Assembly (NCBI GenBank): GCA_017499595.2
Contig: CM039000.1
Location: 3,658,001 to 3,722,000, forward strand
Direction: 5' to 3'
DNA: 64,000 nucleotides
From: Psilocybe cubensis
Lineage: Eukaryota
Part shown: piece by piece, positions 1 to 64,000 of the stretch
Position numbering within the stretch: the first letter of the stretch is position 1
Layout of the letters: every line of letters starts with the position of its first letter
The notes under the pieces: model-generated
Databases searched by the model: none
What the model was told of the DNA's origin: nothing
The model's input: the letters and a program-made list of their open reading frames with translations, nothing else
Position numbers and translations under genes: made by a program

Positions 1-627
1 AACCTTGAAATCACGTACAACGGCGATTCAAACAATGCGCCCCTTACGCTGACAAGCTTCATAGTTCAAAATGTCACTCAGCCTCTGTCGACTTTGAGTA
101 ATATGAATACGACATCATCGTCTACCATGTCGCCCAACCCAATGACGACATCAAGTTCGACTGCCCCAAACCATCACCGACCTCGTTCGACTGGCTCGAT
201 TATTGGAGCGGTCTTCGGAGCTTTGTTGCTCATTGTTATCTTCCTTTTGTGCCTACTTTTCTGGAGGAAAAGAAATTCGACGAAAAGGGTGGGACTTCCG
301 GAATCGTCTGGCGCCATTCGGCCATTCAATTTCACATATTATCCCACCGTATCTCGCAACGCCTCATCACCCCCAGTCAACTCCAAAGCTTCTAGAGCGT
401 TTCCCACCGATGGATCGGTTCGTGGCGCTCTGCCTTCAGAGAAAATACAGAGAATGAACAACGGAAGAACATCGACATCACGTCTGCAACTATCCTCTGC
501 AGTTACTTCTGTGCCCTCAACCCAATCCTCCCCTGAAATACGAGTACATCATGATAGTGGGCTTCGCATTTCACAGCCCGAAGATGCCCATGTTATCGAC
601 GTCCCGCCCATCTATAGTCCGGTATGA
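1..627 (+). CDS. 3' part of a single-pass membrane protein (paralogue 1 of a tandem trio), truncated by the window edge
   Basis: TM segment IIGAVFGALLLIVIFLLCLLFW followed by RKR. C-terminus HHDSGLRI...DVPPIYSPV matches the two downstream paralogues. Confidence 0.8.
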   Translation, partial: NLEITYNGDSNNAPLTLTSFIVQNVTQPLSTLSNMNTTSSSTMSPNPMTTSSSTAPNHHRPRSTGSIIGAVFGALLLIVIFLLCLLFWRKRNSTKRVGLPESSGAIRPFNFTYYPTVSRNASSPPVNSKASRAFPTDGSVRGALPSEKIQRMNNGRTSTSRLQLSSAVTSVPSTQSSPEIRVHHDSGLRISQPEDAHVIDVPPIYSPV

Positions 628-1625
628 GTCGGTACCCATAACAGGGCTATCATAATCCTCTACCACCCTTAGAGAAATGGCAGTCGACATCAAGATTCTG
701 ATTTATCCATTCCTGAATGACTTCCGTCAGGATCCAATTTTAGCTGGAAGGGCGCTCAACACCCATCAGGAGACTATAACATTCATTGGCTTGTCGTCAT
801 ATACAAGAGAAAATAGTCGTGATTCATCTTATTTTTCTCTATCTGGTTTATAGCAGGGCATTATTACGGCCGACCACTACCCATATATTTCGTGGACATT
901 ATCGCCGCCATTATCGCTTATGTTAGATATCTACTGTTCAAGAGACTGGAACGGGTTGCAAGATGTCGATAAACTACTGGCGTAAATAGCAGAGAAGTTG
1001 TAGTTCTTGGTGTATGTTAAATGCAATACCTCTTGGTGATGTCGTTAAAATGCACAGCGCCTCTAACTTTCAAAATCCCATCCTCTTATACAGAGCAGTC
1101 ACAGGTCTACATGTGCTTTGCCAATGCCATGCCCCCCTGTCTGATATCACGTGTTGCTTCGGATTCTTTCTCTGGCACTCAATGTGTACTGCTACCATCT
1201 TGCGGTTTATTTCTAACACTCAACCATATAAATTTGCCAACAACATTTGTACCAGTGTACACCCGTCATGTGCATGTAATGAATGACCATTGACAGTTTT
1301 ATAGCACTCAAGGCCAATAATCCATCAACCAATCCATTCTTCAAATCTCATGAACTTGATATCAGTGTTTCAATCTCAGAATGAAGAGGACGAGAAGACC
1401 CAGGATTAAAATATCTACCATCCCGAACCAGGATCAAAAAACCATTTACGAGCTATTTAAAGTCCGGCTTGAATGACACGGATCGCGTTTCACGGAGGCC
1501 GCACAAGGTAAATCCTTTGGAGCTTGACTGTAAACATGGTCCAGTAACCGAAGAAAGGGCCGCCCATCTCTTTCCCTCCTGTTGACTCTTATCCTGTCCA
1601 TACCTTTTATACCGCAGCTCTCAAA

Positions 1626-3322
1626 ATGTCGGCTCGGCGAGCGATAATTGTTGACGACACAGATTCAAGAATACAGTATATTGGCTCAAGTTGGTTTCAA
1701 GACCAAGGATCTCAAGATAACGCAGGGAATTTTGGACCAGCTTACCAGAGCACATTGCACGGAACTAGATCGGATGCTAGCTTGTCCTTCAGTTTCAATG
1801 GTAAGCACTTGTTCAACTATCTACGGTACCTGGTCCAATCTGACAACACTTTGCAGGTACAAAGGTGTCTGTATATGGTTCGAACAATCTTCGCAACGAT
1901 TCGGGTGTCCTGGACCCCACCTGGGAATGTTTCATCGACAACATCAGTATTGGCAAAACCGCACCATTTCAGTTTGCAGAAAACAACTGGTTATTTTGTG
2001 ATCAAGATGGGTTACTTGACGGACCACATATCCTTACTGTGAACGCAACTGTCAAAAAGCAACAACCTTTTTGGTTTGACAATATTCAGTATATTCCTTC
2101 AAGTTCTTTATCTCTCGATAATGCGGCCGTTATGGTGGATAGTCTTGATTCTGAACTGCAATACGGGTCTGGGTGGAACGCTCTTGGGACTACGGCCAAT
2201 TTCACGCAAAGTCCAAATGCCATTTTCACATACTCCTTCATCGGTGAGTCAAAATCCATTTCTTTCACATTTCTTATGTTTTTCATCTCCTCGAGTCTAG
2301 GTGTATCTTTAAGCTGGTACTCATTTATCCCGGCGGAATTTCCTCATACCGCCACCTTTGCTAGCTATTCTGTCGATAATCAAGTTCCCGTCCAATTCTC
2401 ATTGAAAGGTCTTCCGGCGGGTACCACGACAACAATTTACAACCAAAAATTCTTTCAGACATCTGATTATCCAATGGGGTCGCATAAAATCGTCGTCACT
2501 TATCTTGGAAGTTCTTCAACGACACCTCTGACTCTCGATTACCTTGTCGTTCAAAATGGGACTTCCCCTTCTCCTTCCGGTGCTTCATCATCGCCAACCA
2601 CTAGTGGTAATGCAGGCTCGGCAGGATCGAGTCATTCGAGCAACGTCGGTGCAATTGCCGGTGGAGTAGTCGGTGGAATAGTGCTCATTATCCTAGCGAC
2701 CCTTGCTATCATCTATTTTCGTCGTTGGGATCGAAAGCAAAGCACCAAACCATTGTATAACCACAAGGAACATGACACGGGAGACGTTATCGACCCATTC
2801 CAATTGGCTCCCAGCATTCAGCCCGCTCCAACAACCTATTCACAGTACTCACCTCTCCCGACAGCTGCGGGCGGTAAGACTCAGCATCGGACTATTCCCA
2901 GTCAGACGACTACAGACCTGAATTCCATTGAGCCACCAAGCTCTGCTTCAGGTGGCATCGTTCCTCCGACGGCAAGTAGCCGTGATATCCCTTCCTCATT
3001 TTCAAGATCAGAAGATACAGGCCACCTTTCGACACCCACAAATGAGGTGCACGCGGGCAACAGCCTCCATCAAGACTCATCAAGACTAGCACAGCCACTG
3101 TATCAAGGAATGTCTGAAAAGGAGAGACGAGAGGCTGAAGCTACCGCCGCAGCTCTTCGACCACAGCAACATGCCGCACAGCAAATAGTGACATCACCAC
3201 AAAGCGCATCATCTGGCACAGGCTCTTCACGGTTGATTATGCATGAAGATAGCGGGATTCGTTTGCCGCGTCCTACAAGTGAAGGAGTGGTAGAAGTTCC
3301 TCCGACGTATACTGTGGATTGA
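1626..3322 (+). CDS. Single-pass membrane protein with repeated VDD-x-D..I-x-Y...W beta-sandwich-like ectodomain modules (paralogue 2)
   Basis: ATG at 1626; GT-AG introns at about 1801-1856 and 2244-2300; TM AIAGGVVGGIVLIILATLAIIYF; tail HEDSGIRL...EVPPTYTVD. Confidence 0.85.
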
Positions 3323-3852
3323 GCATGTGGTTTTCTTTTGTTCATTGTCAGTTTGCAGTTTATACCCAATGGAAAACGTTGTACTGATATATTATGGAAC
3401 CGAAATTTCAGATATACCCCTTGTTGTAATGTACCAAATGGTAAATTAAGTCAATACCGTTGTCTCTTGGATCAGATAATGCCCTCGTCATACCGATTAC
3501 GTTTGAATCCACTGCGGCTGAGAGAAGTAACAAACTGGTGGAGGCGCCAGTTCTTCTTGATATCTTAGCAATGACGAAGGTTGCAACAACCGCAGGGATC
3601 CGACAACCGCAGGAACTATAAAAGCTAAGTCAGGTCTCATTCTCGGCCATGCATGATGTTTTCTTCCCATAGTAAAAGCGCTTGACTCCGCCCGTTGCTA
3701 TCGCTGATAGGCATCTCCGATTCACATCATTAACGTACAGGTCCCAAGGGATCAAAGTGTTCACGCACCTGAACTTGCGTTCGGCTACTGTATATTTAAA
3801 ATTTAAATCGTACTACCCCATATTTCCTCTTTTCTTTACCTCCACCATACAA

Positions 3853-5539
3853 ATGTCTATTCCGCGATGGGTTGCTGTGGACGACGCCGACTCAAGAATT
3901 CAGTACATTGGTTCCGGATGGTTCCAAGATCAGGGAAGTCAGAATGACAGGGGCAATTTTGGGGCATCGTACAAAAGCACTTTGCATGGAACAAAGTCGA
4001 ACGCGAGTTTATCCTTTACTTTCAGCGGTAAGTAATACTTTGTTATTCTTTACTTGATTGTTTCTCACTGTATGCTAGGTGCGCAAGTCAAAGTCCTTGG
4101 GTTCAATAACATTCGCAACGATTCAGGTGTCATCGACCCGAGCTGGGAATGTTTTGTGGACAACATCAGCATTGGACAAAGCAAACCATCAATAGCGGTG
4201 GACAACTACTGGACCATGTGCGATCATGATCAGCTTGTCGATGGACAGCACGTCATCACGGTGAACGCGACGGTCATGAAAGAGCAGACTTTCTGGGTTG
4301 ACCAAATTCGGTATGTACCGTCGTCGTATGTCCCTCTTGACACGGCCGCTGTTGTTGTTGACAACACCGATCCCGCAATCACCTTCGGGGATGGATGGAG
4401 TAATTTGGGCAACTTTTGCAATGCAACAAACGCTGCAAATTCAATTGTGACCTTTCCATTTAATGGTACGCCTTCAAACAATCATTTATGTGATCTCGTT
4501 CCTTATGCTGAGGAATTTAGGTGCATCCGTGAGTTGGTATGCGTTTATACCAGAAACACCGCACACTCCAACAACTGGCAGTTATTCTGTTGATGGGGGG
4601 CCCCCTTCTAATTTTATTTTGAACGGCATTCCTATAAACTCGCCTGTGAAAATCGAGTATAATCAAAAACTTTTCGAGACCCCTCAGTACGACCCAGGTC
4701 CGCACACACTCGTTGTGACTTATCTAGGCAATTCTTCAGCGACACCCCTTACTCTGGACTGGCTCATTGTTCAGAATGCTACGGCTACTCGCTCCTCGAA
4801 TGGAAGCTCAACAACCCAGGGAGGCTCAGATGTTCCGAGCTCAAAACACACCAAAAACGTTGGCCCAATCGTGGGCGGTGTCATTGGAACTGTGGTATTG
4901 ATTGGAATTGCTGTCTGTGCGATCCTATATTTCCGGAGATGGGAGAGGAACCAAAAGAAGAAACCTATTCTAGTGAAGGAAGCGCAGCTTGGCGCGGATG
5001 ATAACATGGCGATTGTACCCTTTCAACTCTCTCCCAGCCTGCAGACGGGTGCTTCTGGTAGCTTTTATGCAAACCACAGACCTCAGGGTAGCATCACGAC
5101 ATTCACTACGACTCGTCACGGCCCAAAGCCAAGTCAAAGCACTGTGGATTTGAAGTCCACTACTCCGCCGAGCTTGACATCGAGGAGCAGGACCCCTATA
5201 CCGACACCCTCTGGAAGCCAAGGCCGTTCAGTATCACCATATGAGGGTAATTTGGCCAATTCAACTCGCTCAGATCCTTTGCTTTCAGCTCGCAATTATC
5301 AATCTCCCCCACCAATTCAGCAACCTATTGGATCCGAAAAGGAAAGACGAGAAGCCGAAGCAACTGTTACTGCTCTTCGACCACAGAGATTTCCTGTCCG
5401 GCCTCCTCTCGAGCCACCAGTACATAGTTCTGATTCCGGCTCTTCACGAATGATTGTGCACGAGGATAGTGGCCTACGATTACCCCGTGTCAGTCAAGGC
5501 AGTGTGCTTGAAGTGCCACCCAGGTATACTGTTGGATGA
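3853..5539 (+). CDS. Single-pass membrane protein (paralogue 3)
   Basis: ATG at 3853; introns at about 4028-4078 and 4466-4520, the same positions as in paralogue 2; shares WFQDQGSQ, RNDSGV.DP.WECF.DNISIG, EKERREAEAT and HEDSG.RL. Confidence 0.85.
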
Positions 5540-6299
5540 AGTTGCAAGATAAGAACGAGCAATTCATAATTTATAATGGGAACCTATCCGCACTCTCTTA
5601 ATATTTTTTATTAGTCTGTATACTGATATATCTCGATACACATTATTGTAAATTTATGAGACTTCTATTGAACTGCGATACGCATTCATACCATTACTCG
5701 AGTTTGGTGATCGAAACCCCCGTCTTGTCTCCGCTCCTCGCCTCTTATTGCAAGTAATCGTTCAACAGCAGAAATAATCAAAAATAATTGGCGCCCAACA
5801 CTACACGCTTATCGGCTAATTAAGCGCTCCGCATCTTGAAACCCCCGAATTGACCGATGAGCGCAATAGCGGCCGCCATCTTATTACTAACTTGTTTGGA
5901 TGTACGCTTTCGTCATTGGTCGTTCACCGTCAACCGACGAGGACCTAATTCCTGTTGTGGCGTCATGATGACTGCTCAAGCTGAAAGTAAGACATCTAGA
6001 CGGACACCCTCCTCGTCGATTCTATTCCATGGCTCATCATTCACCGACCCCCCATATGGTCGTCACCCAGGGTGTCGCAATTTTTCAGGCGAGGATGTCC
6101 ACAAATCCAGTGGTAAATTTGTATAAACTGTCTCGACTCTCGACTCTTGACATAGTGGACATGATATTAGACGCTCCGCAGAAACAATTTGAGTCAATTT
6201 GTACAGATAACATCTTACGGTTTGTTCTGCAGCTGTTCTACGGGGATAGGCGGTCCTGGAAAGATACGGGAGATTTTGCGGGCAATACATCTCCTTTTT

Positions 6300-7947
6300 T
6301 GGTATCGAAGATATTTGTTTTGTATGAGGGTGGGTATTGCCAGAAATATACTTCTTGAGGATGTTTTCTATTAGTGAAGAATGTAGGCTCTGGGGGTGTT
6401 CAAATCATTCGCAAGGGAAAACATGACATACCTTTGAGGTTTCTGCTGGAGGAGGGGCCAAAGTCACCCATCCTGCAATAGTTCAGACCATCATGATTGG
6501 CAAACGGAATTACAATATGTTAGACGTATCTCACCATTCTGACTAGCCACAACATTCAACTCCAAGATTTTAATCAGAAGACGTGAAATAGAAATTGTGT
6601 CGCTGTCGGCCTTTATCAGAGTCAATGACAGATACACAATGGACAATAAAAGTCGTGTTCTTGCCTCAGGGTTAGTAACAGAAGTCCACAGATAGTCTTC
6701 TATGATCGCCACATCAGATTGGGGGAACTGAAAAAGACAAGCTATGGACGAAGCTTCGCATGGAACTTTTTGAATACTCACCTCCTCTATGAGAAATCGC
6801 AGTATAATTTCTAATGGATGGAATAACAACTACAAACCAGAGGTCAAATACGAACGTGAACCAAATGAACAGCAAACTTACTTCTGTAGGCTCGGACGTA
6901 TAACTCTCGGGGTGTTTTAGTCGCTTTTCTAAAAAGCTTTGAAACCGCGCTGGTATCCCAACTACAGGAATAATCAGAACGTTGTAGAATGAAATATACT
7001 CCGGGGGTCGATTTCGAAGCAAATGCTCTGCCCACTGGGATACATTGATGGCGATCTTCATCCCTCAAATAAACAGTGTGTCCATTTCCGGTGAAACGTC
7101 AGAAGATCTCACTCTGCATTCCATGTTTATTGAATCTTCCCAAGGATTGCTCATGGATTCCTGGAAACGACAAATTGCTGCTACTCGACCAACTTGTTTA
7201 TAATCCAATGGATAGCATGCTGATGCCCAGCTGTTAGCTTTATCGCAACCCGTAACAAGATAAAGACTTCCGTTCGGGCATATGATATTTCCAGGTCCAA
7301 ATTGATTCACGAACATGTACCATTTTAAAGCATGCTTTTGGACATAGTCACGAATGCTGACCGTCGAAATGAGATCTTCACGCAGCCCACCATTCTGAAG
7401 TATAAGAACGGCAGCCTCCCTTGCTTTCACGGTGAAGGTTACATCTCTGATGTGAAAGAAGTCGTCAATACGTCTAGGGTTAAACTACAGAGGAGATGAA
7501 TGAGATACAAAGAGTGCACGTACAACGGTGTGGATGATCGCCTGAAGACATCAACTCCCTTGGATGAGAACACAGTACCGGGCGGCACTTGAACGGATAG
7601 AATATCAGTAGATTCCGGGGGCGGATGAATTGGTACCATATCCGGAGGACAGAAATCTTGAGCCGGATCTGATTGGGATTTGTATATGTTGAAAACGTAA
7701 ATTGGCCTTCTTGGTCAATATATCCCTCATCACCTATGGTAAGGCCAACTTTGGGAGGTTGGTCTTGTTGCATATGCATAATCTGTGCCGGATAGAAAAG
7801 AGGGAAACCATTTCCAAGCATATAGAGCGCGCGAATGAACGTTTCTGCTCGTCCAGGTGGAGTCAGCATTTGATGACATCGGGGAAAACTCGTGTCAGCC
7901 ATCAGTGAACGATAGGGATGTGCAATTGATGCTTGAAGTAGACACAA
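6300..7947 (-). pseudogene. Disrupted paralogue of the G.PL..P / IGDVG / NGSLYLVTG.DKA family (possibly gasdermin-like)
   Basis: Aligns by eye with 38150-39990. Frameshift near 7697 (GQFTF, then FNIYK...CPPDMVP in another frame) and in-frame TGA at 7065-7067 (LFI*GMKIA versus VFLRGMKLA in the paralogue). 3' end uncertain. Confidence 0.7.
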
Positions 7948-8608
7948 TAAGCAAGAGAAAAAAAATGGAACATTTGGTATAAACCTGAATCATCTGGTTT
8001 TGTATCTTGCACTGATATCTCTTCAGCTCGCGCGTCTGTGGTTTTACCGTTTTAGCCACCTTCAAAGTAGAACACGTTGAATACGACAGTTGTTTATTAG
8101 TGCATTACAACGTACCTCCGTATTTCCTTCATCCAGAGCCATGAAGAATAAATAGTACTGCTCTACAATACTTCAAACTGGCAGTGTTCAAATGGTGAAG
8201 CTCAAATAAATGGGAGCAGGCCTTGCTCAAGCCTTGCTTGTTCAATTCAACCACGCGTCACGCATATATCATATTTTCTCCGCATTTCGTAAGCGCCACA
8301 CTTGAAGTCTATTTTTGGATGTCGCGCGTTCGAATCTGGGCGGCTGCGAGTTTACCTTAGCCTCCATAGCGCTACCGTGCGGGGTTTGGGGTACAATAAA
8401 CTCAGTAGATTCATGCACCCCCAGAGGCTACGTTGTATGATAAATTCAAATGTTATTGTAACTTCCATGACTACTCAAAACTACTAAAAACAATAATTTC
8501 TACTCTTGCTACATAGTTATGTTACTGTCAAATTTATATCGCCTATGAAGCTAGTAAACACACTACGCATTTTCGACGGAAAACTGTATCTTATAGATAT
8601 TCATGGAT

Positions 8609-10249
8609 TTATTTTTCCTTTCGAAAAATGGACTTCACCGACTCCATACTACCTTGTATCCCGGATGAAGTAAAAGACGATAGCAACAACGTTCCCGAAC
8701 TTGTTGACTTTGGCTTACGTTTTTTGATGGTGTAAAGCTCCACTGCAACACTGTACTCGGAGTGATAATTCATCTTCGGGTTCGATGACCCACGATTCGT
8801 ATTGAAAGTGTGATTGGCCTCCCAGGTGTAGATACTGTTCTCCGACTCCGAGCTGGAATGTTTCAACAGCTTTGCCTTCAAGTTAGACGCTGCTTCTTCC
8901 TCGCTGAGCAGCGGTATTGACGCCGCACTCCAGACCTTAGCTTTATAACAGGCACCAATCATCTTCAGAGTCCCATTTGGAAATCGCCTCCGAGCACCCG
9001 TATCTGTACCGTTGAGGAGTTCATACCAGGAAACGCAATGCTGAGCCACATATTCATCGATGATCAACCTTATATTCAAGTCGGACAATCTCTCCACGAT
9101 TGCGTTGTCCGGTAAAACGAGAATGGATGCGGCAGTCTGGTGCTTTCCCTTTACGAGAATTGTTTGGAAACTATAGGCGCAGGATCTAAAGTATCTATGC
9201 GTCACTTATCATATTTATGAGCTTCGCAAGAAGACAAACCCAATTTCCTCTTCATTGCACCTCACAAGATTGTTCGTCATATAGGAAGTGCTTTGACTTA
9301 CAAGAGGGACTCTCTCAACCTGGAGTACTAGCGGTTGAAACGATGGTGTGATCTTGTAGTGCATTTCTTCGTTCTCTGCCCTCGACATAAGCGCATTGAA
9401 CACGACTTCAAAAGATCCATCATGTCTGAGAATTCCCACATCCCCAACTGAGCAATGCTTTGGTCGAAGGTGTGCAGAGAGATTAACGTTGGGGTAAGGA
9501 ATCCATAGCGGAATGGCGTGTCGAGACCCTATACCCATGTCGGAGGTCATATATGCCCGAGGGAGAGGGTCTATATCGACAGTCTTGAGCTTCTGCCATC
9601 ACTCTCCAGTTAATGCATTGTTTTAAGTAGAGCTAAATCAGTCTAACCTCCCTCGACATTAATTTGATGTGAGATTTAGAATATTGGGCCGATTTCTCTC
9701 TTGTAGTAGGCGAAGTTAGATTAGAATAAGTTGAAGATTTTCTGTTGGCTGTTTGTTCATTGTTTTGACCGCGTTCGGGGAGAGAACTTGAAATACGCTG
9801 AAACAACAGATAGGTTATATTTTATCGCCTCGAATCGATGTTTTGAAATGCCCTGCTGACCTTAAGAACTCGAAGAGCGCCTGTTTGGTCCACTATTTGG
9901 TCCACCAGAGGCTCGCCGCTAGTGACTCTAATATTTGAGGGAAGCTCTATTGCTGCATCGCGATTTGACCCATGAACTGCTGTGTGACTGGGTAGTAATG
10001 GATCGGTACCCGAATATGCAAGGCGAGGGACTTCGTGGTTTGATGCGAGTTGTTTTCCTTTGTCCTTGGATTGCTCACTGAAATCCTCAGCTGGTTGGTC
10101 TGTGGCGCATGTAAATGATGTAAAATTCTTCAATACATGTATATGGCGGCACGTATATGGAGTAAAAGGAACCTACCACATAGTATATTGAATTGAACCG
10201 TGTGGTACGTATTGGTTATCCGATTGCCAGAATTTATTACAGAAGTTGA
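8609..10249 (-). pseudogene. 3' portion of a host gene of the same family, interrupted by the 27-kb element
   Basis: Motifs IPLWIPYP, VGDVGILRHDGSFEVVFN, ILVLPDNA, WYELLN, PNGTLKMIGACYKAKVW. The exon STSVINSGNR ends at the left TSD. Confidence 0.7.
10242..10249. repeat. Left target-site duplication GAAGTTGA
   Basis: Identical 8-mer at 37277-37284; both copies lie immediately outside the TIRs. Confidence 0.93.
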
Positions 10250-10272
10250 CAAGGGGGTGCCGGTGTTCAAAA
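10250..10272 (+). repeat. Left TIR CAAGGGGGTGCCGGTGTTCAAAA
   Basis: Reverse complement of 37254-37276 with one mismatch. Confidence 0.93.
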
Positions 10273-10681
10273 TTCGGACACCACCTAGGTAGGTAGGTTG
10301 GCCGATCAGCCCCAAAAAAAAAAAATGTACCATATTTTTTTTGTCTAATTTCTGAGGAATTTCACGGTCCAAAGTTGTCTGTAATCAAGTTTAGAGCATT
10401 TTGGACTGTATTTCATAGACAAATTATGTTTTTAAACAAACACAATGCCAATCTCGTTGAAATTCAGGTTAAAATCTTCATGATAGGTGGCCGGGCTTCA
10501 AACAACACAGATATTTGACCTGATTTTGACTGAGATCATTGATTTACCGTCTGGACGCTGTCTCAAAGACATGGGTGTGCCACATGTAAAGGGAGCAAAC
10601 GGGGTTGTAATTAGTTCTATAACTACTTATTTACACTTTGACCTGTCCGATGTCGGGAAATTGAGTGAATTTTGATGAAGT

Positions 10682-10726
10682 TCAATGTCTTGGCCCTTGG
10701 CAATTCCCATTTTAGGCGATTTTGAT
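10682..10726 (+). repeat. 45-bp subterminal direct repeat, left copy
   Basis: TCAATGTCTTGGCCCTTGGCAATTCCCATTTTAGGCGATTTTGAT, identical at 37135-37179. Confidence 0.92.
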
Positions 10727-11350
10727 TTACGAGTCTTTACGTAAGTAAAGATGAGTTCTTTTATCCCCACAACCCAGCGAGCAAAAATGTCCTCGCCAAT
10801 TGTCCCCATCAAAATATTATTGATGCGATCAATTCGTTACCGGTATCGGTATTTTCCTTAAGCGGTCACCGGACCCCCTAAGCAACCCCTTTCCAAATCA
10901 TTCTACGACTTCTTTTTACCATTGGTTACTTTAAAGTTTGTTTTTGATTTGTTTTGATCGCAATGTGAATGTGCGTTTCCATAAAATTAATTACAACAAT
11001 AGTCCTACTCAATTCACTTTTTTGCGTTGTTGTTTAATTTTTAAAACCATGTGGAACCGTCTAGCCGACCTGCTTATATATTGTACTAATACTTAGAGAT
11101 GGAACAAATGCACTCTTTGAACTATGGGTCTGAAAGGTTGGAAATAGAACTTTGCAGGCACACACGTTCAATAATTACGCGTTCTTGGGTTCTGGGCGTT
11201 CTGTACTATTTGAATTTGATTTTCTGATTCATGATCGTTTCTCACGCATACCGATTTGTTCTTCCCCTACGTCGGGCGTCTATCGGCTTACGGTTAATAT
11301 ATTTATTGACGTAGGATAAACAATGCACTTTCCTCCGCACTGTTTTACCC

Positions 11351-12742
11351 ATGGCTTCCGCGTTATCCCCCCGTTTCCAACAGTATGTTCACTGTTTTAT
11401 CTCATTTGGTTATTACTTATTTTTTAGAGTCTTTCCGCCTCCCATGGACGATGTGTACATGGATCAGATGGATCTGAAAACCCTCTACCGTTTCTCTTGG
11501 ACTTGCAAGGAGCTAAGCGACCGCGTTTCGGGCTATATGCGCCGCGCCTTCCGTCCCGAAAATTTATTTGCTCCTATCTTCAAACCCGATGAACATTTGC
11601 CGTTTCGTCTTCTCCAGTTCAAGACTGGCCTGGTTATTTCAGGTTCCACCGTTTTGCATTTTATCAATTGTGCTAATACATGGATTCCGGGTGACATGGA
11701 CATGTACGTTGAGCACAGATATGCTCTTCCCGTTCTTTCCTGGATGATGTCCATTGGATTTACCATCATGCCGCATCCCAAATATCCGGACAACGCCACG
11801 GCGGAACAAATTTTGAAAATGGAAAAAATCGTCCTTCAGGAACATCCTCTTCATCGACATTACAATACCACCGGAGTGGTCGTTAACCTATGGCGCCAAG
11901 GTTCTTTCGTCCAACTGATTACGACTTGTCAATCGGTGGTAGAGTGCATTTTGGGGTATCATAGCAGTATGTCCCCAATGTCATGTGTCGAAACAATGTT
12001 AACTTCAATTTTGTTCTACTGCAGCCGGCGTCATGAATTTCGTTACCTTTGAGAAGGTGTACAGCTTGTATCCGAATGCTACCTTTGGACATCAAGTCTC
12101 TCTGTTGCAACCTCCTGCCAACCTCAAGCGCGCGCAAAAATTTCTTGCGAAATATCATTCCCGTGGCTTGAAATTTGTTCTTTCCATTCCATCGCAAACT
12201 TTGAAAATGGACCGCCATATCCGAAGCAGGATACAGTCTATCAGGGACAACTTAAATGTTGGGTATAGTTCATCTCGTGGTCATGTTCTCGTTGAGCTGC
12301 ATTACGATCCTCGTCCAGAGTTGTTCTCTCCTGGGATTAGACGGGTTGGCGACAGGCATTGTTGGGTTTATTCTTTGCCTCTTTTACCCGAAGCAAATCA
12401 GACTTCCTTTATTGAAGCCAATTCATGGGCATTGTTGCTCGATGAATTCGATTGTTTGCATTTTGGTGTCCGTCGCATCAGCGGTATCACATTGGATTTT
12501 CACTACACAGCGGCGGATGTTTACCAATTACACGAGCGCGTCAAAAAAGCTATCAAATCCTGGGAAAGGGGTATAAGGTGTGTGCTCTTTAGTTTTAGCA
12601 TTCGTCAATTTAATTCCTGTAATGTAGGCAAAAAGATGACCGTGTACATGCGACTGTTTTGTATTTGCTATCCAGAAAGGCAGATATTTTCTGGTTGCAT
12701 CGCCCTCGACCACAGAGCCTGTTGTGGAATGGATATTTGTAA
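11351..12742 (+). CDS. F-box-like N-terminus plus Pol-beta-type nucleotidyltransferase-like domain (cargo copy A)
   Basis: DLKTLYRFSWTCKEL (F-box-like); VISGSTVLHF..WIPGDMDMYV fits the hGS...DxD motif; about 3 introns; paralogue at 34252-35682. Confidence 0.65.
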
Positions 12743-12839
12743 TTTCTTCCATCCTTAGTCAAATTTTTGTTCGAAATAAACTTGTGTTCTCGTCCTCATT
12801 CTTTTCGTCTTAATTTGTAAGTTTGACTTGCGGATGAGC

Positions 12840-13019
12840 GTGGGAGAATCCTGCGTACACTGTACGCAGGATATTCCCACGGTCAACCTCTCCCGATATT
12901 CAGCCGAGTGTGGGAATATTCTGCGTACAGTGTACGCAGGATTCTCCCACGGACTTCCTCGCCGATATTCAGCCGAGTGTGGGAATATTCTGCGTACAGT
13001 GTACGCAGGATTCTCCCAC
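12840..13019. repeat. Array of three 41-bp palindromes (12840-12880, 12910-12950, 12979-13019)
   Basis: GTGGGA(AT/GA)AT(C/T)CTGCGTACA-S-TGTACGCAGGAT(AT/TC)TCCCAC; periods of 70 and 69 bp with similar spacers. Confidence 0.95.
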
Positions 13020-13164
13020 GGGGTGCCAACTAACACCTTCAGATAATTTCTGTCATGAAAATGACTTGACAAATTATTCCTTGTTATTCACAATGTTCTC
13101 GCAAATAAATTGATTGTTCGTTTAGCACATTTATGATATCCTTGTCTTTCTATGTACGTATGTA

Positions 13165-14398
13165 TTAATCTTGGGACATAGTATTGCTATTGTGGACTGT
13201 GTCCTCGTTTAAGCGCATACGTGCCATCCTCTGTTGCGTGTCTTCAATGTCAATCTGACCTTCGTATAGCTGCCTCTTTGTCCTACGCAAAACAGCGACC
13301 TGTCTTTTCGCTGGAGTATAGCGCGACCGCATTCTGAGAATATCAGCTTTCTGTTGGAAGTTATGAATGGCTATGAGACTGTTCAACGTAACATTGCTTA
13401 CCTCTCTTGCCTCCTGGTCCAAGACAAGTATTCCGCGAAGAGCGACAACGAATTTGTACTTGTTTTCTTGGGCAGGAAATGCGACAAAGGCAACACTGAT
13501 CTCGACAATGTCTCCAATTCGTATGGAGGCAGGATTATAAGCATAATATCTGTTGCAACATGATGTTAGTTTGGTTGTGATGCATTGTTGGTATTTCCTA
13601 AACATACCTGGCTGTTCCGTCAGGAAGTATCTCCCGACGAAGAAACTGTACCTCGTTATCGATCGCGTGGATGAAACCGTCCCCTACCATGGACGCCAAC
13701 ACGTTATCAGGGTCGACCAGGGGATGAAAACCTATGTTGTCAGATTCGTCTTGATATGCGGATACCTTCGTGAAATATCGGCTATGCGCATGGAAAACGT
13801 TGAAACCCGTGTCTTTGTGAAGAACTGGGTCATAGCCGCTGACGCTGTCCGCGGGAAAATTGTTTGTGAAACGGAGGAAAACTTCTTCTAGCTTTTCCAT
13901 CGCCTTATCGAACGCAATGTCTCCGAGTCCCGTGATAGCAATGGCGGTACGTAAATATGGTCGTTGCTTGACCATTCTGTCGCGGCTGTAACACAGTGTT
14001 AAGTCCTCATTCGTAATTAATTCACCTCAATGGAGTGGACGTACGAAGCAGGCTTTGCCATTGGTGGTAGAATCTTTTCCCTAACTATGCCTTGGAGTCT
14101 GAATATCACTTCGTCCATTGCACCGATATCCACGTCAAAGTCGGACACCCTCCATGATTTGGGCGTCAAGAATTCGGTGATTTCATACTTCTGTATCTAC
14201 ATGAGTCGTTAGCAAGTTTTTGAAGCTTAGCAATTGAATTCCTTACATCCGCGTCGCATAATTGAACGTGGCTGGGGTTCAATCGTTGTTCGTTCACTAT
14301 TTCTTCAAGTTTAAGTTCTGAATCTTGATCAGCTTTTGTACGCATGAAGAATGAAAGGACAACTCACTCGCGGCGTTTATGTCGTAGTTCTCGTCCAT
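13165..14398 (-). CDS. Multi-exon cargo protein, putative OB-fold / ssDNA-binding-like
   Basis: Joinable exons MDENYD..., EVIFRLQGIVREKILPP, AIAITGLG...HSRYFT...DNEVQF, PASIRIGDIVEISVAFVAF...VALRGILVLD. The fold call is inferred from the beta-strand pattern. Confidence 0.55.
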
Positions 14399-14807
14399 TG
14401 TTAATGACGTTCCAAGGGTGTCAAAGTACTTCTGTATCGTGCTCAATCAAATCACACTTGATATATTATAATGTATGCCCGCCCCCCCTATTCTTGCTGT
14501 TCTTCATTTATGCCCCCTGTTCTTGTGGATCTTCATTTTTATCTTTCTTGGTACGATCATTCGCACCATGGTCTTTGGATATTCTCTTCAAGCGATCACT
14601 AAAATTGATCAGTCATTCCTTTGAGAATTCCAATATTTCTGCTGGGTCAAATTTCTTCCTGCTCTCCTGTTTACTTCGCGTCTGAAAGATTCGATGGCCC
14701 TGATCGTTATCTACATCCAAGCCAATTGATTTGGCATATATTCTCTGTTCTCCCTCTTCTCGTCCTTGTCATCCACGCTTTGACTTTCCCTAAGACTTCG
14801 TCCTTAA

Positions 14808-17780
14808 ATGCCTCCTAAAGCTAAAAAGAACGCTGATACTGCTGCTTTGGCAGTTTGACTTCCGTTGCCAGCTCTTGCTGTCCCTCCTGTTAGTGCAGCG
14901 CCCCCTGCTCGAAAGGTTGCCAACAAACGAGTTGCTGCGGCGAAGGTTGTCAAGTATGTACCTCTGTTATTTTGTTCCCAAATTTAACTTACCTTTATCT
15001 TCGTTTTTCTCCTTAGAAAAACTGCTGACATGGACGCCCAGGTTAAGAGAGCTGCCCCAAAAAAGAAAACAACGTACAGTGTTTTTATTCGTCTTGCTAT
15101 AAGTCTGTTGTTGACCATTGTGTGCTTTTAGTAAACCTGCGTCCAATGTTGTTGCTCAACAGCCCCCTTTGTCCGAAGTCCCTCCTGTACAGCCCAAGAA
15201 GGACCATGTGACTGTCAGTGAAACGAAATTCAGGCCTGGGTACGTTTTCTTTCGTTTTATAGATTGTTTTGCGCTCTAAACCTATTTTTTTAAATAATAT
15301 TCGCACTTTTTATAGAAACCCCATGTACGTTTCTCCTTCGGGCAATTACGTTTCGTTTCTAATGAATTTCTATATCAGGCTTCGCCAAGGAGCTCCCGCA
15401 GCGGCGACGGTCAACGCGGTCGAAGCTGATGAGGAATATGAAGGGGCGTCTGATGCAGAAGAGGTGGTTACAGACGGTGAGCTGCGTGACGAGGATGATG
15501 ATGATGATGACCACGACGACGACGACGACGAAGATGAAGAGGAGCAAGGCGGTGACTCCGAAGACCTCGATGACTTCATTGAAGATGATGAAGACGCACT
15601 TGAGGACGAAGAATACGAGGAGGAAGAGGAGGAAGACGAAGACGACAAAGATGTTGAAGATGACTTGAACAATCTTGAAGAGCAAGGAGGTATTCTTACT
15701 GACGAAGGAGAGGACATTGAGGAGCCAATTAAAAAGTTTGTTATCATTTTCACTGTCTGGTCAATTATTGATTGAACATCATCAGCGTCCCCGCACCTCC
15801 CATCGACGAGTGAGTCTTTTACTCACTTATTGGTATTTTTTCTCTCACTGTATTGTTTCTAGTGTCTTTACTTCCGCCCCAACTCTCCGGAAATCCCGCA
15901 AGATCAAAAGGCCGAGGGAGTCTACCCCTACACCTGAGTTTCCTACGCAGTATGTTATTCATCAGTTATACGGATTTTCAAGTCGTACTGATATGGCTGG
16001 TTTTTTTTTTAATCTCAGTGGGTCACAATTGCCAGCAACACCCGCAACTCCGGTTGCAGATAGGTCTCCGTACGTTACAATTAATTTGATTTGAACTTTG
16101 GTTTTTGTTGACCCTAGCGGTGCAGTACCAAACGTATGCGCACGGAACCTCCGCCTACGCCTTCTCCGACGAAGAGGGCCACCCCCAAGAAGAAAGCCAG
16201 CGAAACTCCTGCTACTCCTGCCAGGCGATCAGCCCGCAAGGCCGCTGCAGAAACTCCGTCCTCCAGGATGAATGCTCTTTCTATCGTCGATATTGGAACT
16301 CCTTCTTCGATCCCTGAAAGCAAATCTCCTTCAAAAAATACCCGCAAAGTGTCGACACCTCGTTCCAAGATTGCGAAGAAGTCTCAGGCACCCAAGGCGG
16401 GAACTGTTTCTGTTGCTACCGACAATGACACTGTTGTTGTGTCCGCCCCCGTTACAGCCAGCGCTATTGCTCCTGTTGTCACCAGTGCCGCTATTCCGGC
16501 TCCCAGTGTTGTGCCACCCGCCCTGGGACCACGTAGCCTCCGAAATCCTGCTCTTTTGGTATACAACTCCGATCTCAATAGTGTTCAATCAGCGTACGTG
16601 TTCTCCTTTATTTTGTGACATGAGCTTACACATACATTCGTATATCATTCAGGGCTTTGCCATTTGCGTGCGAGGTTTCGGTTGGAATTACTAGAGATCC
16701 CGAACTCGAAGTGAAAGGATGTTACAAAAACCTTCCACACCTCAGGTAAACCTCAAATCATATGCGACACAGCACACATGTTGACAGATAGTGCAGGCAA
16801 ATAGAGACCTTTAGCAACGTCGACACCACTCAAGTTCATGGGCTGGTGGGCTTCAGTCAATTGCAACAGTGGCATGGCGCGAATTTTCCCTCCAGGTAAG
16901 TCGCTTATGTGTCATTATTTGCCGTCCTTCGTGATATATCTCCCAATGGTAGTTTCCTTGCATCCTTCCTCAACTTTTCCATTGAGGAATGTTTCGCCAA
17001 TCTTGGTCGCGTTAGCCCTTTGCTATTGAAGTCACAGTCCATGTGGGGACAACGTTACGAACTTCGAAACGCATCTGGAGAGCCGTTACAGTGCCTAACT
17101 CCAATTGTGACAACGTCCTCGTTTCTTCACGAAATGAATCCTCGATTGACATGGGGAGGCCATTACGTCCAAGGGGTTCCGATGGCATATTGGTGGGACC
17201 GGGCTTTGGCTGTCATCGGGATGGTAACCCATCAACCAAAGTTAGAGGTCCCTTCCTACCACAACGCGATACAATTTACCACCAAGAACAAACCGAACGA
17301 CAAAAGTGGTAAGTACCATAATTCTATTTGGCTATGTGACATTCCTGACTACCGCACATAGCAGATGAACAAATGAGCTCTACCGCGCAGACACTTCCTA
17401 AGTCGCTTTTTACAACCGCACCGGCGGTATCGCTCAAGACGACTCCTCAGCCCAAGAAAAAAGCCACAATGTTGGCTTACAGCGAAAAATGTGAGTCCTC
17501 AGTTTATCCCGTTATTTATTGCCAAGTTTAATACGTCGCGGCAGTTCCCATTTATGATTTGCGTACTTTGTTGAAAGATTTTCCTGAGAAGACTTTCACC
17601 AAGGAGATGCTGGAAGACAGAGATTTATATCTTCCTTTGTGGAATGAAATACCCTATGGTTCGTTGGTCATTATGTCCCATATGATTCACATCGCACAAC
17701 CTGCGACCGGTGGAAATCATTTTAAATTGTTCAACTATGCACAGTGGGGATTTTTGCTGTCCAGTCCAACTGTTGACTAG
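14808..17780 (+). CDS. Multi-exon cargo gene: K/P/A-rich start, long D/E tract, P/S/T-rich linker, beta-rich C-terminal domain (possibly OB-like); possible early stop
   Basis: ORFs 15269-15775, 16136-16618, 16909-17361 and 17559-17780 are separated by GT-AG introns. C-terminus VPIYDLR...LPLWNEIPYGSLVIMSH...QWGFLL. In-frame TGA at 14856. Confidence 0.55.
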
Positions 17781-17979
17781 AGAGTGGGTTGCAAATATGT
17801 ACCTACTCTTCGCTTTTAATTCTACATAAAACAATCAAAGTTTGTTTTACTATCTATGGCATTCAAATTCTGTTATTCTGTGCCGTTTCAAGTGGTTTTG
17901 AGGTGGTTGGACCATAATGTATTGGTGACGTCGACATGATATAAAATCAAATTGGACACAGGGGTGACGTGCTGCCACC

Positions 17980-18020
17980 GTGGGAATATCCTGCGTACAG
18001 TGTACGCAGGATGTTCCCAC
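17980..18020. repeat. Single 41-bp palindrome (stem extends to 17977-18023)
   Basis: accGTGGGAATATCCTGCGTACAGTGTACGCAGGATGTTCCCACggt. Confidence 0.95.
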
Positions 18021-18286
18021 GGTCATCCTGTTTATGAACTTGCTTAACTGAGCGTCTATTTGATGCTCATGCTATCCAGCTTTAAGATCTCTATTCATAT
18101 TCATGCCATACACGAAATAACATTTCCTTAGTTTTGCAGCTGTCATATAAACTCCTTAGTTATGCACCTGTCATATAAACTTGAACAGATACACTTGCCC
18201 TAAAGTCGTGTTTTTTTTTTTCATCATGATGTTTCATTTCCTTTCTTTCACTTTTCACTTTCTTCGTATCTCTCAAACGATTCAGA

Positions 18287-19658
18287 ATGGACAGCTCCAC
18301 GTTACAATCAGCCAATAACCATTCCCCCATCGATAATACGACATCTACCGATGTCTCTGCGAAGGATTACATCGAATTCGTGCGACAATCGTTATCAAAC
18401 GACTCTCCCTATCTCATCGCCTTGCGAGACAATCCGTTACCAACTTGCATGGGTTGTACCAACGTCAGCAAAGAGTGCAAGGGCATGAATCCCATTCGAT
18501 GCCAAAGATGCATCATCTTCAAACGTGTTTGTGAGAAGAAGAAGTCTTATATCGTACGCTCTTCCATTGCCCATTTTGGAATGACCGAAACTGTCGCCTC
18601 CGAAATGTATGCGCTTCATGCGCAATCCATAAAGACAAAACACAATCTGAAACTATCTGGTACAACTGAGGATGCTTCTGGCTCGCGTGCGGCCATGTCG
18701 CCTTCCATTTTCCCTAAAGGAATGCCACCACCGACAGATCCCTTCTTCGCGCTATCGGATAAAAATCTTCCCTCGTCAAAGCGAACCTCCTCTCCTTCAA
18801 CTTCAACAGGCCTTCTTCACCAATCCGGACTTCCGAAAACGGAGCCCGTCGACAGTGTTATGACCGCTGGTAACGAAAACACCAACATGCCTTCAAAGAG
18901 GAAGCGGTCGCTCGCAGATGATACCCAGAGCCGAGTATTCAGCCCTCCTGCACAACACCGCGGTCATGAACACGGAGGTTATTTCAGCGACATCTCGTCT
19001 GTTGGAAGATTTGATCCCAGAAATGCGCGGCCTTCTAATGGTGATGACGAACAGGCTAGCAAGGGGAACGATGCCGATGACGATGGCGAAAACCACAGCT
19101 TGCGCGGGAGCGACTTCAAGGATTCAAATGACGAGGACTCTGATTCCACAGAGGCTGATGAAAAGGAACGAGCCGCGAAAAAAGTTCGTCTGAATGCTGC
19201 TGAGCGAGCACGATCCGATTCCAGGGGTGCAACTCCTGAGGATTTTCTCCATCCTCTCAATTTTGGATACCATCGCAGAGCCATGAAAGACAAAGTGGCA
19301 AGGTGCAACAAGTTCAACAAGGAGGCTCTAGATTCCGCGCAGACAGAAATCGATCATTTAAAGTCGCTGTTGGAAACCACCCAAAAGCACTCCTCCTTCC
19401 TTTCTGGTGAGGTCAACAAATTGAGGCAAGACGTACAGCTTCTTAACGAGAACAACATCAATTTGTCTACTGCGTTGCATATGTCAAGGTTGGAGATCAA
19501 GGCGATACAAAGGCGGTTGTCCGAAGTCGTTGTCATTGAAAAGGTGATGTATAAGTCTTGTCCGCAAGTGATGAAGACTAACTAACTCTTTTTGTATGTG
19601 ACAGGCAACCAGAGGTTTCCATATTTCCTCTCGTACCTTTGAACGGGAAGAAGCTTGA
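18287..19658 (+). CDS. Zn(II)2Cys6-motif protein with C-terminal coiled coil
   Basis: CMGCTNVSKECKGMNPIRCQRCIIFKRVC = CX2CX6CX7CX2CX6C; heptads in IDHLKSLL...VNKLRQDVQLLNENNINL; basic patches KRKR and KKVR; probable terminal intron near 19544-19604. Confidence 0.7.
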
Positions 19659-20086
19659 ATTGTTGTATTTGCAGTGTCTTTTTTTGGCTTTTCTTGGCAT
19701 TCGGCGAACTTCCAGCCTGTTGTAAATACATTATCGATGTCATATTTAAACTTTTAACTTTTTGTTGATGTTTCTACGCCACCGCCAGGATCAATCCGCA
19801 TGTGCCTGCCCTAAACGATGTGCCTACTTAACTTCGTCCTGTGTCAAGAATTTTTTTCCCTTCCTTGCCTGTTCTTGTAACTCTGAGGAAAATCTTTCGT
19901 GTTATAGCTATTTTCTTTTCATCTGCAGTTATTTGATCTAAGTCTCATACAGTCAGGTACGAGTTCATGATCTCGGTGCTTTTAGATTCCACGCGTAGTA
20001 TTTGAATTTCATTGCAAATTGGGACGGGATTACCTATTTAATGTCAGAGCGGAGTGACTGATTTCATTTATTATCAGCAGAAAATT

Positions 20087-23000
20087 ATGAGTGACTGTCC
20101 GGAGGACACCCTCAATCAGGAACGCCCCAACATGGAACAGTCTGAACAATCTGACCAAGATATGATGTCGGTGGACCGAGATAGATCATCGTCACCCGTT
20201 ATGGAAAACGAGGATCAAGACCTTCTTCGATTATGCGATCGGTCCAAAGAGTTCGTTCATTGTTGTAATCTGCTGGCTAAGTTGTCGCTAACTGTGCACA
20301 TTTCGGTAGTTTCCGGTCTTCTTCGATGCCATTGCTCTGTTTTCCTTGGTTCACCGATGTCATTGTTTCACCGGAATTGCTCAGTGAGGCCGTGCCCCAA
20401 AGCGATTGGGTTCTGGTGCGCTTCATTATTTTCTGAAGGGGATTTATTGTTAATTTTACAAATGTGCAGACGATGGCCAACAAATTGGATGTATATACAG
20501 ACCGCGTCGTGAACGAGAAGTCACACGAGTTCATCGCCATGCACGATTTCTTCAAGCTTGCCCCTGGGCACCCAATGAAGCTGCCTAACAAGAGTAACTT
20601 TGTTAATCTGACGGGGCTTATGGTCGGTTACCGCGTTTTCGATATATATGCCCAGGTTCGAGGACTGCACAAGGAGAGAGAAGTGGTTATGCACAAAAAG
20701 CTCAAAACTGCGACAGGTCCCACACGTGTATGCCCCTACGCAATCTATTTGGTGATCTTATTGACCCATTTGTGATAGTTCTGGAATTATTTAGATAACT
20801 GGCAAAAGGTCCTCCTGGACGCCAAAAAATCACTCAAGAGTCTTCGATTATTCTCATCGCCCACATCTTCCGATAACTCACAAGGGAGTAGCCCACTCTG
20901 TTCTCTTTTGTTGCATATGTCGCAACTGCAAGGAGCTTCGAGAGGTATAATTATTTTGCAAAACTTTGTTTTGGCTTGCCTTTCTGTTGCCCTCTTGCGG
21001 GATCCGAAATTTGAAACTATCGATCTGCCAAAGAGCCCGATGGAATTTTTCGAAATCGTCAATAAGTAAGTCTTTTTTTCGGTCAAATATACAGACCTTT
21101 AACGGTGATATCAAAAGTCTCGTCCCAGACAACACTAGATATGATTTTACCGAAAATGTCTTGACATCAAACCGCAACCACGATGTGAGGAACCCCTTGA
21201 CACTTGCAGCATTGTGTAGCCCACTTTTTCTTCTTGTCGGAGGGTCCCTTGTCGCCCATCACTTCGACAAAAAGGAATTATTTTTGGTCAGTTTGATTCC
21301 CGTCATGGTCAGCTCTTTATAACGTAACCCTTTCAGACGGCCAAATCAATTGGGAACGATCTGGACTCAAACCTCAAAGAGGTTGTCTCGGGTCTTTGGG
21401 AAGTAATCTTTGACTGTGCTGAGGGGAAATCTCAGCCAGCAACAGCCTTGATCTCCTGGCTAGAGGGTTTGCATCTCGATGACATAGATGATGGCGGATG
21501 GTATCACGAAGGTTTGTTTAGTTTGCGATTTACACATTAAATCTCACTCACAATTTCATATTTCAGGAGATAGCAGCGAAAGCTTGGACAATGTTCTCGC
21601 TTTCAGCTTAGCAGGGAACACGGTCCCCGCTTCATGGCAACAAACTGTTTTTGTTGCCGAAGGTTCTTTATTTTGCAATTCACATTTCATCAGATTACTG
21701 ACACTTGTAACAGTTAACAAGCGGGCGCTGCTTACGTCTGGCCCAACCAACCAACCTTCTACCTCCAACGCCACGGGAGGGAATGCGGCAGACGCGATTC
21801 CACAGGAGACAGCACCACACACACAATCGAGCCAGGGGAACGACCCGCCGGCCACTCCGGGCGTCAATCCAACGTCGACGGAAGGTCGCAATCAGGTTGA
21901 AAACAAGACCATGGACGATGACGCAGCGGGTGAATCCGGCCTGCCTGAAATGCCTGCCCAAACGGCAGGCCAGACAGATAATACCTCTCCGACCACTTCT
22001 GATCCCACTCAAGGCAAGGAACCGGAACCCCCAAACTCCACAACTGGTCAGAACGCGTGTGACGACGACGCCGACAAGGACTCTGACTCTGACTCCGACT
22101 CCGACTCCGACGCGGACGTGGACGCCGACAAGGACAAGGACGAGGACAAGGGCAACGCCGCCGACAACAACGCCGACGCCGACATCCAAAAGGCCGCTCC
22201 CACGTCGCCACCTGTTGTGGGAGGAAAACGAAAACGTCCAAGTCTGAAAAAGCGTCTTCTTTCAAAGGTGCAGGTTCCTCGCGTGCAAATCCGGTACACC
22301 ACTGCAAGGCCTGCTCCCCGTGCATCCAAGGTGGCCGTGGTCAATCGATTCCTTAGTGGCTGTACTGCGGAGGTCAAGGTTGAGGCAATTGATATTGAAG
22401 ACCTCAAGGTCTGCGACGTCTGTCTTTTATTCACCACAAAACTGATTTTATACTTAGGTTGACACAGAACTACCTATTACCCTTGACAATACGAAGCAGA
22501 AGGTGTGTGCTTCGTTATGTCATCGTTGGGCGTTTACCTGAAACATGGTTTTGTTAGAGAGTCTTGTTCAAGCAATCAGAATGCCTTGTTGTTTTCGACG
22601 GACAGGGCACAGAAATTCAGCTCAGGCCTGCCTTTCATGTAAGCTTTATATCCTACGTTAAGCATTCTTAATCAATGATTTCCATCTCAAGTGCGGTATC
22701 TACGCCAAACTCCTAAAAGATGCTGTTCAAGCTGCGTCGCAGGCGAATATCGACGGCAAACCGGTGCATGCTGCAAGTCCTTCAAAGTCCAAGATCGTCG
22801 TCATGGATGACTTGTTTTTCAATAACAGTCATCCGCCTAAACGCAATGCAGCTTTGCAGAACGGCGTCATAGTCGTTTTAGGATGCAAGCTACGAAACAT
22901 GTCGTTTGATCTCGACAGCCTTTCAAGGATATGTGACATCCACAAAGTCATATCAGTCCAGGGTAATACCATTTTTCATATGTTATATTTAATGTTTTTA

Positions 23001-24816
23001 ATCCTGCCGTGTTAGATCAATCAGTTGACCCTTCCGACAATACTGATAACACTGGGATGATGCGAACGTCGACGCTTGCCACCATCTATGCAAATAAATC
23101 GAAGAAAACAGGCAAAATCTTAAACGCACTGGACCTCCCCGAGTTTTTTTTCTGCGAACAAACGTGCTTCAGCACAGATTTGAAGGCCTGGCAATACACT
23201 CAAGGCCTTGCCTTCAGCAAGGATCAAATACCTCCTATTTCTGACATCCGATGGTGGCTGGTGGCGACGGCCGACGCCATTCATGGCTGGCACATAGATT
23301 GCGATGGTCTGGGAACCATCATTACTTGCGAGATTGGGATGAAAGTAATTTTCATTGCGTTGGAACCTTCGTCAACTTCATCTACACCCTCGACATCAAG
23401 CATTGATCGCTTTGCCAATGACAACTTTGACCCTATACGAATGGTCAAGGACTCCTGGGATGTGCAGGCGATATGTCTACAGCGCGGTGACCAAATGTGA
23501 GTTTTGTTGGTTTGCGTATAACACGATACCTGGATTTAAACTGTTTTTTCTTTCATTTTCTAAGTGTCATTCCACCAAACACCATGCACATGGTCTACAC
23601 GGCGGAACCTTCTATTTGCTTTGGCGCTCACTTTTATTCGCTCCATACCATGAAGGAGTCCCTTTGCGGCTACATCCACTCGTTCCTTGCTCATTCTATC
23701 TGCACGAACACTGCACATCCAAACACTAGGTCGCTTATTCACAGATTGGTATCATTTTACCATAAGTCTGTCACCTCTGATTCCTCTGACATGCCTGCCG
23801 ACGTTGCTGCCCATTTGCCGGACCTCAATTCCCTCAAGAACATTATTTCGATCATTTCATTGTGTTCTCTGACGATTCTCTTGCACGTGTTGTCCCCCGA
23901 GACCTACACGTTTCCTGAACCTCCACATGGCCGCGAGGCAACACCATCTGCTACCCACAAATTGCAACAGTATCTCAACGAAACATACGACCTCAATACG
24001 TTTCACGCTGCTGACAGATACAAATACATGCACATGAGGGCTTTAGCGTGGCGTATACTGGGATGGCTCAGATTGGGGAAACTCAGATATAAGCCAACAT
24101 CCACTTCGAAGTCAAAATCCCCGTTCCCCTCGACAAAAGAAGTCCACAAGCCCGACGCTAACGGTTACTTTGAGAGCGACATCGGTGACGACGTTTTAAC
24201 GCCTTTCATGGGAAATTTGGTGTTGTCTTTGTTGAGCTACAATGAACTGGCTGACCAACATGAGCTTCGACCTCCTGTTCCAATGACGATCGACGCTTTC
24301 CGCTCCCAGCTTATGGGGGCCTTTGTCAAGGCCGAAAGTGTGACCGAATACGTCCAACGTCATCTGGCTGATGCTCCACGCAAAGATCTCATCATGGACT
24401 TCGACTATGGATTTGAATGGAAGTTTGAGCGCGCAAATGCTTCACAGCAAGGTGTGTTCTATAACTGTGCCCTTCATTTGTCACTACAACTGATTGATAC
24501 CTTATCGCTGATCGCTCCGCAGATATAAAGGATTTCTTGGTCAATCTTTCGGGCATCACGGCTCAGGACGAACTCTATTTACATGGACAGGAGACTAATT
24601 GGTTGATTTACCAAACTGAAGATGTTATGGATGTCGATAGCGACAGTAACTCTGGAGAAGAACAAGACGATGCCAATGCATCGGTCGAATCCGAAGCTGA
24701 TGGTAAGGAGTTCCTAATATTTCTCGTGTTTCCTTTATTCATCATACATCTCTTCATGGCTTCGTCTAGACTATGACCCTGACTTGGATCGTCGGCCCTC
24801 GAAGCGAAGGAAGTAG
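20087..24816 (+). CDS. Large multi-exon JmjC-domain protein (2OG/Fe(II) dioxygenase, histone-demethylase-like)
   Basis: WHIDCDGLGT..GMKVIF..LQRGDQ / IPPNTMHMVYTAEPSICFGAHFY gives the HxD...H triad plus K, resembling Jhd1/KDM2-type JmjC. Joining of the upstream exons into one gene is inferred. Confidence 0.75.
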
Positions 24817-25006
24817 TGGCAGGCTTTTGTTCCATTTAGTCCTTCACATCTGTCGTATACCTACCTCACTCGTTGATTTTCGTTGTATCACAAAAAAAAT
24901 TACAATGCATATATTTCGCCTCTTACATTTGAAAGCAAAGTGAACTTAATTTTACACTACTAGTCCAAAATGAAATGACATCGTACTTCCCGTCCCCCAT
25001 CTAAGT

Positions 25007-25167
25007 GTGGGAATATTCTGCGTACAGTGTACACAGCATATTCCCACACCGCACATGACCTGGAGCGTGGGAATATCCTGCGTACACTGTACGCAGCATG
25101 TTCCCACACTGCACATGACCTGGAGCGTGGGAATATCCTGCGTACACTGTACGCAGCATGTTCCCAC
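25007..25167. repeat. Array of three 41-bp palindromes (25007-25047, 25067-25107, 25127-25167), 60-bp period
   Basis: Same palindrome family; ends 27 bp from the Rep-helicase stop codon. Confidence 0.95.
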
Positions 25168-25194
25168 ACTGCACATGACCTACAGCTTGCCATG

Positions 25195-28100
25195 TTAAGC
25201 AGAAACTTTGTGGTATAGGTAGAGGAATAATTTCTTTTGACGACATGTCTTTAACCATGACATGTCCGATTGCAGATTGACTACCTGTTCAAAAATACAT
25301 TTATCGCCTGTCGTGATACCGTCATGAAACCATACAGTACCATTGCTTTCAATGGTTCTGCAAGAAAAGTGCTCACTACCACTATATACCAGTCCACATA
25401 AGCGCATTTTGTGATGGTTTCCGTCTACATCACATATGGTCATTTCTACGACTGGTTCAGGGAGGCAGTGCGTTGGGTTCACATTTTCAATCCCCATTAA
25501 TGATGGTACAGATTTTATTTGGGTAATGTTAGTGAGAATATGTTTGTTCGATTCATTGCTGCAACGTCGGCATTCTTTGTTGCTAACATACTCTGCACAA
25601 TAATTGAATATGTCTGTTATCTTTGTGTTATCGTTTTGGCTGTTTGGATTTATTATATTTAAAGCACTGAACCGCAAATTCATTGGTGCTGAGCTGTAGC
25701 CACAGGCTGTACAATGATAACTCCCTTCTCCACATTGCTCGGTTCCTAAGAGATGCAGACACAATGAATCCATTGACGTCAAAGCCTGGCCATAAGGAAA
25801 TGTTTCTTCGCCAATGTCATTGTTTAGCTTCCGCCGTACTACATCTCTTGCCATTTGCAAGTTACTAAAGCCCAACGACATTTTGATGAATTCGTTTATA
25901 AGGGTATCCATATACATACTGTGGTTTCCTGTCAACCTGTTGTTCCACAACAGCACATTGCTTTTCCACAGATGGTAAATCAATGTGAACACTGAGTCAT
26001 AAGCGCAGCTGAAGTTGACGTTATCCCACTTGACGCCGAGTGGTGCCTCTGCTTCTTCCAACTCCACCCTTGTCTTTTTATTTAACGGTACCATCATGTC
26101 AGGTTGTGGGGCGGATTGTGTGTTTGGTCTTAACATTTTCTTTTTGGTTTTTCTTACAATTGGAGTAATTGCTGTTAACATATTAACTTGCTCATTCCAT
26201 AGCGCATTGTCTTTTGGCTGGCTGTCTGATATCTCATTTGGGGACATTTGGAGAGCTGGGTGCCAATCATGGCTGTCGTCGCGACCTTTGGACCATTCTC
26301 TATAGCTTTTGATCAAAGTATTACGCAGTAACCCGTTGACTTGATCGTTTAATTCAGAGTTATATTTCAATTCTGTAATTTTATTTAACTGTTCCAATTC
26401 TCTGAACTCTTGGCGTAGGTGACCACTGATTCCTTTTGTAATTTTAAAAGAATCAAATCCTTGAAGAATCACAGTTCCATCTGCGCTCGCACTTCTGGAA
26501 AGACATGTATAATATGATTGATGAGTTTTGCAATTCCCGAGATCTACTACATTTAAGGGTCTGGTTTTGCCTTGGCTGGCATAGTCCGTCATTGCAAAAT
26601 TGGGAAGTACATGTATTTGTTTTCTCATTACGTTTAATTCGGTACCATTGGGCATCTGGCAATTTACGCGTATATTGTGTCTATAAATGGGTACTACATT
26701 TTCTTCCAGCCCAGGAATATTTACAGTTTGTGGTGGATTTATCAATTTCACGTACAATGTCGCAAGACATGGTTTGTTATCAGGACTTATTTCACTATCC
26801 CACCCACAAACAACACCCTCTTGTCCTTTCGTAATGCAAAGTTCGGTTGCGTAATTATGTCGAATCATTACAGGCATACCTAGACATAGCGAAAGTTTAC
26901 CAGGAATATGCTCACTACTACTTGGGTCCAAGTTCCATAACGCTTCCTTGTCAATGTCGTCCAATTTTGATCTCTTACTTTTGTTGGATGTTTTACGTTT
27001 TCTTTTATTGTTTGGAAGGTCATCGTCGTCGTCTTTAAAGCTGTCAACGGCATAAAAATCTGTCAATTCTTGCCCTGTGTCTTTCGCGAACCGAACGCAG
27101 CCCAGGATATTTATTTTATCCTTTTGAACATTCCACGCTGTTATAATCGACACATTCCTGAATTTTGGTTCTCTCACGCTCGGCCTTCCTTTCACTGAGC
27201 TAGATGTTCTGGAATGTAGAAATTCGATGTCTTCAGGAGTGCAGGCTGCATATCTCATATTTTCCAAAGCAGTTCTCAACTTTGAGTCTTGTGGAGATTG
27301 ACTTCTTTGACGCATATTTTTCTTTAAGATTACAACGGTTGTTATCTGATGCCATAATATCTTCCCAATCGTACTTTCTTGCTTGCGTACTGACATACTT
27401 GCGTCTTGTTTAAGGGCGACATCGTTGCTGTATAAATATGATCCATTGACAGGTGGTAGTTGAGCAAAATCTCCAGCAAAAACCATATTCATTCCTCCGA
27501 AAGGTTGGTCATGTACGTTTGTGAGTATGGCCAACTTTGAACTAATGGCGTATAATTCGTGGCAGCTAATCATAGAAACTTCGTCAACAAAGATGTATTC
27601 TACACCGGCTAATTTTTGTCTCAATTCATTTATGGAGTTGGCTGTACTACCACTCGTTCCTGCCTCCTTATTACCCATAATATGTATTCCTAACGCTGAA
27701 TGATAAGTCGATCCATTCAACAACGCTGCGGCTGTTCCAGTAGGAGCCAGTACAATGAATCGATGACCTTCATTTCTTTTCTTAAACATAGATATAATGG
27801 CTTTGATTACTTGTGTTTTACCGGTTCCACCCATGCCTCCTAGATACATCTTCAATGGGTCTGCATATATAGTGGATGCATGATTAGCTACCAGCCTGAA
27901 TGCTCTCTCCTGATCCTTATTTAAAGAAAATTCCTTTACAGTCGAATCAATTATTTGTTTGGGGTCAAGGCACTGTTTTGCAACAAAATCACGCTGAAAC
28001 CATGAAGCATTCACAAGCTTTACTTGATTTGGCACCAGTTCTTCCGTGTTAAATCTTCCAGGACCACTTGATGTGGCAATATTCCTCATCTTATCTTTGA

Positions 28101-31100
28101 TGATTCTATCTCGAGCTTCTTGTAGTGTGTTTTTCCATTGTGCTGCAGATTTTTCTACTGCGGGAACAAATCTTTCAGTATTGAGAGAGGGGATTTCTTT
28201 GCTCTCTTCTGTCCAACCACATTTTTTTAGAATTCTGTGTGCTTCCTCTTGTTGTTGTAACTTTCGGGTTGCTTGTTCTGATAATGATTTGTATCGGTCT
28301 TCTCTTTGCTGATACCCTTCTGATATATACTCTTCTTCCTCTTCTTCTTCATCTGAACTTTCATCATAACCCTTACGAAGGGCAGCCTCTTTGACTTTGC
28401 GCTTTAGTTCACTGTGGAAGTCATCCCTAGCATCTAGACATTCATACTTCAAATTTAAATTAGTCATTATCTCAAGATCTTTTTGTTCAAAGCCGTGTTG
28501 ACGAAATGCATCACTCCAACTTTCTTCTTTACTTTTCAAATCCAGTGCGGTTCGCCAAGGTTTAAATAGTGTCAGCATAGTCATGCAGTAATACTCTCTA
28601 TCTCCGCAATCAGAGTGGGGCAACGCTCCACCCACAAAATTAGGTATTGTTGTTTGTAGGCAAGACAGATCAACAGTAACTTGGTGGCTTCGAAAATGAG
28701 GGTGGCTTGGCATGAACGATTGTTTAGTGAACTTTCTTGAAGGAGCATCCACATCTTCCCACTCGTTATCTTCGATGCCTGATAGTTCTTCTAGAGATTC
28801 ATCAAAGGCTTCTATGTCTTTCTTGCTTCGCTTCTTTTTGCTGCTGGTCTGAATCCATTGGATCACAGACATTCCATCGCATTTCGTTGGTCTGTTTTTG
28901 TAGTCGTCAATGTTAGACTTGCCAACGTATTCACCCTCTTCTCGACTGATCAGTACTCTGTCTTCAAATTCCGCATCATCGCTAGTTTCCATTGCTGGAT
29001 TGTCTTGGGCAACATCGCCATGTCCTTCTTCCCAGGTTCTCTTAACCTCTGCAACGTAACTTCTCCACCACAGGGGCACAAAGGTATGACTTGTGTAATG
29101 ATCTGGGTTATCCAAAAGATATAAACACGCCATTGGACTTCCAAGTTCGGTTTTCGATGACAATGCGTTGACAATCTTTAGTACAAGTTTTCTACCCGCT
29201 TCAATGGGTGCATGTAAATTTCCTGAAATTAACTCAGAGTTCTTCGAATAGATGTCATAAGCGGAAGAAAATATCTGATGTGTTTTGAGCGTTGGCTTTG
29301 TCACATAATCCGTAACATATGAGATAATGGCTTTGATACTTGTCCCTGATAGAAGGCTGGTAACATCTGTATTGCAACGGGTAACATAAGTTAAACAATC
29401 AGAGACCGTATTCATCATAGATTCTAATTTCTTCATATATACGTGGCCGTCGGTTTCATCCACTATTGTTTCTGTTCTCACTTCACGAGGAAAACGTGCC
29501 ATACAGACATTGTCTTTGTTAAGGCATCCCTTTTGTCCGTTTCTAGCAGCCTTACCAATGGGACCATCTGTTTTTGGTAGCTCAGATTCCTTGACGGGTG
29601 TATCATGCACCTCTGTATTAGTGCTTTTCTTGGTACCTTTGGGCGGTCTCAATTTTGTTGATGCTCTACAACTATGCATATTGGACCTGAACAATAAATC
29701 GTCCACAGTAGAAGTGTAATTGTCCTTCCATTGCTTGTATGTTGTGCAAGGAGCACAATTCTGATGAATGGTATAAATTTTGTCACTTTCTTTGTGATGA
29801 TCGCGACATGGATCCGGGGGGGGGATGGGTAATGTCTGTGTCGGGTCTTGATACATCGACAAATCAACCTTGTTGAGTTGAAGAGAGTTCTCAGTTGGTT
29901 TCTTAATGGTATGGATACCTGTGTTGGTGGTACTTAGTGAAGGTAACCTCGCTTCAATGCTTTCCTTGGTCCCATTTAAAAATTGGCCAATGTGTGATGA
30001 CTCTAGATAGTCTACCAATGCTCTTTGAAAATCAGAATCTTTACTCATAAGCTTATTGCGTATATCCTGCGGAGATAACGCCCCTTCAATCCATAACATC
30101 ATGTGCAAATGTAAAGTTAGACGACCTTGTTGCTCAACAGTGCCATAGTACGCTGATGTTTTACCGTACAAGCCTGGGTGATCCGTTCCTACTCCAAGAA
30201 CATGCTTGATGACCATTTTCACCATAAAATCAAAGAAACGGGCCGCTGCAACAGGATTGGAGAGTACCAATAAATCACGAATTTTGGCGGATTTTAGCTC
30301 CGGAGAGAAACTGATGTCATCTGCAGCGTAATATAAGCACAAGGGATGCCTATTATCTGCGGGCGAAAACGTAATAAACCATGAAGGAGCACCTTTGAAA
30401 GCTACTAGCGACCAAATTTCATTACGCATGTATTTCTTGTTCGTCAGTGACCCCGGTACCTTACCCCCAACATGATCCAAATCATTCAAAATGCTAAAGC
30501 AAAGTTTCTCTGAATCTGTTTCCGGCGTTATATGTTCTCCCTCTGCCATTCTCTGAGAAATTGATTCCAATACTCCCGGATTTATTTGCACAAGTCTTTT
30601 TGCCACGGAATCAAAATTCTTTCGCTTGGCTAGCAAGAAGCTACCTGTAGTTCCTCCTCTAATTTGTTCTTCATTGAAAGCAACCATAGGAAAATACAAG
30701 TCACGTTGGAAACGCTTGTCGTGATACATTAGCAGTAGTTTTTTGTGCCGCGCATTCGATAATTTCTTTTTGTGGCGTGGCTGTCCAATACCTCCTTTTC
30801 CGTACGGAAATAACCAAGGAAACATTTGAGGATACAGTTGAGGATTATTGTACCATGATTGCGGAGTATTATCATGGCCGATAGCCAATGAAACACCACC
30901 GCTATCCAAATGCTTCAGCGCTCGCACTTTAAGATTTTGCAAAGACATTTTATCGTACTCCTCACCCGTCAACCCGTGAACTGTAAAAGGACATACACCT
31001 TCTTCTGTACCTTCTTCCATTTCATTATCAAATTTGCTCATTGCGGTCGGAATTTTATTGGAATCACTGTAAGTGACTTTGTAATCCACGATGACGGGTA

Positions 31101-33495
31101 CTCCTGCCAAAGGATATGAATTCAAATTATCATAAGATATTTCAAGGTCGGCATAGTCAGAGTGGTTCAACTTAAGCCATTCTAAAGCTTTGGCCACAGC
31201 ATTACGCCTAACGAACATTGGTGTTCTTTTAAATTCCTCGTCTGTCGGTCGTGTCGGCCCTATGAAAATGAATGCCAGGACGTCGCTCAACTCTTCTTGA
31301 CTAGGAGGTAAAGCCTTGTATACTTTCAAAGTAGGGTTCGCAAACATTATACAATTGGCAATCATTTTTGCCCTACCCGATGACACTCGTACTAAACATC
31401 GGTTATGGCGAACCCGCGATATCATCATTTGTTCGGCAAAAGTTAAATTCTGTAATACGGGTGGAACTTCTCCAACCCAAAGCCCATTCGCCAAAGATTC
31501 AGTGGGTATTTTACTCTTTTCGACACATTTATGACATTTCGGACAGATACGTTCACATCCGTGCGCCAGCACCGGACCAGGTACATCTTCAATAGGGTCA
31601 CTTGCTGACGAACGCTCTTTCCTAGTTATCCCGGGAACCTGTAACACATCTAGTTCATAGGATGGAGGAATTGGCATCAACATTTTGAGTTGGACAAGTT
31701 GTCCGCATACGGCGCATCCTGCCTCTTCAAACTCGCCAGGATCCATGTCTTTACAGAATCCAGATATAATTTTGCGTACCAATTCATCGTTCACCGGTTT
31801 GGGAGGAAACATGCTGGGTGATGGCGATGATGTGGTATTTTGAGGCTTTGAACGAGGTTTCTGTTCCTTTCGCCAAATCTTTTTGACATTAGCTCGGTGT
31901 TCTTTTATCTGCTGTTTGCTGTTTCCCTTTTGAAATACAAAATAATGAAGCTGACAATTTTTGCAAGAATGGCCTTGGTATCTGGCCATATTCTGTACTT
32001 TTGAATGATGATTATTGAAAGGAATGTTGTGTAATTTACTTAAGGCAACGAGTTCGTCTCTCTTCAATAAAGGGCATATCAAACTTAATGGGGTCTGTGC
32101 AACAATGAACTCCCCGTTCGTAATGAAGTTTTCCAGTTTGTCCTTGCCGACATAATGTTTCAGAACATAAGTGTCAGTTGGATTCAATTCAGCATTGATG
32201 GGATATACCACAAAATCAGATATATCGCTTCCTTTTAATGACTTTACAATCCTTCCACCACCCATAAGCGCAGGATGAGAGGGCACAGGTCTTTTGTTGT
32301 CGGCTACTATTGATTCTACACTTGAATTGTCTTTTAAACACATGATTGAGAGTAAAGCACTATCGAGATAGTATATAAGTAAGTGAAATGAATCAGACAT
32401 TGAATTGTTTTGTAATATGTGCCAGACATATCCCATTTCAAATGCAATACAATCTGCCACGTCGTCTGCAATGATTTGAGAAACACAAAGAAATAAAGCT
32501 TTTTGTAATACAGTTCTCGCTTTGCTTATTCCCATCCTGAACACGTAATTAAGGAAAGCAATGTAGTATGTAGTCAATATAAACAAGAGATCTACGGCGT
32601 TCAAATTGAAAGTGATATTCCTTATAAATATGATTTCCTCGTTGACTCTGTTCATCAAATTCCGTATGTGTTTAATCACCGGACGATCCATGATTAACAG
32701 ATGAAAGCAATGAGCTATTGATAGATCGCTGTTAAAATAAAGGACCATATATGTTATAAGATGGAAACACTGTCGATCTATCCAACAGAGGGTTTTGCCA
32801 TACTTCGAGACAACTTGAATAACTGATAGATGATATTTTTCAAACGAAGCTACTTCCCTTATGGACGTGCAAGCTCTTTGAAAAGCATTTTGGAAATTTC
32901 CAACTTTACCTATCATGATGTCGAAATCATGACGAGAAGTAATATATCTCGACATGTAAAGCTTAATGTAAAGTATTATGGTAGATATACGATCGTGCAT
33001 GTTATGCTGCAAGCAATAGAGTTGGATATTGTAAGGGCGTACATAACTGTCAAAATTTAATGTCGCCAACTTGGATAGTACCCAAGTTACGAATGACTTC
33101 AGTTCTGGAAACCACAAATTTTCTGTCCACGGACATTCTTCGCCAGAGAAATGTGTGAAAAAAGAGAGGCCGTGTGTTATATCAATTGTGGACGAAGTAG
33201 CTAAAGGTTTGACAACGTGAATCACAGTGTAGTGCGGATGTATGATTGGGTTAACCATATCGACAGTACTTTGGTTTACAAAGTGTAAATTTTCGACGCA
33301 ATGGTGTCTTGCTTCATGTGTCAGGGGCTGATGCATCATCGAACAAACGATGTCGTGACCAAGTGTGGCTCTATGTTGTTGGTGTTGATGCATCATTGAA
33401 TAAACAATGTCAAGAGAGTATCCATGTACGTGAAGTACAGGATCGAGATAGGTATTGGTGACATCTCGCTGTTGTGGCGCATTAACCAACAACAA
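25195..33495 (-). CDS. Helitron/Helentron-type RepHel: HUH (Y2) Rep + PIF1-family SF1B helicase + C-terminal USP-like Cys protease; intronless, first ATG at 33396
   Basis: Rep motifs WFITFSPAD, VEQQGRLTLHLHMMLW, YVTDYVTK. Helicase motifs GMGGTGKT, APTGTAA, FVDEVSMI, GDFAQLPPV, MRQ, TDYASQGKT, YTCLSR. Protease-like motifs SCAYDS and EHFSCR...WFHDG. Confidence 0.95.
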   Translation of the reverse strand: MLLVNAPQQRDVTNTYLDPVLHVHGYSLDIVYSMMHQHQQHRATLGHDIVCSMMHQPLTHEARHHCVENLHFVNQSTVDMVNPIIHPHYTVIHVVKPLATSSTIDITHGLSFFTHFSGEECPWTENLWFPELKSFVTWVLSKLATLNFDSYVRPYNIQLYCLQHNMHDRISTIILYIKLYMSRYITSRHDFDIMIGKVGNFQNAFQRACTSIREVASFEKYHLSVIQVVSKYGKTLCWIDRQCFHLITYMVLYFNSDLSIAHCFHLLIMDRPVIKHIRNLMNRVNEEIIFIRNITFNLNAVDLLFILTTYYIAFLNYVFRMGISKARTVLQKALFLCVSQIIADDVADCIAFEMGYVWHILQNNSMSDSFHLLIYYLDSALLSIMCLKDNSSVESIVADNKRPVPSHPALMGGGRIVKSLKGSDISDFVVYPINAELNPTDTYVLKHYVGKDKLENFITNGEFIVAQTPLSLICPLLKRDELVALSKLHNIPFNNHHSKVQNMARYQGHSCKNCQLHYFVFQKGNSKQQIKEHRANVKKIWRKEQKPRSKPQNTTSSPSPSMFPPKPVNDELVRKIISGFCKDMDPGEFEEAGCAVCGQLVQLKMLMPIPPSYELDVLQVPGITRKERSSASDPIEDVPGPVLAHGCERICPKCHKCVEKSKIPTESLANGLWVGEVPPVLQNLTFAEQMMISRVRHNRCLVRVSSGRAKMIANCIMFANPTLKVYKALPPSQEELSDVLAFIFIGPTRPTDEEFKRTPMFVRRNAVAKALEWLKLNHSDYADLEISYDNLNSYPLAGVPVIVDYKVTYSDSNKIPTAMSKFDNEMEEGTEEGVCPFTVHGLTGEEYDKMSLQNLKVRALKHLDSGGVSLAIGHDNTPQSWYNNPQLYPQMFPWLFPYGKGGIGQPRHKKKLSNARHKKLLLMYHDKRFQRDLYFPMVAFNEEQIRGGTTGSFLLAKRKNFDSVAKRLVQINPGVLESISQRMAEGEHITPETDSEKLCFSILNDLDHVGGKVPGSLTNKKYMRNEIWSLVAFKGAPSWFITFSPADNRHPLCLYYAADDISFSPELKSAKIRDLLVLSNPVAAARFFDFMVKMVIKHVLGVGTDHPGLYGKTSAYYGTVEQQGRLTLHLHMMLWIEGALSPQDIRNKLMSKDSDFQRALVDYLESSHIGQFLNGTKESIEARLPSLSTTNTGIHTIKKPTENSLQLNKVDLSMYQDPTQTLPIPPPDPCRDHHKESDKIYTIHQNCAPCTTYKQWKDNYTSTVDDLLFRSNMHSCRASTKLRPPKGTKKSTNTEVHDTPVKESELPKTDGPIGKAARNGQKGCLNKDNVCMARFPREVRTETIVDETDGHVYMKKLESMMNTVSDCLTYVTRCNTDVTSLLSGTSIKAIISYVTDYVTKPTLKTHQIFSSAYDIYSKNSELISGNLHAPIEAGRKLVLKIVNALSSKTELGSPMACLYLLDNPDHYTSHTFVPLWWRSYVAEVKRTWEEGHGDVAQDNPAMETSDDAEFEDRVLISREEGEYVGKSNIDDYKNRPTKCDGMSVIQWIQTSSKKKRSKKDIEAFDESLEELSGIEDNEWEDVDAPSRKFTKQSFMPSHPHFRSHQVTVDLSCLQTTIPNFVGGALPHSDCGDREYYCMTMLTLFKPWRTALDLKSKEESWSDAFRQHGFEQKDLEIMTNLNLKYECLDARDDFHSELKRKVKEAALRKGYDESSDEEEEEEEYISEGYQQREDRYKSLSEQATRKLQQQEEAHRILKKCGWTEESKEIPSLNTERFVPAVEKSAAQWKNTLQEARDRIIKDKMRNIATSSGPGRFNTEELVPNQVKLVNASWFQRDFVAKQCLDPKQIIDSTVKEFSLNKDQERAFRLVANHASTIYADPLKMYLGGMGGTGKTQVIKAIISMFKKRNEGHRFIVLAPTGTAAALLNGSTYHSALGIHIMGNKEAGTSGSTANSINELRQKLAGVEYIFVDEVSMISCHELYAISSKLAILTNVHDQPFGGMNMVFAGDFAQLPPVNGSYLYSNDVALKQDASMSVRKQESTIGKILWHQITTVVILKKNMRQRSQSPQDSKLRTALENMRYAACTPEDIEFLHSRTSSSVKGRPSVREPKFRNVSIITAWNVQKDKINILGCVRFAKDTGQELTDFYAVDSFKDDDDDLPNNKRKRKTSNKSKRSKLDDIDKEALWNLDPSSSEHIPGKLSLCLGMPVMIRHNYATELCITKGQEGVVCGWDSEISPDNKPCLATLYVKLINPPQTVNIPGLEENVVPIYRHNIRVNCQMPNGTELNVMRKQIHVLPNFAMTDYASQGKTRPLNVVDLGNCKTHQSYYTCLSRSASADGTVILQGFDSFKITKGISGHLRQEFRELEQLNKITELKYNSELNDQVNGLLRNTLIKSYREWSKGRDDSHDWHPALQMSPNEISDSQPKDNALWNEQVNMLTAITPIVRKTKKKMLRPNTQSAPQPDMMVPLNKKTRVELEEAEAPLGVKWDNVNFSCAYDSVFTLIYHLWKSNVLLWNNRLTGNHSMYMDTLINEFIKMSLGFSNLQMARDVVRRKLNNDIGEETFPYGQALTSMDSLCLHLLGTEQCGEGSYHCTACGYSSAPMNLRFSALNIINPNSQNDNTKITDIFNYCAEYVSNKECRRCSNESNKHILTNITQIKSVPSLMGIENVNPTHCLPEPVVEMTICDVDGNHHKMRLCGLVYSGSEHFSCRTIESNGTVWFHDGITTGDKCIFEQVVNLQSDMSWLKTCRQKKLFLYLYHKVSA

Positions 33496-33762
33496 GGATG
33501 TAGCATACTGTGTCTGGGTGGCATTTACATTGAGTACGTGTCAAATTCAAGGTTATAAATGACAACTCACATAATTGCGGATAATGGAGTATGATCCACA
33601 TAGGATGAAAAGCCAACATGCAATGGCAAATAACTTTATGGTAGTTGGGAGACAAGGAGAACAGATTCGGAAGGGAACGGTACAGGTACTACCATAAAAG
33701 GCAGCATACCTCATGATCGCGACCCGTCGCGTTGGGCCGGAGAGGGGTAACACCGATGTGGC

Positions 33763-33803
33763 GTGGGAATATCCTGCGTACAGTGTACGCAGCGTTCTCC
33801 CAC
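33763..33803. repeat. Single 41-bp palindrome upstream of RepHel (stem extends to 33758-33808)
   Basis: gtggcGTGGGAATATCCTGCGTACAGTGTACGCAGCGTTCTCCCACgccac. Confidence 0.93.
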
Positions 33804-34251
33804 GCCACCCTAACAAGCAAAGACTTCTATGAATCGTAACCCGTTGCGGTGTGCATGGTTTATGATCTCCTACTTATTTACCCGAGAAATATTTCAGGAA
33901 CTTATGGACTCATTCACTTCATAATGAAATAATGTATACCAGTGTTTTTAAAATTTAATGTCTGCGTGGATGGACACAGTTCGGCAATTAATAAGAACTT
34001 TTGGCAAAGTCAATAGCACACTTGCAACGATCTGTTGAATTCCAAAGTGTTCCATTCCAAAGTGTACTCCATGCTATAGGCATGTTATTTTAGCAAGCCC
34101 CTGACCATATCGATCCAATCTTCTCTTTTTCCAATGCTTGTGATCCGATATCAAATGGCCCCCGGAAATATGTAGAGCCGCATAGCCCAGCACAAAAAAT
34201 CTGCGTTATATATCCTAGCCGTGTGTCGCGGGTTTCTTTGGCTGTACTGCG

Positions 34252-35682
34252 ATGGATTCCGACAAACGATCAAACCTATCAGACTCCTTTAGACGGTACC
34301 ATATTCTTTCCAATATCAGGCAGCGTGCGCAAACTGATGAGTACTTCTCAATGCAGCATATTCCCTGAAGTCATGGACCGGGTCTACATGGATCAGATGG
34401 ATTTAAGAACCTTGATCCGGTTCGGTCGGTCGTGTCAAGAACTCAACAGCAGAGTGGAATCATATATGGGCCATACATTCACTGTCAGCCGCTATCTGGA
34501 ACCAGTCCTTCTACCAAGCGAACATTCATCATTCCGTCACCTACAATACGATACTGGTCTTGTCATTTCAGGTTCTACGGTTTTGCATTTTATCAGCCGT
34601 GACACTTCTTGGAGGCCTGCGAATCTTGACCTGTATGTTGAACTTAGACGTGCATCCCCCGTCATCGCATGGCTACTTTCGGCGGGCTTTATATATCTAT
34701 CTCGTCCGTTTGACGATGACTATGAAACAGCACAATCTGCGCTAAACAAAGCTCAACATATTCTCAACTACAACAAAGAACGGCCCGGAAGAGACAACTG
34801 TCGCGGTGTCCAGCTCGCCTTTTGGAGGAACTGTCATTTTATCACACTATACGCCACCACGCATTCCGTCATGGAGGCTATCCTGACTTTCCACAGTAGT
34901 AAGAAATATTCAAACTTGAAACCGCTTTTTCTAACTCTGAGGTTCTCGCAGCCGGTATTATGAACATGATTACGCACGACAAAGTGTACAGTTTGTATCC
35001 GAACGCCACGTTTGGACACCAGCTATTCCTTTTGCAACCAGGCTTCGACTTTAAACGCATACCATGGATCATGATGAAGTACCACGCGATAGGTTACAGT
35101 TTCGCCTGTTCCTTACCTCAGAACACCCCTGCCCAATTTCACGCCTATACCTACAGAACGAGCGACGTTAAAAACGCACTTCGCGTTAGCTACCACGACG
35201 AAACTTTGGGCAAGGCTATCAGAATTAAAGTTAATCTCGATCCGCAATCGGGTTCTGTCTTCCGTTCCGGTATGCGTCGTGTGGGAGACTCTCAATGTTG
35301 GGTATTCAAGTTGCCCTCTTTGAGTGTCGCGGAGCAGGATCAATTAATTGAAGGCAACACCTGGTCTTTGTCGACAGACAAATTAGGGTGCTTGCATTTG
35401 AGCTGGAACAGGTTGGAATACCTTGAACTCGGTGGTTTCTATACTTCCGTTGAAGTCCCCTTGTTCATATCCCTCCTGGAAACCATTTTGCGCACATGTG
35501 ACACTGACAGGTATGTTATCATATTTTAAAGTCTTTATACAGCTAAAGTTTGTTTCAGTGCTTTGGACAATTGCTTGTTGAACAACGTTAAAGGTCTTTT
35601 AACGGACGACGAAGTTATCTCTGCAGCTAACAAGCACCCAGTGCTAAGTGCGCTTTGGGACGGGCTGCACATAGACGGGTAG
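34252..35682 (+). CDS. F-box-like plus nucleotidyltransferase-like protein (cargo copy B)
   Basis: Shares MD.VYMDQMDL.TL.RF, TGLVISGSTVLHFI, KVYSLYPNATFGHQ and G.RRVGD..CWV with copy A, with equivalent introns; the acidic motif reads NLD instead of DMD. Confidence 0.65.
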
Positions 35683-36164
35683 TTACGATAATTAGATTTG
35701 GCGTTAACGAGATGAAATGTGATCTTCGCTTCCGTAACAAACTGCTAGTCTCCAAGATATGTAGGGCGTGTGAAACCAGGAAGTTAACACCCACTAAGCA
35801 AGAAGATCAAAGATCATGCTAAGATGCATCAATCTAACTTAATGAAATAGTGGTACTTGCTATATTAAGTAAAAGTACATTCTTCGAAATTTTCGAAGCA
35901 CTATATTGATCCCTGTGCGCCACAAAAGCCTTGAAAGGCTTTATGTGTCCAATAATGATTTGTTATACAGCCAAATGTGGATCATGAGTATAAAACAATT
36001 ACTGAAAGTTTAGTATATCTTGTGAAGTTCACTTGTTAAAAATTACTATACAAAACACTATAGGCATTCTTGCAAACCAATACATGTCTCAAAATTTCAA
36101 GAGACAGGGTAAATCATCATATATATAACTGATCACAAAGCTACTAATTTTCTCACTATTGTAA

Positions 36165-36810
36165 CTACTTGCGAAGACGGGCAGCGGCGATGGCTAAGGG
36201 CGTAACAAAAGGAGTGGAGCCTTCATAGACCGCACGCATGACGGCGGCGGGTGCACGAACTCCCTTCATAACTGAGGAACAAGGTCAACACCCACTGATA
36301 TGATAAAAGAAGAGGAAGATATAGAAAAGTACCTGCAATAGCGCGCTTACGCGCCTCGAAATCGACCGCGTCGTCACGCGGGGCCCCACCGGGGGCATCA
36401 GATACTAGAGAAATAAAAAAAAAACGTGTTTAATGCAAAATAAAAAGGAGAGAGAGAGAGAAAGAAAAAGAAACGCACCGTTGGCGGCCGCGACTGCCGC
36501 GCGCATGCGTTTGTTAAACGCGTCGATGTCGATGGAACCCGCGGCTACAAAAAAACATCAAAAAACCTTCAACAAATGCAAAAAATCAGAGAATACGGAC
36601 GATATACGTCCGTGACGCCGTCTAAAAGCGATAGGTGAGTTAATAACGATTGAAAACAGGCCACTACTCACCTTTAACGAATACGCGCGCAAGCGTTTTG
36701 CCTGCACAGCGCGAAACGCACGAAACGCGATGAATAAAATGAAACAGCGGATAAAAATAGATTCGGCACGTACCTGCCGTCAATGCCGATCCGTCCGAAT
36801 TTTTTGTCAT
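36165..36810 (-). CDS. Small multi-exon Ala/Arg-rich hypothetical cargo protein
   Basis: GC-rich exon-like blocks (MTKNSDGSALTA, SIDIDAFNKRMRAAVAAA, DDAVDFEARKRAIA, VMKGVRAPAAV...RLRK*) separated by GT..AG T-rich segments. Confidence 0.35.
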
Positions 36811-37134
36811 TTTTTCGGTTTTTTTTGAGCACGAGGTGGGCCGAATACTTCTGGGAGGTGTTGGAGATGGTGGGGGTTGGGAAGAAAGAGGAAGATGGGC
36901 GGGTCTGTTTGACCCCCACCACTTCATGGCAGCCCATCGACTTCTAAGAAGTCGATAGCCGCCATTGCGCCGCGCTTCTTCAGTTACCCAAACGGGCGCG
37001 CGGGAATGATTTCGAGATTTGTAATTATATTTATTATTTATATTATATTATATATATATTATATTATTACAAAGCGTGACGCTGAATCGTAAAGACTCGT
37101 CACGCCACGCTCCGCGGTGGCCCACTAAAACAAG

Positions 37135-37179
37135 TCAATGTCTTGGCCCTTGGCAATTCCCATTTTAGGCGATTTTGAT
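37135..37179 (+). repeat. 45-bp subterminal direct repeat, right copy
   Basis: Identical to 10682-10726, same orientation. Confidence 0.92.
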
Positions 37180-37253
37180 CGTTATGTAATGGTCACGAGG
37201 TAGGTAGGTTGCCCAAATTACCTCGAAATAAAAAATATGAGGTCGTGTTTTTT

Positions 37254-37276
37254 TTTTGAACCCCGGCACCCCCTTG
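37254..37276 (-). repeat. Right TIR
   Basis: TTTTGAACCCCGGCACCCCCTTG. Confidence 0.93.
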
Positions 37277-37284
37277 GAAGTTGA
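37277..37284. repeat. Right target-site duplication GAAGTTGA
   Basis: Identical to 10242-10249. Confidence 0.93.
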
Positions 37285-37540
37285 AGCATCGTTTTGATCT
37301 GGACTGTTTTGAATATGCGAAGAGTCTCTGAAAATCTGTAACGAATCTAAGGAAGAACAAAGTTCAATAAGCCTCAAAACTAGTCTTACATATAAGCAAT
37401 TACAAACCACCGCCGACTGATAGCGATAATGCCAGCTGCGAATGGAGGTCATCTGCATCCGTTGCCTCCATCGATTGAATAGTGGGATTAATGTTCAGCT
37501 CGTTCAAAGTCCCGGATAATAGTTCATGGGGGTTATTCAT
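37277..37540 (-). pseudogene. 5' portion of the host gene split by the element
   Basis: IFRDSSHIQNSPDQNDASTS continues in frame into (STS)VINSGNR at 10249; candidate ATG at 37540 (MNNPHELL). Confidence 0.6.
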
Positions 37541-38149
37541 CTGGTATGTTGATGAGCGGCTGGGCTTAACGTGGTACAAGTACAAGTAGTACGGTCAAAA
37601 TAGGTGATTACACTTGGATTACGCCAATGAAGATGAATGCTGTTGTTAATCAGTTCCAGCGTGGTAATGATCCGATTTCTCCCCTAAAAATGTGAATCGA
37701 TGAACGAGAGTCGTGCCAATAATCGACATCGATCCATGATTTACCTATCGGCCTATCGGAGTCGATTCGTGCAATCAAGGTTTCAGTTCGATGACATTCC
37801 CACGATGATTCTTAGGTTATAACTCGACTGCAAAAAAACTACAGCATTGGAACGAAATGTGGTCAGAGAGTTTAGAAAGAAACTAATTTGAACTTTGAAA
37901 TTGCCATGCCTCAATGATGAGACGTGGTTCATAGAGAGATCGGGGACTTGCCCAGAACGATTCAAATGCGTTGGTGCTTGTTGGAAGTTCACGCAACCCG
38001 ATTAGGTCGTGATGGTTGAGTCAACCGTTGATCAACCCGAACTGTAAGGTCACATGATAATACTTGGACGAACTTACATCATTGCCCTTGTTTTGATTTT
38101 CTACGACGTGGCTTTTCTTTGGCATCCCTCTCCTTCTAGTAATCCCTAA

Positions 38150-39990
38150 ATGTCGCAAAGCGACTCTCCAGATACATCGGTAGAAATATGCAAGTTTATA
38201 ATGCCATTAATTGCAGCTGATATTGTCTCAAACCCTCAGAGTGAAGAAGGACATATTGGACTAGAGCAATCGACCCGTGGTCTGTACAACTGAGCAATGC
38301 CCCCCTTCCAATTCTGACAACAACAGGTTCAAACACGCACCCATATGGTTTTAGGATTCTGACGGATTGTTCATTCGCTCGGTGCCATGTTACCCAGACT
38401 CCAGAAGGTCAATGTGAAAGCTACACTCGTTCCATGCAAATGCTAGGCCATGGTACTCCTCTCTGGCGGCCAATTGGAAATGTCTATATTTCAAACACTA
38501 CCTCTAAACCATCCATAGAGATTGGTGATGTTGGAATAATCGCCAACGACGGTACCTTTTATTACCGTTTCAACATATTCCAACCCCCATCCTCGGATCT
38601 GCAGCGTTCGTGTCCCCCTGACATGATACCACTCCAGCCGCCTCTTCAACCTGCCGAAGTGATAACCAAACCGAATCACTTACCCCCTGGTACACTACTC
38701 ACCACCATGGGTATCGAAGCTACGCAAATATCAGCCTCTCCTTTGTATGTGATCAATGTTTTTGGATTATTGGCATATTTACTAGCTGAAGGACTGCCAT
38801 AGACAGATAAAATTTGTTGTTAAAGGCCGTGAAGGGGCTGCTCTCGTGTTACCTAACGGGACCAGCCGTGAAGACCTGGCTGATCCCAGTCGCATTAGGG
38901 CATATGTCCGAATGCACCTGTTGAAGTGGTATAGATTTATGAACAGATCGCGAATAGGCCGTATTTCGGTGCCAAATGGAAGTTTGTATCTTGTCACTGG
39001 GTACGATAAAGCCGACGCATGGGCAATTGCTTGTGGGCCTTTGTCCTACAGTCGTACTGGAACAGATATGAGTATACGGTATCAAGCCGACAAAACTCCG
39101 GTATGGCAAGATTTCAGGGGGATGACGGGCAATAGCAATACTCCCTCCGATACGGTACAGTCATGGGCCGTTTTTCTTCGTGGAATGAAGCTCGCGGTCA
39201 GCAATTCAGATTGGGTCAGATATATTCTTCACGAGGATATTCCAGAGCTTCCGTTCTACAACGTGATGAAGACTCCCGTTCTTGGACGCAGAGCTCGTTT
39301 ACAGACGTACATAGAACATCGGTATAACTTTCCCGCCAAGTATCTTTCTGAGAGCACGCACGTGAGTCGTCAAGTTGACGGGTGTCGCTTCTGGCCTTAG
39401 ATATGTCATTTTGCAGCTTCTTTTTAATCCTCTTGAGATAATATTGCGATATATGATCCAGGAAGTACGAGTAATATTTTATCTCTCTAACAGTGAAGGA
39501 AAGCTGACTCGCCCAGTCTCCAAATGCCGACGTCGCAATCGTGGATGATTGGGTATGGTGCGCCGTTGCAGACAGGGTATTTGACGTTCAGCTCGAGACT
39601 GGGTGTTATACTTTCTGACGTTTTTTCTCTAGAGCGATGGAAGCCTCTCTCGAGTTGCCCATCTTCTCTTACGCATTCTGGAAACGCATGAAATTGTTAT
39701 ACAAGACGGTAACGTTGTCAGATACATTGATTAGCATTTGTTGACTATTCCTTATCTCGCAGGACTTGCAACATTGAAACCTTTTTCTCCTACACAAAGC
39801 AAGGTGACTATCTCTACTTTGGTATTTGATGCACTAAATGAACCCCCTATAGGAACTGTCTGTACAAAGTTTTCGCCAGATAACGGTCGGCCTCTCTCGT
39901 TTTCGGCGGCGAAGCAATATCAAGCGCAAGCTCGATAAGATCTTTCCTGGACCACCTGTTCCGCAGGAACAGTTCGAGGACTCAGACTAG
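38150..39990 (+). CDS. Apparently intact member of the IGDVG / NGSLYLVTG.DKA family (possibly gasdermin-like pore-forming fold)
   Basis: GHGTPLWRP, EIGDVGIIANDGTFYYRFNIF, GAALVLPNGTSREDL, KWYRFMN, PNGSLYLVTGYDKADAWAIA; multiple GT-AG introns. Function is inferred. Confidence 0.7.
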
Positions 39991-40346
39991 GTTGTTCGGT
40001 TTCATGTCTGATTGGATGCTGTGGGGAAATTGAAATATTCCATTTCCCCCCAAATCATGGTCCATTTAAACCAGATTCTGTTTCTTTGAAAGCGGAGTCT
40101 GCCATAGCGCTATTTGCTGCCATTTGTTGGCGAATGGAAAATTGTCGGTTTCCTTTTTTAATACTGTTCTTTCTCGATGCCGTCAAGTGAAGCTTCCGAT
40201 TATTCTGTCTCATAATCCTCGCTTATATTTTCTTTAACTTCCTGGAGGTGCGCTTCACATTCGCCCTCAAATCTTTCTGTTGGAGAGGAAATCTAGGGTA
40301 ATTTCAAATTTAACCCTTAGTTGTTCTAACGTATCCAATTTCCAGC

Positions 40347-40670
40347 ATGCCTTCTGCTTCAGGAATTCTTAGGCGTATCGGCGTAGACGGAGGATCAAAG
40401 TTTATGGCGACTTTCACTATCCGTGATTCTCACTACACCCTAGCTGGATTATTCGTCTCGGGTTTACCAGACTTCAGGTGTCGCCACGCGAAGCTCAAAT
40501 ACCATTCGGTTTCTCAACTTACCTCAACAAGATTAGCGGAAGGCAGGATTGGGCCAGATGGAATCATTCTTCGGTTGATAAATGGTCCTATTATTGAAGG
40601 GTTGCTGGAGTCTCCATTCGATCCCCCTGCCAATGAGCTCATCGGCTGCGGCATATGGTTTCAACATTGA
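40347..40670 (+). CDS. Small intronless beta-rich protein (107 aa), paralogue 1
   Basis: MPSASG...KFMATFTI...LKY..LTSTR..EGRIG...G.GIW pattern shared with the two neighbours. Confidence 0.7.
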   Translation: MPSASGILRRIGVDGGSKFMATFTIRDSHYTLAGLFVSGLPDFRCRHAKLKYHSVSQLTSTRLAEGRIGPDGIILRLINGPIIEGLLESPFDPPANELIGCGIWFQH

Positions 40671-40974
40671 CCCTATCAGAGAATCAAGAAAATTTAAAAA
40701 CTGTAAATTCCTTGGAGTTTTATCTTCTTTGAAATAGAAAAGAACTCAGAGCACGGTACACCGTTTGAAAGTTAAGCACTTGAGCGCTTATTTAGCGATC
40801 TATTAATAGATCACAAAGAATAACAGTCATCGAGAAAATAGAAATCACAACGCAAGCCCAAGAGCTAGCCAGGTTCTGAAGCTTACCATCCTCATTGAAC
40901 GCAGTGGTTAATATATCTTGGAATAGGATCATCATAGATAGTACAAGAAAGTGGTAACTCCCAGGAGGAAAACC

Positions 40975-41292
40975 TCAACTCTGTGTGAAGAACGCTGCAC
41001 CACACACCGATGAGCCAGAATGGCATGGAAAATCCAGTTTCCCTTCTATCTTTACCCCATTAGTAAACTTTATCACCAATCTTTCTGGTCCTACTGATCC
41101 CTCTATCCCTCTTGTCCCTGACAGATCATCCGCGTGCCCATACGTGAGCACAGCTGCACTGGAACGGAATGGTGGCACATTTCCTGCGAAGCTTCCCGCA
41201 ACTATGTAATGCGAATGTTGCAGGTTGAACCTCCCTGTAAAGCGTGCGCCTGATGTAGATCGCACGAAACCAACAGCTGTTTTAAAAGACAT
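40975..41292 (-). CDS. Small beta-rich protein, paralogue 2
   Basis: ATG at 41292 (MSFKTAVG); RFTGRFNL..PPFRS..AVLTY..DDLSGTR..EGSVG..NGVKIEGKLD. Confidence 0.7.
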   Translation of the reverse strand: MSFKTAVGFVRSTSGARFTGRFNLQHSHYIVAGSFAGNVPPFRSSAAVLTYGHADDLSGTRGIEGSVGPERLVIKFTNGVKIEGKLDFPCHSGSSVCGAAFFTQS

Positions 41293-42074
41293 CCCACTAG
41301 TTGTCGATGCCAAAATTGAGGGGCATTGATTATCATATGTAATGTGGATACTTACATTGTTAGATAAAATCAAATGTTGCAATAATTTGGGCCTTGTGGA
41401 TAATCAGAGTGACGTTTGCAGACTATATACTATCGAGCATGTTTGGCTCCAAGGGTACGAATCATTGGCAAGTCAAACGTCTGTGGCTTGACTTCCATCA
41501 CTTGAAAAGTCAACTTGGACACTCTGGTAGTCGTATCAATCATTATCGCCATCCATTTGGTAGAGATAAAATGCAATCTGTAAGCGTATACAACCATTAA
41601 TCGACGAATGACAATGATGCGCGTTCCACTTCCCTTCCAGTTGATTCTCATCATCAACCCAAAATTACACGTCCTCAGACGTCCTCCCACACCAAATTTC
41701 TGTTGGCGCTCACTGTTACCTATTTTAAGTGTTGCAAAGTGCACCTTAATGTGACTAGATGTTGTCAAATTGTTAGCTCGAGAGATCAATGAAGCGCGAG
41801 GGTGAAGTCGAGCAAAGAAATCCTTCTGCTTTACAATCCAGCCGTTACCCACTTTTGTTGTGCCCGAGTCGCAATCTCGAAGACACCACCATTTCACTGG
41901 TTTGTCAAATATAGAGAATGATTTACATTAAAAATACTCATCCATGGAATGAGGAATAGAAAAATATAGAGGCGCAATTTGAACATAAAACTTCATCTTA
42001 AACGAGCAATGGATGCGAGTCAGCACTCGGCAAAACATACATCGTATTGGTGAATAATGCATGTGAGCGATCTG

Positions 42075-42386
42075 TCATCCAGAGGACCAAGTGATTTGCC
42101 CAGTCATCGGTATCTCAGTAGGAAAAGGAACCTCCAAATTCCCTGTAATTTTCACATTCTCCGATAGCATGTTAAGCGTCGCTTTCCCCACCACACCCGT
42201 AACACTCTTGGTGCCGGTCAGATCATCCTTATTGACATACGTCAATGTAGCGTTCTTGCTGAGGAATGAAGGTATTGCGCTCGATAAAAACCTTCCTGAG
42301 CCATACATCGGTAGATCGTCGATGTTAAAAGCAAGACTAAAGTTGATGCCGTCTGTCGAAAGGATCGTTCCTTGCATTGTAGGCAT
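42075..42386 (-). CDS. Small beta-rich protein (103 aa), paralogue 3
   Basis: MPTMQG..NFSLAFNI..PSFLS.NATLTY..DDLTGTK..TGVVG..VKITGNLE..GQITW. Confidence 0.75.
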   Translation of the reverse strand: MPTMQGTILSTDGINFSLAFNIDDLPMYGSGRFLSSAIPSFLSKNATLTYVNKDDLTGTKSVTGVVGKATLNMLSENVKITGNLEVPFPTEIPMTGQITWSSG

Positions 42387-42773
42387 ACTAAAATTCTGAA
42401 GTTAGGTCTGAAGTTAGGTATCAAGAATTTAGAGCGACAAGCTGGCCTACGCACGTGGGTTTGGATGCAGGAGTCCAGTTAAAGCAAAAGGAGGCAAGTT
42501 CGCTTTATATATGTTGGAATAGCAAAATACTCCAACACATGCCGTTAGTGCGAACTAGGTGAGAATCCATGAATCTCCTAGAATCATGAACACAGAAGGA
42601 TGACTGTCATTCAGATGGGTACCAGCTTCCAAACAACAATAGCATCCTCTATGCACAGTGTAGATGGGTCATTTGCACGTAAGATATTAATAATTGAACA
42701 ATAAAGATAATAAAAAAGATGAAGCATGAATGAAGTACCGAATAATCCATGAATCCAGAAGTAGCCCCTCATG

Positions 42774-45759
42774 CTAGTCAGAATCATCGCCGGAAGCATC
42801 TTCATCGGAGTCCACTTCCATCGCATCGCCATCCTCCATCCGAATGCCAGAAACACTACCATACGGGATCTTATCCTTGACCCACCGACCCCACAGCAAG
42901 TCAACCCTGCACAATCCGGAGGACGTTCCAGCAGCAATCATGCCAGAGGACGCCAGGCCATTCCCGTTGTTCCATACGACGCGATGTACACCCACCTCTC
43001 TCGGCCACGCGCCGGTGCTGGGAGGGAACACTTCTGCATCCTTTTTAGATTTGCCTTTCGCGGCCCGTGTTGCTGTCGGACGATCAATTGATTCCTGAAA
43101 CCGTACCAAACAAACAAAGGGTTAGATGCAAGTGAGTTAGAAGCAGAGCAAAAGAAGAAACCTGAGGGAGGAAATGGTCCAGCATACGATACTCCTTGGT
43201 AATGCGGTTGTAATCCATCTGGAAAATTTTATGCACGAAGAACGGCTGATGGAGAGTTGGATTATGGTGTGAACATCATTGCCCGTCATATCAAATATAA
43301 AGGACCACGTACGACAGAGCCACCTCTTCTCGTTGATCTCAGCATGTTGGTCGTGGAAAGGGTTCCGTCAGAAGCACCGACAGCCAATTGTGGATGAAAG
43401 TCCGAGGCATGCACACTCTGTTTTGGTACCAAAAAGCTTAATTTATGCCACACGATCTAGACATAACAGAGATGTCTTACCCAAATGGGGCCCAACGGTT
43501 CGAAAAGAGAATGTCCTCGTCCCAACATACTGGGCGAGGCGGAATAGGCTTTAACTGTGTTTTCATGGTCCATAGTGATCGGTCCACCTGCAAATGGTGA
43601 AAATGCGAGTGCGTTTATGACATCTTTGCAGGATGTAAGCCAGCATTCAAACTTCCATGTTGATGAAGGCTAACCTCTCGTACGGTTCATGACTGACCCA
43701 CGCCCCTCACGAATATCAGTCAGACATTCCATACCGTCATAGCCAGCACTGGCGATAACAATGGGATCTTGATCGATGGCAGGTGTACCGGAAGATGAAC
43801 ACGGTGGTGCCCTAATCCAGCTCAACGCGCGGACAGCAGACTGATGGACAAGGAGGTAGTAGGTGGGAAGAAGATCGACTATTGTTGGTTGACCTGCGCA
43901 GGAACGATCTGACGTGTAGTCCGCCGGAGGAAAGAAAATGACAGCTTACTGAAGTCGCCGTAGGATCTGAGAGCCGATCCTATGTCGTAGACCAGAATGG
44001 CACCTGAGATTATCGCGTTAGACGTGATAGAAGGTTGACTGAAAAATTCCACGCACCGTTGGTCGTCCCGATGGCGATGACTTCACTATTAGCCCAATCA
44101 AAGCTCCAACAGCAAGCTTGCTCGAGTTCAATCCGGAGCAGGGGGTTTGACAACTTGACTACGACCAAGGTTGACTATGTCATTCATATTCGCAACTGTT
44201 TGGCTTACTGCATACTGGATGTTGGTCGTCGCCCTCCGGCGATGCAAAATTTGACGGCTCAGGCACGACAAATAACGAAAATGAACCATCTTCAAATGTT
44301 CCTCCAAGGAGACCTAGCTTCTTTCCCTGTGTCGTGTCATTTTTCTGAAACAGGAATGGACGCGTGAGTTTTCAAAGGGGAGAATGATTGACGTGTCCTT
44401 ACTAGATCATGAGAGGGAAGTGGGCACCACTTTAGGTCGTAGGCAGGTCCGGTATCTAAACAGAGAACCATTTCACATTTCATTTGTCCGTCGTCATTTG
44501 GTTTAGACGGGTTAAGACTGGATAATGACCATATTTGAATACAGGCATATGAAGGTCGAGCCACCCTTTTTCCAATATCCGGTGAATGAGAACGAGAAGG
44601 GAAAGGGGCAACAGCGAGGTATTGTTTGTATGACCGAGCTATCCAAATGTCAACGTCGTTGTAATATTGTATATGCTGCGACTTTACCTGCCCGGTCTTC
44701 AGGATGAATCGGACACCAATCCATTCCCCAAACGGGTGCACCGGCGTTAAAAACGAGAGCCTTGCTTTCTGAAAAGTATTTTGCTAAATCATGAAAGTTG
44801 AATCCCTGATTCGAAAAAAGAAATTGAAATTTTTCGTACACATTGGGATAGATTCAAACATGTTCATAATTTCCAGTGTTTGCTTCTTAATAGGACCGAA
44901 GTAGCAGGGAAGTGCAGGAGGGGGCTGAAGGTTTCCCTCTGTCGTAGTCACATCATCTGTGGGTAGATACGGAGCTGCATCTCTAACTGACTCAGAATAA
45001 CGTCAAATTCAAAAACAATGTAAAAGGTACACACTGTATACTGATAACTTCGAGATGTTGCACGACTTTCAAGTTCGAATACACCCTAGGCCTACGATTC
45101 GCTTCCGTGTCTGCGTCATCTGCGGTGGTTATGGCCTCCTTGTACCAGCCTCTGTCCTCGGCAAGATCCCACAGCGGCCCAGAGCCAATATTGTATCCCC
45201 AGGACTTGTTAACCCGGTCAGATATCTTGGAATTCTCCGTAACACAGTTTGTAAGGGATGTAGATGGAGCACCGAAGATTCTAGGACGAGAGGTAAGGCG
45301 TTCGACGCGTCCTTCGCGTGAATATAGCGGTACAGCCCGATGTCGGTGATGGACGCTTCGTGCCGGAAGCGCATACATTTGTCTTTTTGCCGGTGGAGGC
45401 CCGACAGACGCAGACTCTGCTTTTGCTTTTTGTTTTCCCTTAGCGGGTGGTGTCTTCGTCTCTGCTGAGCGAGTCGGTTTAGGTGCCTCTTCTTCTACTT
45501 CTTCATCCGTAATGTCGTCCACTCCTTCTGCATCCGCATCCTCGTCTTCGTCTTCGTCCTCTTCTTCTTCGTCATTATTGTCCTTTCCATTTTTGTTTTT
45601 CTCGGGGTTGAAGTCGCTGCCGCTGTCGGGATCCTCTAATGTGTCAATGGCGGCGGACGAAGATGCAACCGGATTGTCGTTTTCATCCTCTGAATCGAAT
45701 GCTGCTAAAGCCGCCGCGTAGTTTGCTTTGGATCTTCTTGGCCTTAGTTGTCGGCCCAT
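42774..45759 (-). CDS. TFC6: WD40-repeat protein, TFIIIC subunit (Tfc6/GTF3C2-like), multi-exon
   Basis: Basic then acidic N-terminus; VFNAGAPVWGMDWCP, YLAVAP, IQIWSL, DLKWCP; C-terminal VHRVVWN..G..AAGTSSGLCRVD. Confidence 0.7.
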
Positions 45760-46023
45760 AACGTCTTTGTGTTATGTCTTGTGTGCTGTAGAACAAAAAT
45801 GGGCAAAGAGAGAAAATGAGGATCAATGGGTCATTGTGGTTAGGTTGAGAGCAACAGAGCTTGGCGGTCAACAAAAGGACACAATCTTATCTTATCTCTG
45901 CCTTCTTGGCACCCGTCGGCTTTCCTGTTCATTCTTACCCGGCAAGCAACACAACATCCAGGGACGTTCCCATTTACTAAGCCACAGAGGCGTTTTAAAG
46001 GTGCACTTCTAGTTCTAACCGTT

Positions 46024-47930
46024 ATGAGCAAGTTACCGACTCACACGAAAGCTGTTGTACTCCAGGAATCACAAGTTCCGCGGACACCGTTGTACTATGA
46101 CGCACCTGTGGTCAAACGACCTCTTTCACCCCCAAAAGCTGGGGAAGTCGTGGTCAAGATGGGCGCAGTAGGATTCAACCACAAAGATGTGCGTATGCGC
46201 ATGTACATATGCCCCGCGGTCATGTAACGCTCTGCCTTTCATCAGGTGTGGATCCGACAGGGACAGTACCCAAACATTCAACTAGGTGCTGTCTTTGGCG
46301 GCGATGGTGCAGGAAAGTAGCATAGGTCTTCTTTTCAATAATATGTAACCTTAACTGACGCGCTTTGGGCACTACCAGGGGTTGTGATTGCATCTGGGAC
46401 ACCAAATGACCCCTTGCTAAACAAGCGCGTCTTCTTGACCCCGTCAAGGGGCTGGGAGAAGGATCCTCACGCCCCAGAATCAAGGTCTGCATTCCCGCTC
46501 TTCTCCGCGCTCGTATTAAACCCAAACAAACCACGACTCGCCAATACAACGTGTCTTGAAGCAATATTGACTTTATTTGAGTAGATTTGGCATCTTGGGT
46601 GGTGGCGTTTATCCCCCCATTGGCACCTTTGCAGAGCATGTCGTCGTTGAGCGAGACCAAGTCATTCCAACTCCTGAGCATCTTGATGACGTCCACATTG
46701 CCGCATGGCCCATTGGCGGTGTAACAGCCTGGAGGTTAGCGTTCAAAACCAGCAAAGGCCAATGTAGCTTCTGACCTCGGGTTCTTAGAGCCGTCGCCGT
46801 GAATGCCCAGGTCGAAAAGGGACAAAATGTTCTCATCACGGGAATTGGGGGCGGCGTTGCGCTTCTCGCGATGCAATTATGTCTCGCAAAGGGGGCCAAT
46901 GTATATGTGACGAGTGGAAACGAAGCAAAGATCCAAAAAGCCGTATCTCTCGGCGCCAAAGGCGGCGCGAACTACAAGGAAAGTAAGTCATACCCCCCCT
47001 CCATCTCCCAAACCCAAGAACACAATCTAAAGTTTGTGAAAGAAAACTGGGCAGCACGAATAGGCACATTGCTTGCTAAAGAGAAGAAAGGAGCCATGCT
47101 CGATGCGATTATTGATTCCGCAGGAGGAGATATCTTTGGGCAGGCCGGGAAAATACTCAAGCAGGGGGGGCGTGTTGTCTGTTATGGGATGTACGTTCGC
47201 TTCTCTTCACTAATCCATTGGCAGAACATCTATTGCCTCCTTGTCCCCAAGAGCGAAGGGACAAGCATCTCGGAATATGCTTACACCCCGCTCGCTAAAT
47301 CAAAACACGCTATTAACACTGATACCCCGACAGGACGGCAAGCCCTAAAATAACCCTGACAATGCGGCAAGTCCTCGCAAACCAGCAATTACTTGGTATG
47401 TGCCGTATGTTTCCTAATACTGACCTTTTCTCACTGGCCAATTTTTACATCCCACCGTCCAATCACAACTTGAAACCTCTCCGTATATTCTCCCTCTTGT
47501 CTCCGCTTCAAACCTTCCCGACTTCTCAACACCTGTTGGTTCCTGCCACCACCGAACCCAATCTAATTTGAACCCCCCAACTGACGCCGACGTCGACGCG
47601 TCGTATGGGTATGGATGGATGCAAACGACATCTACTTTTACACCTCTATCAATATCAATACCACCGCAAACACAAACACAAACACCAATGCAAATGCAAA
47701 TGCAAATGCAAAATACAAACACAGGATCCACGATGGGGTCTCACCAGGACCTGCTAGACGCGACCGCGTTCATCGCGAAGCACCGCATCGTGCCTATCGT
47801 ATCGCACATTCTCGACGGGCTCGAATCGGCCGAGGAAGGGTTCGAGCTGATCAAGCGCGGTGATCAGTTCGGGAAAGTCGTCATCAAACTGCGCGGCGGC
47901 GAGATGGGAAATACCCACGCGAAGCTCTAG
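46024..47930 (+). CDS. Medium-chain dehydrogenase/reductase (quinone-oxidoreductase-like NAD(P) oxidoreductase)
   Basis: GEVVVKMGAVGFNHKD, GTFAEHVVV, AAWPIGGVTAWR, VLITGIGGGVA, IIDSAGG, GGRVVCYGM, GSTMGS, QFGKVVI. Confidence 0.9.
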
Positions 47931-49206
47931 ATCTACTTATATGCACATGTATATGTATATGTATATGTATCTCTACATCGTATCATGCAGAATTTGGTGC
48001 TTCGCGACCCAGGAATTAGGTCTAGGAGGGAAGGAGATGCAGGTGGACAATTTGAATGCGCATCATAAATCTTCCATTGCCATGAATCCATCGAATGAAT
48101 GAATGAATGAACGAGGAATGAATGAATTGACGAGCTTCGACCGAGCCTTCGATGCTAACTGCATCCCTGGACCTTTCCTTGCTTGCTTGCCCTTTTCACG
48201 TTTATTGAATAAATGTATCCATGACTCGAACCTCGCATGAGCATTTTCCCAATCACACTTGACACCATGCAATGTTACCCATCTCGATGCAAATGCAACT
48301 GTAGATGTAAATGCAACTGAAACGAGACAATATACGACAATTAATTTATTTCGCGGGGTGGATACAATTAAATACGACCATCTATCTGATCAGGGACAGT
48401 CCAAGGGCGTCAATGTCTATCATATAAAAAACACAAAAAGAAAGAAACGAAACGAAACGAAACAGACAGACAGGCAGTGCTGCGAGCTCTTCAGCAATGC
48501 ATGTGTGCATGTATGTACGTATGTGCGTGCGTGCGTGCGTGCGTGGGGTAGCGAGACCGAGACCGAGAATGAGAACAAAGAACGGCGGGGTAGAAGACAC
48601 AGGCAGAGAGGAGAGAGAGGGGAAATGTCCACAAAAAACGACCACAAAAAAACCCTACAGACCAAAAAAAAAAAAACCAAAGAAAAACACAAAAAATGAA
48701 GGGAAATTGGTACTACAGATTGAGTTTGACGTGAAGAGGGTAATACTAAGAGGAGGCAATGAACAAAAACAGGAGTAATGACAGGGCTTGGCTACGGGAG
48801 TCCAAGATAAATTAGATATACGAGTACAATGAATATGACGAGAGCGAGAGTGAGGGTAAGGTTGATCAAAACTTGAAAAAAACAACAAACTCGACAACGA
48901 AAGAACTCAATCCGCGTATCCGGGGAAAGAACGAGTGTGGTGTGTGTGTGTTGTCTGGAGGGTTTGAAAAGGCATGGATCGTTACTGGGACTGTCCGATT
49001 GCATGTGGTGTTGTTTAAAATAAAGGGAAGCGGAACGGAAAGAACATAGGGGATTCAAGAGTGAGAGTGAGAGTGAGAGTGAGGAGGATGTCTAGTTCAG
49101 GAGAAATTAAGATAGAAGCTTTGATGGTAGCGCAAGACTGAAAAGAGCGGACAAGGAATGGAATATGCTCGATATCGTTGCGGCTCTCAATGTTATCCAG
49201 TTTAAC

Positions 49207-52200
49207 TTAATAACTGAAAATCATGAGCCACGGGTTGAGCACAATCTGCAAGTGATTCAACAAATACCCATCAGTTCTGTCTTTACTCCAAAGAAGAAGA
49301 AAAAAGGAAGGAAACGCACAGGAAGCAAGATATGGCACCCGACGACGAGGGAGAGCGGGATGACGAGCGCATAGTTCCACCCTGCGATCTGCCACTCGAA
49401 CGGGACGACGTCGGTCGTGAAGATGACCATCATCGCGATGCACATGAAGCAGATGATGAAGGAGAGCTTGAAGCGCTGCCAGATACGCGGGACTAGAGTA
49501 AATTAATATTCATTAGTACATGTTCAAGGAAAGTCATACGTCTACACCTGCACCAGCATCAGCACCTGCACCTCGCCAAGACAAAGACAGGCAAGGCAAG
49601 GCAAGGCAAGAATGCAGATACAGATACAGATACAGGTGAGATAAACCGGGATTGGGATTGACATACCTTCGATCCAGAACGACGAAAGCTCGACTTCCTT
49701 TCCGGTAGACCCCCAAGTCCTAATATCAAAATCGTAATCAGCAAAACCGAAGAAAAACTACATCTACATGCATGTAGAGGGGGGGTGTCACTCACATGTT
49801 GTACGAGAACAGATGGGCCAAGAGCGCGGTCGACAGATGGATACTCATCCCGCCGAAGAAGAAGAGGCTGCAACCATGACACCGCCGACAGGACAGGACA
49901 GGACAGGAGACAGGACATAGAAGCAAAGAAAAAAAAAGATAGCAGTCAGTTATCTTATCCAGTCACACAGCCCAACCCAGCGGGCAACACCAGAATACAA
50001 CCAATGCACTCACAAGAAAGGGACCCATCTCAAATTCTCAAACATCGCCGCGAACATATTCGTCTGGCCGAGCCTATACTCAAGGAGGGTATACCCCACA
50101 TTCCCTATACCCGGAAAAACGACCGTGCACGCGAGGAGAATCTCGAACGAGTGCAGGTAGAACCTGTCGAGCTGCGGTGCGAGGCCTAGGATCAGGTAGT
50201 TGAGGATAGAGCCGACTGTCGCGGCTGCTATACCATCTGTGAAATGCGTGTGGTTAGGTTAGTAATTGGTGATTGTGATTTGGTTATGTGATTGGTGATT
50301 AGGGTTTGAGAAAATGGAGGGTGGGAAGGGGAGAAGGCAAAGGGGAGGGAGGAAGAGAGGCGGAGAAGCTTGTCCATCCATCGCCTCGATCATTCGCAAT
50401 ACGACAGGGACAATGTGAAATGAAAGATGAAAGATGAAAAGATGAAAAGATGCAGTATACAAAGCACAAAAGCGACCGAGGGGGGCTCGCATCTTTGTCT
50501 TGTGCTGTCTCATCTTGTCACGACGAGCTCGGAGAAAAATGAAAAAGCCATCTCCCAATCTCTCCAAAAATAACCCAAATTAAAAGGGACAAACGGGTAC
50601 TCACAATAACTGAACATGTCTACATATCACCACGTCGACAAACGGGCAATGTGTGGGAAAAGAAAACGAGGAGATAGTTATAATTAGCACAACTGCTATC
50701 ATCGACAACCCCGGGGAGTGGGGGGAAGAGAGGGAAGAGACGTACAGGCCATCATACCGATCTTGTAGTGCACGGGAGCTGCAGACCATACGAATCCGCG
50801 CAGTTGGGGGCTGATTGGACCGCACTTCCACCATTTAATGAGAGGGTTAAAAATAATCTCGTTACAACCTATCAAACGCAAAAAAAAACGAAAAAAATCA
50901 TCAGTTAATGCACACCATCTTCACCCTCCACCACCCGCAGAAAAAAAGCAACAAAACCAAAACGCACCATAAGCATACTTCTGCCATCGCGCAAGCTCAT
51001 CCACAATCGTCAACGACACACCCTCTTTGAAGCCCCCATTCGAATACGTCGCCCATCGGAGGTTATACCCCTTCAACAAAAGCCTCAGCGCGAGATCAAA
51101 GTCCTCCGAGACGTTCGCCTCGGACCACTGCTTCTTCTTTCCGTCGGCGGGGTCGACGAAGGCGGCGTCCTGCACGGCTGACCAGCGCAGGAAGGCGTTG
51201 TGTCCGACGAACGGCGCGACTTCGCCGTTGGCGCAGCCGAGGGAGATGCACTTGTTGATGCGCCGCGTGAAGTGTGTGATACCGTTTTCGAAGTAGTGGT
51301 GTGCGACTTGCATGACATCTACCAAATCCAGTGGATCAGTATCCCATTCATTTCACCAAACAAAAAAGCAAAAAAAAAAAAAAAAGGGAAAAGGAAAGGG
51401 AAAGGGAAAGGGACATACCACTCTCATGCTGAATAATCGCACAATCCGGACTCTCATACATCTCCCTCGCCGCATCCCTAAAACAATCCTCGGGCACAAT
51501 CGTATCCGCATCAATAATCAAAATGATCTCTCCAACCCTCAACGACTTCCCATTCGCACACCACGGCCTCCACCTATTCCCGGACTCGGCGTAGATCTCC
51601 TCTTGCGCCATCTTCATCGCACGGTCTTCGAGGGATTCGTCGGCGGTGTCGTCTGCGCCCTCCGCTTCGAGCTGCGCGAGGAACTTTTCGAGTTTGAGGG
51701 AGAGCGCGAGGCCGTAGTTCATGCTTTTGTGTGGCGGGTGGGTGGGTTAGTGGACGGTGTGAAGAGAGAGGGAGGGAGGGGGAGGGGGAGATACGTACTT
51801 GCTAGCTTTCTTGAATTTCCCCGCGCGCTTGAACCCGTCAGGTGCACTCGAGTGCCCAGGCCGCGCGGTCCACCCGATATTATGGTTCGCGTAGAACGCA
51901 ATACGCTCTTTCCGGTCCGCCTCCGAGATGAGCTGTAACCCGTCGTCGCAGATGAATATCGCGGATGTACCACCTAATTACATGTACCCCGTTAACCAAC
52001 ATGAAATATATTGTTTTTTTTTTTAAAAAAAAATGGATGGGACAAACCTTGACGCGCATATGTCTGCATAGCCTTCTTCACAGAGTACACCGACGGCGCA
52101 CTGAAAGATACCACCACCACCAAGTCAGTCCGCAGTCTACAAGAAAGAAAGAAAGAAAGGGAAAAAGACTGACATAGTCAACTCAAGACTCTCCTTATAC

Positions 52201-54132
52201 ACAGGCAGCTGGATAGTGATGTGCGGGAGATTATTGTCGACTTCGGGGTTCGGATCCGGTTTGACGGCAGAGTAATACATCGAGTTTTCATGGTACTGAG
52301 CAACGGGGCCGAGGCTGAAAAAGGGGGGAAAGGGTATAGTCAGTCTCGGTAATATTGCGATTTCCCGAAAGAGGGAGAGGGAGAAGGGGAGGGTGAGAGA
52401 GAGGGTGACGTACATTAGACATATATTCCCAATAAGCTGCAAGCAGAAGAACTACACAACAAAAAATAAAAAAACGCAAATCAGATTCCTCTTCCATATT
52501 GTTTTTTTTTAAAAAAAAAAACGAAAACAATGAGAGAAACGTACGATGGAGACGCAGTATATAACCGGTAACGTCAGAACGAGCGCAAAGCGCGTCGCAT
52601 CGCCGTCGAGCCTGTATTCTTCGAGGAGGACTGCACAGCCTGCCGTCATGAAATCTGTGTGGATGATGTAAACCATAATTAGCATGTTGCGCCTGCATGT
52701 ACAATTGCGGAAACCACACAACACAAGACAACAAAGAGAGAAAAAGGAAACCAAGAAAAAGGAAAAAGACACGCACAAGCAGCCATCGCAGCGCCCAACC
52801 CAGCATAAATCGGACCAATAAGCACAAGCTTGCGCTCCTTCCTCTTCCCCGCACTGCCCTTTTCCGGATCACTCTCCCCCGCCGCTTTCGCAGGCGCGGA
52901 AGATTTGGGCTGGAGCTTCCAGCTCCACCACGAGCGCTTGTTCGTTGCGGGCGCCGTGGCGGCTGTGGCGGAGGTAGAGGGGGAGGAGGTGGAGGCGGAG
53001 GTGGCAGAGGTAGAAGAGGCTTCCTTGTTGGAGCTGGTAAGATCTGTATCGCTGGACGGCACAGACTTGACCGACACCTCCGCACCTCCCTTCTCATTCT
53101 CCTCCTTTTCATTCAAGGCAACCTGCGACCCATCAGGCGAGATCACAGCAATCGACGTCGTCGTCGAGTTCGCCGTGACCGGTCTCGTCCCCGCGCCGGT
53201 GGAAGAGGTGACGGAGACGGAGACGGACGGCGCGGAGGCGCGGTGCGCTACGACGCCCGACCCGCGCGTGCGCCATATGTGCTTGATGAGCTTTTCTTCG
53301 AATTCTTTGCAGAGGGGCAGGATGGTTTCGAGGTTGTAGCTCCAGAGGACGACGGCGCGTTCGTCGCGCTGGAGGAGGGGTGAGGTTAGCGTGTGTGAAT
53401 TAGATGGTATTGAATTGAATTAGATGGGATGGAAGGGGAGGGGGGTGGGATTGTGATTATGATTATGATTATGATTATGATTGAGTGGGTGTGAGTGAAG
53501 GTGGGTGGGATTTAAATTTAAATTTTACTCAAAGTGGAAGTATAATTGGGAGGATGGGAGGGAGGGAGGGAAGAGGTAAATGATAAATATAGACACCCGA
53601 CTTACGATAAAGGCGCCACACTGGTCTTTCTCGGCAGAGGGGAGCATATCGATGCTGTCCAAGATCTGGATGCGGGTGTTACTATCAATGTAAAGACAGT
53701 CGTCGTTCGGGCCTCTACAAAGACGCAACAAATTGCAATTAATCAACTAATAAGCAACAAAGACGAGGACTGATACTGGGACACTGACATTTTGCGGATG
53801 GCAGCTTGGACAGACGTGTTGCGTATCTTGACAGCGACGACGGGGTTGAGCTTGCGCACGGCCGCTTCGAACGGGACGAGCGCGGGGTTCTCGTACGGGA
53901 ACACGCGGAAGAAGCCGTCGTCGACGCGCAGGGCGACGCCTGTCGCGACGGTCTCCTCGAGCGGCATGAACCAGTTCTCCTGCTGCGTGGCCTCATCTAT
54001 GTGTGTTCGGTTAGTCGTTAGTATGCCTTGGGTGGGAGAGAGGGACTTGCATATTTTATGGAGCCATGCATCCCAGAGATCGTAGTCGCTGTTGTAGATG
54101 GTGACGGGGCGGGCAAAACCTCCTGCAGACAT
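49207..54132 (-). CDS. Membrane glycosyltransferase family 2 protein, many introns
   Basis: ITIQLPVYKE, NMNYGL, IILIIDADT (DxD), FVGHNAFLRW, VSEDFD, ELARWQKYAYG, C-terminal TM helices ending LNPWLMIFSY. Confidence 0.88.
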
Positions 54133-57100
54133 TGTTAAACGGATAATGTAGAAGTAAGTAACACTAAAGGGTGATTAAAGGGGAGTGAAAGTAAGCAGGG
54201 AGGAGGAGGAAAGCCGGGGGAACAGCAGCAGCCGTCTCGGAGGGGTACAAGGACGGGGCCAACTATTCTCTCAACGGGTTCTCGTGCGCTTTATACATGA
54301 ATGCTTCCCAAGAGCGTCAAACGTACAATACTCAAAGGCCATGCAGCCAGCCAGACGGGCGAGTGCAAATCGGAAATAAGTGTAAAGTTTCGACTTCGAC
54401 AGCGATGTGACATCGGCATTAACCATCCCATCAGTGACTCACCGTGACGATCTTTGTACGATGGGTCACACTCATGTCAATCTTAATGGCATTCACGATT
54501 TGTGATTTGTCGTCTTGCCTCCGTGTACATTTCATCCGTTATCATTCATTATGTATAGCGCAGGAACCAAACACACAACACAACACAACATATCGCATCC
54601 CATCGCATGGTATACATCGCCAGAACTTCTATTCCTTTTTTATTTTTATTTTTAATGTCGTTTTCAATTCCCCGTCCATCCGAGTTGTAACTCGTTCCTG
54701 TCCCTTGCTTATCACGAAAAATGATTGCGCTGTTGTTGTTGTTGTTTTTACACCACGCAAACGCTGCCGTTTGTCGCGTTCGCGTTCGTTTTATTTTTTC
54801 ACCCGCGATTTCTCCCACCTTACCACCGCCAGCCAGCCAGCCAGCCATCTGCTTGTATTCCGATTCCGAAAGTGACACAGACACAGACACAGACACAGAC
54901 ACAAACACAGCTCTCTGCGGCCATCACCATCACGCTTCGCTTCTCCCATCGCTTCTCCCAGCCCTTCTCCCAGCCCTCGCCATCGGAATGGAATGTCATC
55001 TCATGGCATGGCTATCTTTACACGCAATCCCAATCCAATCAGGTCTGTTCCAACACACTCAGACCCCCCTTTCCCATTTCCCATTTCCCATTTCCCATTT
55101 TGTGAGCACGAGCCTGAGCCGGGGCCTGGAACCTGACATGGATGGACTTGGACATGGACATGGACATGGGCATTGTAATGTCAATGAACGGTGCAGGTAT
55201 TATAGCTATCTCTCCCTCTATCTGCTGTCTAATTTACCCAAAGCCGATGATAACCCGGCTGCGAAATGCGAAAAGGCCTACGAAATCGCAATTCGCAATT
55301 CGCAATGCCACTGGCAGTACCCTCGAATGGATACAGTGTATGTGTGTCGAATGTATCCAATGTATCAGTGCTCAGTGGTTGACACCCCACGCACCCACCC
55401 CGAGACTACTCGAGAATGAAAGCTTAATGAACACACTTGATCGCGCAAGATTCCATGTGACGAGGGTAATCTAATATACAGAAGAAACGAAAAGAAGCGT
55501 CAAAAGTGTGTATGTAAGTAAGTTTTGGTTAGGTATAAGCTAGGTATTGACATTGGCCGGCCTCTGTAACGCCTCCTGGTCCGGTATGCCAGGAACAAGA
55601 ACATGAACAAGAACATGAACAATGAAAGAACAAGGCAGACCAGAACCAGAACCGGAACAGCGCTGCATGTACATGTACATGGACATTGGACATGGATAAT
55701 GGAATGGGTAATATGTAGGTAGGCCTGGGACCGCATCTGTCGTGTCGTTCGTGTCGTCGTGTCGCGTCGTCGGCATGGACAACAAGCCAGCGAGCCAGCG
55801 AACGAACACGGACATGGACACGAATATATCATCCGTCCATCCTCAACATATGCCAGTGCCATTCCCTATTCCCCATTGCATTCCTCATTCCGGAATGAGG
55901 AATGAGGCCTTGAGGAATGACTTTGGGTTGGGTTGGGTGTTGGGTTCGTGAAAGATCGCCAATCTCGCATTACATTGCCTTCTATTGCATTGGATTACAT
56001 TGCATTGGGTGACTCGTCTCGTCTTGTCGGAGTCTCTGTAAAGCGAGATAAATCGGAACGGGAACGGCAATACTAGAACACAAAACACAAAATCACAAAG
56101 GTTCTCTCGTGCTCGTGTATGTTATTTTTACACCCCTCCGCCTCCGCCTCCTCCTCTTCTCTCTCTTTTTTTCCCTCCCTTCCCTTCCCTCCGTCTATAT
56201 GTGTCTTTATTAATTTATAATTAACCAACTGAATTCCAATTCCAGATTGCAGATTGATGATTGATGATTGATGATTGGTGGTTTTTCCACACATGCCCTC
56301 GGGATATGATCGATACAGATACAGCTTTTGGTTTTGGTTTTGGCAAGTGACAGTGACAGGCGTGTGTGTTTTTCCTTCTCCCCCCTCGCCTCGCCTTGCC
56401 TCACGCACCCCCTTCCCCCCCACCCCCCCCCCCCCCAGCATCTTCGACTGTTCGACCTGCCATTACATTCCCACCCGGAAGAAAGAGAAGGAAGAAGGAG
56501 AAGGGGGTGATAAAGTTCACACACCCACACCTGAAATGGAAATGAAATAATGAAATCGCATCTTGCTCCGCAGAAGTTAGGCTCGAGCTCGAGCTCGGGC
56601 TCGAGCTCGGTTTTTTTTTTCAGGGGTTCTTGTTCTTGTTCTTTGCTGGAGATGCACTGCTGGAGATGCACTGCACCCCCGCACGACTAGAAGTTAGAAC
56701 GCAGTCCGCGTCCGTGTCCGCGTCCGTGCCCCGTGTCCGGCTGCCTATTTCCTATTCCCTATATCCTATTTCCCCCTTTTCACCATCGCCCCCCCCCCCC
56801 TCCTCATTGTTATACTCCGATCGAAGAAGGGGGAAGGGTACTTTGCTTTGCTCTGTGTTTGCGCGGTTCACGTAAAAACGGGTGTAAATCTGATGAGCGA
56901 TGAGCACGAAGTGCGCCATTCTTGCAGTCACCACACACAACAACGACAAGTCAAAGGCAAAGGGACGAAAACGAAAATTGAACCGAAAGATCGCACGTAG
57001 GGGATAACACTCGCACTTCCCACCCAGCCAGCCATTCCGGTCAGCTATCAATCACAAATCACGAATCGCAATCATCTTGTCCTGTCGTGTCCTGTCTGTT

Positions 57101-57520
57101 CTGTTCTGGTCTGTTCTGGTCTGCCCCTGGACGCAAATACAGATTCGATTCGACTCGATTCCCGTGTCCCCTTGCGTCTCGTGTCGTGGATTTTTTAATT
57201 TTTTGCATTTTTGTTTATTTTGTTTTCTGAGCATCCTGCCCGGGCTCGGAAGAACTTTGCAGATTGCAAAAGTGAGAGATAGATAGAGAGGGTTCCCTCC
57301 CTTGTCATCGGCGCAAGCAAAGTTACTTGATACAATCCCGCATTGCGTTGACATATGTCCTGCCAGTGCTAGGCACCGTATATACTCCCTCGGTCTTATA
57401 AAACTCTTTCTGCCTTCGCACCTTGCGCACCCCCCTTTTTCCGCCCCTGCGACTCCCTCCACTCCCTTTCTCCGCTTCTTTCTCCGTCGTCGTCGTCGTC
57501 GTCGTCTCCATCGTCAAGTC

Positions 57521-59431
57521 ATGTCCGACACCACCACCAGCAGTGTCCGGGAAAAGGAGCCCACCACCTCCTCCTCCTCTTCCACCTCCTCTCCTTCACA
57601 CACCACCACGCGGCCCGTAACAGCCCACAGCACCAGCACCACCACCGACTCAACACGGCCTAACACGGCCGCCTCCGCCTCCGCCTCCTCGGACCCCTTC
57701 GCCTCGCCGCACTCCAGCCGCGCGCCCTCCATCCACCACCAGCCCCCAAGCCCTAGCTCATCCAAAGTCTCTTTCCCCGACTCGACGTTCAGCGCGACGG
57801 CCGCTGCCGCTGCCGTGGCGTCGCGCAGGTCGATATTGAGCCAGTCGGGCTTTGCGACGCCGGCGTTCTCCTCGGCTGTGTCGAGCGCTTCGCGGCTCTC
57901 GGCGATCCATTTGGCGAATAGCGCTAATCATCATCATAATAATAATAACGCCAACGCCAACTCCAATGGTACCGCAAATGGCAATGGCAATGGCACCGCA
58001 AACGCACACACACCCGGCGCGCCCAAACCCAAATTCCCGCGCATGAAATCGCACATGCTGCCCGAAGGCACCGAAGTGTCCAAGCCGTGGGCCGCGAAGA
58101 AGAACCCGCGCGCCGTGTTCTCGTACTGGATCGTCTACTTCATCATCTTCATCGGGCTGGCGGGCGGCGCGGTGCAGTGCTACTTCACATGGAAGAATGT
58201 CGCGCTGGACACGGCGCCGCTGTGTTTGGTCCTCGAGGAGAACTTTGATAGCGAGGAGGGCGTGTTTGGTGAGAATGGCACGTTTTTTAGGGAGGTCAAT
58301 ATGGATGGGTTTGGGTGTGTATTCTGTCTTTTTTTTTCGTCTTTTTTTTTTCTTTAAAGATAAATTGTTTTAACGATGTGTACTATGACACAGAAACGGC
58401 GAATTCGAAATGACCACCTCCTCACGGAACAACTCCTTCGTGCAAAACGGCAACCTCTACATCGTACCAACCCTCACATCCGACAACATCGGGATGGACG
58501 CAGTAATGGACGGCACAGTGTACAACATCACAGACTGCACATTCAACCTCACCCGCCCCGACAACGGCTTCGTCACCCTCGACGGCGTACGCCAATTCGA
58601 CTGGGCATCATATTATCGCTCGTGTAGTGCTGTGAGCAATAGGACGGCGGGGACGGTGATTAATCCGGTGCAGAGTGCGCGGTTGACGACGCAGAGGAGT
58701 GCGAGTATTAAGTTTGGGCGGGTGGAGATTAGGGCGAAGATGCCGAATGGGTATGTGGAGTTTTCTTCTTTGGTTGCTTTTTGGTTGCTTTTTTTGCCGC
58801 TTTGAGGCGGTTCGGTGGCTTTCAATTATCTGGATCTGACGGTGGCTTTTTCTTCCCCCTTTTGCAGAGATTGGGTAAGCAAGCGCCCGTTCCCATTCCG
58901 GTACCACTAATCATTGTCCACTAACGATACTACGTTTTTTTGAACTAGTTGTGGCCTGCGATATGGATGCTCCCCCGCGACAACGTGTACGGTCCTTGGC
59001 CTTTGAGCGGTACGTACGCTTTTTCCGCTTTTCCGCTTTTCTTTTCTTTCTCCCTTTTTTTTTTTTTTTTTTTTTCCACTTTGTCCACTTCTTTCGATAC
59101 CCAATTCTTTGTAATTCGTAATTCGTAATTCCTAATTCCTAAAACCCTACCACACCCATTTGTATTGGCATTGCGAACGCGAACCTGACTGACACCGCCT
59201 CATCTTCTTTTTTGTTTTCTGTTCATCTTCCATCTAGGCGAAATTGACATCGTAGAGTCGCGCGGCAACGGGATACGGTATACCGCTCAGTAAGTCCGCA
59301 GTCCGCATTTTTTCAGTTTTCACCAGTCTGTAATCCGCCTTGCGCGTCTTCTCTTTTGAGTCCGAGTCCGAGTCTTTTTTATCTGCCCGCATATCCCAGA
59401 AATTACAAGTCCATTCTTTTTTTTTTTTTTT

Positions 59432-59462
<31 letters not shown>

Positions 59463-61093
59463 GAGGAAGGCGGTGCACGGCCTCAATCTCAATCTCAACC
59501 TCAATCTCAATCTTCATCTCACCTCAATTTTCCAATTCTCAATTCTCAATTTCTCCTTACATACCCAACGACCCACCCTTTCACCTTACTTACCCACTTA
59601 CCCACTTACCCCCGTACCCCCGTACCCACTTCTCACTTACTCTACTCACCTCTCATCCCACAGCGGCTCGAACTTCGTCCAAGGCGCGCTGAACTGGGGC
59701 CCGGCGCAGAACCTGAACGGCGCTAGCAAGTCCTACAGCTGGTGGACGGACAAGCGCAAGTCGTTCGCGGCGGATTTCCATACGTATGTGTTGGAGTGGA
59801 CGCCTACGTTCCTGTACGTCTTTTCTTTTTCTTTTTCTTTTTCTTACTTTGTGTTGTTTGTTCGGATGAGTAATGATTTTCTGACTTTCCTTTTTCCAAT
59901 CTCCTATTCGTATTCGTATTCGCGTTCGTATCCGTATTTGCATTCACACAGCCGGATATCAGTCGACACGCGTCTGCACACGCTCCTCGACATGCGCTTC
60001 AACGAGCCGTTCTTCAAGCGCGGCCAGTTCCCGGACGTCATCAACAACGGCTCCAGCCTCGTCGCGCTCGAAAACCCGTGGATTAACGGCACGAACGCGA
60101 CGCCTTTTGATCAGGGTGCGTCTGTCCTTGGTCTGTATCTCGGAAGAGTGAAGCTGACCTTGACATCATTGTACATCACAGAATTTTATTTGATTCTGAA
60201 TGTGGGCGTTGGCTCGACGAACGGGTGGTTCCCGGAGGGACAAGGAAACAAGCCGTGGCTTGACCGTGCACAAAGTGCGTTTGGCGTCCGTCCATTGTGT
60301 TCATACGTTCATGCTTTCATAAATCTAACGATCTACCTCGAATTATCGAATTATCGAATTATCGAATTATAGACCCGCCACACGATTTTGCGGCGTCGCT
60401 TGCGCAGTGGTATCCCACTTGGCCGTCGAATGTGGAGGACCGTGCTATGGTTGTGTACGTCCACATCTCTCATCTGTATGATTTTTGCGGATTTTTTTTT
60501 GCTTACTGATGCCTTCCTTGTTTTTTTTTTTTTTTTTTTTTTTTTTTGCATATTCCATTTCCTTTCCTTTCCTTTCTTCCGCAATCGGCTGGTTTTAACA
60601 TTCTCACTCCCGTCTTGTCTATCGATGGATGGCTGCGTGTCAACCCTCAACTGCAACTTCAAACATTTCCCCATTTCCCATCTGTTCGCATTCCATCGAC
60701 ATCGACGACCTCTGACTTGACTTTGACTTTGACTTTGACTTTGACTTGACTTGATTGACCCTGGATGCGGACTCTGATGCGGACCCTGTCCATTTCCCAT
60801 TTTCCCATCTCCCAATTCGCATTTCGCAATTCGCAATGCCGATACCGACGTCCAACGGTCCGACCTACCTCGCTGACCGCCACTGACTGACTTGCCACTG
60901 ACTTGCCACTGACTGATGGATGATGGACGACCGATGGACGACGAACAAACGACGGAACGATGATCTCCTCATTTCGGAAATATCTATTTTTATCTCGTTA
61001 TCTTTTTTTTTTGGCCACATGGTTGCACTTTCCCGTCCCGTCCCGTTTTTACGGATGTATAGTGACTATGTCAAGATGTGGCGGCACTGCTGA
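57521..61093 (+). CDS. Membrane-anchored glycoside hydrolase family 16 (beta-1,3-glucanase / glucan-binding-like)
   Basis: S/T-rich N-terminus, TM YWIVYFIIFIGLAGGAV, NPVQSARL, FGRVEIRAKMP, WPAIWMLP, GEIDIVESRGN (ExDxxE), FHTYVLEWT, PFDQEFYLILNV; last exon DYVKMWRHC*. Confidence 0.92.
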
Positions 61094-64000
61094 GTTCCAG
61101 GGCCAGGGCCAATGCCAGGAAGCGATTAAGGTCTGGTGCTGCGCATGCGCTTGGGATTGGGATTGGGTTGGGCGGTGCTTTGTTCTGCCCTTCCTAATCT
61201 TCCTCCTTTCCTCCTCTCCTCCTCCCTATTCCCTATTCCCTATTCCCTCCTCCGACACCTCCGATACACTATACTCAACTCGATTCCTTTCATTTGATTT
61301 TGACTTGATTTGGCTTACTCGACCTCGACTTTTTAACTTACTTTGTATTCGCCACGACTTACATACCGACCCGACCCGACCGACGACAGTCATTACCCCG
61401 CCGACCTCGACCTCTTACCACTGCTACACACACCACACACCACACACACACGTACACCACATACATGCACCTTCACTTTTACTCAACCTCGTATTAATTA
61501 ATGACCCCCGCGTTGCGTTTTCTTATTTAAAGTACATAATCTGCTCCACCTGACAGAACCCAGAACACTTCTGAATCCGTTCTTTACGTTGGCTTCGTTT
61601 GCGTTTTTTTTTGTCGAATTTTGTCGAATTTTGTTTTGTAGCTTGCTTCTTCTTTTCCTCCTTCTCCCTTCCTACCTCTCCTTCTCTCTACCTCTCTCTC
61701 TTTTTGTTGTCTTTTTAATTCTCTGTGCAGTCAGACCGAACCAGACCAGACCAGACCAGACGAGAAAAGCGTCCCGCGCTTTCTTCACTCACCATTCTCC
61801 ACTCACCATTCCCCACTCTCACTCTCACTCTCACTCTCCACGTCTTCTCCAACGATCGTTGTCTTGTTTTTAATATTTTTTTATTCTTGGGTAGCGTATA
61901 TAGGCTTCTGCGTCGATGGAGATGGAGATGGGCACAGGTTCAAGTCCAAGTTGACGGGTAGGGTAGATAGTTAGAGTCAACCAACCCCCCGTCATGCCAC
62001 GACCACGACGCGTGCCGGATGGACGCTTTGTAGTGTACACTAACATAAGTACGATATTACTCAAAAAAAATTTTCGATTTCGATTTTCGATTTTTGATGC
62101 TCTCAGTGGTTTTTACTTTACCTGATTTCTGGTTTCTGCTTCTGCTTCTGCTTCTCCTTCAGCTCCGATTTTCACCTTTTTGCGAGCCGGTCTAAATTTT
62201 AACTTCAGACTACAGACTTCCAAAGCTTCAGACGTCTGATATAGTAGGCTTTGAATTTTGACTTGCTTCATAGAGCGTTTTAGCTTAGATATTTAGAAGC
62301 TAGCTTGTATTGTTTTTCTTAATCCATACCGTGCTTGTCCCCAGCTTGAGTCTCCCTGCATATCCTACAGTCCAAGTATTCCATTTAACTGAACGTCTAA
62401 ATTCATTCATCTTCATTAGATAGCTTACCTACACACTGTTCTCAGTTCCACCCATATTCAAGCAGACCGAACACAAAGGGGTAAAAAATTAACAATCCCT
62501 CCTCATTTTCGAATCATGTCGATGATAACCGGGAAAGAAAATTACTAAATCTCCCCTGGTGCCTAGACTCCTCGACCAAAAGGTGTTCGATTCCCTTGTA
62601 CCCTACACACTACATAAGCTTCAAACACACTCAAGTTAATTCTACACACATGTTAACTGACAGTGTATACCCACGGTATGCCAAATGAAAAGGAGAAAAA
62701 CAGCCATCTACAAATTCCCCACTCGTCTTTCACGATCTCGTCAATCGACAGCCCCCCCCCCCCCCCCCTCAAGTTCGATCCTCCCTCCCGAGTTTCCGAG
62801 TTTTCCGACTCTCCGACTCTCCGTCCGTCCATCCGGCATCAAAATTGAAAATCTGTTTTTCTTAATTTTAAACATTCTGTGTGAAGCCGTGCTATTTTTA
62901 AAACCCAATAATGGCCCTTGGGGGAAAAAATAAATGGGATCAGGATCAGACATTTTTGCGAAGTCCTGAACGTTGAACTCCCATTGGCCCAACGGACTCT
63001 TTCAGTCAGCCGCGTCGATCAGAAAATCAGAGAAGGAATTTCGACGGGACGCGTATGTAAGTATAGATTATACGGACGGGTACACGTCCCATCACGATCA
63101 AGCATGTGTGTAAGCATGTGGTTAATTCTAATTAAACGGACAAAACGTCTTGAAGAACTTGGGCACAAGGATAAGGATGAGGAACAAGGACACGAACGAG
63201 GCGCGTGTGTAACGTCTATACAATCATCCCATAACTTTGTTGTCCGTGTTAGCGAGCGAGTGGGCCCACCAGCCCATACGACGCGCCGAATATCTTCACA
63301 CTTTGCATAGTTCTGCGACGGATGTACAGGGCTTGATAATCACAATCATGCATCAGTCTGGACGTTCTCTGAATCCGAATCCCATGTTTCATTGGCTGTA
63401 GCAAGGTTAGTGATTGAAGAGAAGCCTGAAAATTTACCGCACAATTTGCGCACCGCAGGGTGCAAAGAGGGGAAAGGACAGTGTGAGTTTGTGTGTATGT
63501 AAGGACCTTTGGCAGGTCATATCAGGCCACGGTGAAGCGAGGTGACACGACCGGGACAGATTCGAGTCCGGTGAGAAAAGATGTGAACCATCGAAAAGAA
63601 GAGGCCCTGAATGAACATTGCCGGGTGTAAGCATAGTACATTCAGAGTCAGAGTAATGCATACGCATAAGCTTCGTAGCTGACAGTGGCTGAGCAGTGAA
63701 ATGTAAATAGTAAGCTACGAGCCGAACAGCGGCTCCGCGAAGGAACGTATGATTCCCGTCAAATTAATGAACTGAAAAGGAATGAACAGAATGACAATAG
63801 GGCATTGCATTACTTAGCCAGGGCACGATATGTTAATCGAAGCGACATGTGCGTCAAAAAATAGCTCATGGCGTTCCTTGCCCAAACAAAACATAAGCGA
63901 TGGTGCCGTATGCTTTGGCGGTACCTGCAAATACCGCCCGCAAGTCAAACTCCCCATGTCCCTGGTGAGTTACCATTGTGCACGGATGCATGAATGGAAT

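Follow-up and report, generated by a model that had tools for sequence, protein, structure and literature searches.

A 27-kb insertion in Psilocybe cubensis is probably a Helitron2-type element nested in a short, unrelated TIR transposon

The 64-kb stretch of Psilocybe cubensis DNA analyzed here (the window) carries an insertion of 27,027 bp that combines the terminal inverted repeats (TIRs) and the target-site duplication (TSD) of a cut-and-paste transposon with a Helitron Rep/helicase gene (RepHel), its sole recognizable mobility gene in Pfam searches. Is this a single element, or are there two? The features described in an earlier note, i.e., 23-bp TIRs (22/23), a perfect (8/8) duplication of GAAGTTGA and the length of the DNA between both TSD copies, were all found again upon re-reading the sequence. 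The TIR reads CAAGGGGGTGCCGGTGTTCAAAA on the left and recurs on the right as its reverse complement with one mismatch; its 21-nt core is present at just these two sites in the window and gave no match in 100 shuffles. Assuming a uniform base composition, we computed that ~0.002 inverted pairs with at least 22/23 matches are expected by chance in 64 kb, and ~3e-8 pairs that are also flanked by an 8/8 direct repeat. Beyond this first reading, we found an inner pair of ends at positions 10727 and 37134, a perfect direct repeat of 45 nt (D5), and eight copies of a 41-nt palindrome that occurs only inside the element (Table 1).

Table 1. Positions of the features of the 27-kb insertion, numbered along the window
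Feature	Position	Strand	Basis or remark
TSD left copy GAAGTTGA, outer element T1	10242-10249	.	sequence; X8 contig matches flank exactly to 10249
T1 left arm, non-coding; TIR 10250-10272, D5 (10682-10726) at end	10250-10726	+	sequence, read breaks
Element X, Helitron2-type element or composite, 26,408 bp, canonical ends of RepHel clade	10727-37134	+	end motifs, read breaks, relatives
X 5' end: TTACGAGTC; asymmetric inverted repeat ACGAGTCTTTACG 10729-10741; hairpin 7-bp/4-nt 10734-10751	10727-10751	+	
High-copy 5' part of X, ~20 copies/genome	10727-14125	+	X12 depth ~650-715 vs ~27-48 in flank
ORF A, F-box-like	about 11444-12758	+	Atlas lead: F-box-like clusters
Three palindrome units	12840-13019		within high-copy 5' part
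ORF B	13165-14026	-	relatives in 10-11/80 loci
Single-copy stretch (3.8 kb) with acidic/lysine-rich ORF series 15263-17361	14126-17979	+	no Pfam family
41-nt palindrome	17980-18020	.	-25.1 kcal/mol, z -8.6
ORF D, 451 codons, cysteine-rich N-terminus, coiled-coil-like C-terminus	18230-19585	+	no family found
Multi-exon gene, 1,279-aa protein, JmjC-like	20087-24813	+	UniRef match
60-nt unit with 41-nt palindrome, three copies in tandem, first one 28 nt beyond RepHel stop	25007-25167	.	
RepHel ORF, intact, 2,781 codons without stop	25195-33540	-	profile and structure-fold evidence
Second set of end-like signals: palindrome 33761-33805; CCACCCTAACAAG 33805-33817 (+); TTACGATTC 33831-33839 (-)	33761-33839	.	
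ORF A', diverged paralogue of ORF A	34094-35529	+	71-74% DNA identity over repeats found
Putative small gene, several short introns	36160-36990	-	sequence read by eye; no family found
X 3' end: hairpin (8-bp stem, 37074-37081 with 37098-37105) around inverted repeat 37088-37100, then GGCCCACTAAAACAAG, then T	37074-37134	+	
T1 right arm: D5 copy (37135-37179) plus 97 nt with TIR 37254-37276 at end	37135-37276	+	sequence
TSD right copy GAAGTTGA	37277-37284	.	sequence

The RepHel protein possesses a DUF6570 domain (residues 675-807), a Rep/HUH domain (936-1149; Helitron_like_N), a PIF1 helicase (1873-2085), and, at its C-terminus (about 2500-2781), a USP-like cysteine protease with the USP fold. 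According to the HELIANO study (PMC11417382; this and all other papers are cited here from excerpts), DUF6570 is a marker of the HLE2 group and the UCH domain is enriched in HLE2 subgroups. Since RepHel carries both DUF6570 and a C-terminal domain of the USP fold, it falls on the Helitron2/HLE2 side. That the first reading could identify neither a DDE nor a KDZ transposase inside is confirmed at the Pfam level: the translations of 18 ORFs yielded no family above the cut-off, and the six frames of 10250-25200 and 33541-37276, with stops written as X, yielded none at E<=0.01.

The inner pair of ends delimits an element, X, whose 13-nt asymmetric inverted repeat (ACGAGTCTTTACG) is present exactly twice in the window, in inverted orientation, with ~0.001 further copies expected; the 3' partner matches exactly, with 34 nt between it and the 3' end of X. 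Folding predicts hairpins at both ends. Sequencing data were compared for four (X1, X8, X9, and X12) of 15 runs over positions 6001-26000 of the window; 344 reads of X12 break sharply at 10727, with unlike flanks, and, in reverse complement, the 37134 end abuts 11663 as a loose end, both in 496 reads of X12 and in contigs from X1, X8, and X9. The first 41 nt of X are 87.8% identical to positions 17494-17533 of a related locus (L041).

This locus is one of 80 RepHel loci from soil-metagenome contigs with which we compared X; 37 of them have both flanks, and the pairs L027/L028, L008/L039, L031/L033, and L018/L042 are near-identical and not independent. Copies in different contexts mark a border that starts with TTACGAGTC (L018/L042, L031/L033) and one that ends with GGCCCACTCCCAACAAG (L022/L027). 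The 5' motif TTACGAGTC occurs 24 times among the 80 loci, 14 times (in 11 loci) on the RepHel strand, ahead of the gene and with a hairpin following it, and six times inverted and downstream of RepHel (L019, L031, L033, L043, L074, L079); in L031, L033, L043, and L074, this inverted copy adjoins a hairpin-like motif and then CCCAC-type sequence. On the 3' side, CCCACT-N-AACAAG is found four times in the 80 loci, each time 74-86 nt past RepHel, and CCACACCAAACAAG twice, 61 nt past RepHel; a T comes next in all six cases. Across the relatives, 74.8% of the cells of the 5' hairpin are paired, compared with 31-43% when it is slid, and both sides have changed in 6 of 11 pairs. The ends of X would thus be those that the RepHel of this clade recognizes: at the 5' end T-TACGAGTC plus a hairpin, and on the 3' side a further hairpin, the 5' end repeated subterminally in inverted orientation, and ...CCCAC-N-AACAAG with T as the next base. 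That Helitrons lack TIRs, a premise of the earlier note, does not hold for the Helitron2 group (PMC3627910, PMC5148889), which possesses asymmetric TIRs of 8-15 bp, two hairpins, a 5' T and, in some families, an inverted RepHel (PMC3627910). Some features count against such an element. RepHel is inverted relative to the ends of X, unlike in 11 loci that have the 5' end ahead of RepHel and on its strand; the base preceding TTACGAGTC is T in X but A or G in 11 relatives. A canonical 3' end downstream of RepHel and on its strand was not found in X. Since a 5'-like end (33839, minus strand) and a 3'-like end (33817, plus strand) are located inside X, it may represent a composite formed by read-through or rearrangement instead of a single clean element.

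The outer TIRs are those of a short non-coding element, T1, whose arms cover 10250-10726 and 37180-37276. Raw reads of X12 break at 10250 in 226 cases, with unlike flanks (agreement 0.42), and read and contig depths in all four runs place the T1 arm at an estimated ~3-8x the single-copy level. T1 is a family of its own, with an estimated ~3-8 copies per genome at differing sites. A contig of X8 contains D5 followed by the letters of the window from 37180 onward, with a different sequence to the left of D5, and opposite-strand joints 10272/10726 are present in X1, X9, and X12. No simple 574-bp copy was seen in the four runs over positions 6001-26000, and the T1 arms found no match in the 80 related loci. 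T1 (~574 bp) would have been inserted by a cut-and-paste transposase encoded elsewhere, thereby creating the 8-bp duplication GAAGTTGA; our best guess for this enzyme is one of the hAT type. T1 resembles non-autonomous hAT-type (MITE-like) elements in its 8-bp TSD, its multiple copies, its lack of coding capacity, and its short TIRs starting with CAAGG (the YARNG pattern pointed out in the first reading), but differs from them in that no hAT transposase was linked to it. Its TSD is off the hAT target consensus. TSDs of 8 bp are also made by Zisupton and Dileera (PMC12730594).

X itself is layered: a 5' part that is common to a non-autonomous family of ~20 copies is followed by a unique stretch and by an inverted block with RepHel and the JmjC-like gene. 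Positions 14005-17339 have a depth of ~1x in X1 and X12 and of 0 in X8 and X9 (no contig match), while 18674-26000 are found at 1x in X1, ~3x in X12, half in X8, and 0 in X9; holes in contigs do not prove absence in either case. The palindrome at 17980-18020 is both the point at which copy number changes and the start of the X8 contig with the RepHel block. In other copies there is a single 60-nt unit behind RepHel (75 X12 reads, and X8 as well, show the joint 24992>25162). Strains differ in how many copies of the RepHel/JmjC-like block they have, and other strains contain it on its own elsewhere; since X8 possesses it without the unique stretch, the block moves by itself. The product of the JmjC-like gene matches a Psilocybe cubensis UniRef entry named 'JmjC domain-containing protein', with three pieces (20087-22973) at 66-92% and five pieces at 98-100%; its JmjC signal is weak (JmjC_2, E 0.0092; JmjC, E 0.039; both below the cut-off), and relatives of this gene were detected in 4 of the 80 loci.

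From these data we consider it probable that the 27-kb insertion consists of two unrelated transposons, with T1 outside and the Helitron2-type X nested inside. T1 would have arrived first, and X would then have entered it by its own mechanism, so that 45 bp of T1 sequence were duplicated and now flank it. X is a complete element that has canonical ends and a flanking duplication of its own, so self-insertion is the likeliest route; the earlier proposal of a non-autonomous TIR vehicle that had captured a Helitron and its cargo comes close to the evidence, with the capture as its less likely part. The same anatomy is shared by a possible, although rather doubtful, course of events in which X entered T1 elsewhere and a trans-acting DDE transposase later used the T1 TIRs to move the entire 27 kb to the present site by cut-and-paste; its added claim is that the last event moved 27 kb as a unit. 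This course fits the perfect TSD, the near-perfect TIRs, and the single-copy state of the composite (14005-17339), as cut-and-paste transposition leaves it. It also fits the site in one strain, X8, which lacks both T1 and X: a contig of 11,620 nt at full depth (41.4) matches 9486-10249 and continues for 10.8 kb with no match to 10250-26000. The check for an empty site suggested in the earlier note thus gave a positive result for the left side, where the match stops exactly at the end of the TSD, and an allele with T1 alone was seen in none of the four runs. However, these are four of 15 runs, with one informative for the site, and the course takes one event more than an insertion of X in place. 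The composite was seen at no second location, the RepHel block moves independently, and T1 has no known transposase.

D5 abuts X on both sides and would, in the preferred reading of an insertion of X into T1, be a Helitron2 target duplication. Helitron2 derivatives of Chlamydomonas have TSDs of 7-19 bp, with longer ones (44, 50, 93, 242, and 443 bp) in certain cases; the 5' copy usually directly follows TTTT, while insertions terminating precisely at the consensus 5' end have no TSD (PMC3627910). By this precedent, a 45-bp duplication is unusual for an element with a complete 5' end and counts against such a reading; the TTTT is here positioned 9 nt upstream of the 5' copy rather than adjacent to it. 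It is conceivable, albeit unlikely, that recombination or template-switching gap repair gave the T1 arms both X and the 45-bp repeat, e.g., when a Helitron circle with a read-through copy of D5 recombined with the D5 of T1, so that the repeat would not be a Helitron target duplication. The perfect repeat exactly at both junctions is compatible with this route, as are the X8 contig in which the D5 border recurs behind a different sequence, the reported Helitron circles with joined ends (PMC5148889, PMC6431247), and the filler-DNA model discussed for fungal Helitrons (PMC4289320). Against it stands that the insert runs exactly from canonical 5' end to canonical 3' end, which fits transposition and not random filler.

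Very little speaks for the undescribed hybrid considered in the earlier note, in which RepHel or an unrecognized cargo protein would move the whole element via its CAAGG...CCTTG TIRs and make the 8-bp TSD. No DDE transposase was found inside (Pfam; ORFs and six frames), several cargo ORFs have no known family, and TSDs of 7-19 bp are possible in Helitron2 derivatives (PMC3627910); yet the ends of the RepHel clade sit inside the element and are unlike those of T1, T1 ends are several times more common than the RepHel block, contigs of X9 carry T1 ends with no RepHel block seen, none of the 37 two-flank loci has a TIR pair with TSD around RepHel, and the T1 arms are unmatched in all 80 loci. A chance TIR/TSD pair or a mis-joined assembly can practically be dismissed, since nothing was found in its support and it is opposed by the chance expectation, by contigs of X1 with 0-2 differences across 14125-25032 and 25152-26000 (independent runs), and by X12 raw reads in all 30 bins.

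Comparison with known systems places X beside the Helitron2/HLE2 group (Bao and Jurka, 2013, PMC3627910; HELIANO, PMC11417382; FoHeli of Fusarium, PMC5148889), with which it shares a RepHel with DUF6570, the 5' T, a USP/UCH-type protease domain and, with some families, the inverted RepHel; also shared is a pair of short asymmetric inverted repeats, one of which forms the 5' hairpin at a distance of 2 nt from the 5' end, while its partner lies next to a hairpin, 34 nt before the 3' end. Unlike this group, X contains several complete multi-exon genes, repeated internal 41-nt palindromes, and extra internal end-like signals, and is flanked by the 45-bp duplication despite its complete 5' end; its length of 26.4 kb contrasts with 5-11 kb for FoHeli (PMC5148889) and '6-7 to 14 kb' for fungal elements (PMC6431247). 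CRe-1, 2, and 3 of Chlamydomonas likewise combine Helitron2 ends with TSDs that vary in length (44 and 50 bp among them), but in their case the TSDs accompany 5'-truncated copies and directly follow TTTT, and these algal elements are non-autonomous and carry Fanzor (PMC3627910). HELPO1 and HELPO2 of the agaricomycete Pleurotus ostreatus resemble X in their 'captured' genes of unknown function and their strain polymorphism; a 37.2-kb region found in one strain but missing from the other has a HELPO1.1 copy in a 576-bp inverted repeat (PMC4289320). They differ from X in a RepHel of ~1,400 aa, canonical T[C/G]...CTRR-type ends, A/T insertion sites, lack of a TSD, and a size of 1.5-13.7 kb (PMC4289320). 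Since the Helitron X has its own ends inside T1, the 27-kb insertion is very probably not a new hybrid; both of the nested elements are of known kinds.

The insertion analyzed here is bounded by two copies of the 8-bp direct duplication GAAGTTGA, directly inside of which lie 23-bp inverted repeats with one mismatch, and it comprises 27,027 bp. When the strings at both ends were re-read, duplication, repeats and length were as described in the earlier note. The 21-nt core of the inverted repeats has no other copy in the window, and it found matches in none of 100 shuffles; by chance, about 0.002 such inverted pairs would be expected in 64 kb of uniform composition, a number that falls to about 3e-8 if a perfect 8-bp direct repeat has to flank the pair. 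The outer ends belong to T1, a short non-coding TIR element of which two arms remain visible. This single insertion displays both an 8-bp TSD (GAAGTTGA twice) and short TIRs of the YARNG type (CAAGG...CCTTG), and membership of the hAT group is compatible with the TSD and the CAAGG terminus; according to PMC12730594, Zisupton and Dileera make 8-bp TSDs as well. The insertion occupies the spacer between two paralogous ORFs of one family that have opposite orientation and share the motif ...NGSLYLVTG.DKA..W....

Inside the 27-kb element, Pfam scans of ORFs and six frames detected no hAT DDE transposase with a C-terminal dimerisation domain, and the six-frame scans of its interior gave no KDZ family that would accompany the 8-bp TSD of a Zisupton/KDZ element. 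Giant elements of the Starship type carry a tyrosine-recombinase 'captain' gene at one end; no such Pfam family is present in any frame of the element. The statement in the earlier note that a Rep/helicase (RepHel) is the only recognisable mobility gene was borne out by these Pfam searches: the translations of 18 ORFs contained no family above its own cut-off, and six frames of 10250-25200 and 33541-37276 (stops as X) yielded 0 families at E<=0.01. T1 is moved by nothing encoded inside the element.

The RepHel ORF runs for 2,781 stop-free codons and contains DUF6570, Helitron_like_N and PIF1 domains. Helitron_like_N (3e-31) and PIF1 (2e-28) were recognized by Pfam, as expected for HLE2, whose protein combines an HUH motif and two catalytic tyrosines with a helicase of the SF1/PIF1 type. 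The residues H1144/H1146, Y1408/Y1412, G1905-K1908 and D1986/E1987 are invariant in all nine aligned RepHel proteins, and we read them as the putative HUH, tyrosine and helicase motif residues. DUF6570 (PF20209, E 7.5e-42) is likewise present in nine of nine aligned relatives; according to HELIANO, this domain marks the HLE2 (Helitron2/Helentron) clade (PMC11417382). The same source reports that UCH domains are enriched in some HLE2 subgroups. We folded the C-terminal 302 residues of RepHel (2480-2781) with 14 relatives (mean pLDDT 81.9, pTM 0.80), and among the matches listed this model resembled only proteases of the USP family (or USPL1; best E 4.4e-11, TM 0.46-0.60). C2512, H2724 and D2740 are invariant in the alignment of nine, and the domain is predicted to fold as a USP-type deubiquitinase; this likeness comes from the fold alone, as Pfam found no UCH or OTU family in the nine aligned proteins. 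Codons 1-425 form an open frame upstream of the first aligned residue (MGGG...), and the N-terminal counterpart in the relatives consists of 300-390 poorly conserved residues.

RepHel lies within an inner element, X (26,408 bp), that has one copy of a perfect 45-nt direct repeat, D5, on either side. Directly inside D5, X starts with TTACGAGTCTTTACG and finishes with GGCCCACTAAAACAAG, its first base being a T. The 13-mer ACGAGTCTTTACG has exactly two copies in the window, in inverted orientation, 2 nt from the left end of X and 34 nt from the right. Hairpins are predicted at both ends; the exact 13-nt partner on the 3' side lies within a hairpin that has an 8-bp stem. In Helitron2 elements, an asymmetric TIR of 8-15 bp has its 5' copy 0-2 bp from the end, within a 5' hairpin, and its 3' copy tens of bp from the end, adjoining a hairpin; the 5' base is a T (PMC3627910, PMC5148889). 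The anatomy of X, with a 5' repeat, hairpin and T as well as an inverted repeat beside a 3' hairpin, is that of Helitron2 as defined in these publications, although its 3' repeat lies slightly farther from the end than the 20-30 bp quoted for Helitron2 (38-51 bp in FoHeli; PMC5148889). A canonical Helitron1, with 5' TC, 3' CTRR, a single 3' hairpin and insertion between A and T, was discarded, as X has the ends TTACGAG.../...AACAAG and hairpins at both of them.

To what extent these ends are shared by other elements encoding related RepHel proteins was assessed in metagenomes. Among 5,476 candidates, 492 were related to RepHel at E<=0.001; the 120 relatives listed of these are 1,784-2,913 aa long, all possess Helitron_like_N, PIF1 and DUF6570, and the best full-length identity to RepHel is 51%. 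With an alignment of nine RepHel proteins we fetched 80 metagenome loci (the best 80 of 427 confirmed; 941 kb in total), and element borders were delimited by comparing copies in different contexts. The elements in the pairs L018/L042 and L031/L033 start with TTACGAGTC plus a hairpin, and the element in L022/L027 ends with GGCCCACTCCCAACAAG. There are 24 occurrences of TTACGAGTC in the 80 loci, compared to about 7 expected at uniform composition: 14 (in 11 loci) are found 1.6-7.6 kb upstream of RepHel on the same strand and are followed by a hairpin, six are inverted and downstream of RepHel (L019, L031, L033, L043, L074, L079), two are downstream on the RepHel strand (L015, L041), and two fall inside RepHel. 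Four of the inverted downstream copies (L031, L033, L043, L074) adjoin a hairpin-like motif and then a sequence of the CCCAC type. At the 3' side, CCCACT-N-AACAAG occurs four times, in every case 74-86 nt past the RepHel match, and CCACACCAAACAAG occurs twice, 61 nt past it; the next base after all six motifs is a T. Since L027/L028 and L008/L039 are near-identical, these six loci represent four independent families. In the aligned 5' hairpin, 74.8% of the cells are paired, compared to 31-43% when the alignment is slid, and both sides change in 6 of 11 pairs. In locus L011, the 5' end motif and its hairpin are repeated in tandem, four times in a stretch of 120 nt (24-141).

The end motifs of the relatives are those found at the ends of X; therefore, the inner block bears ends that belong to this RepHel clade. 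A blastn comparison of the T1 arms and the X interior with the 80 loci gave a match for the initial 41 nt of X (87.8% identity to L041:17494-17533) and, apart from one low-complexity match, for nothing else. Of the 80 loci, 37 extend 300 nt or more beyond RepHel on either side, and in these no TIR pair with a TSD was found around it (one AT-rich 18-mer lacked a TSD), which is weak evidence since the contigs are short. The view of the earlier note that a RepHel enzyme might be combined with hAT-like ends in one hybrid element fails, because the ends of the RepHel clade sit inside the element. In the 27-kb insertion, a small non-autonomous TIR element houses a nested Helitron2 composite (see the table for coordinates). 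The clade's end signals may already be in print or in Repbase; literature searches for the 9-mer end motif gave unrelated papers only among the matches listed, and no related paper on Psilocybe and Helitron was found, as judged by the entries listed.

Positions of features in the window and read depth of strain run X12 (raw reads, both directions summed; copy numbers are estimates)
Feature	Position (strand)	Details
8-bp duplication GAAGTTGA	10242-10249; 37277-37284	
T1 arms (~574 bp)	10250-10726; 37180-37276	
D5, 45-nt direct repeat	10682-10726; 37135-37179	
Inner element X	10727-37134	
5' hairpin of X	10734-10751	-4.7 kcal/mol, z -2.6
3' partner of the 13-nt inverted repeat of X	37088-37100	
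RepHel ORF	25195-33540 (-)	
RepHel C-terminal domain	25198-26103 (-)	
RepHel codons 1-425	32266-33540 (-)	
TTACGATTC	33831-33839 (-)	
41-nt palindrome copies	12840-13019, 17980-18020, 25007-25167, 33763-33803 (in the palindrome 33761-33805)	
Region matched by P0122	20087-24813	
Segment missing in deletion variant	19146-22081	2,934 bp
Putative small gene	36160-36990 (-)	
Flanking paralogous ORFs	7065-9598 (-); 38245-39400 (+)	
X12 depth, flank		~27-48; 1x
X12 depth	10250-10669	several-fold; depth not read off directly
X12 depth	10670-14004	~650-715; ~20x
X12 depth	14672-17339	~42-53; 1x
X12 depth	18007-26000	~96-143; ~3x

Strain data from four of 15 runs (X1, X8, X9, X12) were mapped on 6001-26000. 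X1 is near-identical to the window; its contigs of 2.7-6.4 kb show 0-2 differences. From X8, an 11,620-nt contig at full depth (41.4) matches 9486-10249, and its next 10.8 kb have no match to 10250-26000; the match breaks off with the final base of the duplication, which is what an unoccupied site, seen here from its left side, would produce. Despite this empty site, 17983-26000 is represented in X8 by one contig of half depth that is 99.2% identical. No contig of X8 or X9 matches 14005-17339, and no X9 contig covers 18674-26000; such holes are not proof of absence. X9 possesses T1 ends at a depth of 113 compared to about 25, and the joint at the right end has a depth of 119. In X12, depth is uneven across the stretches, so the element is not one repeat unit. 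Reads of this strain break at 10250 (226 reads, flank agreement 0.42) and at 10727 (344 reads, agreement 0.39) with unlike flanks, which identifies the two positions as ends of repeated elements present at many sites. In 496 reads of X12, and likewise in X1, X8 and X9 contigs, the reverse complement of the right end of X adjoins 11663; therefore, this end occurs elsewhere too, again followed by T. In most genomic copies of the high-copy 5' part, what comes after position 11663 is a 3' end of this Helitron family in reverse orientation, to which the initial ~27 nt of the 5' end (10727-10753) are attached, likewise inverted; this insert may be a very short non-autonomous derivative within ORF A. 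A few reads pass from 11451 to 10727, a tandem arrangement.

Helitrons normally make no TSD, and the perfect 45-bp repeat on both sides of X departs from insertion without one. The assignment of X to Helitron2 can stand nevertheless, because PMC3627910 reports exceptions in this group: derivatives whose TSDs measure 7-19 bp and, 'in some cases', 44, 50, 93, 242 or 443 bp, for which reason we read D5 as a target duplication. X would thus have entered the 574-bp T1 and D5 would have been duplicated in the process. Alternatively, D5 could stem from recombination through a D5-bearing circle or from repair; in the cases of PMC3627910, complete 5' ends lack TSDs and the duplications directly follow TTTT, both of which speak against D5 as a target duplication. 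In one X8 contig, D5 is followed by sequence of the right T1 arm, but the 27 nt before D5 are unlike either context in the window; a junction thus recurs at the left border of D5. As to the order of events under the nested reading, T1 may either have arrived alone or have been carrying X already.

The interior of X is itself layered. A near-perfect palindrome of 41 nt has eight copies in the window, all inside X; in contigs of the strains it reaches about 25x depth with other flanks, and joints in strain reads and contigs reveal that the number of its tandem units differs between copies. We dropped this palindrome as a conserved signal of the clade: long palindromes lie near RepHel in some loci (L037/L073, L040, L030, L008, L004), but they are unrelated in sequence. 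The copy at 33761-33805 is located at the position of the relatives' 3' hairpin and is followed by CCACCCTAACAAG. The distance from TTACGATTC to RepHel residue 426 downstream is 1,574 nt, compared to 1,621 nt from the 5' end to the RepHel match in L013, so that the RepHel block resembles an inverted element that has kept its 5' end. Inverted RepHel genes are known in some Helitron2 families (PMC3627910). The window contains no canonical 3' end on the RepHel strand, and copy number changes stepwise inside X at ~14.1 kb and 17.98 kb; X is therefore best read as a composite. It could have formed by nesting, or by read-through beyond one 3' end to the next, the usual model of Helitron capture (PMC6431247).

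X also carries cargo. ORF A, which is F-box-like (an Atlas lead), and its diverged paralogue A' are located near opposite ends of X on the same strand. Relatives of ORF B occur in 10-11 of the 80 loci and, in L003 and L042, separate RepHel from the delimited 5' end. A single gene comprises ORFs E, F and G; P0122, a 1,279-aa protein of Psilocybe cubensis (named 'JmjC domain-containing protein' in UniRef), maps to this stretch, and identity is 98-100% for the pieces from 23006 on and 66-92% for three pieces in 20087-22973. The JmjC signal in this gene is weak (E 0.0092 and 0.039, both below the cut-offs, with Atlas leads too), and its relatives are found near RepHel in 4 of 80 loci. PDB sequence searches with two exons of the gene and with P0122 gave spurious matches to antibodies and polyketide synthases, or none. 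A TET/JBP identity of this dioxygenase-like gene, whose domain is divided between two exons, was unsupported; the leads favour JmjC/cupin. A deletion variant that lacks part of the region from ORF D to the JmjC-like gene, with 3 letters between the joined sides, is present in X8 (depth 38.6) and X12 (27 reads). By eye, a putative small gene interrupted by about five short introns and ending in ...AIAAARLRK can be read in a GC-rich stretch near the right end of X; it may be a captured host gene.

This locus provides a worked example of nested transposons that mimic a hybrid, and it removes the claimed class of elements combining a Helitron enzyme with hAT-like ends. With 26.4 kb, X is about twice the upper size of fungal Helitrons quoted in a 2019 review ('6-7 to 14 kb'; PMC6431247), and it is notable for whole multi-exon genes as cargo. 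The end signals, TTACGAGTC with a covarying hairpin and CCCAC-N-AACAAG followed by T, were recovered from unrelated soil-metagenome contigs and could serve the annotation of an abundant family of RepHel proteins of 2,100-2,900 aa. Strains of one species differ at this locus, so that event order and any current mobility are amenable to tests with existing data. The 45-bp duplication bears on the mode of Helitron2 integration. We consider rather unlikely the combined reading in which a full-length 26-kb mushroom Helitron2 made a 45-bp TSD and the same 26 kb can be moved by two unrelated machineries. If true, long variable TSDs would be general to Helitron2 integration, beyond the truncated algal derivatives described so far. 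The doubly movable load would then consist of RepHel, a JmjC-like gene and at least five other ORFs, copied by the rolling-circle mode from the ends of X and moved by cut-and-paste, with an 8-bp TSD, from the intact TIRs of T1.

Follow-up and report, generated by a model that had tools for sequence, protein, structure and literature searches.

A hairpin-forming palindrome on both sides of an intact RepHel gene in Psilocybe cubensis, a candidate end signal of a Helitron2-type family

An intact RepHel gene of Psilocybe cubensis lies between copies of a 41-nt palindrome that is present in many copies in the genome. The evidence stands about even for the reading that we prefer, namely that an HLE2 family, together with its truncated and non-autonomous relatives, has this palindrome as its terminal hairpin, with tandem duplication adding copies and read-through passing over them.

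A motif search of the window, i.e. the whole 64-kb stretch of DNA analyzed here, recovered all eight palindromes described in an earlier note on this DNA, at positions 12840, 12910, 12979, 17980, 25007, 25067, 25127 and 33763. The 41-nt consensus matched seven of them with up to three mismatches (0.00 expected from 100 shuffles). The copy at 33763 has four mismatches, all in the outer right arm, and was recovered with a 21-nt core that detects the eight palindromes (expected 0.00 in 100 shuffles). Neither a further whole palindrome nor a solo arm was found elsewhere in the window. The copies are located at four sites. The T1 triplet has a period of 69-70 nt and comprises T1.1 (12840..12880, minus strand), a 29-nt spacer (12881..12909), T1.2 (12910..12950, plus strand), a 28-nt spacer (12951..12978) and T1.3 (12979..13019, plus strand). 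The T2 array (25007..25167, plus strand) contains three palindromes with a 60-nt period, and its spacers copy the right flank. The singletons S1 (17977..18023, plus strand; core 17980-18020) and S2 (33758..33808, plus strand; core 33763-33803) have stems extended by ACC/GGT and GTGGC/GCCAC, respectively. S2 is flanked by the two diverged copies of a roughly 48-nt direct repeat (33691..33854, plus strand; copies 33691-33737 and 33807-33854), as a 116-nt duplication that gave the top score among 56 flank comparisons (z 5.3). According to ORF maps, used here in place of gene models, each triplet lies between convergent ORFs, as previously noted; S1 lies between tandem ORFs and S2 between divergent ORFs.

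The two arms of the palindrome are not equally conserved. Across the eight copies of the window, 19 of 20 columns are invariant in the conserved arm and 15 of 20 in the opposite arm, which suggests that one strand or half-site may be the part that is read. The outer 6 bp and the inner 9 bp are near-invariant, and the middle of the arm is variable. The conserved arm is on the left in seven copies, which adjoin minus-strand units, and on the right in T1.1, the sole inverted copy, which adjoins the plus-strand gene A. This orientation fits the end-hairpin reading, the argument being a post hoc one drawn from four sites. Inside the 20-bp arms, none of the 20 pairs showed compensatory changes. The singletons do extend their stems with different bases, but the selection on structure proposed on this ground was not supported, since the six flank pairs altered on both sides are equalled in 51 of 500 shuffles (not significant).

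No target-site duplication was detected at any of the four palindrome sites, where the flanking bases are complementary and not repeated. A MITE mechanism, with the palindrome as a separate element having its own target-site duplications, is therefore unsupported. The flank comparison revealed no common tail beyond the palindrome edges, nothing being shared past about 8 nt except the repeat around S2. We also searched the outward flanks of all eight edges for the canonical Helitron TC/CTRR ends and found no consistent pair. A CTAA on the plus strand follows only two of the four sites, 7 nt after S2 and 11 nt after T1.3, and the next base is C, not T. Outside the palindromes, none of three candidate 3' regions has an inverted match of at least 10 nt to the RepHel 5' region.

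The RepHel ORF (25195..33396, minus strand) encodes a protein of 2733 aa and is intact, as judged from its uninterrupted frame and its Pfam domains. These are, on the minus strand, DUF6570 (PF20209, 31120-31518, residues 627-759, 7.4e-42), Helitron_like_N (30094-30735, 2.9e-31) and a PIF1 helicase (27286-27924, 2e-28). The HUH motif (H1096/H1098), the two tyrosines (Y1360/Y1364), the Walker A motif (GTGK1860) and the Walker B motif (DE1938-1939) are invariant in 24 aligned sequences, and the relatives returned by a protein search are Agaricomycete proteins. When the single protein and the 24-sequence alignment were compared with prokaryotic genomes and viral contigs, one weak helicase-only match was obtained, in a bacterial MAG; the C-terminal 304 aa had no match among PDB sequences. 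The claim that palindromes bracket the HUH Rep gene was confirmed for this HUH/Y2 RepHel, with T2 located 27 nt past the stop codon, S2 about 370 nt upstream of the ATG, and S1 on the 3' side (minus strand) of the RepHel-carrying unit. Predicted folding energies of the palindromes around the ORF (S2; T2 or S1) range from -15 to -25 kcal/mol. These flanking palindromes are in direct and not inverted orientation; a palindrome can self-pair either way.

The DUF6570 domain, used as a marker in place of a tree, points to RepHel as a probable HLE2 member. In the excerpted text of the HELIANO paper (PMC11417382), DUF6570 is specific to HLE2 and absent from HLE1. Excerpts of other published accounts define Helitron2 by hairpins at both ends, with a 3' overabundance reported for CRe-1 (Bao and Jurka 2013), and describe HLE2 ends as short asymmetric TIRs of 8-16 nt, terminal at the 5' side and subterminal at the 3' side, with T-T insertion without target duplication. 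They also mention FoHeli1/2 of Fusarium oxysporum, in which both ends have hairpins and termini are multiple, and the palindromic subTIRs of mite and Culex Helentrons. As far as these excerpts go, the window shares with Helitron2/HLE2 a DUF6570 RepHel, hairpins flanking the transposase gene, the palindromic subterminal repeats of some families, putative duplicated termini, opposite-strand cargo, and 5'-truncated copies with 3' overabundance. It differs by a palindrome of 41-57 nt, compared with TIRs of 8-16 nt and a short hairpin in the excerpted descriptions. It also differs by the direct orientation of the palindromes and by their presence between cargo modules and in arrays, the hairpin here being a candidate terminus only. 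Canonical Helitrons (HLE1) have 5'-TC and 3'-CTRR ends and a hairpin of 16-20 nt that lies about 11 nt before the 3' end, and they insert between A and T. Common points with HLE1, including Pleurotus HELPO1/2, are in published excerpts a 3' hairpin acting as a stop, an "end-bypass" read-through that explains gene capture, and Agaricomycete elements with cargo genes of unknown function. Unlike in HLE1, our palindrome is twice as long as the hairpin, no consistent 5'-TC/CTRR-3' ends were found, and DUF6570 is present. Short tandem arrays tied to rolling-circle elements are likewise found in excerpts on the HINE/DINE-1 Helentron derivatives, whereas the array unit here consists of a hairpin and a 19-29-nt spacer, with three units per array in the window. 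We consider the long-hairpin arrangement most likely an unusual version of the known Helitron2-type design. In word searches of open-access main text, long palindromes were nowhere described for Agaricomycete Helitrons.

Four public runs supplied reads and contigs for comparison with the locus; the depths below come from X6, X8 and X11. The palindrome had been said to be absent outside the TIRs, which holds in the 64-kb window but not in the genome: in X8 the contigs with palindromes stand at 25-46 times the single-copy depth, and in X6 the summed palindrome depth is about 40 times single copy, compared with single-copy depth for its one contig of RepHel length. A rough estimate from read depth gives a genome total of about 50-100 copies in about 45 Mb. 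The four sites of the window are clustered in 21 kb around the sole RepHel. Most palindromes appear to be embedded in larger high-copy repeats; a 978-nt contig of X8 at depth 998 carries a palindrome. Arrays with T1 spacers recur at other genomic places, the first spacer being found in many X11 reads and in a 55-nt X8 contig (depth 555) and the second likewise in reads of X11 and an X8 contig of 54 nt (depth 531). Since T1 has multi-copy sequence on either side, it may lie inside a single larger repeat. The two commonest foreign flanks in the reads are not present in the window. In metagenomes, a 19-nt core matched five loci, none of which shares the outer arms, and these were discarded as chance matches; an 18-nt arm had no match among viral contigs.

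X8 keeps high-depth palindromes and has zero depth over 27340-33342, most of RepHel, a depth hole that alone is no proof of absence. Almost no words of 17900-27899 were detected in X10, which carries the same species label, and this again is not proof of absence. The X11 reads cover 27340-33342 at a depth of 21-39 and 18669-26672 at 96-143. In two units, copy number climbs stepwise toward a palindrome on the 3' side (minus strand), a pattern that a rolling-circle end signal should give. In the RepHel unit, a breakpoint at 26945 marks the position where the X8 copy departs from the window sequence and where X11 depth drops from about 130 to about 30. Toward T1, X6 depth rises from 9 (14200-16879) to 29 (14095-14229) and then to 331 in a contig covering 14002-14124, which extends leftward beyond the mapped stretch and whose far end is placed near 13000 from its length of 1127 nt. 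The high-copy segment adjoining T1.3 (13020..14124, minus strand) corresponds to the 3' part of gene B.

Module 2 (18021..25006, plus strand) has an X11 depth of about 96-143x and, in other copies (X8 contig 13), is continuous with the 3' end of RepHel. The T2 triplet is absent from this X8 copy of the RepHel/module 2 unit (one contig). It is also missing in 75 X11 reads, which show a joint from 24992 to 25162 with a 4-nt overlap, TCCC. T2 is therefore not a fixed border. The X8 copy stays similar for 156 nt past S1, to 17824, and therefore does not stop right at S1.

Under the end-hairpin reading, the RepHel at 25195-33396 (minus strand) would be an autonomous Helitron2-type copy in an Agaricomycete fungus. 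S2 would be its 5'-side hairpin, and the T2 array, putatively recognized by RepHel, its 3'-side hairpin and the expected stop of rolling-circle transfer. Where T2 is skipped or lost, transfer could continue through module 2 to S1, and module 2 would thus travel with the RepHel 3' end. The gene B unit ending at T1.2/T1.3 and the gene A unit ending at the inverted T1.1 would be truncated or non-autonomous relatives with the same end hairpin. The short arrays of hairpin and 19-29-nt spacer could come from local tandem duplication or from failed termination. Counting against this reading are the length of the hairpin, the direct orientation of the copies beside RepHel, flanks without a common tail, the similarity past S1, the possible internal position of T1, the high palindrome depth of X8 despite its hole over RepHel, and the non-significant covariation. 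The earlier suggestion of Rep origins or terminators survives in part: hairpins on both sides fit the DUF6570 clade and copy number rises to the palindrome, but the motif also occurs away from the element.

The palindrome could instead be an independent dispersed repeat or minisatellite, such as a foldback remnant or a recombination/slippage unit, with no functional tie to RepHel, an explanation that we regard as unlikely but worth serious attention. The excess of palindrome depth over the single RepHel-length contig of X6, also high in X8, agrees with it, as does the zero depth over most of RepHel in X8, where palindromes are kept. The 69-70- and 60-nt arrays and the duplication around S2 indicate local slippage, the T2-less allele resembles a slippage deletion between TCCC repeats, and the arms show no compensatory change. 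Yet four sites in 21 kb, on both sides of the sole RepHel, would be a large coincidence for about 50-100 copies in about 45 Mb; moreover, the sites lack target-site duplications and the depth steps end at palindromes.

We give little credence to the proposal, made in the earlier note, that each inter-palindrome stretch is a separate rolling-circle cassette excised by Rep as a hairpin-joined circle. Module depths do differ in X11 (about 43-53, 96-143 and 21-39) and every palindrome coincides with a contig break, but a word of such high copy number is enough to break contigs. X8 contig 13 joins module 2 to the 3' end of RepHel, X11 depth is the same on either side of the T2 site, and the depth step at 26945 lies inside RepHel, away from any palindrome. 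The only circle-like joints in the reads (18029 to 25004, 18029 to 33763 and 33804 to 25004) match the T1 spacers at 12890 and 12952 letter for letter, so these reads come from T1-type arrays outside the mapped stretch and not from circles. Equally doubtful is the idea that the palindromes are sites for a dimeric DNA-binding protein, as transposon regulator or boundary, or bidirectional terminators between convergent genes. The near-invariant outer 6 bp and inner 9 bp around a variable middle recall two-part operators, and both triplets lie between convergent ORFs. The tandem and divergent settings of S1 and S2 argue against this idea, the arms are unequally conserved, unlike a symmetric dimer site, and Pfam analysis of the ORFs found no candidate binding protein in the element.

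Prokaryotic HUH systems also offer points of comparison. In REP/RAYT, a domesticated single-copy Y1 HUH gene lies between inverted REPs, and hundreds of solitary REPs are extragenic. The likeness with REP/RAYT and BIMEs lies in an HUH gene amid imperfect palindromes, many others elsewhere, locations in intergenic regions or at convergent gene ends, and clusters of mixed orientation. Unlike REP/RAYT, the gene studied here encodes a Y2 RepHel that includes a helicase and, as a mobile-element gene, shows presence/absence differences from run to run; its flanking copies are direct, not inverted. Many genomic copies also lie in larger high-copy contigs or arrays, and on these points the locus does not qualify as a REP/RAYT-like system. 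The likeness to IS200/IS605 elements such as IS608 lies in imperfect hairpins that stand at both ends and keep one orientation on a given strand, where an HUH enzyme reads them as ssDNA; an internal mismatch is part of the signal. Those elements are prokaryotic and Y1, with short hairpins and without helicase, and guide sequences for the cleavage site are not evident here. A eukaryotic counterpart of REP/RAYT-BIME, in which one intact RepHel per genome would serve about 50-100 long hairpins, including arrays of hairpin and about 28-nt tail acting as minimal rolling-circle replicons, so that the hairpin itself spreads, seems improbable to us.

Helitron2-type end signals are poorly described in mushroom-forming fungi. 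Annotation tools seek TIRs of 11-18 nt, and a family with a 41-57-nt palindrome as end signal, which recurs in arrays as well as between cargo modules, would be missed or mis-bounded by them. If the end-hairpin reading is true, the locus would provide a clean substrate for studying how a eukaryotic RepHel recognizes, stops at or bypasses a hairpin, bypass being the step thought to underlie gene capture by Helitrons. The strains would lend themselves to comparison, with RepHel intact in one and present only as truncated copies in others. If the palindromes are unrelated to RepHel, they would be an ordinary dispersed repeat.

The cargo gave few clues. The plus-strand ORFs of module 2 have no family assignment, and Pfam searches of the cargo ORFs (E up to 5) and of 14 gene B homologues gave no credible family. 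Protein searches with a 432-aa cargo ORF and with the ORF reading through T1 had no match. ESM Atlas placed gene B in unnamed Basidiomycota clusters. It also gave, for the ORF at 23491-24525, a weak JmjC-like lead with low recognition and without Pfam support. TIRs of hAT elements start with YARNG, and these elements duplicate 8 bp of target DNA and encode a hAT transposase. Neither a transposase nor a hAT domain was found by Pfam in the ORFs of at least 120 aa of the outer 27-kb element (10242..37284). This outer element has TIRs of about 23 nt (10250-10272 and 37254-37276) that start with CAAGG, and its target duplication is an exact 8-bp one, GAAGTTGA.

Eight 41-nt palindromes had been described in this region by the earlier note, and all eight were recovered with a 21-nt core, at 12840, 12910, 12979, 17980, 25007, 25067, 25127 and 33763; a 41-nt consensus search at up to three mismatches returned seven copies in the window. 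Palindrome searches of 100 shuffles gave no match, and a search of the whole window revealed no additional palindrome or solo arm. The copies form two arrays, T1 (12840-13019, copies T1.1 to T1.3, period 69-70 nt) and T2 (25007-25167, period 60 nt), and two singletons, S1 (17980) and S2 (33763), the latter carrying four changes, all in the outer right arm. Seven copies are oriented alike and only T1.1 is inverted. With T1.1 reversed, 19 of the 20 left-arm columns are invariant versus 15 of 20 in the right arm, so that the palindrome is imperfect and asymmetric in every copy, with conservation in the outer 6 bp and inner 9 bp and mismatches in the middle. All copies fold into hairpins (-15 to -25 kcal/mol, z -4.2 to -8.7), with energies of a size expected for any palindrome. 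S1 and S2 do have stems extended by differing bases, but formal counting lends no support to the selection on structure previously read from this: no compensatory pair was found inside the arms, and six flank pairs changed on both sides, a number equalled in 51 of 500 shuffles. The flanks of the four sites show no relation past about 8 nt, and no direct target duplication was found at any of them. The T2 spacers are copies of the sequence right of the array, and S2 is flanked on either side by a diverged ~48-nt repeat (best score among 56 flank comparisons, z 5.3). About 100 nt right of S1 (18125-18181), a 28-nt unit occurs as two repeats with 93% matches.

The rolling-circle transposase gene RepHel (25195-33396, minus strand), located between T2 and S2, encodes 2733 aa without interruption, with DUF6570, Helitron_like_N and PIF1 domains. 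Aligned with 23 homologues, RepHel shows invariant HUH histidines (H1096 and H1098), tyrosines (Y1360 and Y1364) and Walker A and Walker B motifs. There are 506 database relatives, the closest 63% identical, and those with a name belong to Agaricomycetes (Gymnopilus, Ephemerocybe), which points to a mushroom-forming fungus as host, its own protein being absent from the database. The C-terminal domain (residues ~2430-2733, 25198-26109) is without a match in Pfam or in a PDB sequence search; with C2464, H2676 and D2692 invariant in 24 homologues, its sequence looks like that of a cysteine protease. Residues 1 to ~400 (32200-33396) are hardly conserved among homologues and of odd composition, and translation may in fact begin further downstream. 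According to the HELIANO report (PMC11417382), DUF6570 is specific to the Helitron2/Helentron (HLE2) clade, UCH domains occur in HLE2 subgroups c and d, and HLE2 ends consist of 12-16-nt TIRs and a 3' stem-loop.

Nine listed sequencing runs contain all or part of 17900-27899, and 14000-33999 was compared with four of them, as contigs (X6, X8, X9) or raw reads (X11). Contigs break at every palindrome. In X8, where a single-copy 10-kb contig has a depth of 21.5, palindrome-bearing contigs of 978, 55, 54 and 267 nt reach 998, 555, 531 and 109, respectively, and the summed X6 depth at 17977 is 448 versus 9-12 in surrounding contigs. If depth ratios are read as copy numbers, although contig depth is not copy number, each genome would carry very roughly 50-100 palindromes. 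The two T1 spacers, with at least three and at least two sequence variants, were found in the 55- and 54-nt X8 contigs and in many X11 reads, showing that T1-type arrays recur in the genome. Further palindrome flanks, absent from the window, were seen in the run data, including one that adjoins the palindrome in the 978-nt contig of high depth. Acidic low-complexity coding repeats (GAT/GAC-rich, 15486-15554 and 22079-22184) draw high-depth X9 contigs foreign to this organism, and depth there is meaningless.

One X8 contig follows 17983-24992, jumps to 25162 and continues to 26945 before leaving the window sequence, and 75 X11 reads share this joint. The RepHel 3' end and module 2 (18021-25006, plus-strand ORFs between S1 and T2) are therefore parts of a single contiguous unit, and T2 does not form a fixed border. 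The 169 nt skipped have TCCC at both sides, and the skipping form still contains the tail of the third palindrome and that palindrome's final six letters; we take this form to reflect deletion of the array by slippage, not an empty insertion site. X8 depth is absent over 14000-17334 and 27340-33342, a kind of hole that proves nothing. X11 depths (both mate columns summed) are 43-53 over 14667-17334, 96-143 over 18669-26672 and 21-39 over 27340-33342. Near T1, X6 depth steps from 9 (14200-16879) to 29 (14095-14229) and 331 (a contig covering 14002-14124), the last contig running leftward out of the compared stretch towards T1, with an end near 13000 judged by its length. The 3' part of gene B, the minus-strand gene right of T1.3, is a high-copy repeat (13020-14124; X6 331 vs ~10). 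The depth steps in X11 and X6 indicate that copy number climbs towards the 3'-side palindrome in two minus-strand units, gene orientations being read from ORF maps, not gene models. Gene B has 298 database relatives, many of ~300 aa, and a Pfam scan of 12 relatives of ordinary size found no domain. Position 14071 shows another letter in 514 of 561 X11 reads. A joint at 19146-22081, present in X6, X8 and X11, leaves out 2934 nt, its two sides being separated by 3 letters; it weakly suggests other module 2 copies with an internal deletion, its anchors being short (18-26 nt) and beside a low-complexity acidic repeat.

The simplest account, evenly balanced in our judgement and not proven, treats the palindrome as the hairpin that ends the elements of an HLE2 family. 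S2 would be the 5'-side hairpin of an autonomous RepHel copy and T2 its 3'-side hairpin; read-through or loss of T2 would extend the unit to S1, and adjacent truncated or non-autonomous units would end at T1. Such end hairpins explain why palindromes bracket RepHel, why depth changes in steps, how T1.1 is oriented and why copy number is high. In the parts of the literature consulted, Helitron2 is defined by hairpins at both ends and shows 5' truncation with 3' overabundance (Bao and Jurka); Fusarium FoHeli1/2 carry a hairpin at each terminus and also show duplicated termini and joined ends; the subTIRs of mite and Culex Helentrons are themselves palindromic, with tandem repeats in some copies; and Pleurotus HELPO elements were described as having canonical TC/CTRR ends and carrying genes of unknown function as cargo. 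Against end hairpins, the palindrome is far longer than any hairpin described for the HLE2 clade in this literature, no terminus is defined, the palindromes flanking RepHel are in direct orientation, S1 sits 156 nt inside the X8 copy, and T1 may lie within a larger repeat.

A dispersed palindromic repeat with no tie to RepHel is the main rival; it would fit the excess of palindrome copies and the signs of slippage, but four sites clustered around the one RepHel speak against it, and we regard it as rather unlikely. More improbable still is a set of separate excisable cassettes between palindromes, and we place a protein-binding site at the same low level. The earlier note had proposed Rep-linked hairpins defining rolling-circle cassettes, with hairpin-joined circles as one check. 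Three joints resemble deletions or circles between hairpins (18029 to 25004, 18029 to 33763 and 33804 to 25004), and the letters inside them match exactly those of the T1 spacers at 12890 and 12952. Because T1 lies outside the compared 14000-33999, reads of T1-type arrays split between palindromes inside it; these joints, the only apparent ones, were rejected as artefacts.

The palindromes and RepHel lie inside a 27-kb stretch whose bounds are TIRs of ~23 nt that begin with CAAGG, together with an 8-bp duplication, GAAGTTGA, that is exact (10242-10286 and 37240-37284), an arrangement presumably like that of hAT-like elements; none of the ORFs within this TIR-bounded stretch was identified as a transposase. 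Near its ends are a 45-nt repeat (10682-10726 and 37135-37179, 100% identity) and a 38-nt repeat (10287-10324 and 37198-37235, 76%), both in direct and not inverted orientation, with their order mirrored. The ORF at 23491-24525 falls near JmjC/cupin clusters in the ESM Atlas (0.91, low recognition), with no Pfam match at E up to 5, and the remaining ORFs of the region have no family match. This includes the genes left and right of the palindrome region (11443-12112 and 34372-35039), which are diverged paralogues on the same strand (58% over 680 nt). Another diverged pair lies outside the 27-kb element, inverted on either side (6775-7948 and 38311-39473, 57%), and a tandem paralogue pair is located to its left (1605-3319 and 3832-5537, 59%).
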